Part shown: positions 1-64,000 of the stretch, in pieces
Numbering within the stretch: position 1 is the stretch's first letter
Layout of the letters: the number at the start of each line of letters is the position of its first letter
Assembly: GCA_051362555.1 (NCBI GenBank)
Contig: CM120643.1
Location: 17,364,848-17,428,847 of the forward strand
Direction of reading: 5' to 3'
DNA length: 64,000 nucleotides
Source: Lingula anatina
Lineage: Eukaryota; Animalia; Brachiopoda
Notes under the pieces: model-generated
Seen by the model: only the letters and a program-made list of their open reading frames with translations
Databases searched by the model: none
Told to the model about the DNA's origin: nothing
Program-made: the position numbers and the translations under genes

Positions 1-279
1 AGGGCCAAGAGTTCTCCGCAAACGCTGAGCTCTCTCTTCCAACAGACTTATTTTTTATTTTATTGCCTTCTGATTATTAAATTATTGTATAAATTTGGAT
101 TTTGTATAAAAATTTGGCAGCTGTGCTGCAATTATTTTGTCACACATGGAAATTAGCTTTTCTATTTTGGATAAAATTATTTCATCAGAATGGAAAAGTC
201 ATTTATAGAATCACTATTATATGGATTTTCACATATAAATTATTATTTGTTGTGCTTTTAAAATTAATTTAAATTAAAA

Positions 280-500
280 TTGTAAAGTTATGGAATTTGA
301 ATTGATGAAAGTTATTATTTAGTTTAAGGTCCAGTGGTGTACGTGCTAAATTGTAGTTTTGGAATTTATTCAAAATTATGTAGTTCAGTGTGGTTCTAAA
401 TTGTAGTTACGGGATTTGATGAAAATTATGTAATTCAAGGTTCAAATAGGTTCTACTTTGTATTTATGACATATGATGAAAATTATGTACTTCAAAGCAA
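280..500. repeat. Degenerate ~58-bp tandem repeat (gttatggaatttgatgaaaattatgtagttcaagg-like), also at ~1610-1780
   Basis: Unit recurs about 4 times here and about 3 times at 1610-1780. Confidence 0.6.
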
Positions 501-637
501 GCAAGGCCATAGAGGCAAGTTTGATTGTCTCGAATATAGTAGTTTTTGTGCAGTTTTTCACTACAAAGCACACTGTCATCAGCTAAGATTGTATGTGCTT
601 GTGAACATGACAAGTCACTGAAGAATTAGTATAGAGC

Positions 638-1560
638 TGATAAACCAGCAATTGGCCTTGAAAGTTGACTTATCTGAACTATTTTACTACTGTCAACTAT
701 GGGGAGTAATAACACAAAGACAAGGGCAACGTCAACAGCCATGTCCTTTTAGTTCCACTAAGCCACAAATGGACAGGGAGATAAAGCAAAAAGAACTCCC
801 TGCAAATTAGCAAATAGCTGTCTGGCTGAAATACATGTACCAGTAAGCCATAACATCTACAGTACAACATCAAGAAAATGTTATGTAGAGTAACAAACAC
901 AACTGGCTGAAATGTCTAACACAATAAAGACTGTGAACAGAAGCCCTAGGAGATATAAGACTGGAACTTCAAGAAAAATGCAATCTGCTTCTTTGGAGAT
1001 CCATAAAGTACATGAACAACTTTCAAATAAAGAGAAGCATTTTAGGGCTTTGAAAAAGACTCACAACACGCTCAAGAGGAAGCAATTATAGCAATTCTCA
1101 TGAACATCAGAAAACTGAAGACTTATAAGAGGGTGGATATAAACCTGCAATTGGCCTTATAAGTTGACTTTTCTTAACTTTTTTAACTCCGACAACTGTG
1201 GAGAATAAAGACACAAAGCGAAGGGCGACATCAGCAGTCACTTCCTCACTGTCCCTTCAAGACACAAATGGACAGGGAGATGAAGCAAAAAGAACTCACT
1301 GCAAAGTAGCAAACAGAAGTCTAGATGAAATCAGCCATAACATCCACAGCATCATGTACAGCAACAAATACCTGTACATTGTACAACTGGCTGAAATGTC
1401 TGATACAATTAAGAGTGCAGTAGCGGAAGCCGTAGGAGATAAAAGAATGGAATGAGATGGGCTTCTTTGGAGGTCTATGATGTACAAGAACAACTTACAC
1501 CTGTACAGATAAAAAGATTAGGTATAGGGCTTTGAAAACCCATTATAGAAGCCCAATGAA
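638..1560 (+). repeat. Diverged direct duplication (~638-1080 vs ~1137-1560)
   Basis: Shared blocks, e.g. ataaacc.gcaattggcctt..aagttgactt, cacaaatggacagggagat, caactggctgaaatgtct. Confidence 0.7.
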
Positions 1561-2845
1561 GATCAAACAGAAACAAACAATATCCGTGCAAGATTCACAG
1601 AAGTTTTTAATTTTGTAATTTTATGGAAACTATGTAGTTCAAAGTTCAAAAAGGTTCCATGGTGTAGTTATGGAATTTGATAAAAATTATGTAGATGAAG
1701 GTTCAATGAGGTTTTAAATATGAGTTATGGAATTTGCTGGAAAAAATGTATATAGTTCAAAATTCAAAAAGCTTCTTGATTAAAGGTAAAGAATAAAACA
1801 TTTTTTTAAACTTATTCACCATCAGTCTCTTAATCTAAATTTTTGAGAGTATAAAGTAATTTGATTACCACCTTTGAATTTCTTGATATATTCACTAGGT
1901 AGATAGTTACTGGAATATAGTCTAAGATTGATAAAATTAATGGTACTATTGGAACACCCTGAAGCCATGTTAAATAAAAAGCGATATGTTATTTCATGTA
2001 TTAGTTAATCTGAAAGGAATAAGAAAATAGGGATGTTCAAATAATGGCTGCAAAAATTAAATTATTTTTGAGAATTTTGAATTTAAAAGATAATAATTAA
2101 GATCCTGATATAACACAGTGTATTTTAAGAAAGGATCTGTTGAGAAAAGAATTATATTGTATTTAATGGAAGGTGCTATGTTTATTTTGACCCTTGGCAA
2201 AATCGTTTAGAATAGAAACAAAACAATATTGTAGGTATGCCAAGAGAAAAGATGAGCAAAATATTTTTTTTAATTAGAATTAAATTTGGTAAGAAAATGA
2301 GAGTTGAAACAAATATAAACTTATGTTTTCAACTTAAAATAAAGAGAGAAACTAGTTGAAATTCTCCAGCTCGTGTATAGGCACAAAAAATTAGCATATT
2401 GAGTAATTAAAGCTTAAAGCAGATAAGAAAATATGCTAGTTTACAAATTATAAAGTTTTGGAATTAGTGGTAACCACAAAATGTATTGAAATTTGAAATA
2501 TTTAGACCAAACAATGTATTGTCATCAAAGATAAGAGAATATTTATTATATCTACAATGAGATTGAGTACACGTGTCAAGAACAGAAAGTGAAATAAGAA
2601 AATGTGAATTTATGGATTATAAGTTATAGGAATAAGTTATTACCACAAAATGCATTAAAATTAGAAATATATAGGCCAAACAAGGTATTAATGTCAAAGA
2701 TTAGAGGGAAATTCATTATATAATACCAAAAATCAGTTTGAGTATTTTCATGAAAGCGTAAATGAGAAAATGTGTTAGTTTATAAATTTTGACTGATAAA
2801 AGTCAAATCTGAAATTATAACAAACGAGTTATTGCTTTCAAAATT

Positions 2846-2966
2846 AAGAGAATATTTATAATATCTATATTGTGTTATTGTATAAGAGAATATTTATAAT
2901 ATCTATATTGTGTTATTGTATAAGAGAATATTTATAATATCTATATTGTATTATTGTACAAGAGAG
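2846..2966 (+). repeat. 38-bp minisatellite x3
   Basis: taagagaatatttataatatctatattgtgttattgta repeated three times. Confidence 0.9.
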
Positions 2967-3461
2967 TATTTGTTTTATCTGAAATCAGTTTGAGTATTGA
3001 TAACAAAGAGTAAAAAAGAAAACGTGCCAGTTTATAAAGTAATTGATATTAGTTGTTATCACATAGTATAGTACAACTAAATATTCATGTCAAACAAGGT
3101 ATTGTTACCTAATGTAAGAGGCTTTTTTTTTAAATACATGAATTGTTAAGGCAATGGTCAAAGAATAACTACATGTAGTACACTTAAAATTTTCAACAAT
3201 TATTTTCTTTATGGAAGTTTTCTACAGGTACCAACAAACTTGAAGCAATGTGATAAGACGGCTTCTATTCAGCCGTATTTATTTATTTTATTTTATCTAA
3301 TTTTATTTTTTTTATTTTTTTGTGACATATTCAATATTTTAACCAAAATTTAATGAAATGCGTTATGTCAAATTATTATTTTTATTTAAGTTCTTTATGC
3401 ACGTGTTGTTCCTCGTAAGGATGGTCACATGGCATTATCGTTTTCTAGAAAGCAACGATTA

Positions 3462-3573
3462 GGCCGCGTTCACAACCACGGCGCGTGACGGAAGCGGGAA
3501 TCCATTGTCAAGTGCGCGCCATATTTGATCCGTGGACTAGTTATTCCACAGTCAACTGGTTGTGAACGCGGCC
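3462..3573. mobile_element. 112-bp PIF/Harbinger-type MITE
   Basis: TIR ggccgcgttcacaacca / tggttgtgaacgcggcc, flanked by a TTA target duplication. Confidence 0.85.
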
Positions 3574-4512
3574 TTATACTCCTCCCAGGTTGTGCATTGA
3601 TTTTAAAGTGTGGTTCATAGCGGAGGACTGATATTATAGGTGAAAAATGTGCAGATTTAATGGTTGCATTACTGAAAATATTTATGTGGACAGTTGACCA
3701 TGAAGATTAAGTTTTAATTGTATAGAGTTAGGTTATTATTCTATATGCCGGCGGTGCGTTTCGTTAATGTTGTATGTGGTAGAAATCGTCAGTACGTAAA
3801 GGGTTGGTATAGAACGTTACGCAGGCTATAAACACCGCAGTGATAGATGTACATGTACATGTACTTATTGTGGCATTACTGGCGCCTTGCAGGGATGCTA
3901 GATCTTCAAATATATTGGTGCATGAATTAAGAGTAATAAAATTTTGTTAATAATATATGGCGTACACTATTTATTTCTTTAGTCTGTAATCAGTTCAATC
4001 TTTGAGCTTTGATTCATTCTATACATGGACAAAATTACGAAGTCAAATTTGTCCATGTAAGTCCGCTGGGCCTCTCGGTAAATGCAATCAGTTTAACAGA
4101 TTAACACGCCACTCTTGTTTTCAACGTTACACCAAACATTTAAAAACCGGTTAAATTGGCGATAAACGGAGACGCAGCTTAAAAGCAGAAGCACGTGGAG
4201 TGGTGAACAAAACAACGAAAAGGAATTTTTTTGCTCTAAATGTGCTTAATTTTGTTGCACTTTTATATAGTTATTTAATTTACATATAAGAGACGCGGAA
4301 AAGCTATTTTGACCCATGAGAGGCATTTTCTAACAGTCTTCCAAATTATCTTTGTTGAACCATCCTCTACTTTTGACCAACTTTCGACAGAAAAAAATTA
4401 GATGACAGTCAATGTAAACTTGGAAAATTTTGATCGTCTTCCAAAAGACTCAGAAGACGGCTTCCGTCCGCCCCTGCGCCGGTGGGTCACTGTAACAATG
4501 CAAATCAATTTT

Positions 4513-5622
4513 ACGCACGCTTGTTATTACGTCGCTCATTCTTCTTTGTTACGTTAAAATGATACATACGTTACCGATACATACGTTACCATGAAGCGTG
4601 TAATTATTTATTTATTCTATTTTCTTTGGTTGCCTCTCGTTTTGTGGGCCAACACTTATGTCTCGGTATGTATCGGTAACGTATGTAGATCTTCAAAGAT
4701 GCATCAATATATATACTTCTATGGTAACGTATGTCTCGGTAACGTATGTATCATTTTAACGTAACAAAGAAGAATGAGCGCCGTAAAAACATGCGTGCGC
4801 ACATATACAACGTCGCACGTACCTACTCACAAAGTCGTGACAACAAAGAACAATCAATGAATATAGAAAACAACACCTTCATATTTTTGGTCACGTATGT
4901 ATCGGTAACGTATGTATCATATGAACACTTTTCACAGATAGTTGAAGGCAAGAAATCTTATCTGTCTCGTTTTCTTTTATTTTAATGAAACATTAAGACA
5001 TAAGTGTTGGCCCACAAAACGAAAGGCAACCAATGAAAATAAATAAATAAATATTTACACGCTTCATGGTAACGTATGTATCGTTGAGGATTCATGTTAA
5101 TTCACCCTATAGATCTTAAGGAAAATAGAAGTATATATATTGATGCACCTTTGAAGATCTACATTGAAGTTGTAAAATACAATCTGAGCTTTCGGCCCCT
5201 GGGCCTTCTTCGGGGAATATCATACGGTAACGTAATGTATCATATAAACAATTTTTACAGATAGTTGAAGGCAAGAAATCTTATCTGTCTCGTTTTCTTT
5301 TATTTTAATGAAACATTAAGACATAAGTGTTGGCCCACAAAACGAAAGGCAACCAATGAAAATAGAATGAATAAATAAATAAATATTTTCTCGCTTCATG
5401 GTAACGTACAGGTATGTTAATTCACCGTATAGATCTAAAGGACATAGACATATATATATATTCAGCACCCACAAACCGGTATTGTTTTCTGATTTCATTG
5501 TTTGTTCTCTGTTGTCGCGACTCTGTGGTTGCGTGCGACGTTGTATACAGTATGTGCGCACGCTTGTTATAACGTCGCTCATTCTTCTTTGTTACGTTAA
5601 AATGATACATACGTTACCGATA
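4513..5622. repeat. Complex foldback / duplicated repeat with gtaacgtatgtatc subrepeats
   Basis: 4513-4580 is inverted at ~4735-4800 and direct at 5557-5622; 4590-4720 is inverted at ~4995-5160; 4910-5110 is direct at 5235-5440. Confidence 0.8.
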
Positions 5623-6114
5623 AATAAATTGGCTTTCCTTGATACCGATTAACAAAGGCCTATCTTGTCAATCTTGAAAGGTGTGAAAAAGTTCACGGGC
5701 AGCTTAACAAATTAAAAATACCAGAGTAACTGGCTTATCTGTCCGCCTTACCTTGGACTAACAAAACAATAAATTTGTCAAAGCTTTACTTGTTATCGCT
5801 TTGATAACAAGGTTAATGATTTTATGCAACATACGGTACGTTTCTGATTATTATAAACAGACCCCCCCCCCAAAAAAAAAAAAAAAAAAAAAACTTGATT
5901 AATCGCAACGTTATTATCTTGTTGACCACAAGGTGTCACGGCAATCAATACAAGCCACTCCAAAGGTATTATAGAAAAATATTTTAGGAAAGGTTATTAT
6001 ATCTAACGCAACAGAAAGCCATGTATATACTATTAAGGTAAGTTTTTAATTTAATTTTTTCAATAAAGTTTGATTTCAGATATTTAATGGGATCATGTTT
6101 TACTACCAAGTATA

Positions 6115-6155
6115 ATGCGCATGCGCCAGCGTTGCCATAAACAAGATGGCGGTAG
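6115..6155 (+). promoter_or_regulatory. Putative WD40-gene core promoter with NRF1-like (tgcgcatgcgc) and YY1-like (aagatggcgg) motifs
   Basis: Motifs lie ~80-120 bp upstream of ATG 6236. Confidence 0.45.
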
Positions 6156-6235
6156 CAGGTGTGATCAATGGATCTTCGGCCTTAGTTATTTTTTTATTAT
6201 AGTTTGTTAGGTTTTCTCACTAGGAATCCCAAAAG

Positions 6236-6536
6236 ATGGCTATGGAAAAACTGTATTCGGTGCGGGAAACGCACACAAGGACTATAACTGCCCTAGGTTA
6301 CAATCCAGTTCGGAGAGAATTACTTATGGGATGCGAAGGTGGGTACAAATATAATATAAGAAATTTAAATTAGAAAGTAAGGAAATACTAAGATAAAGAA
6401 GAAACTAACATACTGAACTGAAGTTTGTTCAGCTTGTATGGCAAGTATATGCTATCTTTTCCCTGAAAATTTTGTAAACAATTTTCGAGGTACTGTACTA
6501 GTACTGTAATAGTGTTCTAGTAATCAAATGCTTGGA

Positions 6537-6567
<31 letters not shown>

Positions 6568-9500
6568 GTGTGTGTTTGTGTGTATGGACATGTGTGCGTG
6601 TGAGTTTCTTTGCTGTTTATTTTAGACTTGGTCCAGAGCAAAACATGTCTACAGAAACATCTTTGCACACTTGTGTTTTAAATGGTTTAAACTGATTTTA
6701 TGCTGTTTCTTTTCTTTCTTCGCCATCTTAGATGGTGTAATCAAGATGTGGGAGGCAGAGAGTGGAAAGCTGATACAGACAGCATTTGAACATAAAGGCT
6801 GGATCACAGATTTTTTGTGGTGGTAAGTACATTTATGAGTACTCATATAGTAGACCATATAAAGTCTGTAATGGTGCATGTACAGGTACATGTACTGAGT
6901 ACAGTACAAGTATGCAAAGGAGATATGTAATTTATTTATTAATTACTTATTTATTTATTTTATCCTATTTTATCAACAAGTACTTGTTTAGTACAAAGTT
7001 TCATACAGTATAATGAGATATATTTTATTTTATTCTTTTGTTGATTGTTTTCATTACTGAATACTCATACAAATGTAATGCATTGTAGTGACTGTTATAA
7101 TAAACAGAGTGCTATAGTTTGTATTTGTGAATTACATCTCATTCAAAGCCAAACGTAGACCCATAGAGATCATATTAACCTTATTGAAATGTTTTCAGTC
7201 TACAAGTTACTCTACCATGTGTTAATTATTATAATTATTCTTTCAGGAATGACCCAAAGCTGATGCTATCAGCAGCCAATGATGGCACTATTGTTGCCTG
7301 GGGACCAGGGGGAGGAGTCTATGACAGGATTGATGTACGTAAACATATTTACCCATAGTTATATAAATTCCAGCCAAAAGTGCGACTGTCTGCATTTGTG
7401 TACATGTGCATGTGTGTGTGTTTGTGTGCCTGCATGTTTGTGTGTGAGAGAGAGAGAGAGAGCTTGTGTGTGTTTGTGTGTGTGTGTGTGCTTGATTGTG
7501 TGTGTATGTGTGTGAGAGAGAGAGCGTGTGTGAGTGTGTGTGTTTGTATTTTCGTGTAAAGAGGGATGGGGTGGCCTTATAAGTTACAATTACAATCTGA
7601 CAAATGTTCCTTGAAAGATTGCAGTCAGTTAGGAAGTTATTAGTTTATTAATTGTTCAGCATTATGAAAGAGCTAAATATGTCTTTTTAAAAGATTTGTC
7701 TTCTTGAAAGATTCATCCCTCTTGTGCATGGGATACTTTCTTCACCTTTCAGATTGGTCAGCCTATATATTGTTTCTCCCTGAACACAAAGAACAAACAG
7801 CTTGTTTGTGGTGTAAACAGAGGCATTAGAGTCTACAGCCTTGATGAAGGTAAGTAGTGTTATCACTTCACTTGCTTTATTATCATTTTCCTTTATTATC
7901 ACTACAAACTATATCAGAAAACTTTCTTCATTAGCACTGTACAATTTATGGGCATAGTTTCTGAATTATCACGACATAAGATATGCTAACATTATATGCT
8001 AACACAATATATAGTAAAATTTTCTTTACAATCACCATACAACATGTATAAATACCATACTATGCATAATATTTGTCCATATAATTACTATAAAATGTAT
8101 AGCACCTTTTTCTTTAAAATTTCTTCCAGTCTGTTTTCTGATAATTATAATTTTTGTTTAGAAGCAACCACCTTTGAGATGGCAATGATGGAATATTATA
8201 ATTTAAGGAAATGGATTAAAGACAATTTGCTATAAAGGGATGAATAATAATGATAGAAAAATAATAACTGACCTTTTTTATGTAATGTTACATTAACATC
8301 TGCATTGCATGGTAGAGCCATTTATCCTGAAATATTACACAAAATTGTTCAACATACAGTAGTGTTGTTGTGCAGGACATACATGTAGTTGTTGATTACT
8401 GACACTGATCATTGTAGAGCAAGAATGTGGTCATGTGGTCAACCCGCGTGTAGCATACATTACACCAAGTAGAGACTCCAAGGAGACAGGACGTGGAAAA
8501 GATGGAGGTAGTAAGTCAGAAGCTTCACGCAATCAGGTTTATCATGAGGACATTGTACGCAGTTTGGTCTGCCATGAGTCCAGGATCTACTCAGGAGGGT
8601 TAGTTCTATTTTTTTTTTTTTTTTTAAGATATTACAAATTGTTTGTCTGAGCAGTGCAGCTGTAAGGCCAAGATAGCACAGGAACATGTAGTTGGAACTC
8701 TTTTCTGGTCAGATATGCCTTTTGGGATAAGACTTTGCAAGGTAGTAGTTTTCAATTACTAGTGATTGATTTATTTGTCATAAGGCATATGTAATACTAG
8801 TCGTACAATACATTTATTGAATTTACAACTACAAGATGACTGAGAACATTACTTTATATTTTACATTCTTTTCTCCAGATATGACCAAAAGTTGATAGCA
8901 TATGAAGGCTCCGTGTCTTCTTACACAGGAGAACATGTCCTGAAGCCTGTATTTGTGTAAGTTGCTCAGAGTCCAGGTGCCTGTTACATTTAGGCTCTGT
9001 TCTCACAACTTTTAGATCGATCTATCACCGCGGGGAGTCTCACTAGATTACTGTCAGATAATCCCCCTTAAGTGTCCGTCCCCGCCTACTACAAGCTTTA
9101 AGGGGTAATTAACTTTCGTGTCCGCCCGGCTGACAGCTATTTAGCGTGAACCCCCAGGGAGTTAGGTCGATCCAATGTAGGTCGATCTAATCTATGAGAA
9201 TGGGGTGTTATACTGTATGAAAATTAATCCACTCTGAGTTTCACAGGTCACTGCAAACTTACCTTTATTATCAGCATGCTTCTACTGTTTCCAGTAACCC
9301 TGAGTTGCAGATTAACTGGAAATTTCCCTCTTTTGTTAGCATGGCTTTGATATTTCCAATTGCTACTGCACATGTACTAGTACTAGTCTATGATACATAT
9401 ATTTTGATAGTGATGGTATTCACTTATCTCTGTAACTCGGGGTGTAAGTATAACCTTGTCCATTTTTTATATCTTGGACAAAGTGCCAAAATTAACATTG

Positions 9501-12443
9501 AAAAATCTGTTTAAAAGTTACTTTTAGGTTTTGGTACATGTAAATGTTTTGAAATGCATTGTATTTGTTTCATACTTTATTCTTGCAGGCGAAACAGAGC
9601 TCATGATGCTGGAATCTCATGTTTGATATTGGCGAAAGATAATGAGAATAACACATGGTAAGGAGGTGATTGTGTCTCTCTTGATGAGTGAGAAAAAGAA
9701 TAAATCTTAATTTTCTACTGTTACAGTACAGAAAATGAAGAATTCCATTTTGATATTTTCAAATATGAAAAACTCATGACACAAGATACTTATAAATTAA
9801 TAGCTGCACTAAGAGCATAATGGTTATTTATATTTTTTTGTCAAAAATGATCTATCAAATTTTAATTTACCTGAACTTATTTTGAAATATTTATTTATTT
9901 GTTTTTTTTTCTTTGTTTTTTGTTTTTCAAAATGAAGACGATTTTTCTTCATAAATTTTACAGGATTATGACGGGATCCTTTGACAAGACTGTCAAAATT
10001 TGGTCAACAGAGGGTGACCTTGTGCACATCCTGCCCAACTTCCTGGCCACCATCTCAGGCATCTGCTATGTCCCCTGGAGTAAGACTGTGTGGGTGGCAG
10101 GCGGCACTTCATACGCTAGTCTCTATGATCCCAAGTCTGGGGATAAGGCAAGTTTTTCTTTAACTTCCTCCTTCTGCCTCAGAGGTGAGCATACAATAAG
10201 GTTAGCTGCTTTATCTATCCTTTCTTCCTCCTTTCCTTGTAAGAATTAAAAAAACATTTGTTGATATACTATACATGTATTATTAACTGTGTGTGCATTT
10301 AATTTCAGGTGTCAGACTTCATTGGAACATTCCAAAATCAAGAAGAAGAAAAATATACCCTCCAGGTCATGAGGTATTTTCCAGAAACAAAGCAGGTTGT
10401 AGGTAAGAGTTAAGAGAAATCATTAAAATCTAATAATTCTGTCTTCAAGATGTATGAACTAATTTGAAATTCGTTAATAATAATTTGTTAAAAAAGTTAT
10501 ATCTGTGCAGCAAATGTTGTTAGAGTTTTTTGGAAAGTGTAACAGAAACAGTACACAAGTATATATACTAATACAGTATGTAAACAGAATGTACCCTGAG
10601 TCACTGGAAAGTCACCTCTCTCTGATATGTATCAGCATGCCTGTGCTATTTCTAAAGTACTGAAATCCTGGTTGACAAAATGTGTTGGAACTTCATATGT
10701 CATATGCTGCTTAAATAATACACTTACTGATATGTACCTGTATGTTTAAGATCTGATCTCTACCCCCCCCCCCCTCCCCCCATCCAACCCAACCCAAGTG
10801 CATACAGTCATCTTGACTTTGGCATTTAAACACCATGACGGAGTAAGCATAGGTATATTTAATGCCCACTTTATTTGAGTCTATTTTGTATTGCATATTT
10901 CCAGCCTCTACAAGTCGCAGACATCTGGTGGTGTGGAAATATAACACATCTGGCTGTATTACTGCTCTGCGGTGTAAAGCTCCTCTAGAAACTCTGGCAT
11001 ATAGTAAGTGTTGGTCTCTTGAATATAATTGTACTTACTCTTTAGCATATTCTTGTTATCATTTTTTTTTTAAGTTTTAAATTTTATTATTTTTCAATTA
11101 ATCTTTTTTTGGGGTGGGGTGGGGTGGAAGATGTAACTTGAGTATTGTAGTATTTTTAAATCAAAGTTGTTCAGAGTAAGATTTATATCCATATTGTAAT
11201 CAGATTTTCAACTGAGGACATTTTCTGGATATGGACAGAATGAGGTTAGGTTTCTTCCACACAGTATCTCTTGGTTATATTAATTCTGTAAATGACCATT
11301 ATTTGTGAATAACATGTGATACTTGAAGCCCCTCTGGTCCTTTTAAGTCTTATTTTTTCTTAATTTTTTATTGTTCTATTTGATTAAATAATTAATATAT
11401 TCAATTAATATCAATTTTTAGCTCGCAAAGTGCCAATCCTTATCTTCAGTGGAGATTCAGAGGGAGTGATCAACAAATGGGAAAGAATGCAATCCAATCA
11501 CTTCATGTACAGGTAAGCTGATGGAATAATTTATTAAGTCAACGACTTGTAATAATCTTGCACTTAATCAAGAGATTTCACCAGCTATTAACACACTGGG
11601 TTATTCACCCAGATAGGTCTGAAAGTAGTCAGGTTCCCACAGCCATGTGTTTTTCTGAACAAGATAAAATATTGGTCTGCAGGAACATTTGTATATCAGT
11701 TTATTTCCTTCCAGTAAGGAGTCCTATCTTTTGGAAGATGGAAAGAAGAAAAAGAAGAAGAAACCCCAGGATATGATGTTCAAGGACAGGCAGCAGCTAC
11801 AGCTAGAGGAGCACATACAACAGCTTGAAAACAAGCGGAAACAGCAGGCAGCCAGGGCCACCAAGTCCCACTATGCTTATAATAAACCCATCATCCCTCC
11901 TGTAAGCATGACAACTATTCAAAAAGTAGTATTTTCTTTATTTATGGGTTATTTCACAAAAGTGAACATTTGAGTCATATTAGTGAAACACATATTTTGT
12001 GAAATATTTGCATGTTTTTGACTATTACATGTATGTTTGCTGTTTATAAGCTCCTATATACAATTAATTTGACTAAACACAGTTTTAACATCTTAAAAAT
12101 GTAAAATATCAGAACAAGATTGCAATTTTTTATTGGGAAAACACTCCATGGATTTTGTGAATGTTTAAAAAAAGATTGAAATTGTTTGTTTATAATTATT
12201 TATTTTTCAGGTTTCAGTTCACAAACACCCTAACACAACTATTCTGAAGTTGATCTTCAATGAGTATTCTGATACCATAGTGGCAGCATGTGAAGATGGC
12301 AATATATGTGAGTATTATATGGGTCAAGCAACAGGTCAGATTTCATAAGTACTAAATTAAATATGCATTTAAAAAAATTTTTTTCTACTCACACACACAT
12401 GCGCACACACACACACACACACACACAAAAGCCAAAATACATA

Positions 12444-12477
<34 letters not shown>

Positions 12478-13161
12478 TGCACGCATGCACACATGCACAA
12501 TCAAATTCATGCTCCCTGAACTGTTGCTTCCAGATGTGTGGGGCTTTGACCTGAAGGCTATTGATCACCTGATGCAGAAGATGAAACCAGAGACCACAGA
12601 CTCCCAGCCTCTAGTCCAGAAGTATGCAATCCTACTAGACAAGCATTCAGAGCTCTTGCCAAACAGCAACAAAAGATATATAGAAGATGTAAGTATATTG
12701 CTCTGGCTGTGTTCAGAGCCACAGCATTTCTGACGAAGTTGTAACAGCATTTCTTAACAATAGTGTATACACCATATACTTGTTACACATACTAGTAGCT
12801 ATAAAGCTGGATAATTTTGACCAAATCAGAAATTCTAAGTAAGTTATTCTATTATTATTTTTTTCTTATTTATTTAATATTTATTTATTCATTTATTGGT
12901 TTTGAAAGAAGTATAAGATATGGTTCATTCAATATCTTATCAAAGTCCTAAAAGTGTCGTTACATATACTTACACTTCAAATACAAAAATGTTATGATAA
13001 TTTTCCGTAATTTTCAGGATGAGGACTCAGTAACCAACAGAGTGGCAGGATTTGTCCCTCTCCATGTCCTGTCTGATCACTTGTCCTGTGTCACCTCCAT
13101 GATTCTAGTGGGCAGAGAGCACGGCTATGACAGGAGCTATCTGGTAAACTGTGCTACTAGC

Positions 13162-13213
<52 letters not shown>

Positions 13214-15099
13214 CACACACACATACTTTGGGTGTTAAGAAACTTAGGGTCCTTGTCACAGAGTCTGACCTCGATTAAATTCATACAGGTTAGGGTAAGT
13301 GAGATGTTATAATTTGGTCAACATCTAGGAGATGTGGCTTTGCTGTAAATATCAATGGGAACCAGACTCTGTATCACAGGGGACTCTCATATTTTAGAGA
13401 GGATCTTTGGGGTCATGCCAGTTTTTACGTAAAATTATGATAAATTATCTTCATGTAGTATTCATAAGCCTATACTGTCTTGTGTATTCATGATGGTTTG
13501 TGTTGTGTTTCAGCTTAGTGGTGGCTGGGACAGTAGACTTATCATATGGGATTTAGAAAATGGAGAGTAAGTACTATAACCACCATACATGTAATGCACT
13601 GCACTATGTTAGTTGCTAGTATATAGATTATGGAGGTATTTTTCATTTTCAAAAAGTTTTGATTTCTCAGATATTGTCCATGTAATTCAACCATATATAC
13701 AGTGTTATTGTATATGCATGTGTTGGTATCGCATGTGTCACTATGATGGGAATTACAATCAAGAAAACAGTAGATAAAGGATTCTCAAAGATATAACAAT
13801 TTCAGAATTCATGGTTTCCGTAAGAATTGAGTCTGGACTCACTTGCTCACTCTATGCTCAGCTTAGTTTATAGATGCCATTGTTTATCACAAAATTATTT
13901 ATTATTACATTATATTATACTAATGTCCAATTGGGATGAAACTTATTTGAAAAAACTTCGAAAAACATGTCTGTATATTTGTTTCAGACTTCATGACACA
14001 TTTCGTAACACAGGACAGTCCTCAGACCTGGAGTTTGCGGAGCTGGCGTGTGATGGGGTAATCACTGATATGGACTATAACCCTAAGGAGTAGGTTCTCT
14101 CTCTCTCTCTCTCTCTCTTTTATATATTTACCTAATAGTATTTTCTTTAATCTCAAACTTTCCACTTAATGAATGTAAGCATTTAAGTATCCAAATAGAA
14201 AATATACATATAGTAATATAAGTGTTGTAGTCATCATATACATTACCTATGTTAATCGAACCAAACAGTTTACAATTATATGTATAATTATTATTATATT
14301 ATAGTAATATTTCAAGTACAGTCAGTGTGTCTTCAGTGCCACTTCTCTTTTTAGGAATGAGTTTGCCTATGCTTCCTCAGACAAGAGTGTTTACATCCGT
14401 AAGTTCTCAACTGTGGGCTCTGAGATGACCTTGGTGGACACACTGAAAGGTCATGACATGGAGATCACTGCAGTCAGGTGGAACAGTGTCAACAGCACCT
14501 GGGTGACAGGGTCTGAGGACGGCACCGTTCAGATCTGGGCGTTTAAGGTACCACAGTGACATGATATCTAATAATGCTGAATGATAATATATATGCACTG
14601 GTACTTAAGACTTTGATGAGTGAACTAGCTTTTGTGTAAATGTTATACATGTAATTATAATATACATAAAAAAAAGATTTTGCTTTATATACAAAAGATG
14701 GAAAACAGAAAAGAAATTTGCACAAATTAAATACCTGTAGGCATAATACTAGTATACTGGTACTAGAATATATGAAAGCATTTACATGGAAGTTTCAAGT
14801 ACATTTATGAAGCAAATTAACATATTTCCGTGTACAAACAAGCAGACTGCATCATTACTTTTTATTCAATTAAGTTAAAACTTCCATATTTTTTAATGTT
14901 TTACTCTTCAGAAAGTGGCTTCTTCAAATTGTTATTTTTTTAAACATGTTCAAAAATTGTGAAATATTTTCCTTCCAGACAGCACTGGGTTTTCATGAGT
15001 GTGAGCAGGTGGTGAATGCCCAGGGGTCAGTGTCCACCTTGTGTATTGACATCAATAATGGCAGCATTATTGCTGGGGTGCAGGAGATCATCAGGTAAC

Positions 15100-15152
<53 letters not shown>

Positions 15153-16281
15153 GGCGGATCCAGGATTATATGAAGGGGGGGTCTGCAGATGCGAAGCTTC
15201 AGTTGACGTGCCAGACATCTAAGCCGCTTAAGCTGAAAGCAATTTACCGAGAAACCCCTTGCAGGTGGATCTTTCCTGTTAGGTATGGGAACCCAGTCTT
15301 AGACTGATAGAAAGCAAAATAGGCAGATAAAGCAGATAAAGCTTTTTCCTTAAGTAATGGTAGAATGACACTTACATTTTATCTACTTAAAAGTGGTATT
15401 AATGTATTTCTTTCTTTAACAAGATATATTTTTTTTTTTTGTTTTAATGCTAAACATTCTTAATTGTAGGGTCTATGATCCAGAAGACTATCGCCTGGTT
15501 CAAACCAACATGGGACATACTGATGCCGTGAGGAGTATAGTACATATTAGGGAGAGAAATCAGGTAAATTGGGGTACTTAGTTGTGTAGAGGGATTTTAT
15601 TAGCAGTTACAGATAATGAGTAATATTACATGTATATCAAAAAATTGTTTATCTTATCAGAATTGTATGAGAGTCATACAGGTAGATTTTAACACAAGTT
15701 ACTCAAGAGCTACAGGTCTTAAAGCAATTTTTTCACTATGTAACGATGTGGAGAAAAAGATGCAAGGATTTGGAGAAATTGCTTTTATTTAGCAAATATG
15801 CCAAAGAGGTACAAATATACATATCCAGAAGAAAACAATTAACAAAATGATAAATCCTTTGTAATTTTCTAATATTTAAAAAATCTACAAGAAATCAATC
15901 AAAATGATATGACTCCTTTTATATAAAAAATTTTTAACTTTTCAGTATGTGTCATGCTCACGAGATAAGACAATCCGTATCTGGAACGCCTGGAAGATGC
16001 CAAAGAAAAAGCTGCAGAATGATAGTGCACAGAAAAAAAGGCACAGTTTCATGGAGGATATTTTGGAGACTCAGGCACAGAACAGCCAGCGAGGCAGCAT
16101 AGGAGGAGAGGAGGCTCCACTTGAGGAGGAAGAAGAGGAGTTGGAGGAGGATGGTGAAGATGCTACTGGAGAGGAACAAATGACCATTGAAGGGACGGAG
16201 ACTCCATATACTGACCAAGAGACAGGGGAAGGGGGACGCACCCCAGGGGGAGCTTCCAGTGAAATGACAAACAAGACGTGA
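6236..16281 (+). CDS. WD40-repeat protein, 21 coding exons, acidic C-terminal tail
   Basis: Exons ~6236-6338, 6732-6822, 7247-7334, 7753-7849, 8418-8598, 8879-8956, 9589-9657, 9964-10147 (these eight phase-checked), then approximately 10309-10402, 10904-11003, 11422-11512, 11715-11901, 12211-12307, 12534-12688, 13018-13143, 13514-13566, 13989-14089, 14356-14547, 14979-15093, 15470-15563, 15946-16281. WD motifs: DGVIKMWE, SAANDGTIVAW, TGSFDKTVKIWS, SGGWDSRLIIWD, TGSEDGTVQIWA, SCSRDKTIRIWN. Confidence 0.9.
8993..9207. mobile_element. 215-bp Harbinger-type MITE in a WD40 intron (same as 23734-23948)
   Basis: Imperfect TIRs, TTA flanks, sequence apparently identical to the second copy. Confidence 0.85.
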
Positions 16282-18081
16282 TGGGCAGTATTTCATTTTA
16301 CTATTTTTTAATCTTTATTTATTTTATTGATTGACCATGATTAATATGGTTTAAGGAGTATTGTTGTTTAGCCACTTTTGCTCACTTGCATTATTTTCAC
16401 TAGTACATATTAGAGAGTACTAGTAGAAACATCTGGCTCTGTTCTGGCCAGGTCAGGGAGAACTTCCCTGCTTCCTGCTTGGGCACTATACAATGGTATA
16501 CTGAGGTAAACGCCAGCTTTGTCCATAACCAAAGGAAACTGTATTCATACATGATATTTCAGTGAAAAGGGGAGCGTTTTTTTGTGATACACGTATTTAC
16601 AACTAGGCACTTTCATGATAGCAGCAGTCTTTGAATTCTTAATGTGCCTTTGATTTTTGATGCCAAATTGATGCAAAACATGACATTCTTCATGTTGTTT
16701 TTCAGCTAATTACAGTATTGCAAAAGCAGCAGTATTTTTAAATACTTTTATAAAATTTATAAAATTTTAAAACTGTTACAATGTCATTTACCAGTAACTT
16801 TTATAGTCACATGCAGGTGGTAAGTTAATTAACAAATAAGTGTCTTTTATTATATGACACCAGTGCAACAAGAAATTAAAAGTATACCAACAACAAACAG
16901 GTCCCAATCCTAAAAAGACCTTCTTTTAATCTAAAATGACCATCTTTTAATCACCTTTAAAGTTAAAGCACCAATTAAACTCCATGATATACATTGTGTA
17001 AAAGCACAAGTTCTGGTAAAACTGTGATGCTTTTATCTCCTGCAAAAAGTTTAGCAGGTTAATTTATAGGGTAATATATTTTTTCATAGTAAGAAACTTA
17101 GTCATGTGGCTGTTATGAGGGACTAATACCAGAACTACAGTGTGTTTTCTTTTTAAGACTAAAACTTTGTATATTTTAATGGGATCATAGTAAGTTGGAT
17201 TTTTGTTGGGAATTGTATGCATATGTAAAAGCTGTAAATATTTTTATACACATACTGTACATATACCGGCTGATATATAAGGAATATAACATTTAATGTA
17301 TTCATCTACACGTACAGTGCATGCAGTAAGATGCTCTTTGGCGGTCTCAAACTGATGTTACTTCTGTCACAACGTCACAATCTCTTTCGTCACAGCAACC
17401 GCAATTACAGAAAAGTATGGGTTACTTTCGAACATAAACCACAACAAGCTGGCTTCAGCTGGTTCCCAGCTACAGTACCAGTGCTCACGTCCTACCTCAT
17501 TTACACATCCTCCACACGACAATAACTAAGTCTAGTAGTGACAACACACCGTTACATATATTCCTGCCTCTCCATCTGCCTCGGGAGATTTTGTGCTGCC
17601 CGGCCTGTGGCACGGAAATACGCGAAGGTGGCCGAATGACACTACTGACACGAAGAGCATTTACTGGCATTCTGCAATCTAAACCTTCAACACTATAACA
17701 TATTGCACTTGTGAGCAGCGCCAAACTTAAAGCATGTACAGATGCTGAAAGAAGGATGATTTTGTATTACAATTACAGTTTATATTTATATATATGCATT
17801 TGACTTTTTTAATGAAAAAGTCATTAAAACATATCATTGCTATTGAAAATGGTTGTTTACATTATTTTTCATATTGGCCCAGTATGGTGTTGGGTTTTCC
17901 TATGCTTTTTCATAATGATCATGATTATTGTTGACTACGTTATATTGTGTTTATTTGTTGCCTTTTTTCTATGGAACTTGCACTGTATAGTATGTTATAA
18001 AACATGAATTGTTGAGGAGTTGTACGTATTCTGCGGAACGAATAAAATGTTACAATATACATCTCACGGTATAGTCTTTTG

Positions 18082-18780
18082 TGTCGTGTCCGGCATAAAG
18101 ATCTTATGAAGTCATATGATGTCACGTCCCATTGTTCTTGAGTACTATGGCGGCCTCTTTGTATAACGCCGATGTAAAGAAATTAACTATACAATTACAA
18201 GCATATAAACGATGAGAATTGATACCTAGTGGGAGAGAAAGAGGAGACGGGAGACTGAGAAAGACGAAGCACGGAGAGACGTAAAACTGTAGTTTCGGAG
18301 AGTTAGGAGTTGGAGACTTCACTTAGAATATGTAGATACGGAGCGTCAACGAATAAATCGTTTAACTGGTCATTATGTGGACTTGGGGTTTTCTTTGCGC
18401 GACCTTACGAAATCTGACACGAACCGTCAGGCCTACCCAACTACCAGACTCGGCACCGAATGATCCTGAATTCACCGGTAGATCAGACCACACTACCCGT
18501 TTTCAAGGTGTGTGTCAGATCGCATTACACAGTTTCATAACCTGAACAAATTTTGAGTGGTGATGCAATGCTTTTCAACCCCGCTGAGAATCGTCACTAT
18601 CTCATCGCGTACTAGGCAAGAGCGGTGTCGCGTCTGATACTGTGTAATGCTATCTGACACACACCTTGAAAACGGGTAGCGTGGTCTGATCTACCGGTGA
18701 ATTCAGGATCATTCGGTGCCGAGTCTGGTAGTTGGGTAGGCCTGAACCGTGGAATCTTTAGATTGCGTTATCCACCAAGT
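18082..18780. repeat. Dispersed repeat (LTR-like TG..CA core 18082-18418), inverted homologues at ~54265-54575 and ~48735-49015
   Basis: gagcgtcaacgaataaatcgtttaactggtc..cttacgaaatctgacacgaaccgt|ggaat matches the reverse complement of 54275-54366. Confidence 0.6.
18428..18744. mobile_element. 317-bp MITE with ~105-bp TIRs and a 6-bp TSD (AACCGT)
   Basis: CAGGCCTACCCAACTACCAG... / ...CTGGTAGTTGGGTAGGCCTG; AACCGT on both sides. Confidence 0.9.
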
Positions 18781-19285
18781 AAGTCGAAACCCTAATGTCC
18801 TATTTCGAGCCCACGCTTGAATTAAGAATTCTATTTTCAAATTTTCAATATTTATGGACTTTTATTATTATGACGTTTCTGCAATTTTGTTAATCTTGTC
18901 TTTGTCATTTTTAAATTAATAATTAAAATTACGTACAAGTATGTGGCCTGGTTCAAATATCAAGTGTCATTCACAGGAAATTGGTGCCATCATTTATGAT
19001 TTTATTGGGCATTTTCTGCTGTGCAGGTAAAAACCTGCCCATAGGTAATGCCTATCATGACATTTTTGTCGCAATTATAAACGTGCTAGCCAGTAAGATG
19101 TGCATATTTAAGTTGGAAGTAAGGAACATTAAGTAAAGCAATAATCATTTCACGTTCGTAAATATGTTAAAAATTAACGTTAGTTTTAGTCACCCAGTAA
19201 ACACCACGCGGGTGCATCACTTCCACTTTAGCCAGCTCCTAATTTCGTGACCCCAAAGTGGTTTGCCTCAAAAGAGTCTAGTCCT

Positions 19286-20433
19286 TTAAGGTTTGTATAC
19301 AATGTTCATTACATCTGGTTGCTTGGCAACCTTTGGTACAGGAGCACAATAACAGCTGTACTTCACGGCGTAAGACTTCAGCCAGGCGCCTCCGCACGGC
19401 ATTTGGATATTACACGTGGTCTTCCCTTGACACAGGTTCCTCACGCGCTGCTCTATGGAAGCAAGGCTTGGGTCAGGCTACAAGTAAAACGCACGACTTT
19501 TTAATTAATTTTACTTCAGTTTTAATTCTTGGTCAGTATGAACAAGTTGACCTATCCGATAGCCGTATCAAATTTTCACGAACAGTGAAATTAATAAATG
19601 ATACAAATGGTTTAATAACTCTTGAATATATTTGAAGGGAGTCCATCAGAAGCAATGCGTTTATTTCGCTTTTGTTATACCAAAATATGATTTTAAACAT
19701 TTACTCAGATCCCAAGGGCCTCGGCTAACACGGCGCCGGCGACTGACGTACCTTGCAGGCAAGAGTGTAGCGTGGCGGATACTGACATGCCGCTGGGAAC
19801 GCGGAGCAAAATGGGTAGCGACACACGTGATCTATCGAGATGTACGTCTTGGCCTTGCAGCTCAGACACAGCAGGGGAACCCGGTTGCAGTCGAAGGTGC
19901 GCAGTGGGGCCTTCAGAGCTATTAATATAGAAAAATGTGCACTTAAGATTTGAAAATGATTGCATGACAGGGCGATTATACATGTATTTATTTTTTAAGG
20001 TAGACAGTTTAAACTAAGGCCTACTTGTTAACATAAGCATATTGGATGTTTTATGCACTGTTCTCTAAAAATCGTTATCGTAAACTACTTGCCGCAAAAT
20101 TGCCAACTGAAGATTACTTGAAGAAGAAAAATGTGATTAATTATAAGATTATACATAATATACAAATGGTGTTAAAAGTTATAAACTTGCCGCGCTTGAC
20201 ATCGCATAATAGTGACGTCACTCACATGTGGCAACAAAGTGTGTGACATCACCATGACGTCACAAAGTACTCACGATTGCAGCACTGAGTGTTACATCGA
20301 CGATTCTGGCTTGTATCACCCTCGCAGCTTCCTCGTCCACATGTTCTATACCGCGTTTGAATACCTCCGCCACATGCTTTCGAACACGTTGTCCACGAGC
20401 CCCAAAGACTCCAACCGGTGAAATTATTAACAT
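19286..20433 (-). CDS. Second terminal cassette: TSP1 exon (20433-20275) + SUEL-lectin-like exons (19918-19752, 19477-19286)
   Basis: All three exons are open with AG/GT sites and have the same lengths (159/167/192 nt) and phases as 29725-28591; DVNNFTGWSLWGSWTTCSKACGGG...; ends YKP*. No own start exon seen. Confidence 0.8.
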
Positions 20434-21289
20434 CTGGAATATCAATGTATACTTAAATAACAAAGCATGTAAAGAGTAAAAAATAATTATTTAAAGAGTG
20501 TTTATTGTCATAACATAGTGGAACATATGCGGTGCTTGCCAGTATGTGCCAGATAGAATACTATACCAATAACTTACTAGTATTCTAAAGAATACTTAAC
20601 TTACGTTAAAGAATACTTAACTTACGTATCAAACAAAAACAAGCGAACATTCTAGATTCTTAATGCACATGTCCATTTTAATGCAGATGCCCCTCTCTCT
20701 CTCCCCCCAAACACCCTCATTGGTCTTTTAATTCAAGTATAAATGTAGACATGTACACATGCAAACTTCGTGAATATATTTACTTGGGTAATGGTCATAA
20801 AAGTGGATCTTGATCACAACTCACCTCTGTAATTGGCTTGCTACATTGCATTATCTTGTTATCAGATACGTTTGGATAGCACCTACCTGGTCAACATGCT
20901 TTTAAACCAGTTATATATCAGTTCGACATATATCAATACAATCTTGGAAACGATAAGTATAGACAAAGGCCAGAGCCCGTTTTAATTAGGTAACAGGAAA
21001 AAGAAACTGAAAACCCGAAACAAATTTCCACTTGTTGACGCAAGTCTATGTGCTACAAGATGGAGGCAATGCTGTGTCATAGCAACCACGAGGGACCGCG
21101 AGAAATTGCGTTATCCATGCAATAGAACAAAAGGATTTCAATGAGGCACAGCGCGCGCTACCTTGATAATAAGTTGTTCAGGCTCCCGTGGAGCTATCAA
21201 AACAGCTTATCTGAGACAATGGGCGAATGTTTACCCGAACGCACATAGCTTCAAAGGAAGATGCCGCGTTACTCGTCCTTCTCTTATTA

Positions 21290-22560
21290 TGTCCATGTTT
21301 CTGATAACCCTACTTCCCAATATCCACTTTGAAGGTCAAACGTTGACATGAATTTCGGTTTAATTGACCCCAACGCGTCTATCGTATCGTCAATTCTCGG
21401 TAAAGGGTAAACATCGTCTTTTGTAACCGCATTCAGCTTTCTGTAATCAATGCAAAAACGATATGAGCCATCTGGTTTTTGTACTAAAACGACCGGACTA
21501 CTCCACGGAGAGACAGATGGTCTTATAATACCTTCTTGTAACATGTTCCCTACCTGTTCCTCTATAATCTTCCGATGTTTTGGTGACGTTCGATACATTT
21601 GCGAACGAATGGGCATTTGATTTGGGTCCACTCTGATATCATGTTCAATGACTGGGGTCATTTTCAAAGGCTCCCCAGGTTGTTTAAATACGTCCGCATA
21701 TTTCGACAACAAATCAACAAATTCTGCTTTTTGTTCACTAGTGATATCTGAATCACTGAAATCTACATCAGGGACTTCGTTTTTTGTTTCATTCACCGTC
21801 GTCGGAGCTATAGTTCTTCCCGACTTTTCTGTATCGTTCGAAAATTCAGTAATTTTCGTATCTTGGGGCAAAATTGAAAAACATCCTAATTTTGTTCTTT
21901 TCCTAATGAGAAAAGGATACTTCGCAGTATTTATACATCGCACAGGGATCATATTTTGATTAGTAACACCTAAAACCCTCGCACATTCAAAAGGCAAATG
22001 TGATAAATTTTTGTTTTTGTAAACAACTCCTTCAACTCCATTTGGTAAATTCGCATCGATAGCACAGAGAAAAAGAACTTCAGATTCCGCAGGTATCAAA
22101 ACATTTTTAATAGCCTTGACTGGGTAACTTTTCTTTGAAAGTCTGACCGTGTGTTTAGTGAAATCTATAATCGCTCTGTTTTCTCTCAGGAAATCATTCC
22201 CAATAATCATATCATACCCAATATTATCAGCTGTTTGCACTAACGTGTTAACAGAATTGTATCCACCGGGGAAGCGCAAATCTACTGACACTTGCCCTTT
22301 CAGTGCGATGCGTGTGTTATTTGCAGCCACAGCCGTCGTTTTTGTAGATGTTATGATACGTAGTGATTATAGAGTGTCGTGTTTCCGTAATAGGTCGGTA
22401 TTCACAATTGTAACATATGATCCTGTATCTATCAAAGCACTAATTTTGATTCCATTGATGAACAATTCTACAAAATTGTTTTTCCCTAATTTTATTTCCT
22501 TTTCACATGCCATGATCGAACGGGTGCCCCTAGAAATATGTTGGCAAAATTCACCCCGTT
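21290..22560 (-). pseudogene. pol: Gypsy pol fragment (aspartic protease + N-terminal RT)
   Basis: DTG protease motif near 22425, in-frame TAA near 22368, truncated before the YxDD motif. Confidence 0.85.
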
Positions 22561-22587
22561 CTTTTCCAATTTGTGATTTTTGCCGTT

Positions 22588-23667
22588 CTAGTTTAAATTT
22601 CGGTTCCCATTGTAAAAGTTTTGCCTCCCTCGAGTATTTTGTTGTCGGGAATTTGAAAATGATCTACAAAATTTCTGTATGTGCCCAAATCTGTTGCATT
22701 TAAAACAACGGGGGCCCCCTGTGGTCTGTTTTTGACGCCGACACGCAGCGTTTGTGTGCCCGCTCCTACGACAGTAAGAACAGTACGGTGTTCCCGCAAA
22801 GTGTTGTTTTCCTACTTGCTCGCGTCTAATTTCCCGGCGAATGTCATCAATTTGTTTTTCTTGCTGTTCCATTATTCGCTGGAGATTTTTCTCAATTCCA
22901 GAGACAGATGTTACGATCTCCGGCTTTTCGTTTTCAACCGGTATTGATGCAATTGTTGACCCTAATCGTGCATGATTTCCTGCTTCTTCTAAATTAGATG
23001 GGTTTTGCGCAATAACAAAACGTTTTATTTCGTTCCGTAACCCTCTCACTAAATACGTGAGTCTGTCATCCGCGCTTTTATTAAGCAGAGAAAAACGGTG
23101 TCGCATATCCGTGATGTAAACCTCGATGGATTCATTTTCTGCTTGTTTTCTTTCTCCGAGTTCGTGTTCTCTAGTCCATTTTGCCGTTTGTCTGTCGAAA
23201 TTGTTTTGAAATTCAATTTTAAGAACATAACTCGATTTTCTTGCGTCAGACAATTCGGATAGCCATATTTCAGCAGGACCTTTCATGTATAGCATAAAGG
23301 CATGCAATTTCCGATCTGGGGAATATTTATTCAAATTGCAGTAATTTTCGAACCTCGTAAGCCATAACTGCGCGTTTTCTGTTGAAAAGCCAAAGAATGT
23401 ATCGATATTCGGACCAGCAGAAACAGAAGTTGGTTTTTCGTTTAATTCTGTAAGTTGCCTCTGAACCGCGTGTAAAAGAGGGTCACCCTTACCCATAACA
23501 TCTAATTTCATGTGAATGTCTTCTAACTGGTCTCGAATATCTAAAAAATCAAAAGGTTCTTCCTTACCTTTCATTTCCTTTGTTTGTCCCGTTGCCATCT
23601 TCTTTTCGGATAGAATACGTTCTCCTCTGGATGTCTGTCTGGTGACTGGTCCCTCTCTATTCGACAT
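22588..23667 (-). CDS. gag: Gypsy Gag with two CCHC zinc knuckles
   Basis: 359-aa ORF with CSYCRRSGHTNAAC and CFKCNRFGHIQKFC. Confidence 0.9.
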   Translation of the reverse strand: MSNREGPVTRQTSRGERILSEKKMATGQTKEMKGKEEPFDFLDIRDQLEDIHMKLDVMGKGDPLLHAVQRQLTELNEKPTSVSAGPNIDTFFGFSTENAQLWLTRFENYCNLNKYSPDRKLHAFMLYMKGPAEIWLSELSDARKSSYVLKIEFQNNFDRQTAKWTREHELGERKQAENESIEVYITDMRHRFSLLNKSADDRLTYLVRGLRNEIKRFVIAQNPSNLEEAGNHARLGSTIASIPVENEKPEIVTSVSGIEKNLQRIMEQQEKQIDDIRREIRREQVGKQHFAGTPYCSYCRRSGHTNAACRRQKQTTGGPRCFKCNRFGHIQKFCRSFSNSRQQNTRGRQNFYNGNRNLN

Positions 23668-23733
23668 TACTCATGTTGAAAGTCTCTTCCTCTTTTTGCA
23701 TCCTCCGCCATATGTGACGACGTTACTGACTTA

Positions 23734-23948
23734 GGCTCTGTTCTCACAACTTTTAGATCGATCTATCACCGCGGGGAGTCTCACTAGATTACTGTCAGAT
23801 AATCCCCCTTAAGTGTCCGTCCCCGCCTACTACAAGCTTTAAGGGGTAATTAACTTTCGTGTCCGCCCGGCTGACAGCTATTTAGCGTGAACCCCCAGGG
23901 AGTTAGGTCGATCCAATGTAGGTCGATCTAATCTATGAGAATGGGGTG
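23734..23948. mobile_element. 215-bp MITE inserted in the Gypsy LTR
   Basis: Matches 8993-9207. Confidence 0.85.
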
Positions 23949-24395
23949 TTTGTCTTGGTGGCGCGAGGTAATAACTAAACAATTCCATGTTTTCCCATAT
24001 TCTTTTTTATCGCTTTCTAACTACGCTATCTACAGTTTATTCCTCATCGTTCGAGTTATGTTCTCCCCGTCTACATTACATTCTTCGCTTAAGTACAATA
24101 AGGTCGTGTCAATCAACTAAAGTGACACTACAAAACACTTCCCGCTCTTATTCGCTGCATGCTGTCACTAACTAACGTTACACATGTATATTTACCTTCG
24201 ATTCTTTTCTTTTTCAAAAAACTTTTGAAATGAATGAAATATTTATCGGCTTTAATTATTAAAATGTTTCTACAATTATGTTGATCTTTTCTTTGTCACT
24301 TAATTAAGTAAAAGTATGTTTCCAGCACAATTGTAATGATTGTTTATGTATATCTGCAATGCGACATGTATAAACCGCACGTTATTTACGCAGTG

Positions 24396-24647
24396 CAGTG
24401 GTGGATCCAGGATTATTTGAAGGGGGGGGGGGGGGGGGTAAGAATGACAGGTCGCGGATGCAAAGCCGCCCCCGCATGAAGGGCCCCTAAAAAATTTGGT
24501 ATTTTAGAGGGCGAACGGTGCCAATTAGAATGGTTTAGCATTCAGCTAGTCAAAATTCTAATTTCAAGAGGGGGCCACTACTGTAATTTTTTTCAAATGT
24601 CGAAGGGGGTTGAGGACCCCCCTGACACCCCCCTAAATCCGCCACTG
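24396..24647. mobile_element. MITE with CAGTGG(T/C)GGAT termini and a 5-bp TSD CAGTG
   Basis: cagtggtggat ... atccgccactg; CAGTG on both flanks. Confidence 0.7.
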
Positions 24648-24725
24648 CAGTGCAAATGATAGTAAATATATACCCCCCCCCCCCATTCCGCCCTTCACAA
24701 TACTGGACCAGTACCGGTAGCTTTA

Positions 24726-25271
24726 GAGCGCATTCTCAACGAATTAAGCCAGGCTTTACAAAGCCGGTGACCTAAAAATGGCGGACGTTCATGAAAGAAA
24801 AACCGCCTAATCTTTTAATAGTCTCTCCGCCTCCCCACACGTCGATCCTGCGGGGTACAGTAATTAAATCTCGGCTCCGTTCGCCATGCGGAAGCTACCT
24901 GAGAAATATTAAGTGCGCATGCTCATCAGTTAAACTCGTGGTGAAGAAAGCATGGCGGCTGAAGGCGATCGAAGGAAAAAAGCTCTTCTGTTCTATTATC
25001 TTTGAAAACAGAGACGAAAAAGGAATAATTTGGCCCGTAGAGCAGCAATGAATCGACTATCTACGGAGATAATATCACCAGAGATATTCACGGAAATATT
25101 AATGTTCGGAGCCGAGATTTAATTACTGTACCCCGCAGGGACGACGTGTGGGGAGGCGTGTGAGAGGCGGAGAGACTATTAAAAGATTAGGCGGTTTTTC
25201 TTTCATGTACGTCCGCCATTTTTAGGTCACCGGCTTTGTAAAGCCTGGCTTAATTCGTTGAGAATGCGCTC
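24726..25271. mobile_element. 546-bp Harbinger-type MITE with ~155-bp TIRs
   Basis: gagcgcattctcaacgaattaagccagg... is inverted at 25107-25271; TTA TSD. Confidence 0.9.
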
Positions 25272-25873
25272 TTATTCGAACTAAATAAGACTTCATTATC
25301 ATGTTGCATAATTTATAAAAGAGCAAACGAAGTGCAAGCAACAGTTACTGCGTGCATCGGTTCAACGTGACACTACTATAACCAAGGAGTTATAACAGAT
25401 ATAACCTATATTTATTCCAACTGTTAGTCCACTCCATCCAGCCAAAACAACTCCACACTATCATACAGCAGACGACCTGAATCGAGGCGTTTATGGCTAA
25501 ATGAGAATCTATATCAGTTGATGAAAATAATTACACATCTTATAAACATGCACAGCTTGTCAAATCTATTTTCTGGAGGCAAGCAGTCTGTACGGCAGTA
25601 CGGCTATTATATAAGGAAGCCCTTTATCTTCCTCATGAGGACTTCGGCAGAGTTAATGTTTGTATGCTATGGCCTACTTCTATTCAACAATATTACAACC
25701 ATATAATCAACAACACGTGTTTAGCTGTGTGTGCGGGTAACCTCATTATATACTCTGCTGTGAGAACCACTGGCACGTTGAAAAAAAAACTTCGAACAGC
25801 CTCTTTCCTTTACAACTTCGTCTGCTGCAAGCCACCACAGCGGCGCAACAAGAGGCATACGGTCTACGGCGCC

Positions 25874-28155
25874 ATGGATGCTCCCTCACCAGGGAATGTT
25901 CAACTGCGACCCCCGACGGGGATCACCAAGGTCCAGGACGGGGAGGGGGACACCATGATTGCTTACAATGACGTGGGGTTTATAGACATGCCTCCGATCT
26001 CTAACCTGGAGGAGAAAATGGCACAACTGTCCGACTTCAAGAGCAGGTCGGACGATGTGTTTGTGTGCTCTTTTCCCAAGTCAGGTATGAGTATAGGCAG
26101 TGCCAGCATGTGCCCGGTTGATTGTGTATAATGACCTAGACTTCTACTGGTACATCTTTGACGTAGGTCTATACATCTGCGAGTATGTGTATACTATATC
26201 GTCATTGTTTTTATACTATTCGTCATTTGGCATATATGAAAGCAGTTATATATTAAGAGTTAAAAGACCTGCACATAGTAGACCCCACAAGGTCAACTTG
26301 CTGGCCTTCCGTATATTTATTATTATTATAACAGCCAGCCCATTCCACGGCTGAGGTCAAGTTAAGGATAATAGGAATACAGTACCAATGCATGTTGTAA
26401 AGTTAGCAGATTTGCAGGTAAATTGGACATTGCATATGACCTACTGGAGTGTTTAACTGAACTAACGTTCTGCACTCCGTGGAACAGGTACTCATCTCGT
26501 CTGGACTATAACAAGCATGCTTGTGGACAGCAGTCAATACCCGTCCTATCCAGAGCGCGCACTGGACGATGCGCTGCTTGAATTCGAAGGCCCGTCTTCC
26601 CTCACGTCCAACCTTCCACCACCAAGAGTCGTGGCTTCCCATCTTAGCGTGGTCAAGATGCCGCCGTCCGTTTTAAGCAATGCGAAAATCGTGGTGGTTT
26701 ACCGTAACCCCAAAGACGCCTATGTGTCGTTCTACCACCAGCTGCGTGGACTGAAGTGGCGGGAATACTCAGGCACGTGGTCAGGGTTCTATGAGCTGAT
26801 GATGCAGAGAAATGAGGAGCACGTGGGTGGACCGGACAGTAAGACAGTGCTTGACAACTTTTATTATAAAAAAGAATGTTGTTAACGTCAGGTTGCCAAT
26901 CGGTGCTCTTGTTACAAGAGCGAAACGTAGCTGTTTCATATATAATTTATGTTCCAAAGTAGGCTAAGTGATTTTATCACTATACAAAAACGCCGTCTAA
27001 ATCGAAGCTCTTGATCATTGAACAATAAAATAGAGAATGATAAGCAAAAAATTCATGATTTCTTACATATTTACTGAAATGTTTGTCTTTTATTTTAGGT
27101 TTTATATCGTGGGTGGATCACACGAAGGGCTGGTGGGAATTTGCAAAGAAAAACAGTAATGTAACATTTGTCAGATACGAAGATTTAGTCAGCGTGAGTA
27201 TTTTACGAGCTATATTGTTTTCAACAACATCAGTTTAAATAACAATTAATAGACGAACAAAAATTGACATATCATTAGTGTGTGTGTGTATGTGTGTGTT
27301 TGTGTGTGTGTGTGTGTGTTCGCCCACGCGCAAAAAGAAATATCAAAGGATTTTTACTGATACTTAAGGATCATCCATCTTTACCATCATTTTTGCATAT
27401 TCTTAAAGGACCCTATCCCTACCATTAAAAGGATCTCAGACTCCTTGGACTTACAGCGAGAGGCCGCCACCTTGGAGCACATCGCCATGAAGTGCAAATT
27501 TGACAGCATGAAAAAGGCCAGAGATGATAAAGACGGTTGGGACCAAGAGAACTGGAAGATACATCTGCTGGGATTTACAGAAAAGGTAATATATTACGGG
27601 TTATAAATAGGCTTAATCCTTAATTTTGGCTAGTTGCCTACTTTTTACAGAATTAATATTTACTTGAATTCGATGATACGAGGCGTTTTCTTGCAGTTTG
27701 TGCAAAAAGGAAAATAAAGAAAAAATCTTTCAACATCACTACAGATATAAGTGTACCGTCACGTTTACGTGTTCTTGTCATTGCATACTTCAATGCATAA
27801 TTTGAATTATTTTTGTAAATTGCTCTTTCTCTTATAACATTGCAATGGCCTCACTAGCATATTGCTAGGTGAAAACCTACCACAACCAGTGGGTTTTGAT
27901 TAAGCTACCCCAATGTCGGTGTACATGTTAACTATACTTACTTTTTAGAAGAATGCTTTTGATGAATAGTGATGTTTTCATTTTATTATTGTTATCATTA
28001 TCAGTCGTTTTATTTTCTCCAGCAAATGTCCCATCTTATCTATCATTGTAGGCAAAAGTGGAGACTGGAAGAACCTATTTACTGTAGCTCAAAATGAGCG
28101 ATTTGACTCACTCATCAGAAGGAGGTTGTCGCAAACTGGATTCAGTTTGACTTGA
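25874..28155 (+). CDS. Cytosolic sulfotransferase (SULT1-like), 5 exons, apparent frameshift in exon 4
   Basis: Exons 25874-26084, 26488-26838, 27099-27193, 27409-27585, 28052-28155; motifs DDVFVCSFPKSGTH, YRNPKDAYVSFYH, YEDL, YRKGKSGDWKNLFTVAQNERFD. Confidence 0.88.
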
Positions 28156-28590
28156 TACTTGACACGGTTTCTTCAGTATAAGTTGAGATGAGATCTCGTT
28201 GAATTCAACTGAATAACTTCCTGACCGAATATCAAATATCAAGTGTCACTCACAGGAAATTGGTAGCATCATTTATGATTTTATTGGACATTTTCTGCTG
28301 TGGAGATAAATACCTGTTCAGAGGTAGGCCTATCATGACATTTTTGTGGCAATTATAAACGGGCTACCCAGTAAGATATGCATACCAAAGGTGGAAGTTA
28401 GGAACATTAAGTAAAGCAATAATCATTTCACGTTTGAAATATGTTGAAAATCAACGTTAGTTTTAGTCACCCAGTAAACACACCACGCAGGTTTTGTCGA
28501 ACAGTGCATCACTTCCGGTTTAGCCAGCTCCTAGTTTCGAGACCCCAACGTGGTGTGCCTGCTCGGAAAAACTCAAAAGAGCCTAGTCCT

Positions 28591-30893
28591 TTAAGGTCTG
28601 TATACAATGTTCATAACATCTGGTTGCTTGGCAACCTTTGCTACAGGAGCACAACAACAGCTGTACTTCACGGCGTACGATTTCAGCCAGGCGCCTCCGC
28701 ACGGCATTTGGATATTGCACGTGGTCTTCCCTTGACACAGGTTCCTCACGCGCTGCTCTATGGAAGCAAGGCTTGGGTCAGGCTGCAAGAAGAACGCACG
28801 ACTTTTTATTAATTTTTCTTCAGTTTTATTCTTGGCCACTTAAGAACAAGTTGACCTATCGCAAAGCCGTATAAAATTTTCACGAACAGTGAAACTGATA
28901 AATGATACAAGTGGTTCAATAACTCTTGAATGTTTCCGAAGGGAGTCATCAGAAGCGATACATTTTCGTCTCCATTGATATACTAAAACTGATTTCAAAT
29001 CACATAAATTTATACAGATCGGGGAACATGGCGCCGGCGTCTGACGTACCTTGCAGGCGAGAGTGTAGCGTGGCGGATACTGACATGCCGCTGGGAACGC
29101 GGAGCATGATGGGTAGCGACACACGTGATCTATCGAGATGTACGTCTTGGCTTGGCAACTGAGACACAACAGGGGATCTCGAGTGCAGTCGAAGGCGCGC
29201 AGTGGGGCCTTCAGGGCTGTTTGTATAATAAATGTGCAATCAAGTTCAAAATATGAATGCATGCCATTGCGATTAAATCAGTGGGTTTTTTTTAAGGCGG
29301 ACAGCTAAAACTAAAACATACTTGTTAGGATAAGCACAACGGACGTTATTTGTCTCCCCACTCTTCTCTAAAATCGCTATTGTTAAATACTCGCATCAAA
29401 ATTATTTACTGAAGATAATATAAAAATGTGATTAACAATATATTATACATTATATACAAATGGTGAAATAAGTTCTAAACTTCCCCTGCTTGACACTGCA
29501 TGATAGTGACGTCAATCACATGCGGCATTACGGTGAGATATCACCATGACGTCACAGGGTACTTACGATTGCAGCAGTGAGTGTTACATGGTCGACTTTG
29601 ACTCGTATCACCCTCGCAGTTTCCTCGTCCACATGTGCGAGACCTCGTTTGAATACCACTGTCACACGATTTTGAACACGCGGTCCACGAGCCCCAAAGA
29701 CTCCAACCAGTGAAATTATTAACATCTGGAATATCAATGTATAACATCGCATAAAACGAATAATAGAAAACGATTATTCAAAGAGTTTATTGTCGATCAT
29801 AATGAAGTCTCATAAACCCATGAAATATATGCTGCTCAATATGTGCCAGAAAAATGATATTCCAATACCCTATTCAAGAATAACAAAAACTATTTAATAC
29901 GCTGCGTGTAAGACACAACACGACAATAAGTCATCATTTTTAAAACTCGTAATGCACCCGTGCATTTTGCATATTCCAAAACAAAACGCCCGATTCAGTC
30001 ACTGTCAATAACGATAGGACAGAAAGAATGTTGTGGTCTAATGAAATAAGGGTAATGCAAACATAGTTTTAAGAAGTTCACGGCTGGCAATGAAATTAAT
30101 TATGAGAACTTGTGTTGTGGGTAACTGTATATAAGAGAAAGATACTCATAAACGAATCTAAAAGATTTATAACATACCTGGATCTGGACATTCGTTCTTG
30201 GAGATGCACTGGCCGTTGTGAAGTATGAGGCGACGGAGGGGGCATCTACACTTAGGATTGCAGTTCAGTCGGCACTTGATGGGCGTTTTGACCTTCTCAC
30301 ACGTGGCATTACAATCCAGACCGCATCTCTTAAAAACTTGACCACCAGTGCATACTGGACACTGGTCGTAAGTAACACACTGACCATTGTGCCATATAGG
30401 CTTGTCCGTGGGACATTCACACTTCTGAACACACTGCAATGTACATGGCGTTAGTTTGTTCCAGTTTTCGCAAGTGACGTCACAAGCTGATCCGCACTCT
30501 GTGTAGATTTGACCCCCGGAACATTTTGGGCATTTGTCAGTAGTAACGCATTGACCCCGGAACCATACTGGTTTGTCTGTTGGGCACTGACACCTTTCGA
30601 CGCACATTTTGTGGCAAGGTACAGGCGAGTCCGGATTTTCACAAGTGACGTCACACGCAGAGCCGCAAACTTTGTAAACCTGCCCGCCTGTGCACACAGG
30701 GCATCGGTCTGCTGTTACGCACTGTCCTTTGTACCAGACTGGTTTGTCACTGGGGCACTGGCACCTCCTGACACATTGCTTGGTGCATGGAATAGGCGAG
30801 TTCACGTTCTCACACGTGACGTCACAAGCTGAACCACACTCTTTGAAGACTTGTCCACCGGTGCATTCCTCTGAGGAAGTAAATTCCAGTCAA

Positions 30894-30929
<36 letters not shown>

Positions 30930-33900
30930 TATTATGCAGTTCTGTTTACTTTAATATTAACAATAATCTCAATACAAAAGATTTAACTTCATACCTAACA
31001 TTTACCTGTGGATGCTTGACACAAGTTACGTAATAATTCTAAAGCACACAACCGAAGAACCGAATGAACCAATGCTGACACAAACTAAGTGAACTGACTT
31101 CTGCCAGTCAGCTAGATTTTAATGTTTTGATTGGTGCAAAAACCTCCCAGTGCTGTTCCTGTCGCTCGACCTCCATTCTGCGTATTTGTACTATTTTCAT
31201 TTTCTGTTTTATTATTTAAGAATCAATTTTTTATTTTAAGTCACAAAGCCATTACAACTATTAAATGTCACAGACAATATCATGTTCTAACACATATTTC
31301 GATTAATTGGTAAATAAGTTTTCCGAAAAAAAAAGCATGCAATAGGCAAAATGAAAGTAAGGTTGATGCTTTTTGGTTTTTATTTCTTTATGCACTCAAA
31401 TCATGGTATGATGCCATTTAACTCACCTGGAGGTGGTTTCACTTCGTCTTCTGTCTGACAGCAACACCTGTACTGCACCGCCATCGACTTCAACCAGGGT
31501 CCTCCACATGGCATTGGAACCTTGCAGTCAGGCTTGCCCTGGCACATGGTTCTCAATCGGCGTTCTATTAACGCCAGACTCGGATCGGGCTATGTATAAA
31601 GTGTATACATGTAAAAGCAACTTTTTTACGCTATTTTTGTAAAAACAGCGAAGAGAACTTGCAAATATGGCGAAGTTCTATTCATTGTTCAAATTTTTAA
31701 AACTATTATCATCATTATTAAAAATAATGAAATTTACTTTTTTTTGGTTGGTATTGACAGCGATATCGGACAAAAGCCACTTTTGCAAATATGTATACAA
31801 CCTGGACATTTCTACAGCATCGAGTTTTCAAAACTTGCCGCGAGATGTGAACATTTCGTTTTTTTTTTAATATTTTTCTTCGAAATTGAAGAGTTAAATG
31901 GGCTCTAGTGAGTGTGCAAAAGTAGTCATTGATCAATTACCACGAACCTTGCAGGCCAGAGAAAACCGAGGCGGATAGCGACAGGCTTCCGGGAACACTG
32001 AACATGGCGGATAGCGACACACGTGGTCAATAGAGATGTTACCGCCGCCATAACAGCTAAGACACAGCCAGGGGTTTCTGGTGCAGTCATATCCTCGAGG
32101 CGGGAACTTAGTGGCTGCAAAGAACAGAATATTGCATAATACATGTACTTTGTTCAAAGGCATACGTTATATTATTATTATTAATTATTATTAAACCTTA
32201 ATTCATACAGTAAATTAATTAATTTCCCTGGATATTTTCAGCAATATTTTCTTTATCATTAAGGTATAAGGTATAGACGAGAAATATACTTTTTGGAACA
32301 GCTGTTTAAGGCCTAACATGTATAATGTATACATGCGAGCAGGTTATTTAAGCCTGTGGTACTCTTGTATGACTGGATAAAAAGTAAGAGATAGCTGATG
32401 GATTGGAGAGGATGGAGTAAATAGCTAACAATTCATAAAGATCAAAATATTTTCTGTTGGGGAGGGGGGGCGAAAAAAACAAACAAAAAAAAAAAAAAAA
32501 CGAAAAAACGGCGTAAATGGCGACGCTTACCAAAGCAGCATTGAGTATTACAGGCCTCACTCTGAGTGTCATCTCCATCGCAGCTACCTCGTCCACACCT
32601 GCGAGATCTCGTTCGTGTTCCTCCGTCACACGTTTTTGAGCATGTGCTCCACGAGCCCCAAAGACTCCAGCCAGTAAAATTTCCAACGGCTGAAACAGAG
32701 AAGAACATTACAGGCTTGCAAAGACCACCAAACCTGGTCAACGTAATTGCTTTGTATGTGTTGACATACCGTGTTTAAACAACAGCGTTTGCACATTTCA
32801 AGTGTCTAATTAACATAGGTAACAACTTTGGAAGTCACCCTGTATTTTATATACTGAGATCCAAAGTATTTTGCACCTGCGTTTCTGACTTCAATTTGCG
32901 TGATTGATATACCTCATGAAATTAGCATATTTTTCAGACGAATAAAAAGGGACGATAGAATAAACATAGAACATAGATTACAAGTGGTTGTTGTATTCAG
33001 TTAATTAATGCCGTTACATTAAAGGGATAATAACTTCCACAATAAATTCCACAAAATTCCACAATAAATTCATTGTAAACAACACAATGATACAATAAAT
33101 TTTATTTTGCCACCAAAACGGCGGTGATCGCAATTATTCTGAAATCTGTGCTTTCCATCGGACCACGTGGACTTTCATAGATGGCTACTCACTGCAATTA
33201 TCTCTGAAAGTTTATTACAAAAACCCACACCTTGAAGAAAAAAACAATCAAATAGTTTCGAATGTCGGAACGGATCCAGTTACCATTGAAGAGTGTGGGG
33301 AAATTATGGTTTACCACAGGAAATCTTTCCCCGTCAAAATGAAGAGTTGTCTTCCCTTTAACACCGACTTAAGTACCATTTTGTGGCTAATAGGGTATGT
33401 TCTCGTCTAACTTAAATGGATAGATACAACCATTTTGATGATTAAAATATCAGGCACACAACTTAATGCTTACACGTTTACAAATACATGCCAATTTTCC
33501 CTTTAAATTGCATACATTTTTTTTTATATAAATCTGCTGAAATATTCACATCACAGGCCCGTAGCCAGCAATTTCAAAAGGTCGTTCTTTTTCTGAAAAA
33601 GTGGACATTTTACCAAGAAACCTTAGTGTACCTAGATCAATTTTTACCCAAAATGGACTCTTACCCGGCAGAAAGGGCAATTATTACGAACCACCCTGCC
33701 TACGGGCCTGCATCATAACATAACACAATTTCAATTAATTTGATATTGATCACTAACCTGAGTCTGGGCACTCCTCCTTCTTGATACACTCCCCATTATG
33801 AAATATGGGCTGGCTGAGAGGACACCTACATTTAGGAACACAGTCCAATCTACACTGTATAGGTGTATTCACTTTCTCACACGTGATCTCGCAGTCCAGC

Positions 33901-36900
33901 CCACATCTCTTGAAGACCTGTCCACCTGTGCAAGGTGGGCACTGGTCATAAGTAACACACTGACCATTGTGCCATATAGGCTTGTCTGCTGGGCACTCGC
34001 ACTTCTGAACACACTGTGCAGTACACGGTGTGGGTTTGTTCCAGTTTGCACATGTGACGTCACAAGCTGATCCGCACTCTGTGTAGATTTGCCCACCAGA
34101 ACAAACTGGACACCCCTCCGAGGTGATACACTGGTCATTGTGCCAGACTGGGGCCTCTGGCGGACACTGGCATCTCGGTACGCACTGTTTGGTACATGGT
34201 ATAGGAGATCCCACATTCTCGCACGTGACGTCACACGCAGACCCACATCGTTTGAAGACCTGTCCCCCAGCGCACGTGGTGGCTTAAAATACATTAACTT
34301 ATTCTAAGTGTCCAAACAGATGCGTATTTTTTACAATGTTATCTTCAAGTTCTCGATAATGATAAGACTTTTTGCCAATTTACCTAGAATTTAATGAACA
34401 TCCTTAGTGTGATTTTTTTATACTATTTCCTTTAAAATTAATTCAAGAGGTACTCACTGACGGACGCAAGTGGTGATACACGGCACTGTTCCTCTAGGAT
34501 GCACTGCTTGTTGTGCCATACTGGTAGTTCCGAAGGGCACTGACATTTTGGAACACATATCAATGGACAGGGCATTAGAGAATTCAAATTCTCACACGTG
34601 GTCTCACAAGATGAACCGCATTCCATGTAGACCTGTCCACCAGAACAGACTGGGCACTGTTCGGCAGCAATGCACTGGCCATTATACCAAACTGGCTTGT
34701 CTTGAGGACACTGACATCTTCGGACGCATTCCCTAGTACATATTATCGGAGAGCCCACGTTTTCACATGTGACGTCGCAAGCTGATCCGCATTCTTTATA
34801 AATCTGTCCACCAGAGCAGACTGGACACTGCCCGGCCGTAACACACTGGTCATTATACCACACTGGCTTGTCTTGAGGACACTGGCATCTTCGGACACAT
34901 TGCTTTGTACATGGTACAGGGGAACCCACGTTTTCACATGTGACGTCACACGCTGAACCGCATTCTTTGTAAATTTGACCACCAGAACATGCTGGGCATT
35001 GTTCTTCAGTTATACACTGTCTGTTATGCCAAACTGGTTTATCTTTAGGACACTGGCATCTTCGGACACATTGCTTCGTACATGGTATAGGGGAGCCCAC
35101 GTTTTCACATGTCACGTCACATGCTGAACCGCATTCTGTGAAGACTTGTCCTCCGGTGCATTCGCCTATAAAATACTTTGTACTTCTAAATATCATTGAA
35201 TATAGTCGGTATACTGGAGTAGACCTGCCTGTGTTATGCTTATTTAATAACGGCAGATTAGGAAAGTATTTATCTGACGATGATGACAACTCAAATTTTT
35301 GTATAGAATTTTGCAAGATAAAACCATAGTTACCGTTACAGTTTGCGTCAGTGTGTGTTTTCTTTTGCACTTCATCTTTTCCATCTTTTCAGTCACACTT
35401 ATATTTGTGTTTTAAACTATTAAGGCTTTATTTACAAAGAGACTGAATAATAACCATGAACATGCAATACGTGGGTGAAGCTCGCAACCGCTAGGTATCG
35501 AACTTTCAGATTCCATTACCTGATGCAGTGCACTCTTCTTCCGTGATACACTTGTCATTTTGCAAAACTGGGCGTTCCGATGGACAGTGACACCCTTCAA
35601 CACACCTGAGGCTGCAGATAAGATTGTTGACGTTATCACACGTGACATTACACGCAGGTCCACACTGCATATACACTTTGTCTCCTGGACACGACGGGCA
35701 TTCCTCCGCTTTAATGCACTGTCCTTTATGCAAAACTGGGGCCTCTGCAGGACATTGGCATTTAGGCACACACTGTTTGGTACATGGTATAGGAGTCCCC
35801 TCGTTCTCGCACGTGACGTCACACGCTGACCCACATTCTTTGAAGACTTGTCCTCCAGTGCACGTGACGGCTTAAATTAAATTATCTTTTGCTAAGTGTT
35901 CTGTGGCGTCTGTTGTATACATAATAGTGAAAATTCAGCAATGCTTTGATTAATTTTTTGAAATAAATTTTGTATAATGAAAAAGTAAACAACCCGAGTG
36001 TGCAATAATTGGTACAGGGGTGTGCCCATGACTGGACTACAATTGTATGTCATGTTATTCATGAGAATGTTGAACACTATAGTACAAGCTTTGCAAAAAG
36101 GATGACGGCTTGTGGTTTAACAACTAAGGTCACCATATATTTCTTGCTACATAGAACATTAAAACTTGGTTGGCGCTTGTTAAAAGCTTTTGTAAAATGC
36201 GCGGAGGGCAACAAATGGATAGAAACAATAACTTGACATTAGTTATTTTTCAACAAAACATGAAACAAAAAGCATAATTCAAATCAATCATCTTACCTGG
36301 TCGAGGCTTCACCGCACAAGCCTCGGCTGTAACACACTTCCCGTTGTGCCAAACAGGCAAGTTGCGAGGGCACTGGCACCTCGGTACGCACTGTAAGGTA
36401 CACCCTCTGTCCTTATCTACATTCTCACATGTGACGTTACAGGCCGATCCACATTCCACGAACACCTGCCCTCCTGGGCAGCCTGGACACTGGTCAGCGG
36501 TGATGCACTTGCCATTGTGCCACACGGGACGACTACGGGGACACTGGCATGTAGGGGTGCACTGTAGGCTGCAACCTACAGGCGGTTCCAAAACGTTTTG
36601 GCAGTTGATCTCGCAGGTGGACGCACATTCCATTCTTACTTGACCCCCAGTACAAGGTGCTAAAATGAAATCGAAACCCATAAAGACTGGTGCGTCTGAA
36701 AGCTCGTCTATACAAGACCCATACTTTGGAATGTATGACACTGCAAAGGCATGACGCCCCTGCAGAATAAGGTAATTTAGTCCAACCTATCACCGAAATT
36801 GAACAAGGCACTTACATTCTGGAGGATCAACTAGCCTGCCACCGAACAACAGGGCGCCAGTGCTATTGTCAAATATCCAGAACGAAAAGGGATGGTCAGC

Positions 36901-38412
36901 GGTGAAGGAAAGGGGCACAGAAGTTGTGGTCACTTTGGCTGCCGTGGCTGCTGCCGCTTCCGTTCCCTCTTCATCTACTTTGATGTAGGCTTCGTGAATT
37001 ATCTGAAAATCAATTAAAATGATAATCTGATGAGACAAAAATGATAACGGAGATAAAACGCATTTGTTCTGTTTAAAGATATTATTTTATTTGCATATCC
37101 ATAACATATATGTCGCTTTTATTTTCAGATTCAATACTCCAGTTCAATTTCAATTTCAATGAAGTGACAACAGGGAAGGGTTGGATCCCACATGGATATA
37201 AATGACCATTTTCCTTCTTTGTATATCAAAGTTGGTAGCTCTGGAGCCGTTTTATTGCATTCCTATCTTACATACTAGCATTGCATGCAAGCCGTCATTC
37301 CGAATTCTGCCTTGCTTCAATTTTTATAGCAATAGGGAGCACTGGCCGATCAACAGACAAAACATTTTGGCTAGTACTATCATCACTAGCAATATTACCT
37401 TTGATAACTTTAGATCACCAGGCATACCTCCTATGCCTGACAGGTCAGCATTGGACGAGAACAGGTCGGTTATCCCAAGACTCTCGAGTGAATCTTTTAA
37501 ATCAATGCGCATGTCCTCTAATTCATATCGGGGCAGCGACACGGAGACTTTCGTCTCTTGCATGGTAGAAAAAAGTCCAGACAATTCATCAGCGGTAAAC
37601 TCAGATTCAAAATGGCTGAGTCCATCACGCTGGTCGGGCAGTATAATCAGCATGCTGGCCGTTCCTTCATAAGGAATTTCTATCATGGAGGCCTGCCATA
37701 TCTCACTATGGGCATACCTAAATCGTCCAGTCTGTGTCATCATATCGACTAACGTGGGGCGAGGATTAGCAGTATAGAAAGGGTGTTTTCTTGTCTGTAA
37801 GTGGTCGAAGGGGGACGCCCATTTCCCCTTAAAATACACAGCACTTACGAGAGCCAGAATAGTAGAGGGGGTGACATCACCCGGTTCGAGAAGATCTTTG
37901 ATTTTGTCTTCCGTTTGCCCCTCGACCCATCTGTTGATCTCAGTCCTTGATTCTTCCGGAGAACTTACAAAATCAAGGCGTCCCAGTGGAGCTCCATAGT
38001 ATGTAAGGCTGTCTTCAGTGTAGCTGGTATTAAAAAAGAATCCCTGGTCCCCAAATAATCTATTTGCAATACGGAGTGTGGCGTTGTTGTTAGGGTCCAC
38101 CATGGCATCAAGAATATTCTTATAATCTTCATGATGATCGGTTATATGCTCTATCCCCAGGACGATGTCCATTTGTACTTTGGTTTTGCCTCGAGCGCCC
38201 AGTTCCAGCATGCTTAGTGCGCTATGGATATTGAAGGGGGAGAACAATATATTCGACTTTGGCGGTAACATTCGGATCTTGTTGTACAGTTTAATTGCAA
38301 AAACATTACTTTGATGAGCAAGTGGTTGCCCGGAAAGCCCAGCACTCGATCTTAAATTCCCAATCAAATACAGCAACTGTAGCAACAGGACAGGCCATTT
38401 TCGTAACGCCAT
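28591..38412 (-). CDS. Secreted serpin-TIL(x15)-TSP1(x2)-SUEL-like(x2) multidomain protein, ~1626 aa
   Basis: Phase-compatible exons 38412-37399, 37002-36816, 36659-36297, 35870-35520, 35165-34458, 34282-33758, 32689-32531, 32114-31948, 31589-31427, (31038-31006), 30870-30178, 29725-29567, 29216-29050, 28782-28591; total 4881 nt, single open frame. Confidence 0.85.
33554..33710. mobile_element. 157-bp MITE with a 5-bp TSD CATCA
   Basis: caggcccgtag ... ctacgggcctg. Confidence 0.8.
36816..37002 (-). CDS. Sole serpin RCL / C-terminal exon of the cluster
   Basis: IIHEAYIKVDEEGTEAAAATAAKVTTTSVPLSFTADHPFSFWIFDNSTGALLFGGRLVDPPE; phase-0 acceptor, phase-1 donor gtaagt. Confidence 0.95.
37399..38412 (-). 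CDS. Serpin body exon A (signal peptide to start of s5A), 338 codons
   Basis: MALRKWPVLLL..., NILFSP, VSAVYFKGKW, ends KLSK|gtaata. Confidence 0.95.
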
Positions 38413-39248
38413 CTTTTCCGTTTTCCCACCTCCTTTGACTGGCCTTCTCCACAAGGCCTTATGTTATAAAGAGACGACAAATAGGTCTAATGGTTTTAAT
38501 TCCAATGTCGGTAACAATTTTGCATGGTTTTACATGCATTCAAATACTGTGCCATCATCTTTCGGAGACAAATGATGATACATCTAGATAAAATTAGATA
38601 AACTGTACATCTATTTGTCGGTTTGCATTGCAACACCCTGGCTTAAGTGTCATTTTGACAGTCATCTGGTATTGTACTCATGGCGCCTGCCTTATGTGAC
38701 AGCAATGAGGACAACTTAAAATATAACACCATGAAACGCAGGGTGGCTCTGACGTCTTTTAAAAACTAATTAGGATTTCCACAGCATTTGCATCGGTTTA
38801 ATGTACCGCTTACGCTCAGGATGGATAAAGACATTAGCTTTGGGTTAATTGCGGACTGTAAACATTGCACATTCAATTTCCACTTTAAGAAAATTAAAGG
38901 TTTCTTAAAAGCTTTAATGGCTGTGACTAATAGCGGCAGGTGATATTTTGTTCTGTTTGCCATATAGACTTTCACGTCAATATTAAAAGATTTTATCTAC
39001 TGCCAACGGTTAAATAAAATGTACGGTCGCAGATGCAGAACCAATACATTAAGTTACGAGGGCAACAAAATTACACCACCTACCGTATCCTTACGAGCTA
39101 AACAACTCATAGGGACACGACTATTTCAGGTGTTTCTCAGCGAATTCAGTCTCTGCAAGTAAAGTAGATGACAGTCGAGGCATTTATGGGGGACGACAAG
39201 GATGAGGGGGTTCATTAGAATGAGATGCACATGTATTTCGAAGTATAC

Positions 39249-40200
39249 AGTAGCCCCAAAAGTTTGGCACACCTTCAAAAAATTTACAGGTTTTCCAATT
39301 ACTTGCGCAATTACTGACAAAATTGATGACATTTTTGCACCCCCTTCTTCATTTATTTATCCTCCTATATATTAAGGTAACCTAGGACAAATGTGAACAC
39401 TTTCCAGTGGTCTGTTACCTCAGTGCCACACCCTAACTAAAGTAAGCTACATGCAAGGTGTGCGTTTATGTTCACTTTGTTCGAATATCACGTCATACGT
39501 TGAACCACAGACTGGAAATGGTCACAGAGAAAGAAAAATGATAAAATATACAAGACCTGAACATGATCACTGCATAAAGGCCCCCTTACGCAGAGCATTC
39601 TCTGAGGCACAGTGGCAAAAAAAAAAAAATCACCAAAGCCCGATTTTCCAGAGGATGGGTTATCATCAGACCTCTGATTTGTGGCTTGGGCCAAGATGTT
39701 CTCCCAAGAAAACTTATTTTGGCAACACAGAGGAGGTACCGCTGCTAAGATTCAACCCATCAACTACACAACAAATTTGTAATTGGAAGCATGTCTGGTT
39801 TTCTAATGAAGTGGGATTTCTTCGTTCTCGTGTATTTAGCAGGCTGTATGTTTTATGTCGGAAACAGATCGGAACAGTTGCCCATGGTAGTGGTGTTGTC
39901 CATCTTTGGGATGCCATTTCTTATGGACGTCTAACCAATCTGGTGTTCCTCAGAGAGAGCTTAGCTGCCGCCCTCTACACGCACGTTCTTGCGATAGAAA
40001 TGGTGCCATATGTTAAAACCAACCTTGGTCTTAACTTACTGTTCCAACTTGCAGAACACAAAAATTTTTTCAAAAACCAGGAAATTGTGCAAGTAGACTG
40101 GACTGCTCATTCTCGTGGTTTGAATCCCATATAGCACTGCTGGGATGTTCTAAATCGTACTGTCATGAGAGGTGAGGTCTATCCGACTACTGATTTCTTC
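39249..40200 (+). mobile_element. Degenerate Tc1/mariner transposon
   Basis: TA-cagtagccccaaaagtttggcac terminus; WKHVWFSNE and DWTAHSRGLNPI remnants. Confidence 0.7.
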
Positions 40201-40950
40201 ATGACACAGCATTGTCTATGGAAGATATGCTTCTCTTATTCATGCTTCCTTGAACATGGCATTTGCCTTTTCACTGTAAACTGCTATTAATTCCATCAAA
40301 TGGAATTATTCCCGCATATATTCAGTTACTTGAAGGCGAACACGAAATAATTATAAAACACTTACAAACTGGTTGAGTAATAAATGTGTCTTAGTTTGAA
40401 CTCATTGAAATCGTAAACACAACATTCTGTTGGAGATTATATATTCCGTCATTTCTAGCAAAAGTGGCTATGAGCAATTTTCCCTTAATATATGTGTAAT
40501 CTTTGTTGGACCAAACAATTCAAGAAATCACAGCAACAGATGATAGTTCGATCTACTTTTGGGCGCCTTTGACCGCATTCACATCGAGTTGGGCAATGGC
40601 TCTACAAAGCCACGAACTAAATATGGCGGACGTTTTAAAGTAAAACTGACAGTTGTTTTGTGTCTTTAGTGAACTAGTGAATTTTTTTAACTTGTTATTC
40701 AGAAATACCTGTACATTCCAATAAACTTCCTTGCAAGGTCAGCTAACACTAGGATAAATAAGTCGCTGTAAATGTGATGGAGTGAAATTAACAAAGTTGA
40801 CAGTTCTCGGTACCCTGTTATAGATAGGTTGAGGTGATTGTGACTTTGTTATATATATAACATGCGTGAGTGTGGAACAGAGTGCTCAACAGTACGGATC
40901 ATTTGTACACAATTAAAATTAATAAATAAATAAATAAACAAAAGACATGC

Positions 40951-41015
40951 AATAACCCCGACTCCGAGTTTCACGGGCATACCCAGAAGGTATGCCCGAT
41001 CGTCAGGAGGTTTAT
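40951..41015 (-). ncRNA. Type I hammerhead ribozyme (Penelope pLTR copy)
   Basis: Reverse complement of 42431-42496. Confidence 0.8.
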
Positions 41016-41060
41016 CATCTGTTGCTGTGATTTCTTGAATGTTTATTTATTTTCTTATAT

Positions 41061-41093
<33 letters not shown>

Positions 41094-41184
41094 ACAAGCG
41101 TGAATGTGGAACAGAGTGCTCAACAGTACGGAGCATTTGTACACAATTAAAATTAATAAATAAATAAATAAACAAAAGACATGC

Positions 41185-41252
41185 AATAACCCCGACTCCG
41201 AGTTTCACGGGCATACCCAGAAGGTATATGCCCGATCGTCAGGAGGTTTATT
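41185..41252 (-). ncRNA. Type I hammerhead ribozyme (2-nt insertion in stem II)
   Basis: Reverse complement of 42431-42496 with an extra TA. Confidence 0.75.
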
Positions 41253-42430
41253 TGAAAATGGTTATATTAGCCGTTTTACATACACAGCGTGACGACACTT
41301 ACGTCGCACGCCGTGTTAGTTACGTCACTTTATGCCGACACATGGTAATTATCTCAGTTCTTTTATTCAGAGTATCTGGTGTTATCATTATCAACAGTTT
41401 TTCGTCTAAGCAAAGATTGCATAGGTGCTGATTTCTCCTTTGCGGCGTTGATTTCTTTATGATGTCCCATCTAATGTCATAGTGGGTTTTATTTTCTGTT
41501 AATTTCTAAATGTATTTGGATAACTCAGTATCTGCAGCATATTTCTTGTCTCTAAATGACTTGGTGTGATTATTGTATCTCAACTTAAATTGGCCACCAC
41601 AAAGCCCTATATATTTCATGCATTTGTCCTTAGTAGTGACTGATGCTTGGTACACAATGTTGCTAGACAAGCATTCCCCTCTTACTAGAAGCTCTAAAAT
41701 TACATTTATTATCTTGAGTGTTAACTAACATGTTTTTTAGAATTTTTTTATTGTGACCGTGAATGATTTGCTGTACGTTTTTCATACAACAGTAACTTAC
41801 TTTTACAGTCGATCTGTTGAATAATCGGTAAAGCTTGCTTCCGCGAGGGAAATGCTTGTCTAGCAACTGTAGGAATATATGCCCGATTTTCGTTCTTACA
41901 TTTTTCGAGTATGGTGGGTTGAACCAAATAAGTTTCCTGTTTCGTTTTTTCTTTTCTCTGGGACGAGAGCTGCTTGCTTTAGAGTTAACGACATTACGGT
42001 ATAGCCCGCGGTTTGAAGCGCCGTCGTATATACGTTATCTGATCCTTCTGCTACCACTCCGTCATACGAAAGGGATTGCAATCTTTCGCCGATGGCTTTA
42101 GGAATGTTCCTTATTATTGCGGGGGGGTGATTTGAGTGTTTGTGAACATAGATCGGCTGGGCGTTCGGTTTTACGAACTGCCTGTGTTTCCCGGATTCTA
42201 AGTCTAGGTTAACATCAAGGAAGTTAACTGCTCTATCGTTGGTGGATACAGTGAGTTAAGGTCATAACTTTTGAAGAGCTTGACTATATCCTTTCTAATG
42301 CTGTCAGCTTCGCTTCCACCACAAGATTTCATCACGGCTAAGCTGAGATAATTACCATGTGTCGGCATGAAGTGACGTAACTAACACGGCGTGCGACGTA
42401 AGTGTCGTCACGCTAATATAATCATTTTCA

Positions 42431-42496
42431 AATAAACCTCCTGACGATCGGGCATACCTTCTGGGTATGCCCGTGAAACTCGGAGTCGGGGTTATT
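42431..42496 (+). ncRNA. Type I hammerhead ribozyme
   Basis: aaacctc-CTGACGA-t-cgggcatacc/ggtatgcccg-t-GAAA-ctcggag-TC-ggggtt; GUC cleavage triplet at 42485-42487. Confidence 0.85.
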
Positions 42497-42528
42497 GCAT
42501 GTCTTTTGTTTATTTATTTATTTATTTA

Positions 42529-42599
<71 letters not shown>

Positions 42600-42626
42600 T
42601 TGGAAATCCTTGGAAGGCCAAACATA

Positions 42627-44288
42627 CAGACTTGACATTTAATATGGAATATTTTTTTCGAAATAATTTTTTATCAGTTTTTTCCTATTTTGCTGACTGA
42701 TAAATGATAATAAGGATTAAAATCGTGTTTTAATAACTTTTAATTATCTCCTTGATGTCATTGTGACATCAGTTTATTAATGGAATTCGCCAGAGAAGCA
42801 AACAAAAACACATTGCCTATTCTATGTCATACGACAACCATTAAAAGAGATATTTTGGATCTCCATATTTTCCAAATTATCGTCTGTAAAAGGGTAATAC
42901 GCTCCACAAAAGACCCTCATGTCAGTTGCTAGTCACAGTAATGCTCGTTGTTACGCCTGGCCTCTTCGTGGCTGTTGCCAGCGCTCTCAAGCGGCAAGGC
43001 ATTTCTTGGGGGTAGGTTTTTAGAGTTCAATCTGGAATAGCATTCCAGGCATCGGTCTAAAATTGTCCAATCTGGTCCAGATTTGTTGTAGGACATGTAG
43101 GCAGTTGATTGGTGAATAATGGTCTACCGAAATATTGTCTATTTGGTTCAAATGTGGCGATTTTGATGACCAGGGAAGCTGGTCATTCCCTTGGTTCTGT
43201 AAGTTATCTGCTATTAAAAGTGCTCTGTGTGAACCATCAACCTCATCGTGCAACTTAGACTTGTTCCTAAGGTGCCCCCTATCAAATGATAGTCAAGTGG
43301 TTCCGAGATTATTCCTTTATTTGATCTGGTTCAGGTTTTCGTCGATGACTACCATTGGTGTTTTGGCACCAATGTGGAATCTACTCCAAATATTGACGCT
43401 GTCAATCACCCTTGTCACTTTAGACCCGGCATATGCTTCGTCGTAGGCCTCTTCTGGATATCTGTAAACTCTGTTTTGACTAATTGGGCGGTACAGGTGA
43501 AATCTGACCTCAATAAAGAAAGCCACGCAGTTTCATTGTTCTACCCAGAATCGTTCATGGCCCCCAATTCATGAGAGAAACAGACGACGATGTTTTGCTG
43601 TATACAGTGGGTAACTCGGAGGTCATTTGGTGTTCTTACCTGCTAAAACCAGTTTGGTGTTCGCTAAGGGCTTTGAAAAACGCATTTTAGTGGCAATTTA
43701 CCCCTCGTTCTGAACGGACTAAATGTTTTTTGTTTAGTTGCAGCAGCGTATCCCGATAGACAGTGGGTCCTGTACCCTGTAGGTAAAATTTTGATACATT
43801 GGGGGTGACCTCTGTGTAGGTACATCAGTCTGGGCATTACTCTATAAAACTGTGGGGACCGTTCCGTTTGGCGCTATGATCTGTCTGGTTATGTTTGTCT
43901 TTTTCGCGCCATTCTGCCTTAGATTAACAACTTTGTAATGCACTACTTGACTCATTTTACGCACTGAAAAACTGACCGCTTGCATGCAAAATTTCAAATT
44001 CTTCTATGCAGTAGTTGTCGAAATATGGATACTTTTTTGGCAGAACCAAGCTTTGCCTAAGCCAAGCTTTGATCAGCCCAAAGAAACACTACCCAATTAA
44101 ATCACTGCAAATTACATAATGTAGCAGCGCAATAGGCATGAAAAACAGTTAATTGGTAGTGACACACCTTACTGCACACTTTTACATTCAAACATCTTAT
44201 ATGAGATAGGATGTTTTTGAAAAAAGAACGTATTTTTACCTAGGCATACCTTCGAAACTGAAATATTCCATATTAAATGTCAAGTCTG
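42627..44288 (-). mobile_element. Full-length but decayed Tc1/mariner element
   Basis: Perfect 28-bp TIR cagacttgacatttaatatggaatattt, TA TSD, LPWSSKSPHLNQIDNI remnant. Confidence 0.88.
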
Positions 44289-45042
44289 TATATATACCCT
44301 ACATATATTTAGCCATCAAACATGTCCTACTAGTACTGCTAAACACATCCAGGCTATAAGGGTGTACCATGCTTAGGTACAAAACATACTTAGGAGCTAA
44401 ATGCGTTGAAAAAAAACAGACAAAGCAGGCACTTGGATGTTTTTACAGCGTACTTATAATTGTGTACCTGTGTTTTGTACCAAAAATAAAAACATTTCAG
44501 GTCATTTTAATGCCTTTTCATGCAAGAATGTTGTCTAACAACTGGGGTTGATACAATGTTGTTATCTGACGTTGATCCAACTTTCAATTCCAACGTTTAT
44601 CCAACATCTTATCAACGTTATGGTTCAACGTTGTTTCAACGTTAAAACAACATAATTAGCCCGCTGGGTGGGTTTTTCAAGCAATAAAACCTTTTTCACA
44701 CCACAGCGTATTTGAAGCCCAGATGAATACCTAGCAGAGCATGCATGGAAAAATTACGAATAGCAGTGCTGAGGAACCTCACAAGAATTTTAGAAAAATA
44801 ACGACACTGATGTGTGGTACGGAAACCAGCAACAAACACTTATCAATTATGTTAACAGCATTCCACTTCGTAAAATGACCAGTATCAAATTACGCTGTTT
44901 AAATAAAATGTTTAAAGACTAATCTTTGCATTCAAAAGTTGTTATTTTAGTGTCTGTCTCATCTTTTACAACAACAGAGAAGACACGTCTCAATTCAAAG
45001 TCAAAATATAACAATTATTCTTTGCATCGTAGACATTATTAC

Positions 45043-46065
45043 CTTTGACAACTGAAGTTCACCAGGGGTTCCTCCTATACCTGACAGGTCAGCGTTGGAT
45101 GAGAACAGTTCGGTCATTCCAAGACTTTCGAGTGGATCTTTTAAATTAACACGCATGTTTTCTAATACAAACCGAGGGATCGAAACTGTCAAAATAGAAA
45201 GCGCCGATTCCTGCATAGAATGGAAAAGCCTGTGAATTTCCTCACCAGAAAACTCAGATTCAAAATGGCTGAGTCCATCACGCTGGTCGGGCAGTATGAT
45301 GAGCATTCTGGCCGTTCCTACATAAGGAATTTCTATCATGGAGGCCTGCCATTTCTTGCTGTAGATATGCCTAAACAATCCAGTCTGTGTCATCATATCC
45401 ACTAACGTGGGGCGAGGATTAGCAGTATAGAAAGGGCTTTTTCTGGTTTGTGACGGGTCAAAGGGGGATTCCCATTTTCCCCTGAAGTACACGGCACTTA
45501 CGAGAGCCAGAATGGTAGAGGGGGTGATATCACCCGGTTCAAGAAGATCTTTGATTTTGTTTTCCGTTTGCTCTTTAACCCATGTGTTGATCTCATTTCT
45601 TGATTCTTCCGGAAAATTTACAAAATCATGACGTCCCATTGGCGCTCCATAGTATGCAAGACTGTCTTCAATGTAGCTGGTATTAAAAGAGAGTCCTTGT
45701 TCTCCAAACAATCTATTGGTAATACGGAGAGTGAAACCGCTGTTGACGTCGTTCGTATCTTCAAGAACGTGACTAATATTTATATGAATATTGGTTATAT
45801 TCTCTATTTCCAAGGCAATATCCACCTGAACTTTGGTATTCCCTCGAGCACCTAGTTCCAGCATACCAAGCGCAGCAGAGATACTGAGAGGGGAGAAAAA
45901 GATATTCGTCACCGAGGGAAACGTGCGGATCTTGTTGTAAAGTTTTGCTGAAAACTTGTTGCTTACTCTTGAAAATGAATGGTGAAATCCTCCATCAATC
46001 GATTCAAGACCTGCGCTCAAAAACAGCAGTTGCAACAAAAGGATGGACTGTTTGCCAAACGCCAT
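45043..46065 (-). CDS. Serpin body exon B, 341 codons, no RCL exon of its own
   Basis: Intact ORF with signal peptide MAFGKQSILLLQLLFL; ends QLSK|gtaata in phase 0. Confidence 0.9.
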
Positions 46066-46499
46066 GTTTTCTATTTTCTATCTTCTGCTAGGCCCTTTTT
46101 CGAAAGCCTTATCTTTGAAAGGGATGCTAAAAAGGTTTAATAGAATGCAGTATACCCCGTCGCATACATACCATCCGCTTCACGCCCCTAACCTTTTACC
46201 CAGATCACGTGACCACGTGATTTATTACATCACACATGTATGTATGTATGAGTTTGCCTGCACGCATACAAATACTTCCCGTTCTCACCCTCAGACGGAT
46301 AATGACAGACTAATGCACTCTTGTACATATACTCCCCTATTAAATAAAGTGTCACCACTACCGTATATTGCTACAAAGGTTCCTATAGTTTAAATTTTAC
46401 TATTACATTTCAACTAGGCAACCGATCGTCGTATAAACTGCGGGTGTGAGTAGTAGAACATTTAACTCTCTAGTGTAACCATTGAAATACTAAAACAAA

Positions 46500-47300
46500 T
46501 TATTTTTTAATATTTGCCTCCTTATGAGAGGGATACATTTTTACTGATCGGTTGAGGGAGTTTTGACCCGCCGAATTGCCAGAAGGTTGGGTTGTTCCAC
46601 GAGAACCATTCAGAAGGATAGACAATATCATAATTAAAAGGTACATGGGTAAAATTGCCTGGGTAAGGCCGACCTTAGGAAACAACACCAAGAGAAGAGA
46701 CAATATTAATAGGCCTTGCTCGTACAAAATGTTTCATGATATTTTGGAACTTGACAGCAACATTTCACAAGAAGAGGACACACCATGTGTCTGAGTTTAC
46801 CGTCACAAGACGTCTGCACAATCGCCGTTAACAGGAAGTCTGTTAGGAGGCCAGTGATCAGGAAACCGTCTATGTCAAATGGTATACTGGAACTCTGAGA
46901 TGGATACCAGCCTATTGATTGGCATCGATACTGTCCTCAGATGAAAGCAGGTAAAATGTTGTGAGAGTTTATGGACGTTTAAGGGTTTGGAAAACAGCTA
47001 GCAAGAGGTATATTCCCAATTTTCTGCTTCTGGTCGACAGGACGCAACCCAAATAGTCATACATGGGGTGTATTGTCTACTGTGGTTTAGGCGAGCTGGC
47101 AGTGTTCAACGTGATCCTTAACACAGACCATTACATCCAACTACTGGAAAGGAAACTTATGGCATTCTGTTGAGAATAGCTTTGGGGACCATGGTCACCC
47201 ATTTATGTTTCAGCATGATAATGCTACTCCACATACAGTCAACGCAACAGTAGGCTGGTTATATGCGAAACAGATCCAGACCCCTCCCAAAGGCCAGCTC
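46500..47300 (+). mobile_element. Decayed Tc1 transposase fragment
   Basis: SDESR and FGDHGHPFMFQHDNATPH remnants. Confidence 0.7.
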
Positions 47301-47339
47301 AATTTTTATATTATAAAGGTCGCATGAAATATACTACTC

Positions 47340-50300
47340 GACATAAATTAGGGAGCCTACCTACTCTTATTAAATTTTAGCAGTTCTAAGGCAAAGTCAT
47401 CATCCTGTAACCTATTATATGACATTTCTACTTTAAATGATTTTCTATAAAAGTTTTTCACTCGTTAAATGTGATAATGGCAATTATACATTTAGGGTGA
47501 TGTACGTAAAAATTGGGTAAAATCTTTGTAGCAGTAGGCCAGCTGCAGCATGCCACTACCAACAGCACTTGAGCGATTGCTACTCAATGGACTAACCCAA
47601 GTTGGTCAGTTGATACTTTGTCAGCAACTTTCTACAGTCACATGAGCTTATCCGTGTCACAGCCTGGCAGAGCGTGGACACTTTGTAGCTGGCTGCACTT
47701 TTATGTAACTTACTGCACTACAGGAAAAAAACATCGCGTCTCGATATGAGCAACAGGTCAACAAGGCGATCTCTGGTGTTGTTAGCCTCTAAATTCTACA
47801 ATATATTTAATTTATCTAATAAATAGGCCAACATCAGCGGTTTTCATATTTTTTCATTATTATTGCTGAAGAGCACAATAATGGACAAGACGTATTTTGA
47901 TTGAGCCAATTCTACGATTTTCATAACAAAATTTCAATTTTTACGAGGCTATAAATCGTTTCCTGTAGATGAGTGCCATTGCCTCACTTTCTAGAAATTG
48001 GATCTGTCGGTCAAATTGCGGAAGTGAAAGTTTAATATGTTATGTCGATTCATTTCGACCAACAACGTGGGTTTTCCTATATGCTTTACCTAATATAAGC
48101 CTTCCTACATTTTCGAATGCATTTTGTATATTTATCATTCACATTAGCTAACAAGGAGTATTTTATCAAGAGTGTGAGAGGGGTGGAAACTTCCCTTAGG
48201 GCCACATTGAACACTATAGATACTGTTGTGGTTGTGAGCGAGAATGTTATGGTTGTGGGCTGTCTTGGAGAAGCGCCATCCAGGTGTCTGCGCACGCTGA
48301 GTAAGCGCGCGTGATAGGAATAGAAGCTCTCCACTACGAGACATCAGACGAGACGCACCTTGTGCGTCAAGTCCACGATCTGTGAGCATTCCCTGGCCAA
48401 TACAACATCTACTTAATTATACCACTGTAGCTGACATTCATAGTGCCAGAGTAGTTATTGATCAAGAAGCGATTGTGAAGACGTACCATGATACCTATAG
48501 GTGGAATATAAGGTAATTCGTCTACGCCCCTGATCAGGGAGTAACAAACGCCTTTACGTGTGTCACTGCCACTTAGACTGTATCTACCACAAGGATAAGT
48601 GACTTTAGCCATTCTAGTTCACTTCAATGCAAAAGGAATCCCCTTACAATTAGGGAGAAATAAATGCCATTCTAAGGAAAGTTCGATGGATTTACCTTTA
48701 ATACATACAGTCAACAATATAGTTTCAATACGATTTGACAGTCGCTCAAAGAAAATCCAAGGACACATCACGACCAGTTAAACGGTTTATTTGTTGACTT
48801 TCCCTAACTACATGATCATCGTGTAGTCTCCAACTTTGGAACTCTCTCCCATAACTCGCGCCCGCCTCCTCAATTCTCTGAAGTGGTCTCTCAAAAACGT
48901 CCCCTCAGATATTAATTCCAAAGGCTTATATCCAAATTTCTTATATAACCAGTAGGTGGACTCAATGCTGTATTATTGCGATTGTCTATTACCTTACAAT
49001 TTCTATGAAGTGCGACAACAAGTCCGGTCGTTGAGAGTGATGAGAAACCGGCAACAAAGCTATATCAACAGTATCCCAGCGGGCAAATTATGTTGTTTTA
49101 ACGTTGAAACAACGTTGAACCATAACGTTGAAAAGACATTGAATAAACGTTGGATTTGAAAGTTGTGTCAACCTCAGGTAACAACGTTGTATCAACGTCA
49201 GAAAACAATGTTATATCAACCCTACCCAGCGGGATATTTGCCTGGATGTGTTTAGCAGTAGGACATGTTTGATGGCTAAATGTATGGCCTTTATGTTAAA
49301 ATTTCCAAGGTTTAGATTAATATATATAGATCTGATATATATATATATATATATATATAACAAGGTCACAGTCGCCTCAACCTATCCATAACCAGTTACC
49401 AAGAACTGTTAACTCCATCACATTTATAGCAACTTATTCATCCTAGTGTTAGCTGACCTTGCAAACAATTCAGTTTATTGGAATGTATTTCTGAATAACA
49501 AGTTAAGAAAATTCACTAGTTAACTAAAGACACAAAACAACTGTCATTTTTACTTTAAAACCATTTTGTTATTATTTTGATAAATTTAGTTACAGTATTG
49601 ATAAACAAAGTATCACGTTTTCAATAATTAATATCTTAAATTACAATCCATAACTGCAAGGTTGTGTCATTGACCAAAATACAACGTTGAGTCAACGTGG
49701 CTGGATCAACGTTGATTCAACTTTGAATTTAGGTAGATCAACGTTGATCCAACGCAACTATGCCTGCTGGGATGCCACTCTGCAAAAGGACATATTCTAA
49801 ACATGCTTTATATTTTAAAAGGGTTGTGAAAAGGTTTAATGAGCTGTGGCTTACCTCAAACACCTCTCTCGCAGATAAACCATGATTCATTTATATACAA
49901 CAAGATACATTAATTTGACAGTTTGTAACACTCTGTACTCGTTTTAATGACATTCTGATCGTTTTTGCTGTTTTAGTATTCTACACACGGTGTGTGCTCT
50001 GTGATACAGAAGCAAAAAATGGTTCTGGTGGCGTTTAAAAACATATGTATAGTTTTGCCTGCAAACAAATACCCCCGTTCTCTCTCCCAGACGAATAATG
50101 ATACATCTAGATACATGTACGATTAGAAACATTAGTTGACAGTTTGTTATATTCTTTACTCGCTTTTATGCCCTTTGGTGTGTGCCTTGTGATACAGCAG
50201 TAAAAATGGCTCTGGTGTCCTTTAAAAACTAATTAAGATTTAAACAATATGGGTGGGGAAGCTTTTAATAATTTAAAGGTGTCATAAGAATTTATTGAAT

Positions 50301-50975
50301 GGGCTATATCAGAAAGACTCAGCTGTGCACAATACACTGTTTGTTAACAATAGAAGTAGCCGTATTTACTCATCATTGCTAGAAGCTGTTGATGAACCAC
50401 AACTCCTCATTTAATAGAACTACAAACCCAACAGTTCAAATCCTCACCCGACTTTTAACCGCAGACTGATGGATACGGATACAGAGCAAGAGAAATGACA
50501 AAGAACCAAAGAATAACACATATACAGGTAGATCGCAGTTTTACCATCTGAGTGTATATCATTCCACTGCGATGACCAGAAAGCACGTAGACTTACTGGA
50601 TCGTATATCCAGAAAATCACGACATGCGGTGATGGTTCGATCCACTTTAGCCCAAATGTTTTTTTTTTTTTTTTTTTTTTTTTTGAAAAAAAAAATCTTT
50701 TAAAACGCCATATAACTATTTCATGATCATTGTCTACCATCATTTTCTCTAGGGATCGTCCGACGATAAATTTTCATAAAACTTCATCTCAAACGGCATT
50801 GCATGGTGACAGATTTCTTCTAGCATCACAAATTTTTGATGAATAAGTAATTTTTATGGAAATGCAAAAGCTAATATTTCACTTTCTTCCTTGCTTAAAT
50901 TATTTTCATATCAAAATGAGATGTCTCAATTCAAAGTCAAAATAGGGCCATTTTCTATGCATCATAGGCAGTCCT
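47340..50975 (+). repeat. Segmental duplication of the serpin inter-exon spacer (homologous to ~52200-55905)
   Basis: Colinear similarity throughout, e.g. 47940-48120 vs 53160-53330, 49770-50400 vs 54628-55270, 50620-50960 vs 55570-55895. Confidence 0.9.
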
Positions 50976-50977
50976 AC

Positions 50978-52042
50978 CTTTGACAACTGAAGTTCACCAG
51001 GGGTTCCTCCCATACCTGACAGGTCAGCGTTGGACGAGAACAGGTCGGTCATCCCAAGATTCTCGAGCGGCTCTTTAACATCAATGAGCATGTTTTCTAG
51101 TACAAACCGAGGGATCGAAACTGACTCTTTCGATCTCTGCTGCACTGGGAATGCTGGAACTGATCGAAACTTTCAAAATAGAAAGTGCCGATTCCTGTAG
51201 AGAATGGAAAAGCCCGTGAATTTCCTCACCAGAAAACCCAGATTCAAAATGACTGAGTCCATCTTGTTGGTCGGGTAGTATAATCAACATTCTGGTCCTT
51301 CCTTCATAAGGAATTTCTATCATGGAGGCCTGCCATTTCTTGTTGTAGATATGCATAAACAGTCCAGCCTGTGTCATCATATCTACCAACGTGAGACGAG
51401 GGTTAGCAGTAAAGAAAGGTCGTTTTCTAGTCTGCGACGGGTCAAATGGGGAAGCCAATTTACCTTCAAAGCACATGGCGCTCACGAGAGTCAGAATGAT
51501 AGAGGGGGTGATATCAGCCGGTTCTAGAATAGTTTTGATGTTACCCTCTGTTTGTGCTGTTTGTTGATTTCTATCCTTGATTCTTCCGAAAAGTTTACAA
51601 AATCAAGGCGTCCCAGTGGCTCGCCATAGTACTTAAGACACTCCTCAATGTAGCGGGTATTAAAAGAGAATCCTTGTTCTCCAAACAATCTGTTGGCAAT
51701 GCGTAGAGTGAAACTGTTGATGACGTCGTTCGTATCTTCCAGAACATTACTAATGTTTATATGAATATCATTTATATTCTCTATTTCCAAGGCAATATCC
51801 ATCTGAACTTTCGTATTCCCTCCAGCTCCCAGTTCCAGCATTCCTAGTGCAGCAGAGATACTGAGCGGGGAGAAAAAGATATTCGACGCCGAGGAAAATG
51901 TGCGGATATTGTTGTAAAGTTTTGCTGAAAACTTGTTGCTTACTCTTGAAAATGAATGGTGAAATCCTCCATCAATCGATTCAAGACCTGCGCTCAAAAA
52001 CAGCAGGTGCAACAAAAGGACAGACGATTTTCCAAACACCAT
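50978..52042 (-). pseudogene. Serpin body exon C, frameshifted, B/D chimera
   Basis: Frameshift near 51550 and 49-bp insertion at 51123-51171; donor QLSK|gtagga retained. Confidence 0.9.
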
Positions 52043-52547
52043 GTTTTTAGTTTTCTGTCCTCTACCTAGACCTTTTCCTAAAGTCTTATATTTAAAGTTA
52101 TTTTAAATGGGTTTAATGCGTTGCAGCATACGTGTCCTGCCCATTTGATAATTACATTTGAATACAGGATGGGAAAAATTTAAATACTATTTAGGGCACG
52201 TTAAATATGCTTCTCAACAAAAGTCAGGAAACCTGCCTACTGCTATTTAATTTTAGCCATCTAACGCAAAGCCACAATTACCCCTGTAAGTATTATGTGA
52301 CATTTCTTCTTCATCTGTTTTTCAATGTTAAAATAAGTGATAATCATATATTTTAGGGTGAGGTAAGTAAAATGGGTATCATTCCAGTTGCAGTAGGCCA
52401 TAAAGACTTGTGCCATTGCAGCTGCAGCATGGGTCGCTACAAGCCTTGCCATCTACAGTTTAGCTGCAGCATGTCACAACCAACGGCACTTGAGCAAAAT
52501 CTGCTGTTGGGACGGTGGGAATGAGGGTTGAACCTTCAATGGACTTA

Positions 52548-53050
52548 CTTAAGACCCCATTCCCATACCAGGATCGGTCCATCTCCGTGGGGATTCTTGC
52601 TAAATTGCTTCCAGCTTAAGCAGCTCTGGTGTCTGACACACCTACTGAAGCTGGTAAGCGATAGTTAGTTACCTTTACCCCTTTACAGCTTCAGTAGGCG
52701 TGCCAGACACCAGAGCCGTTTAAGCTGAGAGCAATTTAGCGAGAATCCCGTAGTTGATAGATTGATCCCCAGTTAGTACGATAGGGTTTGGAAATGGTCT
52801 CTTAGAGACAATTCCCAGAGACTATCGTACTAAATTTGGATCGAACTATCTCCAAGGGGATTCTCGCTTAATTGCAATTAACTTAAGCAGCTTATATGTC
52901 TGCCACACCTACTAAAGCCGATATGGGGTAATTAACTCTCGTTTAGTATCTTTAGCAGGCGTGCCAGACATCTAAGCCACTTAAGCTGAAGGCAATGTAG
53001 CAAGAAACCCCGTAGAGATGGACTGATCCTGTGAGATCCTGTGAGTCTTA
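52548..53050. mobile_element. Pair of adjacent foldback MITEs (related fragment at ~15205-15303)
   Basis: Internal inverted repeats gctaaattgct..cagcttaa..ctctggtgtctg / cagacaccagag..ttaagctg..agcaatttagc; absent from the paralogous spacer. Confidence 0.7.
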
Positions 53051-55909
53051 GTTAGACAGTTGAAACGTTTGTCAGCAACTTTCTACAATCACATCTGAGC
53101 TTATCTGTATCACAATAATAACCAAGCTTCTACAATTTTCAAAACAAAAAATCAATTATTACGAGGCTATAAATCGTCTCCTGTAGATGAGTGTCATTGC
53201 CTCGCTTTCAAGAAACAAGATCGCTAGGTCAAATCGCAGAAGTGAAAGTTCAATATGTTATGTAGGTTCATTTCTCCCAACAACGTGGGTTTTCTGATAT
53301 GCATTACCTAAAATTAACCTTCCTACCAGTACGGTTTTTAATGCATTTTGTTATAACATTCACACTGGCCATCAAGCAATATTTCCTTATCAAGAATAGG
53401 GGAGGGGTGGAAAATTACTTTAGGGCAACATATAACACTAAATATACAAATGGAATCCCCTTAAAATAATGGCAAAATCAATGTTATTCTAAGGAAAGTT
53501 CGATGGATTTACCTTTTAATACATACAATCAACAGTATAGTTTCAATACGATTTGACACCAGAAAGCAAATTCAATAAAATCAACCAGACGGTAAACACC
53601 GGAAAGCTTTATCAATTTCACCAATTTGTTTATTTCCAACAGCGCACTTTCGCGCATGCGCAGTCGTTTAAATCCTGTGCTCTTTAGTGCTCACACTGTT
53701 GCCGAAGAATCAGCTATTTGTTTTTGTGTGCCTTAAAAAATAACAACTGTTCATTTTGGGTAAAAAAATGAATTTTCCTGGGGTTAACTACAATTTTCCC
53801 ATACTAGCCAATGGTTAATGAATCCATTTCTACATTCATAGTTAGTCCCTGTTTTTTTTTTTTGTTTTTGTTTTTTTTTTTTTTCTAAAAAGTTTAAGAG
53901 ATAATTACAGAGAAAAGCCATCTGTGGGGGTCACGTGGTCCGATGACAAGCACAGATTTTAGAATAATTGTTATAATTGCCATTTTGGTGGTAAAATAGA
54001 ATTTATTATATTTTATGAGGTGTTTACAAAATATAGATTACTTACGAAGAGTTGTTATCCCTTTAATTATGTGAACTCAGTTAAAGAACTGATGCCAAAT
54101 TTACACCGAAAAGATTATGAAAAGTTTTAAAACAAAATTCAATCCTTGTTTTCCTTCATAAGTCGGAAAAGTAGGACAAAACCAAATAAAACTGATTTTG
54201 GGAAAAATATTCCACATTAAATGTCAAGTCTGCATATAATGAACGCTTCTATACCGCACAAAATACAATCCGAAATTCCACGGTTCCTGTCAGATTTACG
54301 TAAAGTCGCTCAAAGAAATCCCAAGGACACATGAAGACCAGTTACACGATTTATTTGTTGACGCTCGCTAATTACATGATCTACGCGAAGTTTCCAACTT
54401 CGGAACCCTCTCCCATAACATGTGTTCGTCTTTTAACTCTCTCAAGTGGTCTCTAAAAAATGTCCACTCAGATATTAATTCCAAAGGCTTATATCCAAAG
54501 TTCTTATATCAGGTGGATCCAATGCTGTATTATTGCGATTATCTATTGTCTCGCAATTTCTATGAAGTACGACAAGCCCTGGTTGATGAGAGGTATGAGA
54601 AACCAACAACGAAGATATATAAACAGTATGCCACTCCGCAAAAGGACATATTCCAAACACACTAAATAATAAAGGGATTGTGAAAAGGTTTAACATGTTG
54701 TGGCATATCTCAAACACCTCTCTCGCAGATAAACAATGATTCATCAAGATACAACAAGATACCTTAATTTGACAGTTTGTAACACGAGATCTGTACTCGT
54801 TTTAATGACATTCTGATCGCTTTTTTAGTATTCTACACACGGTGTGTGCTCTGCGATACAGAAGCAAAAATGGTTCTGGTGGCGTTTAAAAACACATGTA
54901 TAGTTTTGCCTGCATACAAATACCCCCGTTCTCTCTCCCAGACGAATAATGATACATCTAGATACAATAAGGTACATTAACTTGGCAGTTTGTAATACTG
55001 TCTGTACTCGTTTTTATGCCATTCTGTTTTGTTCTGTGCCTCGTGATACAGCAGCAAAATTACTCTGGTGTCCTTTAAAAACTAATTAAGATCTAAACAA
55101 TATGGGTGGGACAACTTTTAATAATGAAAAGGTTTCATAAGAATATTTTGAATAAGCTATATCAGAAAGACTCTCAACTACGTACAACACACCGTTTTAT
55201 AACAATAGAAGTGATCGTACAGTAGGCCTATTTACTCAACATTGTTAGAAGCTGTTGGTGAACCACATCTCATTTCATAGCTGCAGAACAACAAACCCAA
55301 CTATTCAAATCTTCCTACCCCCCCCCCCCCCCCCCCCGACTTTGAACCGCAGACTGCTGGAAACGGTAACAGAGCAAGAGGAACGAAAAAGAACCAAGAC
55401 TAACACATATAGATCGCAGCTTTAACAGATAAAGGAACCTGTATGGTCACGCCATGGAATCATGTGGCTTTAACGGATAAATCTGGATATATACCATTCC
55501 ACTGTGATCACCAGAAAGTAAGTAGACTAACTGAATCAAATAACTAGCTATACAAAATCACAACAAGAGGTGATGGTTCGATCCACTTTAGCCCAAACGT
55601 TTTTTTTTTTTTTTTTTTTTTTTTTGAAAAAACATAATATATAACATAATTTTATGATCATTCTCTACCAACATTTTCTCTAGACATCGTCCGAAGATAT
55701 ATATTTTCAAAGCTTAGCAAAAAACGGCTTTTCATGGTGACAGATTTCTTTTAGCATCACAATTTTTTGGTGAATAAGTGATTTTTGGTGGACATGCAAA
55801 AGCTTATATTTCACTTTCTGCCTTGATTTAATTATTTTCATATCAAAATGAGATGTCTCAATTCAAAGTCAAAATAGGGCCATTTTCTATGCATTATTGA
55901 CAATATTAC

Positions 55910-56923
55910 CTTTGACAACTGAAGTTCACCAGGGGTTCCTCCCATACCTGACAGGTCAGCGTTGGACGAGAACAGGTCGGTCATCCCAAGACTCTCAAGT
56001 GGTTCTTTTAAATCAATCCGCATGTTTTCTAATACAAACGCAGGGAGCGACAGTGACACATTTGTCTCCTGCATAGAACACCGAAGTCTGTCGAACTCAT
56101 CAAACGTAAACTCAGATTCAAAAAGGGTGAGTCCATCACGCTGGTCGGGCAGTATAATCAGCATGCTGGTCGTTGGAACGTAGTAAGGAATTTCTATCAT
56201 GGAGGCCTGCCATTTCTTGCTATAGGCATACCTAAATCGACCTGTCTGTGTCATCATATCCACTAACTTGGGGCGAGGATTAGCAGTATAGAAAGGGCGT
56301 TTCCTGGTCTGCCTTGGATCAAAGGGGGAAGCCCAATTGCCTTTGAAGTAAACAGCACTTACAAGAGCCAGAATGGAAGAGTTGGTGATGTCGCCCGGTT
56401 GAAGAATATCTTCGATTTTAGTTTCTGTTCGTTCTTTGATCCATTTGTTGATCCCAACCCTTGATTCCTCCGGAGAATTTGCAAAATCACGGCGCTCCAG
56501 CTGAGCGCCATAGAACGTAGTACTGTCTGCAAGGTAGGTAGAATTAAAAGAGAAACCCTGTGCTCCAAACAGTCTATTTACAATGTAGAATATGAAAGTG
56601 TTGTTTGAGTTGGTCGTATCTTCAAGAACGTAGCTAATACTTTCATGTACATCGACCGTGTTCTCTATCTCCAAGGCTATGTCTATCTGGATTTTGGTAG
56701 TGCCTTGTGCTCCAAGTCTCAGCATACCCAGTGCAGCAGAGACACTGAGCGGGGAAAAGAAGGTATTAGACACTGAGTCTAATGTGCTTATCTTGGCATA
56801 AAGCTTTACAGAAAACCTGTTGCTTACTCTTGAGAATGGGTGACTAAAACACCCAGCACTCAATCCAGAAAATCCAATCAGAATGAGGTGTAGAAACAGG
56901 ATAGAAAACTTTCCAAGCACCAT
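55910..56923 (-). CDS. Serpin body exon D, 338 codons, no RCL exon of its own
   Basis: Intact ORF with signal peptide MVLGKFSILFLHLILI; ends QLSK|gtaata in phase 0. Confidence 0.9.
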
Positions 56924-57769
56924 GTTTTGTTTTCACTCTTTCTCTGCCTAGCCCTTTCCCTTGTCAATTATATTATAAAGTACCGGCAAAACGGCTTCGT
57001 GGTTTTGATATAGAGCGCACCAAAAACAGGTTTGCATGTTTTTTCCTGCATACAAATATTTTTTCCTCTCTCCCAGACGAATGAAAGTGCGTTTACGTTT
57101 GTTAGATTATTTGATTTAATTGTCGGAATGGAACATCCTTATTTAAATGCCATTCTCATCGTCTCCCTATAATGTATACAAGGTGTGTCTTATGTTACAT
57201 TGTACAACTATACGAATTGCTCTCAATATGGAGACACAGAGTGGCTAATTGACATCTTTAAAAAACTAATTCAGTTGTCTGCAGCATGTTTTTGGCGTAA
57301 TGTGTCTAAATATGTAACTTAACAGTCTACAGTCTACAACTTTATGTAAAAGCAGTAAGGGATATTGAGTTCTGCTTCCAGTGAACACCTTACAAAGTAC
57401 ACTGCCATTAATGCTTCAATAATCTCAATATAGCCAACAGTCCGAACAGCAGACTTTATTCAAATTACATGATAATTGCAGGCAGCCAACAAAATATTAT
57501 AACAGTTACAGATGTCAAAAACAAGAAATTTAGCTTGTTTTTGACACTTTCAGTTAACAATATTACCCAACAGCAATATCTGTTAAACAGCTATGATTCT
57601 TAGTAAAAAAGTTATTTCTATCTTTGCGAGCACAGGGGATGTTTGATGTTTAAAAAGGGGGTGCGAGGATACATTAGGGAATTATGAAATTTGATGTTCA
57701 TCGCTGCCCAAATGGATTGGCTAGCATTTACGTTTTTCCTCGTGCTTTTTTTTTAAATTTGTAGAAGCA

Positions 57770-57930
57770 TGCGAATGGGTGAAAACAACACGCAGCACTT
57801 AATCAAAAAATTCCAATCAAAATTAGTAGGTGTGGCAAACTTTTTTCAGAAACCATGTTTTGTTTTCTCTCCTCCTTTTCTGCCTATCCCTTTTCCTTAA
57901 GCCTTATATTGTAGCGAACCAGGTAAAATA
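57770..57930 (-). pseudogene. Remnant fifth serpin first exon (promoter, 5'UTR, ATG 57856, decayed signal peptide)
   Basis: gaatgggtga..cagcact.aatc..aaa.tccaatca and catgttttgtttt..tctgccta.ccctt match 56834-56990. Confidence 0.7.
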
Positions 57931-58599
57931 TGCATGTTTTTGTCTGGATACAGCATGCCATTAAAAAAACGGCCACTTTAATAGCTATCGCTGTCTGCAT
58001 CTTACGTGCAAGCACGCAAGTCCCCGACAGTGATAATGATAGGGGGATTACGATGGCCAGCGCAGGTCGCTCAAAGCGGCAGGCACTGTCGCCGCTGTTA
58101 AACCAGTAGTTAAGTCTTGGGACATATCCGCACTATGCCAATAATTATCCCGACTTTCGATTTTTCGAATTGCAACTTTTAGTTAAGATAGGAAAAACGT
58201 TTAATTGCCTGATAATCTATAAATTCTATTTTTTCTCTTTGTAAACTATTTTGCGTTTTGTGTTTCTTTTAATCCCGTAATCAGAAAAAAATACTGCAGA
58301 GAGTTAAAACTTAACATGGAATATTTTTTATCATAGTTATTTTTGAGTGCAGATTAAATTATTTTGGTTTTATTCATCAAAAAAAGTATGTAATTGAGTG
58401 ACAAAAATATCCAGTGATCTATTGTGAGATATTTTGGTCAATAATGTCAAATCTGACATAAGATGTCATTCAAAAGAAAAGAAAACCCTGGAAAACCATA
58501 TCAACAGTTTAATGTCAGTATTTTAATACTTTTATTAAAGAAAATGATAAACTCCGGACAGTGATATGCTACACAGGCATAGAGCTCATTACAGTAAAT

Positions 58600-59460
58600 T
58601 ATGAAAAGTAATCAATAGCGGGCATGACCTCCAGCAGCCGCTTACAGCGCCCTCATCCTACATGGCATACCCTGTGACAAGGTTTTCAGAGTTGGGATGG
58701 GGATAGCATTCCACGCAATGATATTTGCCTGTCATAGTTCATCACTATTTACCGGCTGATGACCATAGCTATTACTTCTGCGAGTTATTTCCGCCCACAG
58801 ATTTTCAACTGGGTTCATATCTGGTGAGTTTGCAAACCAGGGCAGTTGCTGAACCCCTTGGTTTTGAAAAAAAAAGCACTGATTCTGCGAGCTCGATGTG
58901 GGGCGCGTAGTCGTCTTGGTATACAAAGTTGTTCCTGAAGATGGCTCTTACAAAGGGAAACTCTATATCTGCCTTCATCACTGAAAACGACGTGGTCCCC
59001 AGTCCATTATATTGCAGACGGCGCTGTATATGACCTGCTGTTAACAGTGGTTTCCGTACTGGTCTTCATGCAAAATAACCGGCTTGCAGTGATCTCTTGT
59101 TCACGAGGGACATTGAAACGGGCGTTTGAATGACATTCTGCCAATCTCTTCTGAGGACACTGGTTGTCTTCGTACGACCAGCACGGCACAGTCTAAAGAG
59201 AAGGTGATCCTGTCTTCTTGTTGTGACTCGAAGACACCCTGGTCGAGGTCTTGGAGTAGGTGCGCCTGTTGTAGCATTTCTTTGGAGGACTTGACTAACG
59301 ATTCCCTGATGAATGATAAATTTCCTGGCAATGGCTACCCGTTTATGGCAGGAATCCCATAGTAAGCTGCGTTGCTTAGCTGTCGAACCATATCTTCTCT
59401 AAGGTACCTGTCAAGTTTCAGAGCGATCCCTTTGTTGCTTCTCGAAATACACTCCAAACC
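58600..59460 (-). mobile_element. Decayed Tc1 transposase fragment
   Basis: LPWFANSPDMNPVENLW motif. Confidence 0.8.
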
Positions 59461-59597
59461 CATGCGTTTATATATATATATATATATTACTTAGAACTTG
59501 ACCTAGATCTCGACAGGATGTGCCACCTTGCATGCTTAGACACTTGAATTACAGGTGTAATGTGCGAGTACTTAACGGCCTATAAAGAGTACTTACT

Positions 59598-60956
59598 CAC
59601 ACTGGACAATAGAAGTGTCACCCCTACTGAACCAATACTTTTGGTGAGATAAATGACTGTGGAATGATATGCTCCTGGTATCATTTTATTAACGTCAAAT
59701 TTCATTTAAAAAAACACAAAATGAGAACAAAATATACATTCTACCAAGATATGCAGTTTCAAGTCCAAAATTATTACTTAGTGGCATAGCCTCGTGACCT
59801 AATAATAGCTGCCAGTCTGCGATGCAAGGATTCATATAATTGTCTGATGCGTTCAGGGCTTCTCCTGGCCCAAGCATGAAACACTGAACCTTACAGGGTT
59901 TGTCTGCTGGTTGGACGGGCATTTGTCAAAAGTTTTGACATATCATTCCTTACATTTTCTATTATGTTTGTATCCGGACTCTGGGCAGGCCACATCACCC
60001 TGCGAATGTCCTGTTGGTCAAACCAATCATCAACTGCTCTGGGTCTGTGACAAGGAGCATTGTCATCCTGGTGAACAAATGGATAATTCCTGTCACCAAA
60101 CATGTTAGTAATAGACGGTAGCAAGCCTGACTCCAAAACATCGATATATTTCTGGTGATTCATGTTTCAACTACCAGTTCACCCACGCCATGGATGCTGA
60201 TGCAGCCCCACACCATGATAAATATGCTTCTCCGGGTTCGAAAATTCAGTGCATGTGGTTCAAATGCTTTACCAGCAGTTCGCCAGCATCGGACCCGTCT
60301 GTCATCAGAGGTCAGACCAAAGCGACACTCATCAGAAAAAAACTATATAGGACCAATTGCCATGGACTGTCTAGTTCCAGATCCTGTTGGCCTTAGTTCA
60401 CTCTACATTGCCTGTTTTGTAACGATATAAGAGGTTTCAGTCTTGCTACCCTGCTGTACACTCTCTGAGCATGTAACCGACGCCTAGCAGTTTTCACAGA
60501 TAGATTCATATGTGTGAAATTGTTCCACTGTGTTGTCAACTGACAAGCAATGTCGAACCTTGATAACCTGGGCATCAAAATCAGTCGTCGGTCTTCACGG
60601 TCAGTAGTTTTTCTTGGACAACCCATCAGAGGCAATTTGTCTCTTGATACAGTGTTTCTTTACCGAGACCAGACCCTCTGCACGGTTCTGACTGAACAAC
60701 TCAACTGTATCGATATTCTGACATTGCTTATATTCTGCCTCTTCAGGTTAATAACTTGACGTCTATAATCGTTAGATAATTGCCTGTATCTTGTCATATT
60801 GGAGGAAGACAGGAATAACATTTGCTGTACATGTACAAGATCAACAATACAATTCCAGGGTACAGCAGTTTTACACTCATTAGTCACATTATAAGTAGAC
60901 CAAGCGTTATAACTACCCAAGATCTGCCTACTTTGACACTTCTATTGTCCAGTGTG
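59598..60956 (-). mobile_element. Tc1 element with both TIRs and a frameshifted DD34E-type transposase
   Basis: TIR cacactggacaatagaagtgtca / tgacacttctattgtccagtgtg; GCPRKTTDREDR, FSDE, QDDNAPCH, WPAQSPDTNIIE. Confidence 0.92.
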
Positions 60957-61246
60957 TGTATATTGTACTGCAACTAAAATAAAAGACCACGGAATTCACC
61001 ATGCTGTCCTTGCTCATCATCATTGCTTTGAACAATCCCATATACATATAATAATTTGATGGTCGCTGATACCGTAGAATTAATCCGAATTGCTATTACT
61101 CCCATTTTCAAAGCTAAGACATCGCCGGACTTGAAGATTTAAAAAGCACTAGAGACCACCGTACCTTGAAGCGACGCCCAGTCAACTTCAACACAACACC
61201 CTCGAACACAGTCCTGCGAACTTAATTACACACTGTTACAATCAGC

Positions 61247-61288
<42 letters not shown>

Positions 61289-63369
61289 AGATGGACACAT
61301 ACTTGGATAGCATGAGGTGAACGCGGCTGCCTAGTAAAATGACACCCTAACTTTAATGGTTTACTGGTACCACCACGCGTCGCGGGAACGCATATCCACC
61401 TTTTGAGCAGAATGTAACATTTAAAATGGAAATTAGGCAAAATATCTTTTTTTTCAGACAGGTAATAATTATCATCGGGAAGTCAGGGACACCCCACTAC
61501 AAGTGTGCTTGTGACAGTTGAGAATTATTATCCGAACAGTATCTGTTAAAATCCGGGTTAATATTAAAACGTCACCGTGATTAAATGTATACGATGTGTA
61601 AACTTCAACATAATAGTCAAACTTAGGCAAAAATAGAAATCATTAAACCAAATCGAGTCCGATTGCTGTATATGTTCTGGGAAGGTTTTTAGTGAAAACT
61701 AATAATGATAGTCTCTTATGCTAATCATAATCTAATTTTGCTTATAAGGTGTTAAATATCACTATTTATTCAATCGGCATGTAAGCTTGCTGGACTACGG
61801 ACCATGACGTAACAGTTTACTTGTATCTTATGTTCAAAATACTTTGACCAGCTGAATATTGCTCATGTATTGAAGCAAAATAACCCTACGGAATCTTGTA
61901 TTGTCGTTATATACATATGTGACATTTTGACAAATTTTGAAACTAAAAGTTTTATTTCTCTTTTCAACAAACAAACCTGACATTTTCTCTGCAAGTATAT
62001 GAAGAACGATTCTCTATCGATGGATGCTGATAATATTATAATGCACTGAGACTAGTAACGTCACCTCACATCAAATCAGCATGTTCTGATGGAAATTCAT
62101 ATGTTTCGTCTGTAGATGACTTATAAACTTTTCACTTTATACACTAACACTAACACACTTTGAAGAAAGTCACGGATAGACCGAAAGCTTTGTTAGGTAT
62201 AGCTTAATTTAGTGTAGAAAGTAAAAATTGAACTGAAAATTAAACATTATTATTATTACTATTATTATTATTATTACCACTCTTGCAACCCGAGGGTTGG
62301 ATAATTAGAATCATTGCATCATAGTTTAATTAAAACCACTAGTGAATAAAAATAAAGGAATATTAAAAGACATATGTAAACAGATTTAAAACAAAATGAC
62401 TAAAATGCAAGGTTAAAAAATGAAATAAAAGTCTATCAGTTTATTTTGAAACTTGTATATCGCACTTGTTAAAAAGTCACAAATTAAGTATAAGGAATCA
62501 GCATGTTGTTTATGCTTATCATTAGCATTGACAAGCATGATGGCGATAAGCGTGTTAAAATGTGTACGTATGTTTTAGATAAAATAGACAACACTAGAGT
62601 TAGTGAAGAGGTATCCGTGCCATGTAATGAGAGAGCTCATTGTGATACTGCACTCGTTTTGTACAGATAATCCGCCCTCTAGATTATGACACATTTACGT
62701 CACGTTAATTCTAACCTATATGAATCAAATGGAATGCGGGTTGAAGAAAACCCTCTAAACTCCAGGGTGTCACATAATGCCTGTGTTCTCATCCTCGGTG
62801 CATTCCGCAATCTCGTCATTATCAGTTTCCTATCTTAGCTGAAGATCTTCCGCATTTTCGGGATAACTGCGACCTAATTTTACATTGTTCAGTTTATCTG
62901 TGACGTCATACTTAATATTTAGGCGCTGCAGCCTGCAGCTGCGACCTCTATTTGAAATCAATTCTTATTTATATCAATTACTAGTCAGAATGAGAGATAA
63001 TATTTCAAAAGCCATGCCAAATGGGACATTCAGCTGACTGCGCCCTAGATGAAGGAGAACGTGAAATGGGACATGTTATGGTTGATTGGGCAGACATGTT
63101 GTTTCCGAAACATGTTTGAACACTTGAAACTACGGATGATGTCACAAATTCATGTCTAGATATTGAGATCTTCGGCGACCTTAATCCACGCCCTTACGTT
63201 AGGCTAACTGCCATAAATGGGATGATTGATAGCGTAGGGTTTTGATGATAGTGAATGTCGTCCAGACAAAACTGCTAACGTAGAAAAAGACGTAGTGACA
63301 TTTTGAACAGAAATCCATCACACTAAAGAAGCGCTGAACAGAGAGAATATTTTCAGTAATACTTGCAAT

Positions 63370-63760
63370 ATGATATCAGAAATGTCAGAGGAATCAACGC
63401 GGCATATTTTGTCCGCAGACGCCATCCAGGAAGTAAATGACGACACAGAAGCAGACGATAGGCCGGAATCTCCTGCTAGGCTCAGCGTTCAGGCGGGCAA
63501 CACGTACCAAGTGCCCCAAATGACGTCAAAGGAAGAAGATCACCCGAAAACCATGCGTACCCCTTCAATGGCAGAAATCTTTGGCAACAGGAAAGCAACA
63601 TTGGCAGCAGCGTTGTTGCTGCTTATATACTTTCTCGTCTGTCTGTCCATGCGCGTTTCCGTCGCTACAGCCGGAGGTTTCTTTCTGTCACATTATTTGA
63701 GAAGCATGAATGCCACTTTAGCAATAAGTAATGCTTTCTTTGATAAATTGATTATGCTGG
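63370..63760 (+). CDS. Probable first coding exon of a membrane transporter (MFS/SLC16-like); the gene continues beyond the window
   Basis: Acidic N-terminal region, then a hydrophobic segment (AAALLLLIYFLVCLSM...GGFFLSHY), strong donor G|gtgagt. Confidence 0.45.
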
Positions 63761-64000
63761 GTGAGTTTTATTGTCGTTTTCACATCAACTTCATTCAAAC
63801 TTTTCTTTTGGTTCTTATTTTTGAAGAGCAGTACACTACACTTGAGACGGTGTATACTTTTATACGTGGTTCGTATCATACAGTTTGAAGTCAAGGAGGT
63901 CAGCATTTCAGATCGCAATATATAGTTATGTACATTATCTTTGCCGAGTTTATCTCTATCTGATTAGATAACATGTATAATAAAGCTTAAACATCACTCA

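What the first reader, a model, noticed from the sequence alone, without database searches (positions are those of the whole stretch)
28591..38412. Serpin fused to 15 TIL inhibitors, 2 TSP1 and 2 lectin-like domains
Seen: the RCL exon has a consensus phase-1 donor (T|gtaagt) right after ...LVDPPE. It joins symmetrical phase 1-1 TIL exons (2+2+4+3 domains), TSP1, SUEL-like, a 4-TIL exon, TSP1 and SUEL-like in one ~1626-aa frame. Established: serpins are nearly always single-domain suicide inhibitors; TIL domains are canonical reversible inhibitors. Inference: one secreted protein combines both mechanisms with adhesion/glycan modules, possibly for mucus, egg-coat or immune protection. After RCL cleavage the TIL chain should stay attached through s4B/s5B.
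Basis: partly seen in the sequence, partly recalled or inferred. Interest (0 to 1): 0.85.

Follow-up and report, generated by a model that had tools for sequence, protein, structure and literature searches.

The report
Brachiopod serpin fused to inhibitor chain
A brachiopod gene likely encodes one secreted protein that joins a one-shot protease trap (serpin) to fifteen small, predicted reversible protease inhibitors, and three spare copies of the serpin's front exon sit upstream and may be spliced onto the same back half.

Summary
The architecture is in the DNA: 13 minus-strand exons, 12 of 12 introns GT-AG, one open 1,615-aa frame with a complete serpin (inhibitory hinge, predicted P1 Thr), 15 ten-cysteine TIL domains, 2 TSP1 domains and 2 cysteine-rich modules. 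Named homologues point to the brachiopod Lingula anatina. One of 4 RNA runs expresses it and confirms 6 of 12 introns, all in the tail; the decisive serpin-to-TIL junction was not seen (depth about 1x). The fusion is inferred (about 0.8): the expressed tail has no other signal peptide and intron 2 has no poly(A) hexamer. The lectin (SUEL) label was not supported. Serpin plus TIL has a precedent in a predicted butterfly protein.

Five reference Lingula models are likewise loop-less. This may be a UGT1-like variable-first-exon serpin, the mirror image of insect serpin-1 (about 0.45), or a decaying duplicate array.

The parts
37399..38412 (-). Exon 1 (copy D): hydrophobic N-terminus (predicted signal peptide) and serpin body, Pfam positions 2-307 of 370; ends in phase 0
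   Evidence: zero RNA depth
36816..37002 (-). Exon 2: rest of the serpin with hinge and reactive loop (predicted P1 Thr365, P1' Ser366); the only such exon in the window; ends in phase 1 at T|GTAAGT
   Evidence: a few sense reads in run X4
36660..36815 (-). Intron 2 (156 nt), the serpin-to-TIL junction; read-through stop at 36792-36790; no AATAAA/ATTAAA
   Evidence: junction not seen in RNA
36297..36659 (-). Exon 3: TIL 1-2
35520..35870 (-). Exon 4: TIL 3-4
34458..35165 (-). Exon 5: TIL 5-8
   Evidence: junction to exon 6 in 11 reads
33758..34282 (-). Exon 6: TIL 9-11
32531..32689 (-). Exon 7: TSP1 domain 1
   Evidence: Pfam TSP_1 1.6e-09; junction to exon 8 in 3 reads
31948..32114 (-). Exon 8: first half of cysteine-rich module 1 (family unassigned)
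31427..31589 (-). Exon 9: second half of cysteine-rich module 1
   Evidence: junction to exon 10 in 9 reads, listed one place shifted because of a read variant
30178..30870 (-). Exon 10: TIL 12-15
   Evidence: junction to exon 11 in 16 reads
29567..29725 (-). Exon 11: TSP1 domain 2
   Evidence: junction to exon 12 in 36 reads
29050..29216 (-). Exon 12: first half of cysteine-rich module 2
   Evidence: junction to exon 13 in 31 reads; 98% identical to Lingula XP_023933618.1
28591..28782 (-). Exon 13, coding part: second half of module 2 and stop; AATAAA at 28285
45043..46065 (-). Serpin exon-1 copy C: intact 341 codons, hydrophobic N-terminus, phase-0 donor AAG|GTAATA, no loop exon of its own
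50978..52042 (-). Serpin exon-1 copy B: frameshifted (7 nt missing near 51558, 49 nt extra near 51172 against C), donor kept
55910..56923 (-). Serpin exon-1 copy A: intact 338 codons, hydrophobic N-terminus, phase-0 donor AAG|GTAATA, no loop exon of its own
19286..20434 (-). Orphan duplicate of exons 11-13 (open frames; 87, 92, 96% identical), no TIL exon near it

Best explanation
The 13 exons likely form one gene for a secreted 1,615-residue protease-inhibitor chain in a Lingula brachiopod, built by adding phase-1 TIL, TSP1 and cysteine-rich exons behind a complete serpin. Predicted working: the serpin offers a Thr-Ser bait and traps one protease covalently; because the cut falls before the last two core strands, the tail would stay held on the cleaved serpin without a covalent link (the serpin part has no Cys); the 15 TILs would each block a further protease reversibly, with predicted P1 Lys/Arg in 7, Leu in 7 and Ala in 1, covering trypsin-, chymotrypsin- and elastase-like enzymes; the TSP1 and cysteine-rich modules would tether it to an extracellular matrix or mucus. 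Shown: exon structure, domain identities, six tail junctions, expression in 1 of 4 runs. Inferred: the serpin-TIL splice, secretion, inhibition, tethering. The upstream exon-1 copies arose by duplication of exon 1 alone; about even odds that A and/or C are spliced onto exon 2 as alternative serpin bodies.
For: 12 of 12 introns GT-AG with matching phases and no internal stop. Donor lies at the end of the Pfam serpin model (positions 309-370 in exon 2) and matches 7 of 9 consensus letters, as good as RNA-confirmed donors at 5-8 of 9. The tail is expressed and spliced in run X4, sense depth falling steadily from 53x at the 3' end to about 1x on exons 3-4 and the exon 2/3 bin, with 79 bases laid upstream of 36976. 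A tail with 190 Cys needs a signal peptide (established knowledge); the only hydrophobic N-termini found are those of the serpin first exons, and intron 2 is 156 nt with no poly(A) hexamer in intron 2, exon 3 or intron 3. Loop aligns without gaps to Conserpin-AATRCL, Thr-Ser on Met-Ser. All 15 TILs have ten Cys, the family mark (PMC9149172 passage); one loop equals that of solved LL-TIL.
Against: No junction listed for introns 1, 2, 3, 4, 6 or 8 and zero depth on exon 1 in 4 of 4 runs. No Lingula serpin-TIL model among 27 hits of 593-2000 aa; the reference annotation has only a 179-aa fragment of the 3' end and no close match to copy D (best 77%). Intron 1 holds three AATAAA and intron 2 holds an in-frame ATG 8 codons before exon 3, without a signal peptide. 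TIL domains are also structural in mucins and von Willebrand factor (PMC4948705 passages; best PDB hit is VWF). The P1 rule for TILs (second residue after Cys 5) is recalled, and no inhibition was measured.
Confidence: 0.75

Rival explanations
1. Two separate units: a 408-aa stand-alone serpin made by reading through the 36816 donor, and a TIL-TSP1 gene with its own unseen first exon.
For: Junction not seen and exon 1 uncovered; serpins mostly end here (235 of 280 fetched proteins with a C-terminal match end within 15 residues); reference annotation splits the locus.
Against: No room or signal peptide for a second gene in a 156-nt intron, no poly(A) hexamer until 28285, phase match, continuous sense depth across exon 3 and exon 2.
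Confidence: 0.12
2. On the upstream copies: A and C are live alternative first exons (own promoters, or mutually exclusive exons after an unseen leader) spliced to the single loop exon, giving several serpin bodies on one bait and one inhibitor tail.
For: Only one loop exon in 64 kb by tblastn, phmmer, a 43-sequence profile and blastn; same phase-0 donor in 4 of 4 copies; A and C open with hydrophobic N-termini; dN/dS 0.32-0.38 with intervals below 0.52; branch-private changes omega 0.20 (A), 0.26 (C), 0.29 (B), 0.32 (D), p at most 0.01; sister pair B-C 46 synonymous to 47 replacement differences; 5 of 5 reference exon-1 models on the same scaffold as the 3' fragment stop at or just after the same point; D is sister to all seven loop-less copies (SH-aLRT 98, quick tree); variation among the seven avoids conserved serpin columns (26 of 92 against 90 of 167, p 8e-5).
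Against: No RNA was laid on the copies. B is broken; relics lie at 57856, near 54900 and near 50050. Private amino-acid changes over the seven copies do not avoid conserved columns (14 of 428 against 16 of 426), and reference copy P0031 changes near-invariant residues. Reference model P0149 splices to a five-codon end, not to a loop exon. I saw only reference protein models, not reference DNA.
Confidence: 0.45
3. On the upstream copies: they are remains of once complete serpin genes or recent dead duplicates; the selection signal is old or spread by gene conversion, and only D is used.
For: Frameshifted B, relics, 3' halves more alike than 5' halves (0.78-0.84 against 0.65-0.72 in 5 of 6 pairs), no recent constraint at conserved columns, copy sets differ between this window and the reference (62-87% identity).
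Against: A 1-kb frame stays stop-free in 24 of 1000 neutral simulations at 0.1 changes per site and 3 of 1000 at 0.15; A and B share about 2.3 kb of downstream DNA with no loop exon, so selection after the B-C and A-B splits acted on loop-less units unless loop exons were lost repeatedly.
Confidence: 0.45
4. The fusion is real but the protein is mainly structural: TILs act as a disulfide-rich rod as in mucins or zonadhesin, and only the serpin inhibits.
For: TILs are structural units in VWF and mucins.
Against: No VWD or C8 domain in any exon; the loop position varies among Lys, Arg, Leu and Ala while the scaffold is conserved, as in multi-headed silkworm TIL inhibitors (PMC3278429 passages).
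Confidence: 0.13

Closest known systems
Bicyclus anynana 'zonadhesin' XP_052738623.1 (predicted model, P0288)
   Same: Serpin and many TIL domains in one chain: 21 TIL stretches and 2 serpin stretches in 2,561 aa, with TILs directly after the first serpin.
   Different: Serpins are internal and C-terminal, 27% identical to this one and far off in the tree; no TSP1; itself an unverified model. Probably an independent fusion (inference).
Inhibitory serpins (PF00079), e.g. Lingula XP_023929993.1 and XP_013418151.1
   Same: Full domain, small-residue hinge, predicted P1 Thr also in both Lingula paralogues.
   Different: Those are single-domain (one with a short hydrophobic tail); this one carries a 1,215-residue tail.
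Multi-headed TIL inhibitors (PF01826), e.g. silkworm BmSPI43-49
   Same: Tandem TILs with mixed P1 residues (PMC3278429 passages).
   Different: Up to 6 domains and no serpin in the silkworm table; 15 here.
Vertebrate variable-first-exon clusters UGT1, GCNT2, protocadherins
   Same: Tandem first exons before constant exons, birth-and-death with dead copies (PMC1885805 abstract).
   Different: There the splicing is proven and the variable exon sets specificity; here splicing is unseen and the specificity-bearing loop is the constant part.
Insect serpin-1 alternative loop exons (Manduca; Pteromalus PpSerpin-1)
   Same: One serpin gene split near the hinge into a duplicated and a shared part (PMC10513286 passages).
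   Different: Mirror image: insects vary the loop on one body, and their N-terminal variants mostly change localisation only; here the body is duplicated and the loop is single.
Rhamnospondin (Hydractinia), TSP1 repeats plus SUEL/RBL domain
   Same: TSP1 followed by a C-terminal cysteine-rich module (PMC3269628 passages).
   Different: The module here has 13 Cys, lacks YGR and DPC motifs and matches no lectin profile.

Membership tests
Inhibitory serpin (PF00079) | Complete serpin domain | tested here: met
   Exon 1 covers profile 2-307, exon 2 covers 309-370; depends on intron 1 being spliced, not seen in RNA
Inhibitory serpin (PF00079) | Small-residue hinge and normal loop length | tested here: met
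   EEGTEAAAAT; gap-free alignment to Conserpin-AATRCL, P1 Thr365
Inhibitory serpin (PF00079) | Covalent complex with a protease | not testable with these tools
   needs protein
TIL inhibitors (PF01826) | Profile match and ten Cys per domain | tested here: met
   15 stretches; 14 counted, the other
TIL inhibitors (PF01826) | Canonical inhibition through the Cys5-Cys6 loop | not testable with these tools
   P1 set K6 R1 L7 A1 by a recalled rule; one loop equals that of LL-TIL 8j3q
TSP1 repeat (PF00090) | Profile match with WxxW motif | tested here: met
   E 1.6e-09 and 1.5e-09, above cut-off; PDB thrombospondin-1
SUEL / rhamnose-binding lectin | Profile or structure match | tested here: not met
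   No Pfam hit up to E 10, no lectin among PDB hits
SUEL / rhamnose-binding lectin | YGR and DPC motifs, eight Cys | tested here: not met
   No YGR; MPC in place of DPC; 13 Cys (motifs from PMC3269628)
SUEL / rhamnose-binding lectin | SUEL fold | tested here: inconclusive
   AlphaFold model failed, pLDDT 34; the C-terminal Cys spacing does resemble SUEL by recall
Variable-first-exon clusters (UGT1 type) | Tandem paralogous first exons with one shared set of downstream exons, same phase | tested here: met
Variable-first-exon clusters (UGT1 type) | Each variable exon spliced to the constant exon in RNA | not tested
   no reads were laid on the upstream copies; one search covered 28000-39200 only
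Variable-first-exon clusters (UGT1 type) | Own promoter for each exon | tested here: inconclusive
   weak shared upstream similarity, 66-79% over 60-240 nt; could also be a splice acceptor
Gel-forming mucins / zonadhesin | VWD-C8-TIL units | tested here: not met
   no VWD or C8 in 13 of 13 exons

The most novel reading that the evidence does not exclude
A brachiopod locus uses a polymorphic array of alternative serpin-body exons spliced onto one reactive-loop exon and a 15-TIL tail: a variable-scaffold, constant-bait serpin, the mirror image of insect serpin-1, fused to a broad reversible inhibitor chain, which varies exosites, stability or site of expression while keeping the bait.
Probability: 0.4. 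Interest if true: 0.8.

Novelty: new variant of a known kind. Interest (0 to 1): 0.6.

Why it matters
A serpin with 15 canonical inhibitors would combine a stoichiometric covalent trap and a broad reversible shield in one molecule, and offers a natural test of whether a serpin still works with a 1,200-residue load on its C-terminus. If the upstream exons are used, nature has run the exosite experiment: several serpin bodies 62-68% alike on one identical bait, which would show directly how much specificity and stability lie outside the loop. The locus also appears mis-annotated in the reference as loop-less serpins and a TSP1 fragment.

Tried and rejected
No whole genome is held for this window. 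No indexed RNA holder was listed; nine raw-read runs came by species label, of which 4 were laid; X1, X7 and X9 showed mainly intronic repeat reads. RNA on the upstream exon-1 copies and from the other five runs was not obtained, so the two key junctions stay open. AlphaFold on the TSP1 plus cysteine-rich fragment failed (pLDDT 34), so no fold search was run. Atlas on exon 12 gave only sub-0.9 leads; the Atlas look-up of the whole module did not complete. SUEL rejected as a family label. Considered that X4 reads come from the 3' duplicate: 5 of 5 listed read variants in the duplicated part equal the duplicate's letter, but exon 11 of the duplicate is 87% alike, under the 92% cut, and reads join exon 11 to exon 10, so I take them as alleles of the main copy. 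Depth arithmetic at the 5' end of exon 2 (79 bases) fits either about three reads from another first exon or one unspliced read; it decides nothing. The careful tree did not finish; the quick tree is quoted. My one-sequence TIL profile missed even the butterfly TILs, so those blanks mean nothing. No complex was predicted. Earlier-finding look-ups by place, sequence and serpin words showed nothing on this locus. Scripts had off-by-one coordinates and were redone.
Full report
Gene model. On the minus strand 13 exons run from ATG 38412 to a stop at 28593-28591. Pfam, exon by exon, gives Serpin (exon 1 profile 2-307, exon 2 profile 309-370), TIL stretches 2+2+4+3 and 4, and two TSP_1; exons 8, 9, 12 and 13 match nothing useful. 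Residues 875-1212 and 1269-1615 are 71% identical, so the tail grew by an internal duplication.

Organism. Exon 12 is 98% identical to Lingula anatina XP_023933618.1, a 179-aa model covering exons 11-13 and starting inside the intron. The window is not the same haplotype as that reference; Lingula is reported to be highly heterozygous and its populations divergent (PMC4595640 and PMC13425148, passages).

RNA. Nine runs were listed by species label; 4 were laid on 28000-39200. One, X4, expresses the gene on the expected strand and shows 6 of 12 junctions: introns 5 (11 reads), 7 (3), 9 (9; listed one place shifted by a synonymous variant), 10 (16), 11 (36) and 12 (31). Depth per exonic base falls from 53 at the 3' end to about 1 on exons 3-4 and the exon 2/3 bin, and is 0 on exon 1. 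The serpin-to-TIL junction is therefore neither shown nor refuted; joints under 3 reads are not listed.

Why the fusion is still the best reading. The donor T|GTAAGT follows the last residue of the serpin profile, is phase 1 like all TIL exons and scores 7 of 9 against the consensus, within the 5-8 of the confirmed donors. The expressed tail holds all 190 Cys and needs a signal peptide; by hydropathy the only candidates are the serpin first exons (no dedicated predictor was run). Intron 2 is 156 nt, and there is no poly(A) hexamer in it, in exon 3 or in intron 3, so the 408-aa read-through form would carry an early stop before many junctions. Against: no Lingula fused model among 27 long hits, no close reference match to exon 1 copy D, three AATAAA in intron 1 and a signal-less in-frame ATG in intron 2. 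I put the fusion at about 0.8.

Mechanism. The loop aligns gap-free to an antitrypsin-type loop with Thr365-Ser366 at P1-P1'; two Lingula paralogues also have Thr there. From established serpin chemistry (recalled), cleavage leaves the C-terminal strands in the core, so the tail would stay attached without a covalent link. All 15 TILs have ten Cys; by the recalled P1 rule they carry Lys 6, Arg 1, Leu 7, Ala 1, a mix like that of multi-headed silkworm TIL proteins (PMC3278429, passages). TSP1 and the cysteine-rich modules are taken as tethers by inference only. The tissue of X4 is not given, so mucus, egg coat or immunity cannot be chosen.

The lectin label. Neither module matched Pfam or a solved lectin; the YGR and DPC motifs of rhamnose-binding lectins (PMC3269628, passages) are absent or altered and there are 13 Cys; the fold prediction failed. 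A remote SUEL fold is not excluded; sugar binding should not be assumed.

Three more copies of exon 1 lie upstream: A 56923-55910 and C 46065-45043 are open, B 52042-50978 is frameshifted; all end at the same phase-0 donor. Four searches found a single loop exon in the window, which has no N. Pairwise dN/dS is 0.32-0.38 and each copy's private changes are biased to synonymous (omega 0.20-0.32, p at most 0.01 at kappa 1.63). Five reference models on the scaffold of the 3' fragment stop at or just after the same point; D is sister to all seven loop-less copies in a quick tree of 32 rows. Against current use: B and three relics; private amino-acid changes not avoiding conserved columns (14 of 428 against 16 of 426); one reference model spliced to a five-codon end that lies in a relic; signs of gene conversion in the 3' halves; and no RNA on these copies. 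A product lacking exon 2 would lack core strands and is unlikely to fold (established knowledge), so if the copies are under selection now it is most simply as partners of exon 2. I give this about 0.45.

Comparison with what is known. Of 296 proteins fetched, 280 had a C-terminal serpin match and 235 of those end within 15 residues; among the 40 longest tails the clearly cysteine-rich one was P0288, a predicted Bicyclus anynana protein with 21 TIL and 2 serpin stretches. These searches return top hits only and are no census. So serpin plus TIL is rare but not unique. Known serpin splicing varies the loop on a fixed body (PMC10513286, passages); variable first exons are known from UGT1, GCNT2 and protocadherins (PMC1885805, abstract). 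Full-text searches for serpin with TIL, C-terminal extension, alternative first exon, or Lingula (listings only, open-access library) showed no paper describing this locus, a serpin-TIL fusion or a variable-body serpin. PMC8233489 (passages) and PMC4948705 (passages) do not mention Lingula; PMC11899716 (one passage) added nothing. In the supplement of PMC13425148 I saw 2 of 6 'serpin' and 2 of 6 'PF01826' places; the unseen ones could bear on a shell role.

Verdict. A real, partly RNA-supported modular inhibitor gene whose headline junction is likely but unproven, with an unexpected loop-less first-exon array in front. New variant of known kinds; interest 0.6, rising to about 0.8 if both junction types are shown.

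Noticed in passing
window 18953-20509 (-): Duplicate of exons 11-13 with introns and 3' UTR, 83% identical overall, frames open, no TIL or serpin exon near it; could be a paralogue remnant or an alternative 3' end.
   Followed up: partly
window 21287-23950 (-) and 8990-9209: Truncated Ty3/gypsy-like element (gag-like frame, protease, partial reverse transcriptase); a 220-nt stretch at 23731-23950 is 100% identical to 8990-9209, perhaps a recent solo LTR.
   Followed up: partly
window 25505-27560 (+): Sulfotransferase gene (Pfam Sulfotransfer_1) on the opposite strand between the gene's 3' end and its duplicate.
   Followed up: no
window 9875-16281 (+): Exons of a WD40-repeat gene (weak Pfam hits).
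   Followed up: no
window 57789-57928, about 54900-54975 and 50040-50115 (-): Relics of exon-1 starts or upstream regions, one with a stop in the signal-peptide frame; the array has had more births and deaths.
   Followed up: partly
window 40850-42600: Inverted-repeat element with broken frames, flanked by (AT)n runs, between copies C and D; no Pfam hit for two frames.
   Followed up: no
P0173, P0179, P0189, P0209, P0221, P0232, P0234, P0243, P0247, P0075: Several related serpins end in a short linker and hydrophobic tail that looks like a GPI signal; a tail exon after the serpin end may have been the entry point for exon shuffling. Intron positions not checked.
   Followed up: no
window 33050-33660: Intronic repeat that draws most reads in 3 of 4 runs on both strands; not part of the mRNA.
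   Followed up: no
coding exons 9-12: Of 12 coding read variants of run X4 that I classed, 10 are synonymous, in line with constraint on the tail; 79 further variant rows were not shown by the tool.
   Followed up: partly

Follow-up and report, generated by a model that had tools for sequence, protein, structure and literature searches.

The window analysed here is a 64-kb stretch of Lingula anatina DNA that contains no N. It carries a 13-exon serpin-TIL-TSP1-lectin-like gene, with 8 of its 12 introns supported by RNA reads, and a tandem array of serpin body exons, three of them intact (A, B and D) and two decayed (C and E). The array and the single reactive-loop (RCL) exon downstream of it are laid out as follows.

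37399..38412, minus strand: body exon A, proximal; open, 338 aa, phase-0 donor
45043..46065, minus strand: body exon B, variable; open, 341 aa, phase-0 donor
55910..56923, minus strand: body exon D, variable; open, 338 aa, phase-0 donor
50978..52042, minus strand: body exon C; B-like body, D-like downstream intron, two frameshifts, upstream element missing
57760..57930, minus strand: remnant E of a fifth body exon; retains the 5' leader, the ATG (57856) and a decayed signal-peptide segment
52177..55909, minus strand: spacer following D; collinear with that behind C, without RCL exon
47301..50977, minus strand: spacer following C; duplicate of that behind D, without RCL exon
36816..37002, minus strand: constant RCL exon; s5A, hinge EEGTEAAAAT, predicted P1-P1' Thr-Ser, C-terminal strands

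The exon coordinates proposed in a preliminary description of this DNA (A 38412-37399, B 46065-45043, D 56923-55910) hold, each frame being open from the ATG to ...LSK/GT, and the phase-0 donor that it took to be shared is kept as AAAG/GTA in A, B, C and D. Its reading of C as a pseudo-exon and of E as a remnant is likewise borne out: C has 7 nt missing near 51558 and an excess of 49 nt near 51172, and stops lie between the two, while E starts at 57856, has recognisable homology over ∼90 nt and loses its frame within ∼15 codons. The tandem 5' exons are similar and in the same frame, each with its own ATG and leader. Identities between the bodies are 68% (A-B), 63% (A-D) and 68.5% (B-D), and identity among the copies is patchy, peaking in the central part and at the 3' end. 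Putative signal peptides, judged by eye, have a basic start and a hydrophobic core, and a sequence scan indicates that N-glycosylation sequons differ among the bodies. Concatenated multi-body proteins were also considered and are ruled out by the ATG and leader of each exon and by an in-frame stop in the leader of B.

Bodies A, B and D match the Pfam Serpin family (PF00079) from position 2/3 to 307/308 of 370, and the RCL exon matches positions 309-370, in phase with the bodies, such that the serpin domain is complete only if the two are spliced together. We mapped the body/RCL boundary onto the conserpin structure. The hinge, with small residues at P15-P9, aligns with those of conserpin and leukocyte elastase inhibitor, and the P1-P1' assignment was placed against the antitrypsin loop of 6ee5. 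Because every body lacks positions 309-370, no body can complete the fold alone, and a serpin is not expected to fold if it lacks s5A and the C-terminal β-sheet strands. Within the 64-kb window, tblastn and blastn with the RCL exon return solely 37002-36816 itself, in line with the earlier claim of a single such exon, and find no additional one between the bodies; the next tblastn match (E = 0.023) is the antisense of the RCL exon itself. Instead of several RCL exons behind one body, as in Manduca serpin-1, there is one RCL exon and there are five body copies. With three intact bodies and a single bait-loop exon, the likely arrangement is that all bodies are joined by splicing to the same bait.

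Over their whole length, the spacers that follow C and D are collinear, and both lack an RCL exon, which indicates that the duplicated unit was already RCL-less. The array would have grown by unequal crossover of units comprising upstream element, body exon and spacer, with members lost along the way (C, E).

A dN/dS near 1 for B and D would have refuted the earlier proposal, but the values are well below 1: 0.36 for A-B, 0.41 for A-D and 0.34 for B-D, with bootstrap confidence intervals within 0.24-0.55 (0.24-0.46 for B-D) and values of 0.34-0.52 by three other methods. Counting private changes only, dN/dS is ∼0.53 for A, 0.42 for B, 0.36 for C and 0.54 for D, each with p < 0.02 versus neutrality; on its own branch, C has 0.38 (p = 0.0007). 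Differences between D and the L. anatina protein P0131 avoid conserved serpin columns (11/107 versus 40/208, Fisher p = 0.027), as do those between B and P0011 (8/107 versus 30/208, p = 0.05). The variable exons thus show purifying selection plus birth-and-death turnover. C and D show purifying selection though their spacers hold no RCL exon, and hence most likely worked by skipping the downstream bodies. Gene conversion between paralogues, unseen ones included, can lower dN/dS in dead copies.

These data bear on the possibility that A alone is used and that the other four copies, as orphan partial duplicates, only look constrained, owing to gene conversion or very recent death. C and E are dead, the 3' end of the locus is also partially duplicated, the patchy identity is what gene conversion would produce, and a body-to-RCL junction is absent at ≥3 reads. 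However, B and D fall into distinct lineages with good support, and their orthologues in another Lingula genome are open; private-change dN/dS is <1 in each copy. In simulations at 0.05 indels per substitution, an open frame survives neutrally in 0.3% (D) to 1.3% (B) of cases, rising to 7-15% when indels are ignored; local duplicates have accumulated 0.11-0.17 indels per substitution. We therefore regard orphan duplication as unlikely.

The nearest proteins to the bodies are L. anatina RefSeq 'serpin B3-like' models, which are also RCL-less (XP_013419578.1, XP_013419575.1, XP_013407052.2, XP_023933613.1 and XP_013419574.1). These five are 63-87% identical to A, B and D, have the same scaffold length and all end at the LSK donor. 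The B orthologue, XP_013419578.1, is 86.8% identical and has the same intron read-through, a description that also fits P0011 (86.8% identical to B); the D orthologue, XP_023933613.1, is 82.8% identical, and D groups with P0131 (support 100/100). No L. anatina model is a clear orthologue of A, the best reaching 77%. In P0132, an old L. anatina model, the D orthologue runs directly into a B/C-type body, matching the order of the window. Synteny in related genomes, suggested earlier as a check, is thus favourable, if indirectly, in that L. anatina has open, RCL-less orthologues. The five models either read through into the intron or stop after a 5-residue tail, so that the annotation offers no spliced isoform.

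Protein searches found no L. anatina protein with the RCL exon or TIL region of this locus, and the window proteins had no exact-sequence match in the protein collection. A full-length relative was not found with D against proteins of 593-2000 aa, nor with the RCL exon against proteins of 110-2000 aa, where the matches listed were unnamed or prokaryotic serpins. Of the top matches of a TIL exon to 50% representatives, 10 were scanned and none has a serpin domain; the named ones are L. anatina papilin, zonadhesin and SCO-spondin.

RCL-less RefSeq proteins and the lack of a constant-region orthologue among L. anatina proteins would fit bodies that are completed elsewhere, by RCL exons missing from the assembly or in trans, or that act as stand-alone, RCL-less secreted read-through proteins; the RCL exon search, moreover, covered the 64-kb window only. 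Against this, the window has no N and its two spacers are collinear, four donors are kept as AAAG/GTA while the read-through tails diverge freely, and the bin spanning the 3' end of D and its read-through is without reads in 4/4 runs. Such truncated serpins are, as noted, not expected to fold. We consider this explanation very unlikely.

Beyond the RCL exon, the locus comprises the following.

33758..36659, minus strand: four constant TIL exons with 11 TIL domains (36659-36297, 35870-35520, 35165-34458, 34282-33758)
31427..32689, minus strand: TSP1 exon (32689-32531) and two Cys-rich SUEL-lectin-like exons (32114-31948, 31589-31427)
30178..30870, minus strand: TIL exon with 4 domains
28591..29725, minus strand: terminal module; TSP1 29725-29567, lectin-like 29216-29050 and 28782-28591 with stop; joints read in runs X4 and X5
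19286..20433, minus strand: second terminal module copy (20433-20275, 19918-19752, 19477-19286); open, canonical splice sites

Of nine read runs with the same label, seven (X1-X7) were aligned and junctions listed from ≥3 reads; ∼6% of X4 and X5 was covered. The RCL exon is spliced to the first TIL exon (4 reads of X5), and the joint between 34458 and 34282, within the TIL exons, is present in reads. No junction from B, C or D to the RCL exon was seen at ≥3 reads in the seven runs, with depth at the RCL exon ∼3 or less, and the A-to-RCL junction and three other predicted introns likewise lacked ≥3 reads. Coverage is 3'-biased, which accounts for the absence of any body-to-RCL junction, even that of A, at this threshold. 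Sense reads cover ∼290 bases of D in X4 (at ≥93%) and ∼730 bases of A in X5, and also fall on B/C in X5; judged from bin means, they correspond to ∼1-3 pairs for each exon and might stem from read-through or DNA. Antisense reads in X4 cover ∼260 bases each of A and B, at 86%. Depth was zero on the serpin exons in X1 and X7 and on the constant exons in X3 and X6.

Upstream of the intact bodies lies a conserved element, of the type GTATTTG(T/A)ATGCA in D.

57022..57082, minus strand: upstream element of D, candidate promoter element
46244..46305, minus strand: upstream element of B, conserved
38521..38600, minus strand: upstream element of A, conserved

A, B and D carry the element 120-200 nt upstream of the ATG, and C has lost it; it is also found twice without an exon behind it. 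One motif pattern gave matches at chance level only, and another 6 matches versus 6.7 expected at two mismatches, counts that are not independent because the patterns were drawn from the sites themselves. A homologous TATA-like segment had been reported at each copy. The segment is indeed there, but it is not uniform: B reads TTTCAAAGATAAG and has no canonical TATA, and in A, B, C and E it ends in ATAAG after a pyrimidine-rich run, an AG that D lacks. The ATAAG after a pyrimidine-rich run means that the segment could be a splice acceptor.

The same proteins could then arise from one upstream promoter and a non-coding leader, with A, B and D as mutually exclusive cassettes entered via the AG ∼42-45 nt before the ATG. 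Beyond the acceptor-like segments, AAG acceptors are predicted for two local TIL exons, one of them (34282) confirmed by reads, and P0132 enters its body exon through a leader segment matching the 'TATA'/AG position. However, D is without this AG, the upstream element is shared by A, B and D and lost in C, and a leader exon was not identified in the window. Nor is docking RNA pairing between the pre-RCL intron and the post-donor regions clearly above controls (single-base shuffles, 30 rounds): energies are -72.0 versus -61.5 ± 5.6 for B, -65.7 versus -60.2 ± 6.8 for C and -53.9 versus -55.4 ± 5.1 for D. We judge the cassette arrangement decidedly unlikely.

We conclude that A, B and D are probably variable first exons, in the style of UGT1A and the protocadherins, on a shared RCL exon. 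That variable bodies share this exon, whether as first exons or as cassettes, is likely. Of the earlier proposal of alternative first exons on a constant RCL+TIL region, the absence of an extra RCL exon and the low dN/dS stand; the separate promoters are still candidates. A, B and D would each have their own promoter, and a transcript from D or B, by analogy with UGT1A and the clustered protocadherins, would join its own donor to the nearest genuine downstream acceptor (37002) and skip the bodies in between. The predicted products are secreted serpins with one bait loop and one TIL/TSP1/lectin-like tail, in which about one-third of the body differs. The bodies may differ in exosites, glycosylation or expression; among these, sequon differences alone are visible in the sequence. 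What is gained is probably separate control by tissue or stage and an altered body surface (exosites, glycans, charge), not an altered P1.

The 3' end may be variable too, given that the second terminal module has dN/dS of 0.25 versus the expressed copy and is a candidate alternative 3' end. Searched singly, the lectin-like exons hit no Pfam family above the cut-off, and the SUEL-lectin-like label on the Cys-rich module is a lead only. We tentatively raise the possibility, somewhat doubtful as yet, of a two-ended modular locus with at least three promoter-bearing bodies and two terminal modules around one bait/TIL array. If so, the locus would encode at least six secreted 1,600-residue inhibitors, each with a serpin fold made up of one variable and one constant half. 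Such a locus would invert the splicing scheme of insect serpins and be a brachiopod example of a UGT1A/protocadherin-type cluster.

Where serpins diversify by splicing, the process is described as a swap of the bait on a kept body. Abstract-level literature searches, outside subscription journals, turned up no account of such a locus or design, and protein and literature searches gave no match to the serpin-TIL(15)-TSP1-lectin-like fusion. Because the bait would stay fixed while the bodies are only 63-68% identical, the locus would offer a natural test of the body's share in specificity, stability and cofactor binding. RefSeq annotates the L. anatina bodies as separate truncated genes, for which no RCL/TIL partner was found. 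If our reading is correct, these five models are wrongly split exons of a single gene, and it would be worth screening other genomes for the same pattern; variable-first-exon clusters would also extend to a lophotrochozoan defence-type protein.

Insect serpin-1 genes (Manduca serpin-1, PpSerpin-1; PMC10513286) also diversify one locus through duplicated exons and alternative splicing near the hinge/RCL. There, C-terminal RCL exons are exchanged on a constant body, whereas in the Lingula locus it is the body that is duplicated and the RCL exon that is single; N-terminal alternatives of the insect genes often affect localisation and leave the mature protein unchanged. Chelicerate sDscam offers an invertebrate precedent for tandem 5' cassettes, with alternative promoters and constant exons, established by RNA-seq and 5' RACE (PMC4835542). 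Its Ig-domain cassettes span two or four exons of a cell-recognition receptor, in contrast to the single-exon bodies of a secreted inhibitor, with predicted junctions, described here. Close parallels are vertebrate UGT1A, GCNT2, UGT2A and the clustered protocadherins, in which large, similar first exons, nearly equal in length and frame, stand in tandem ahead of shared constant exons, with an N-terminal signal, an upstream conserved motif, pseudo-exons and birth-and-death turnover (PMC1885805). That paper terms the Ugt1, Gcnt2 and Ugt2a organisation vertebrate-specific, and there promoters and splicing are demonstrated, whereas here they are candidates read from sequence. The UGT1A variable exon is a whole substrate-binding domain (PMC1885805), whereas the split in the Lingula array cuts through one fold and leaves the RCL, the main specificity element, constant.

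Re-reading of the sequence bore out the exon coordinates of the preliminary description for the serpin body exons A to D and the remnant E.

Serpin body exons and remnant
38412-37399, minus strand: body exon A, open from the ATG to an LSK/GT phase-0 donor
46065-45043, minus strand: body exon B, open from the ATG to an LSK/GT phase-0 donor
56923-55910, minus strand: body exon D, open from the ATG to an LSK/GT phase-0 donor
52042-50978, minus strand: body exon C, carrying a 7-nt deletion and a 49-nt insertion
57856, minus strand: remnant E, short

The donor is identical in A, B and D. Along the 370 positions of the Pfam Serpin model, the bodies match 2/3-307/308, and exon 37002-36816 matches 309-370. 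This reactive-loop (RCL) exon had been described as the only one of its kind, and tblastn and blastn of the window returned no extra copy. The hinge follows the inhibitory pattern, and P1-P1' aligns to Thr-Ser. The best database matches of the RCL exon are unnamed metagenomic or prokaryotic serpins (52-65%), which probably reflects consensus-like sequence and is no evidence of transfer.

The two spacers, 50965-47301 after C and 55897-52177 after D, are collinear (70-89%), and neither contains an RCL exon. C itself is mixed, its exon B-like and its intron D-like, a combination that we infer to be the expected outcome of unequal crossover between D and B at their 3' ends. The collinear, RCL-less spacers and the mixed make-up of C together indicate that no RCL exon accompanied C when it arose and that D lacked one at that stage as well.

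The preliminary description held that B and D keep open frames and donors, and their dN/dS is well under 1. Nei-Gojobori estimates are 0.36 for A-B, 0.41 for A-D and 0.34 (CI 0.24-0.46) for B-D; LWL85, YN00 and ML give 0.34-0.52 for body-exon pairs. For private changes over 330 codons, the ratios are ∼0.53 (A), ∼0.42 (B), ∼0.36 (C) and ∼0.54 (D), each below neutral (p<0.02). Differences from orthologues shun columns conserved in 199 other serpins for D versus P0131 (XP_023933613.1; p=0.027) and B versus P0011 (XP_013419578.1; p=0.05); with P0012-P0013, both from L. anatina, p was 0.26. Simulated neutral survival of open frames at orthologue distances is 0.3-1.3% with 0.05 indels per substitution and 7-15% without indels, and the rate among local duplicates is 0.11-0.17 indels per substitution.

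Changes in C and D accumulated under constraint although both are RCL-less. A serpin body is not expected to fold if s5A and the C-terminal strands are missing. Splicing past intervening bodies to a common RCL exon would be the simplest source of the constraint on C and D. Each body exon would splice over the intervening bodies onto the single shared RCL exon, and the locus is probably a serpin gene with alternative first exons, variable in body and constant in bait. Conversion from unseen paralogues could, however, mimic part of the C/D signal, and orphan or other readings, taken jointly, are possible but unlikely.

The L. anatina proteins bear on this question. The top four matches to B are L. 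anatina RefSeq proteins (76-87%), and a fifth, P0131, sits in the clusters of those four; judged by these matches, the window probably comes from a close Lingula relative. In all five, LSK is followed by intron read-through or a brief tail. The partner of D is P0131 (82.8%, grouping supported at 100/100), and B lies nearest to P0011 (86.8%), the two having the read-through VIMSxMQRxIVIF in common. An older model, P0132, joins the D orthologue straight onto a B/C-type body, in the order seen in the window. Protein database searches found neither the RCL exon nor the TIL block in any L. anatina protein, and A had no clear orthologue among L. anatina proteins; both results count against shared splicing.

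A, B and D have a common 60-80 nt element 120-200 nt before the ATG. C lacks it and is ∼1.1 kb shorter there than B. Copies of the element without a following exon lie in both spacers (54974-54897 and 50113-50046, minus strand), with partial tandem repeats nearby, and may mark lost cassettes. In A, B, C and E, the 'TATA' position could also be read as an AG acceptor. The same products could arise through cassette exons, which we consider improbable; we favour separate promoters for each body exon over a shared leader.

Seven of nine available RNA runs were aligned, with junctions counted from at least three reads upward. The constant exons are covered in two of the four runs of one layout (X4 and X5), where the first mate of every junction read lies on the plus strand, which sets the sense orientation in both. 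Eight of the 12 predicted introns are supported, one with a 1-2 base offset, including the RCL-to-TIL intron (four reads, X5). Those with fewer than three junction reads are A-to-RCL, 36297/35870, 35520/35165 and 33758/32689. The last (minus strand) lacks such reads in X4 and X5 despite flanking depth of ∼4-8; the RNA individuals may differ there or use another exon. Every X4 and X5 read that covers 30656-30710 or 31446-31485 carries the clusters of differences found there, marking the RNA as that of a different haplotype or of a paralogous copy. Coverage declines from 24-44 over the 3' end to 1.4-3 over the RCL exon, and none of the B-, C- or D-to-RCL joints reached three reads in the seven runs; given this threshold, the absence of body-to-RCL joints carries little weight.

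Bin means served to estimate base counts on the body exons. At ≥93% likeness, X4 shows ∼290 sense bases on D, and its A bins are empty; X5 has ∼730 on A and ∼260 on B or C, which are inseparable there; in X2, counted irrespective of strand, A carries ∼270 bases and C ∼230. If A supplied only some of the transcripts, coverage should be lower over A than over the RCL exon, and X5 gives 0.9 on the 3' portion of A against 3.0 on the RCL exon, but these counts are too small for a test. X4 also has ∼260 antisense bases each at A (within 37171-37837) and B (within 45175-45841), at 86% but not 93% likeness, possibly from another family copy elsewhere.

From A to 28591, the gene comprises 13 exons with AG/GT ends and 1615 codons without an internal stop, encoding a serpin, 11 TIL domains, TSP1, a Cys-rich module, four TIL domains, TSP1 and a second Cys-rich module. 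For the last exon of the Cys-rich module, the Atlas points to SUEL lectins (0.86; the family is assigned to 25% of that cluster's members), a label that is a lead only. One further feature lies beyond a Ty3-type element:
20433-19286, minus strand: second copy of the three terminal exons (TSP1 and lectin-like)
This duplicate is open, with canonical splice sites, matching phase and a dN/dS of 0.25 (22 synonymous, 19 non-synonymous; p=5e-5), and may be a candidate alternative terminal module. Ty3/gypsy-like gag-pol remains at 23670-21290 (minus strand; RVT_1 below cut-off) separate the two terminal modules, and the 220-bp stretch 23731-23950 is 100% identical to 8990-9209.

Elsewhere in the window, a broken Tc1/mariner-type element (60941-59069, minus strand; DDE_3, HTH below cut-off) carries 27-bp inverted termini (60960-60934 and 59620-59594). 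WD40-repeat gene exons (∼9875-16278, plus strand; weak Pfam matches) are convergent with the serpin locus and a possible synteny anchor. Plus-strand ORFs at 39397-40131 (245 codons) and 63307-63885 (193 codons) have no Pfam match.

Among the papers listed by literature searches, none was relevant to a serpin with alternative first exons and a shared loop, or to the Lingula locus. In serpins of the Manduca serpin-1 type, it is the C-terminal exons that vary, and alternatives at the N-terminus frequently alter localisation alone (PMC10513286); the Lingula locus does not conform to that type. Its layout is alike in anatomy and turnover to the UGT1A, GCNT2 and Pcdh clusters (PMC1885805) and to chelicerate sDscam (PMC4835542). 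Clusters of the UGT1A/sDscam type are defined by separate starts and junctions, whereas the Lingula likeness rests on anatomy and turnover.
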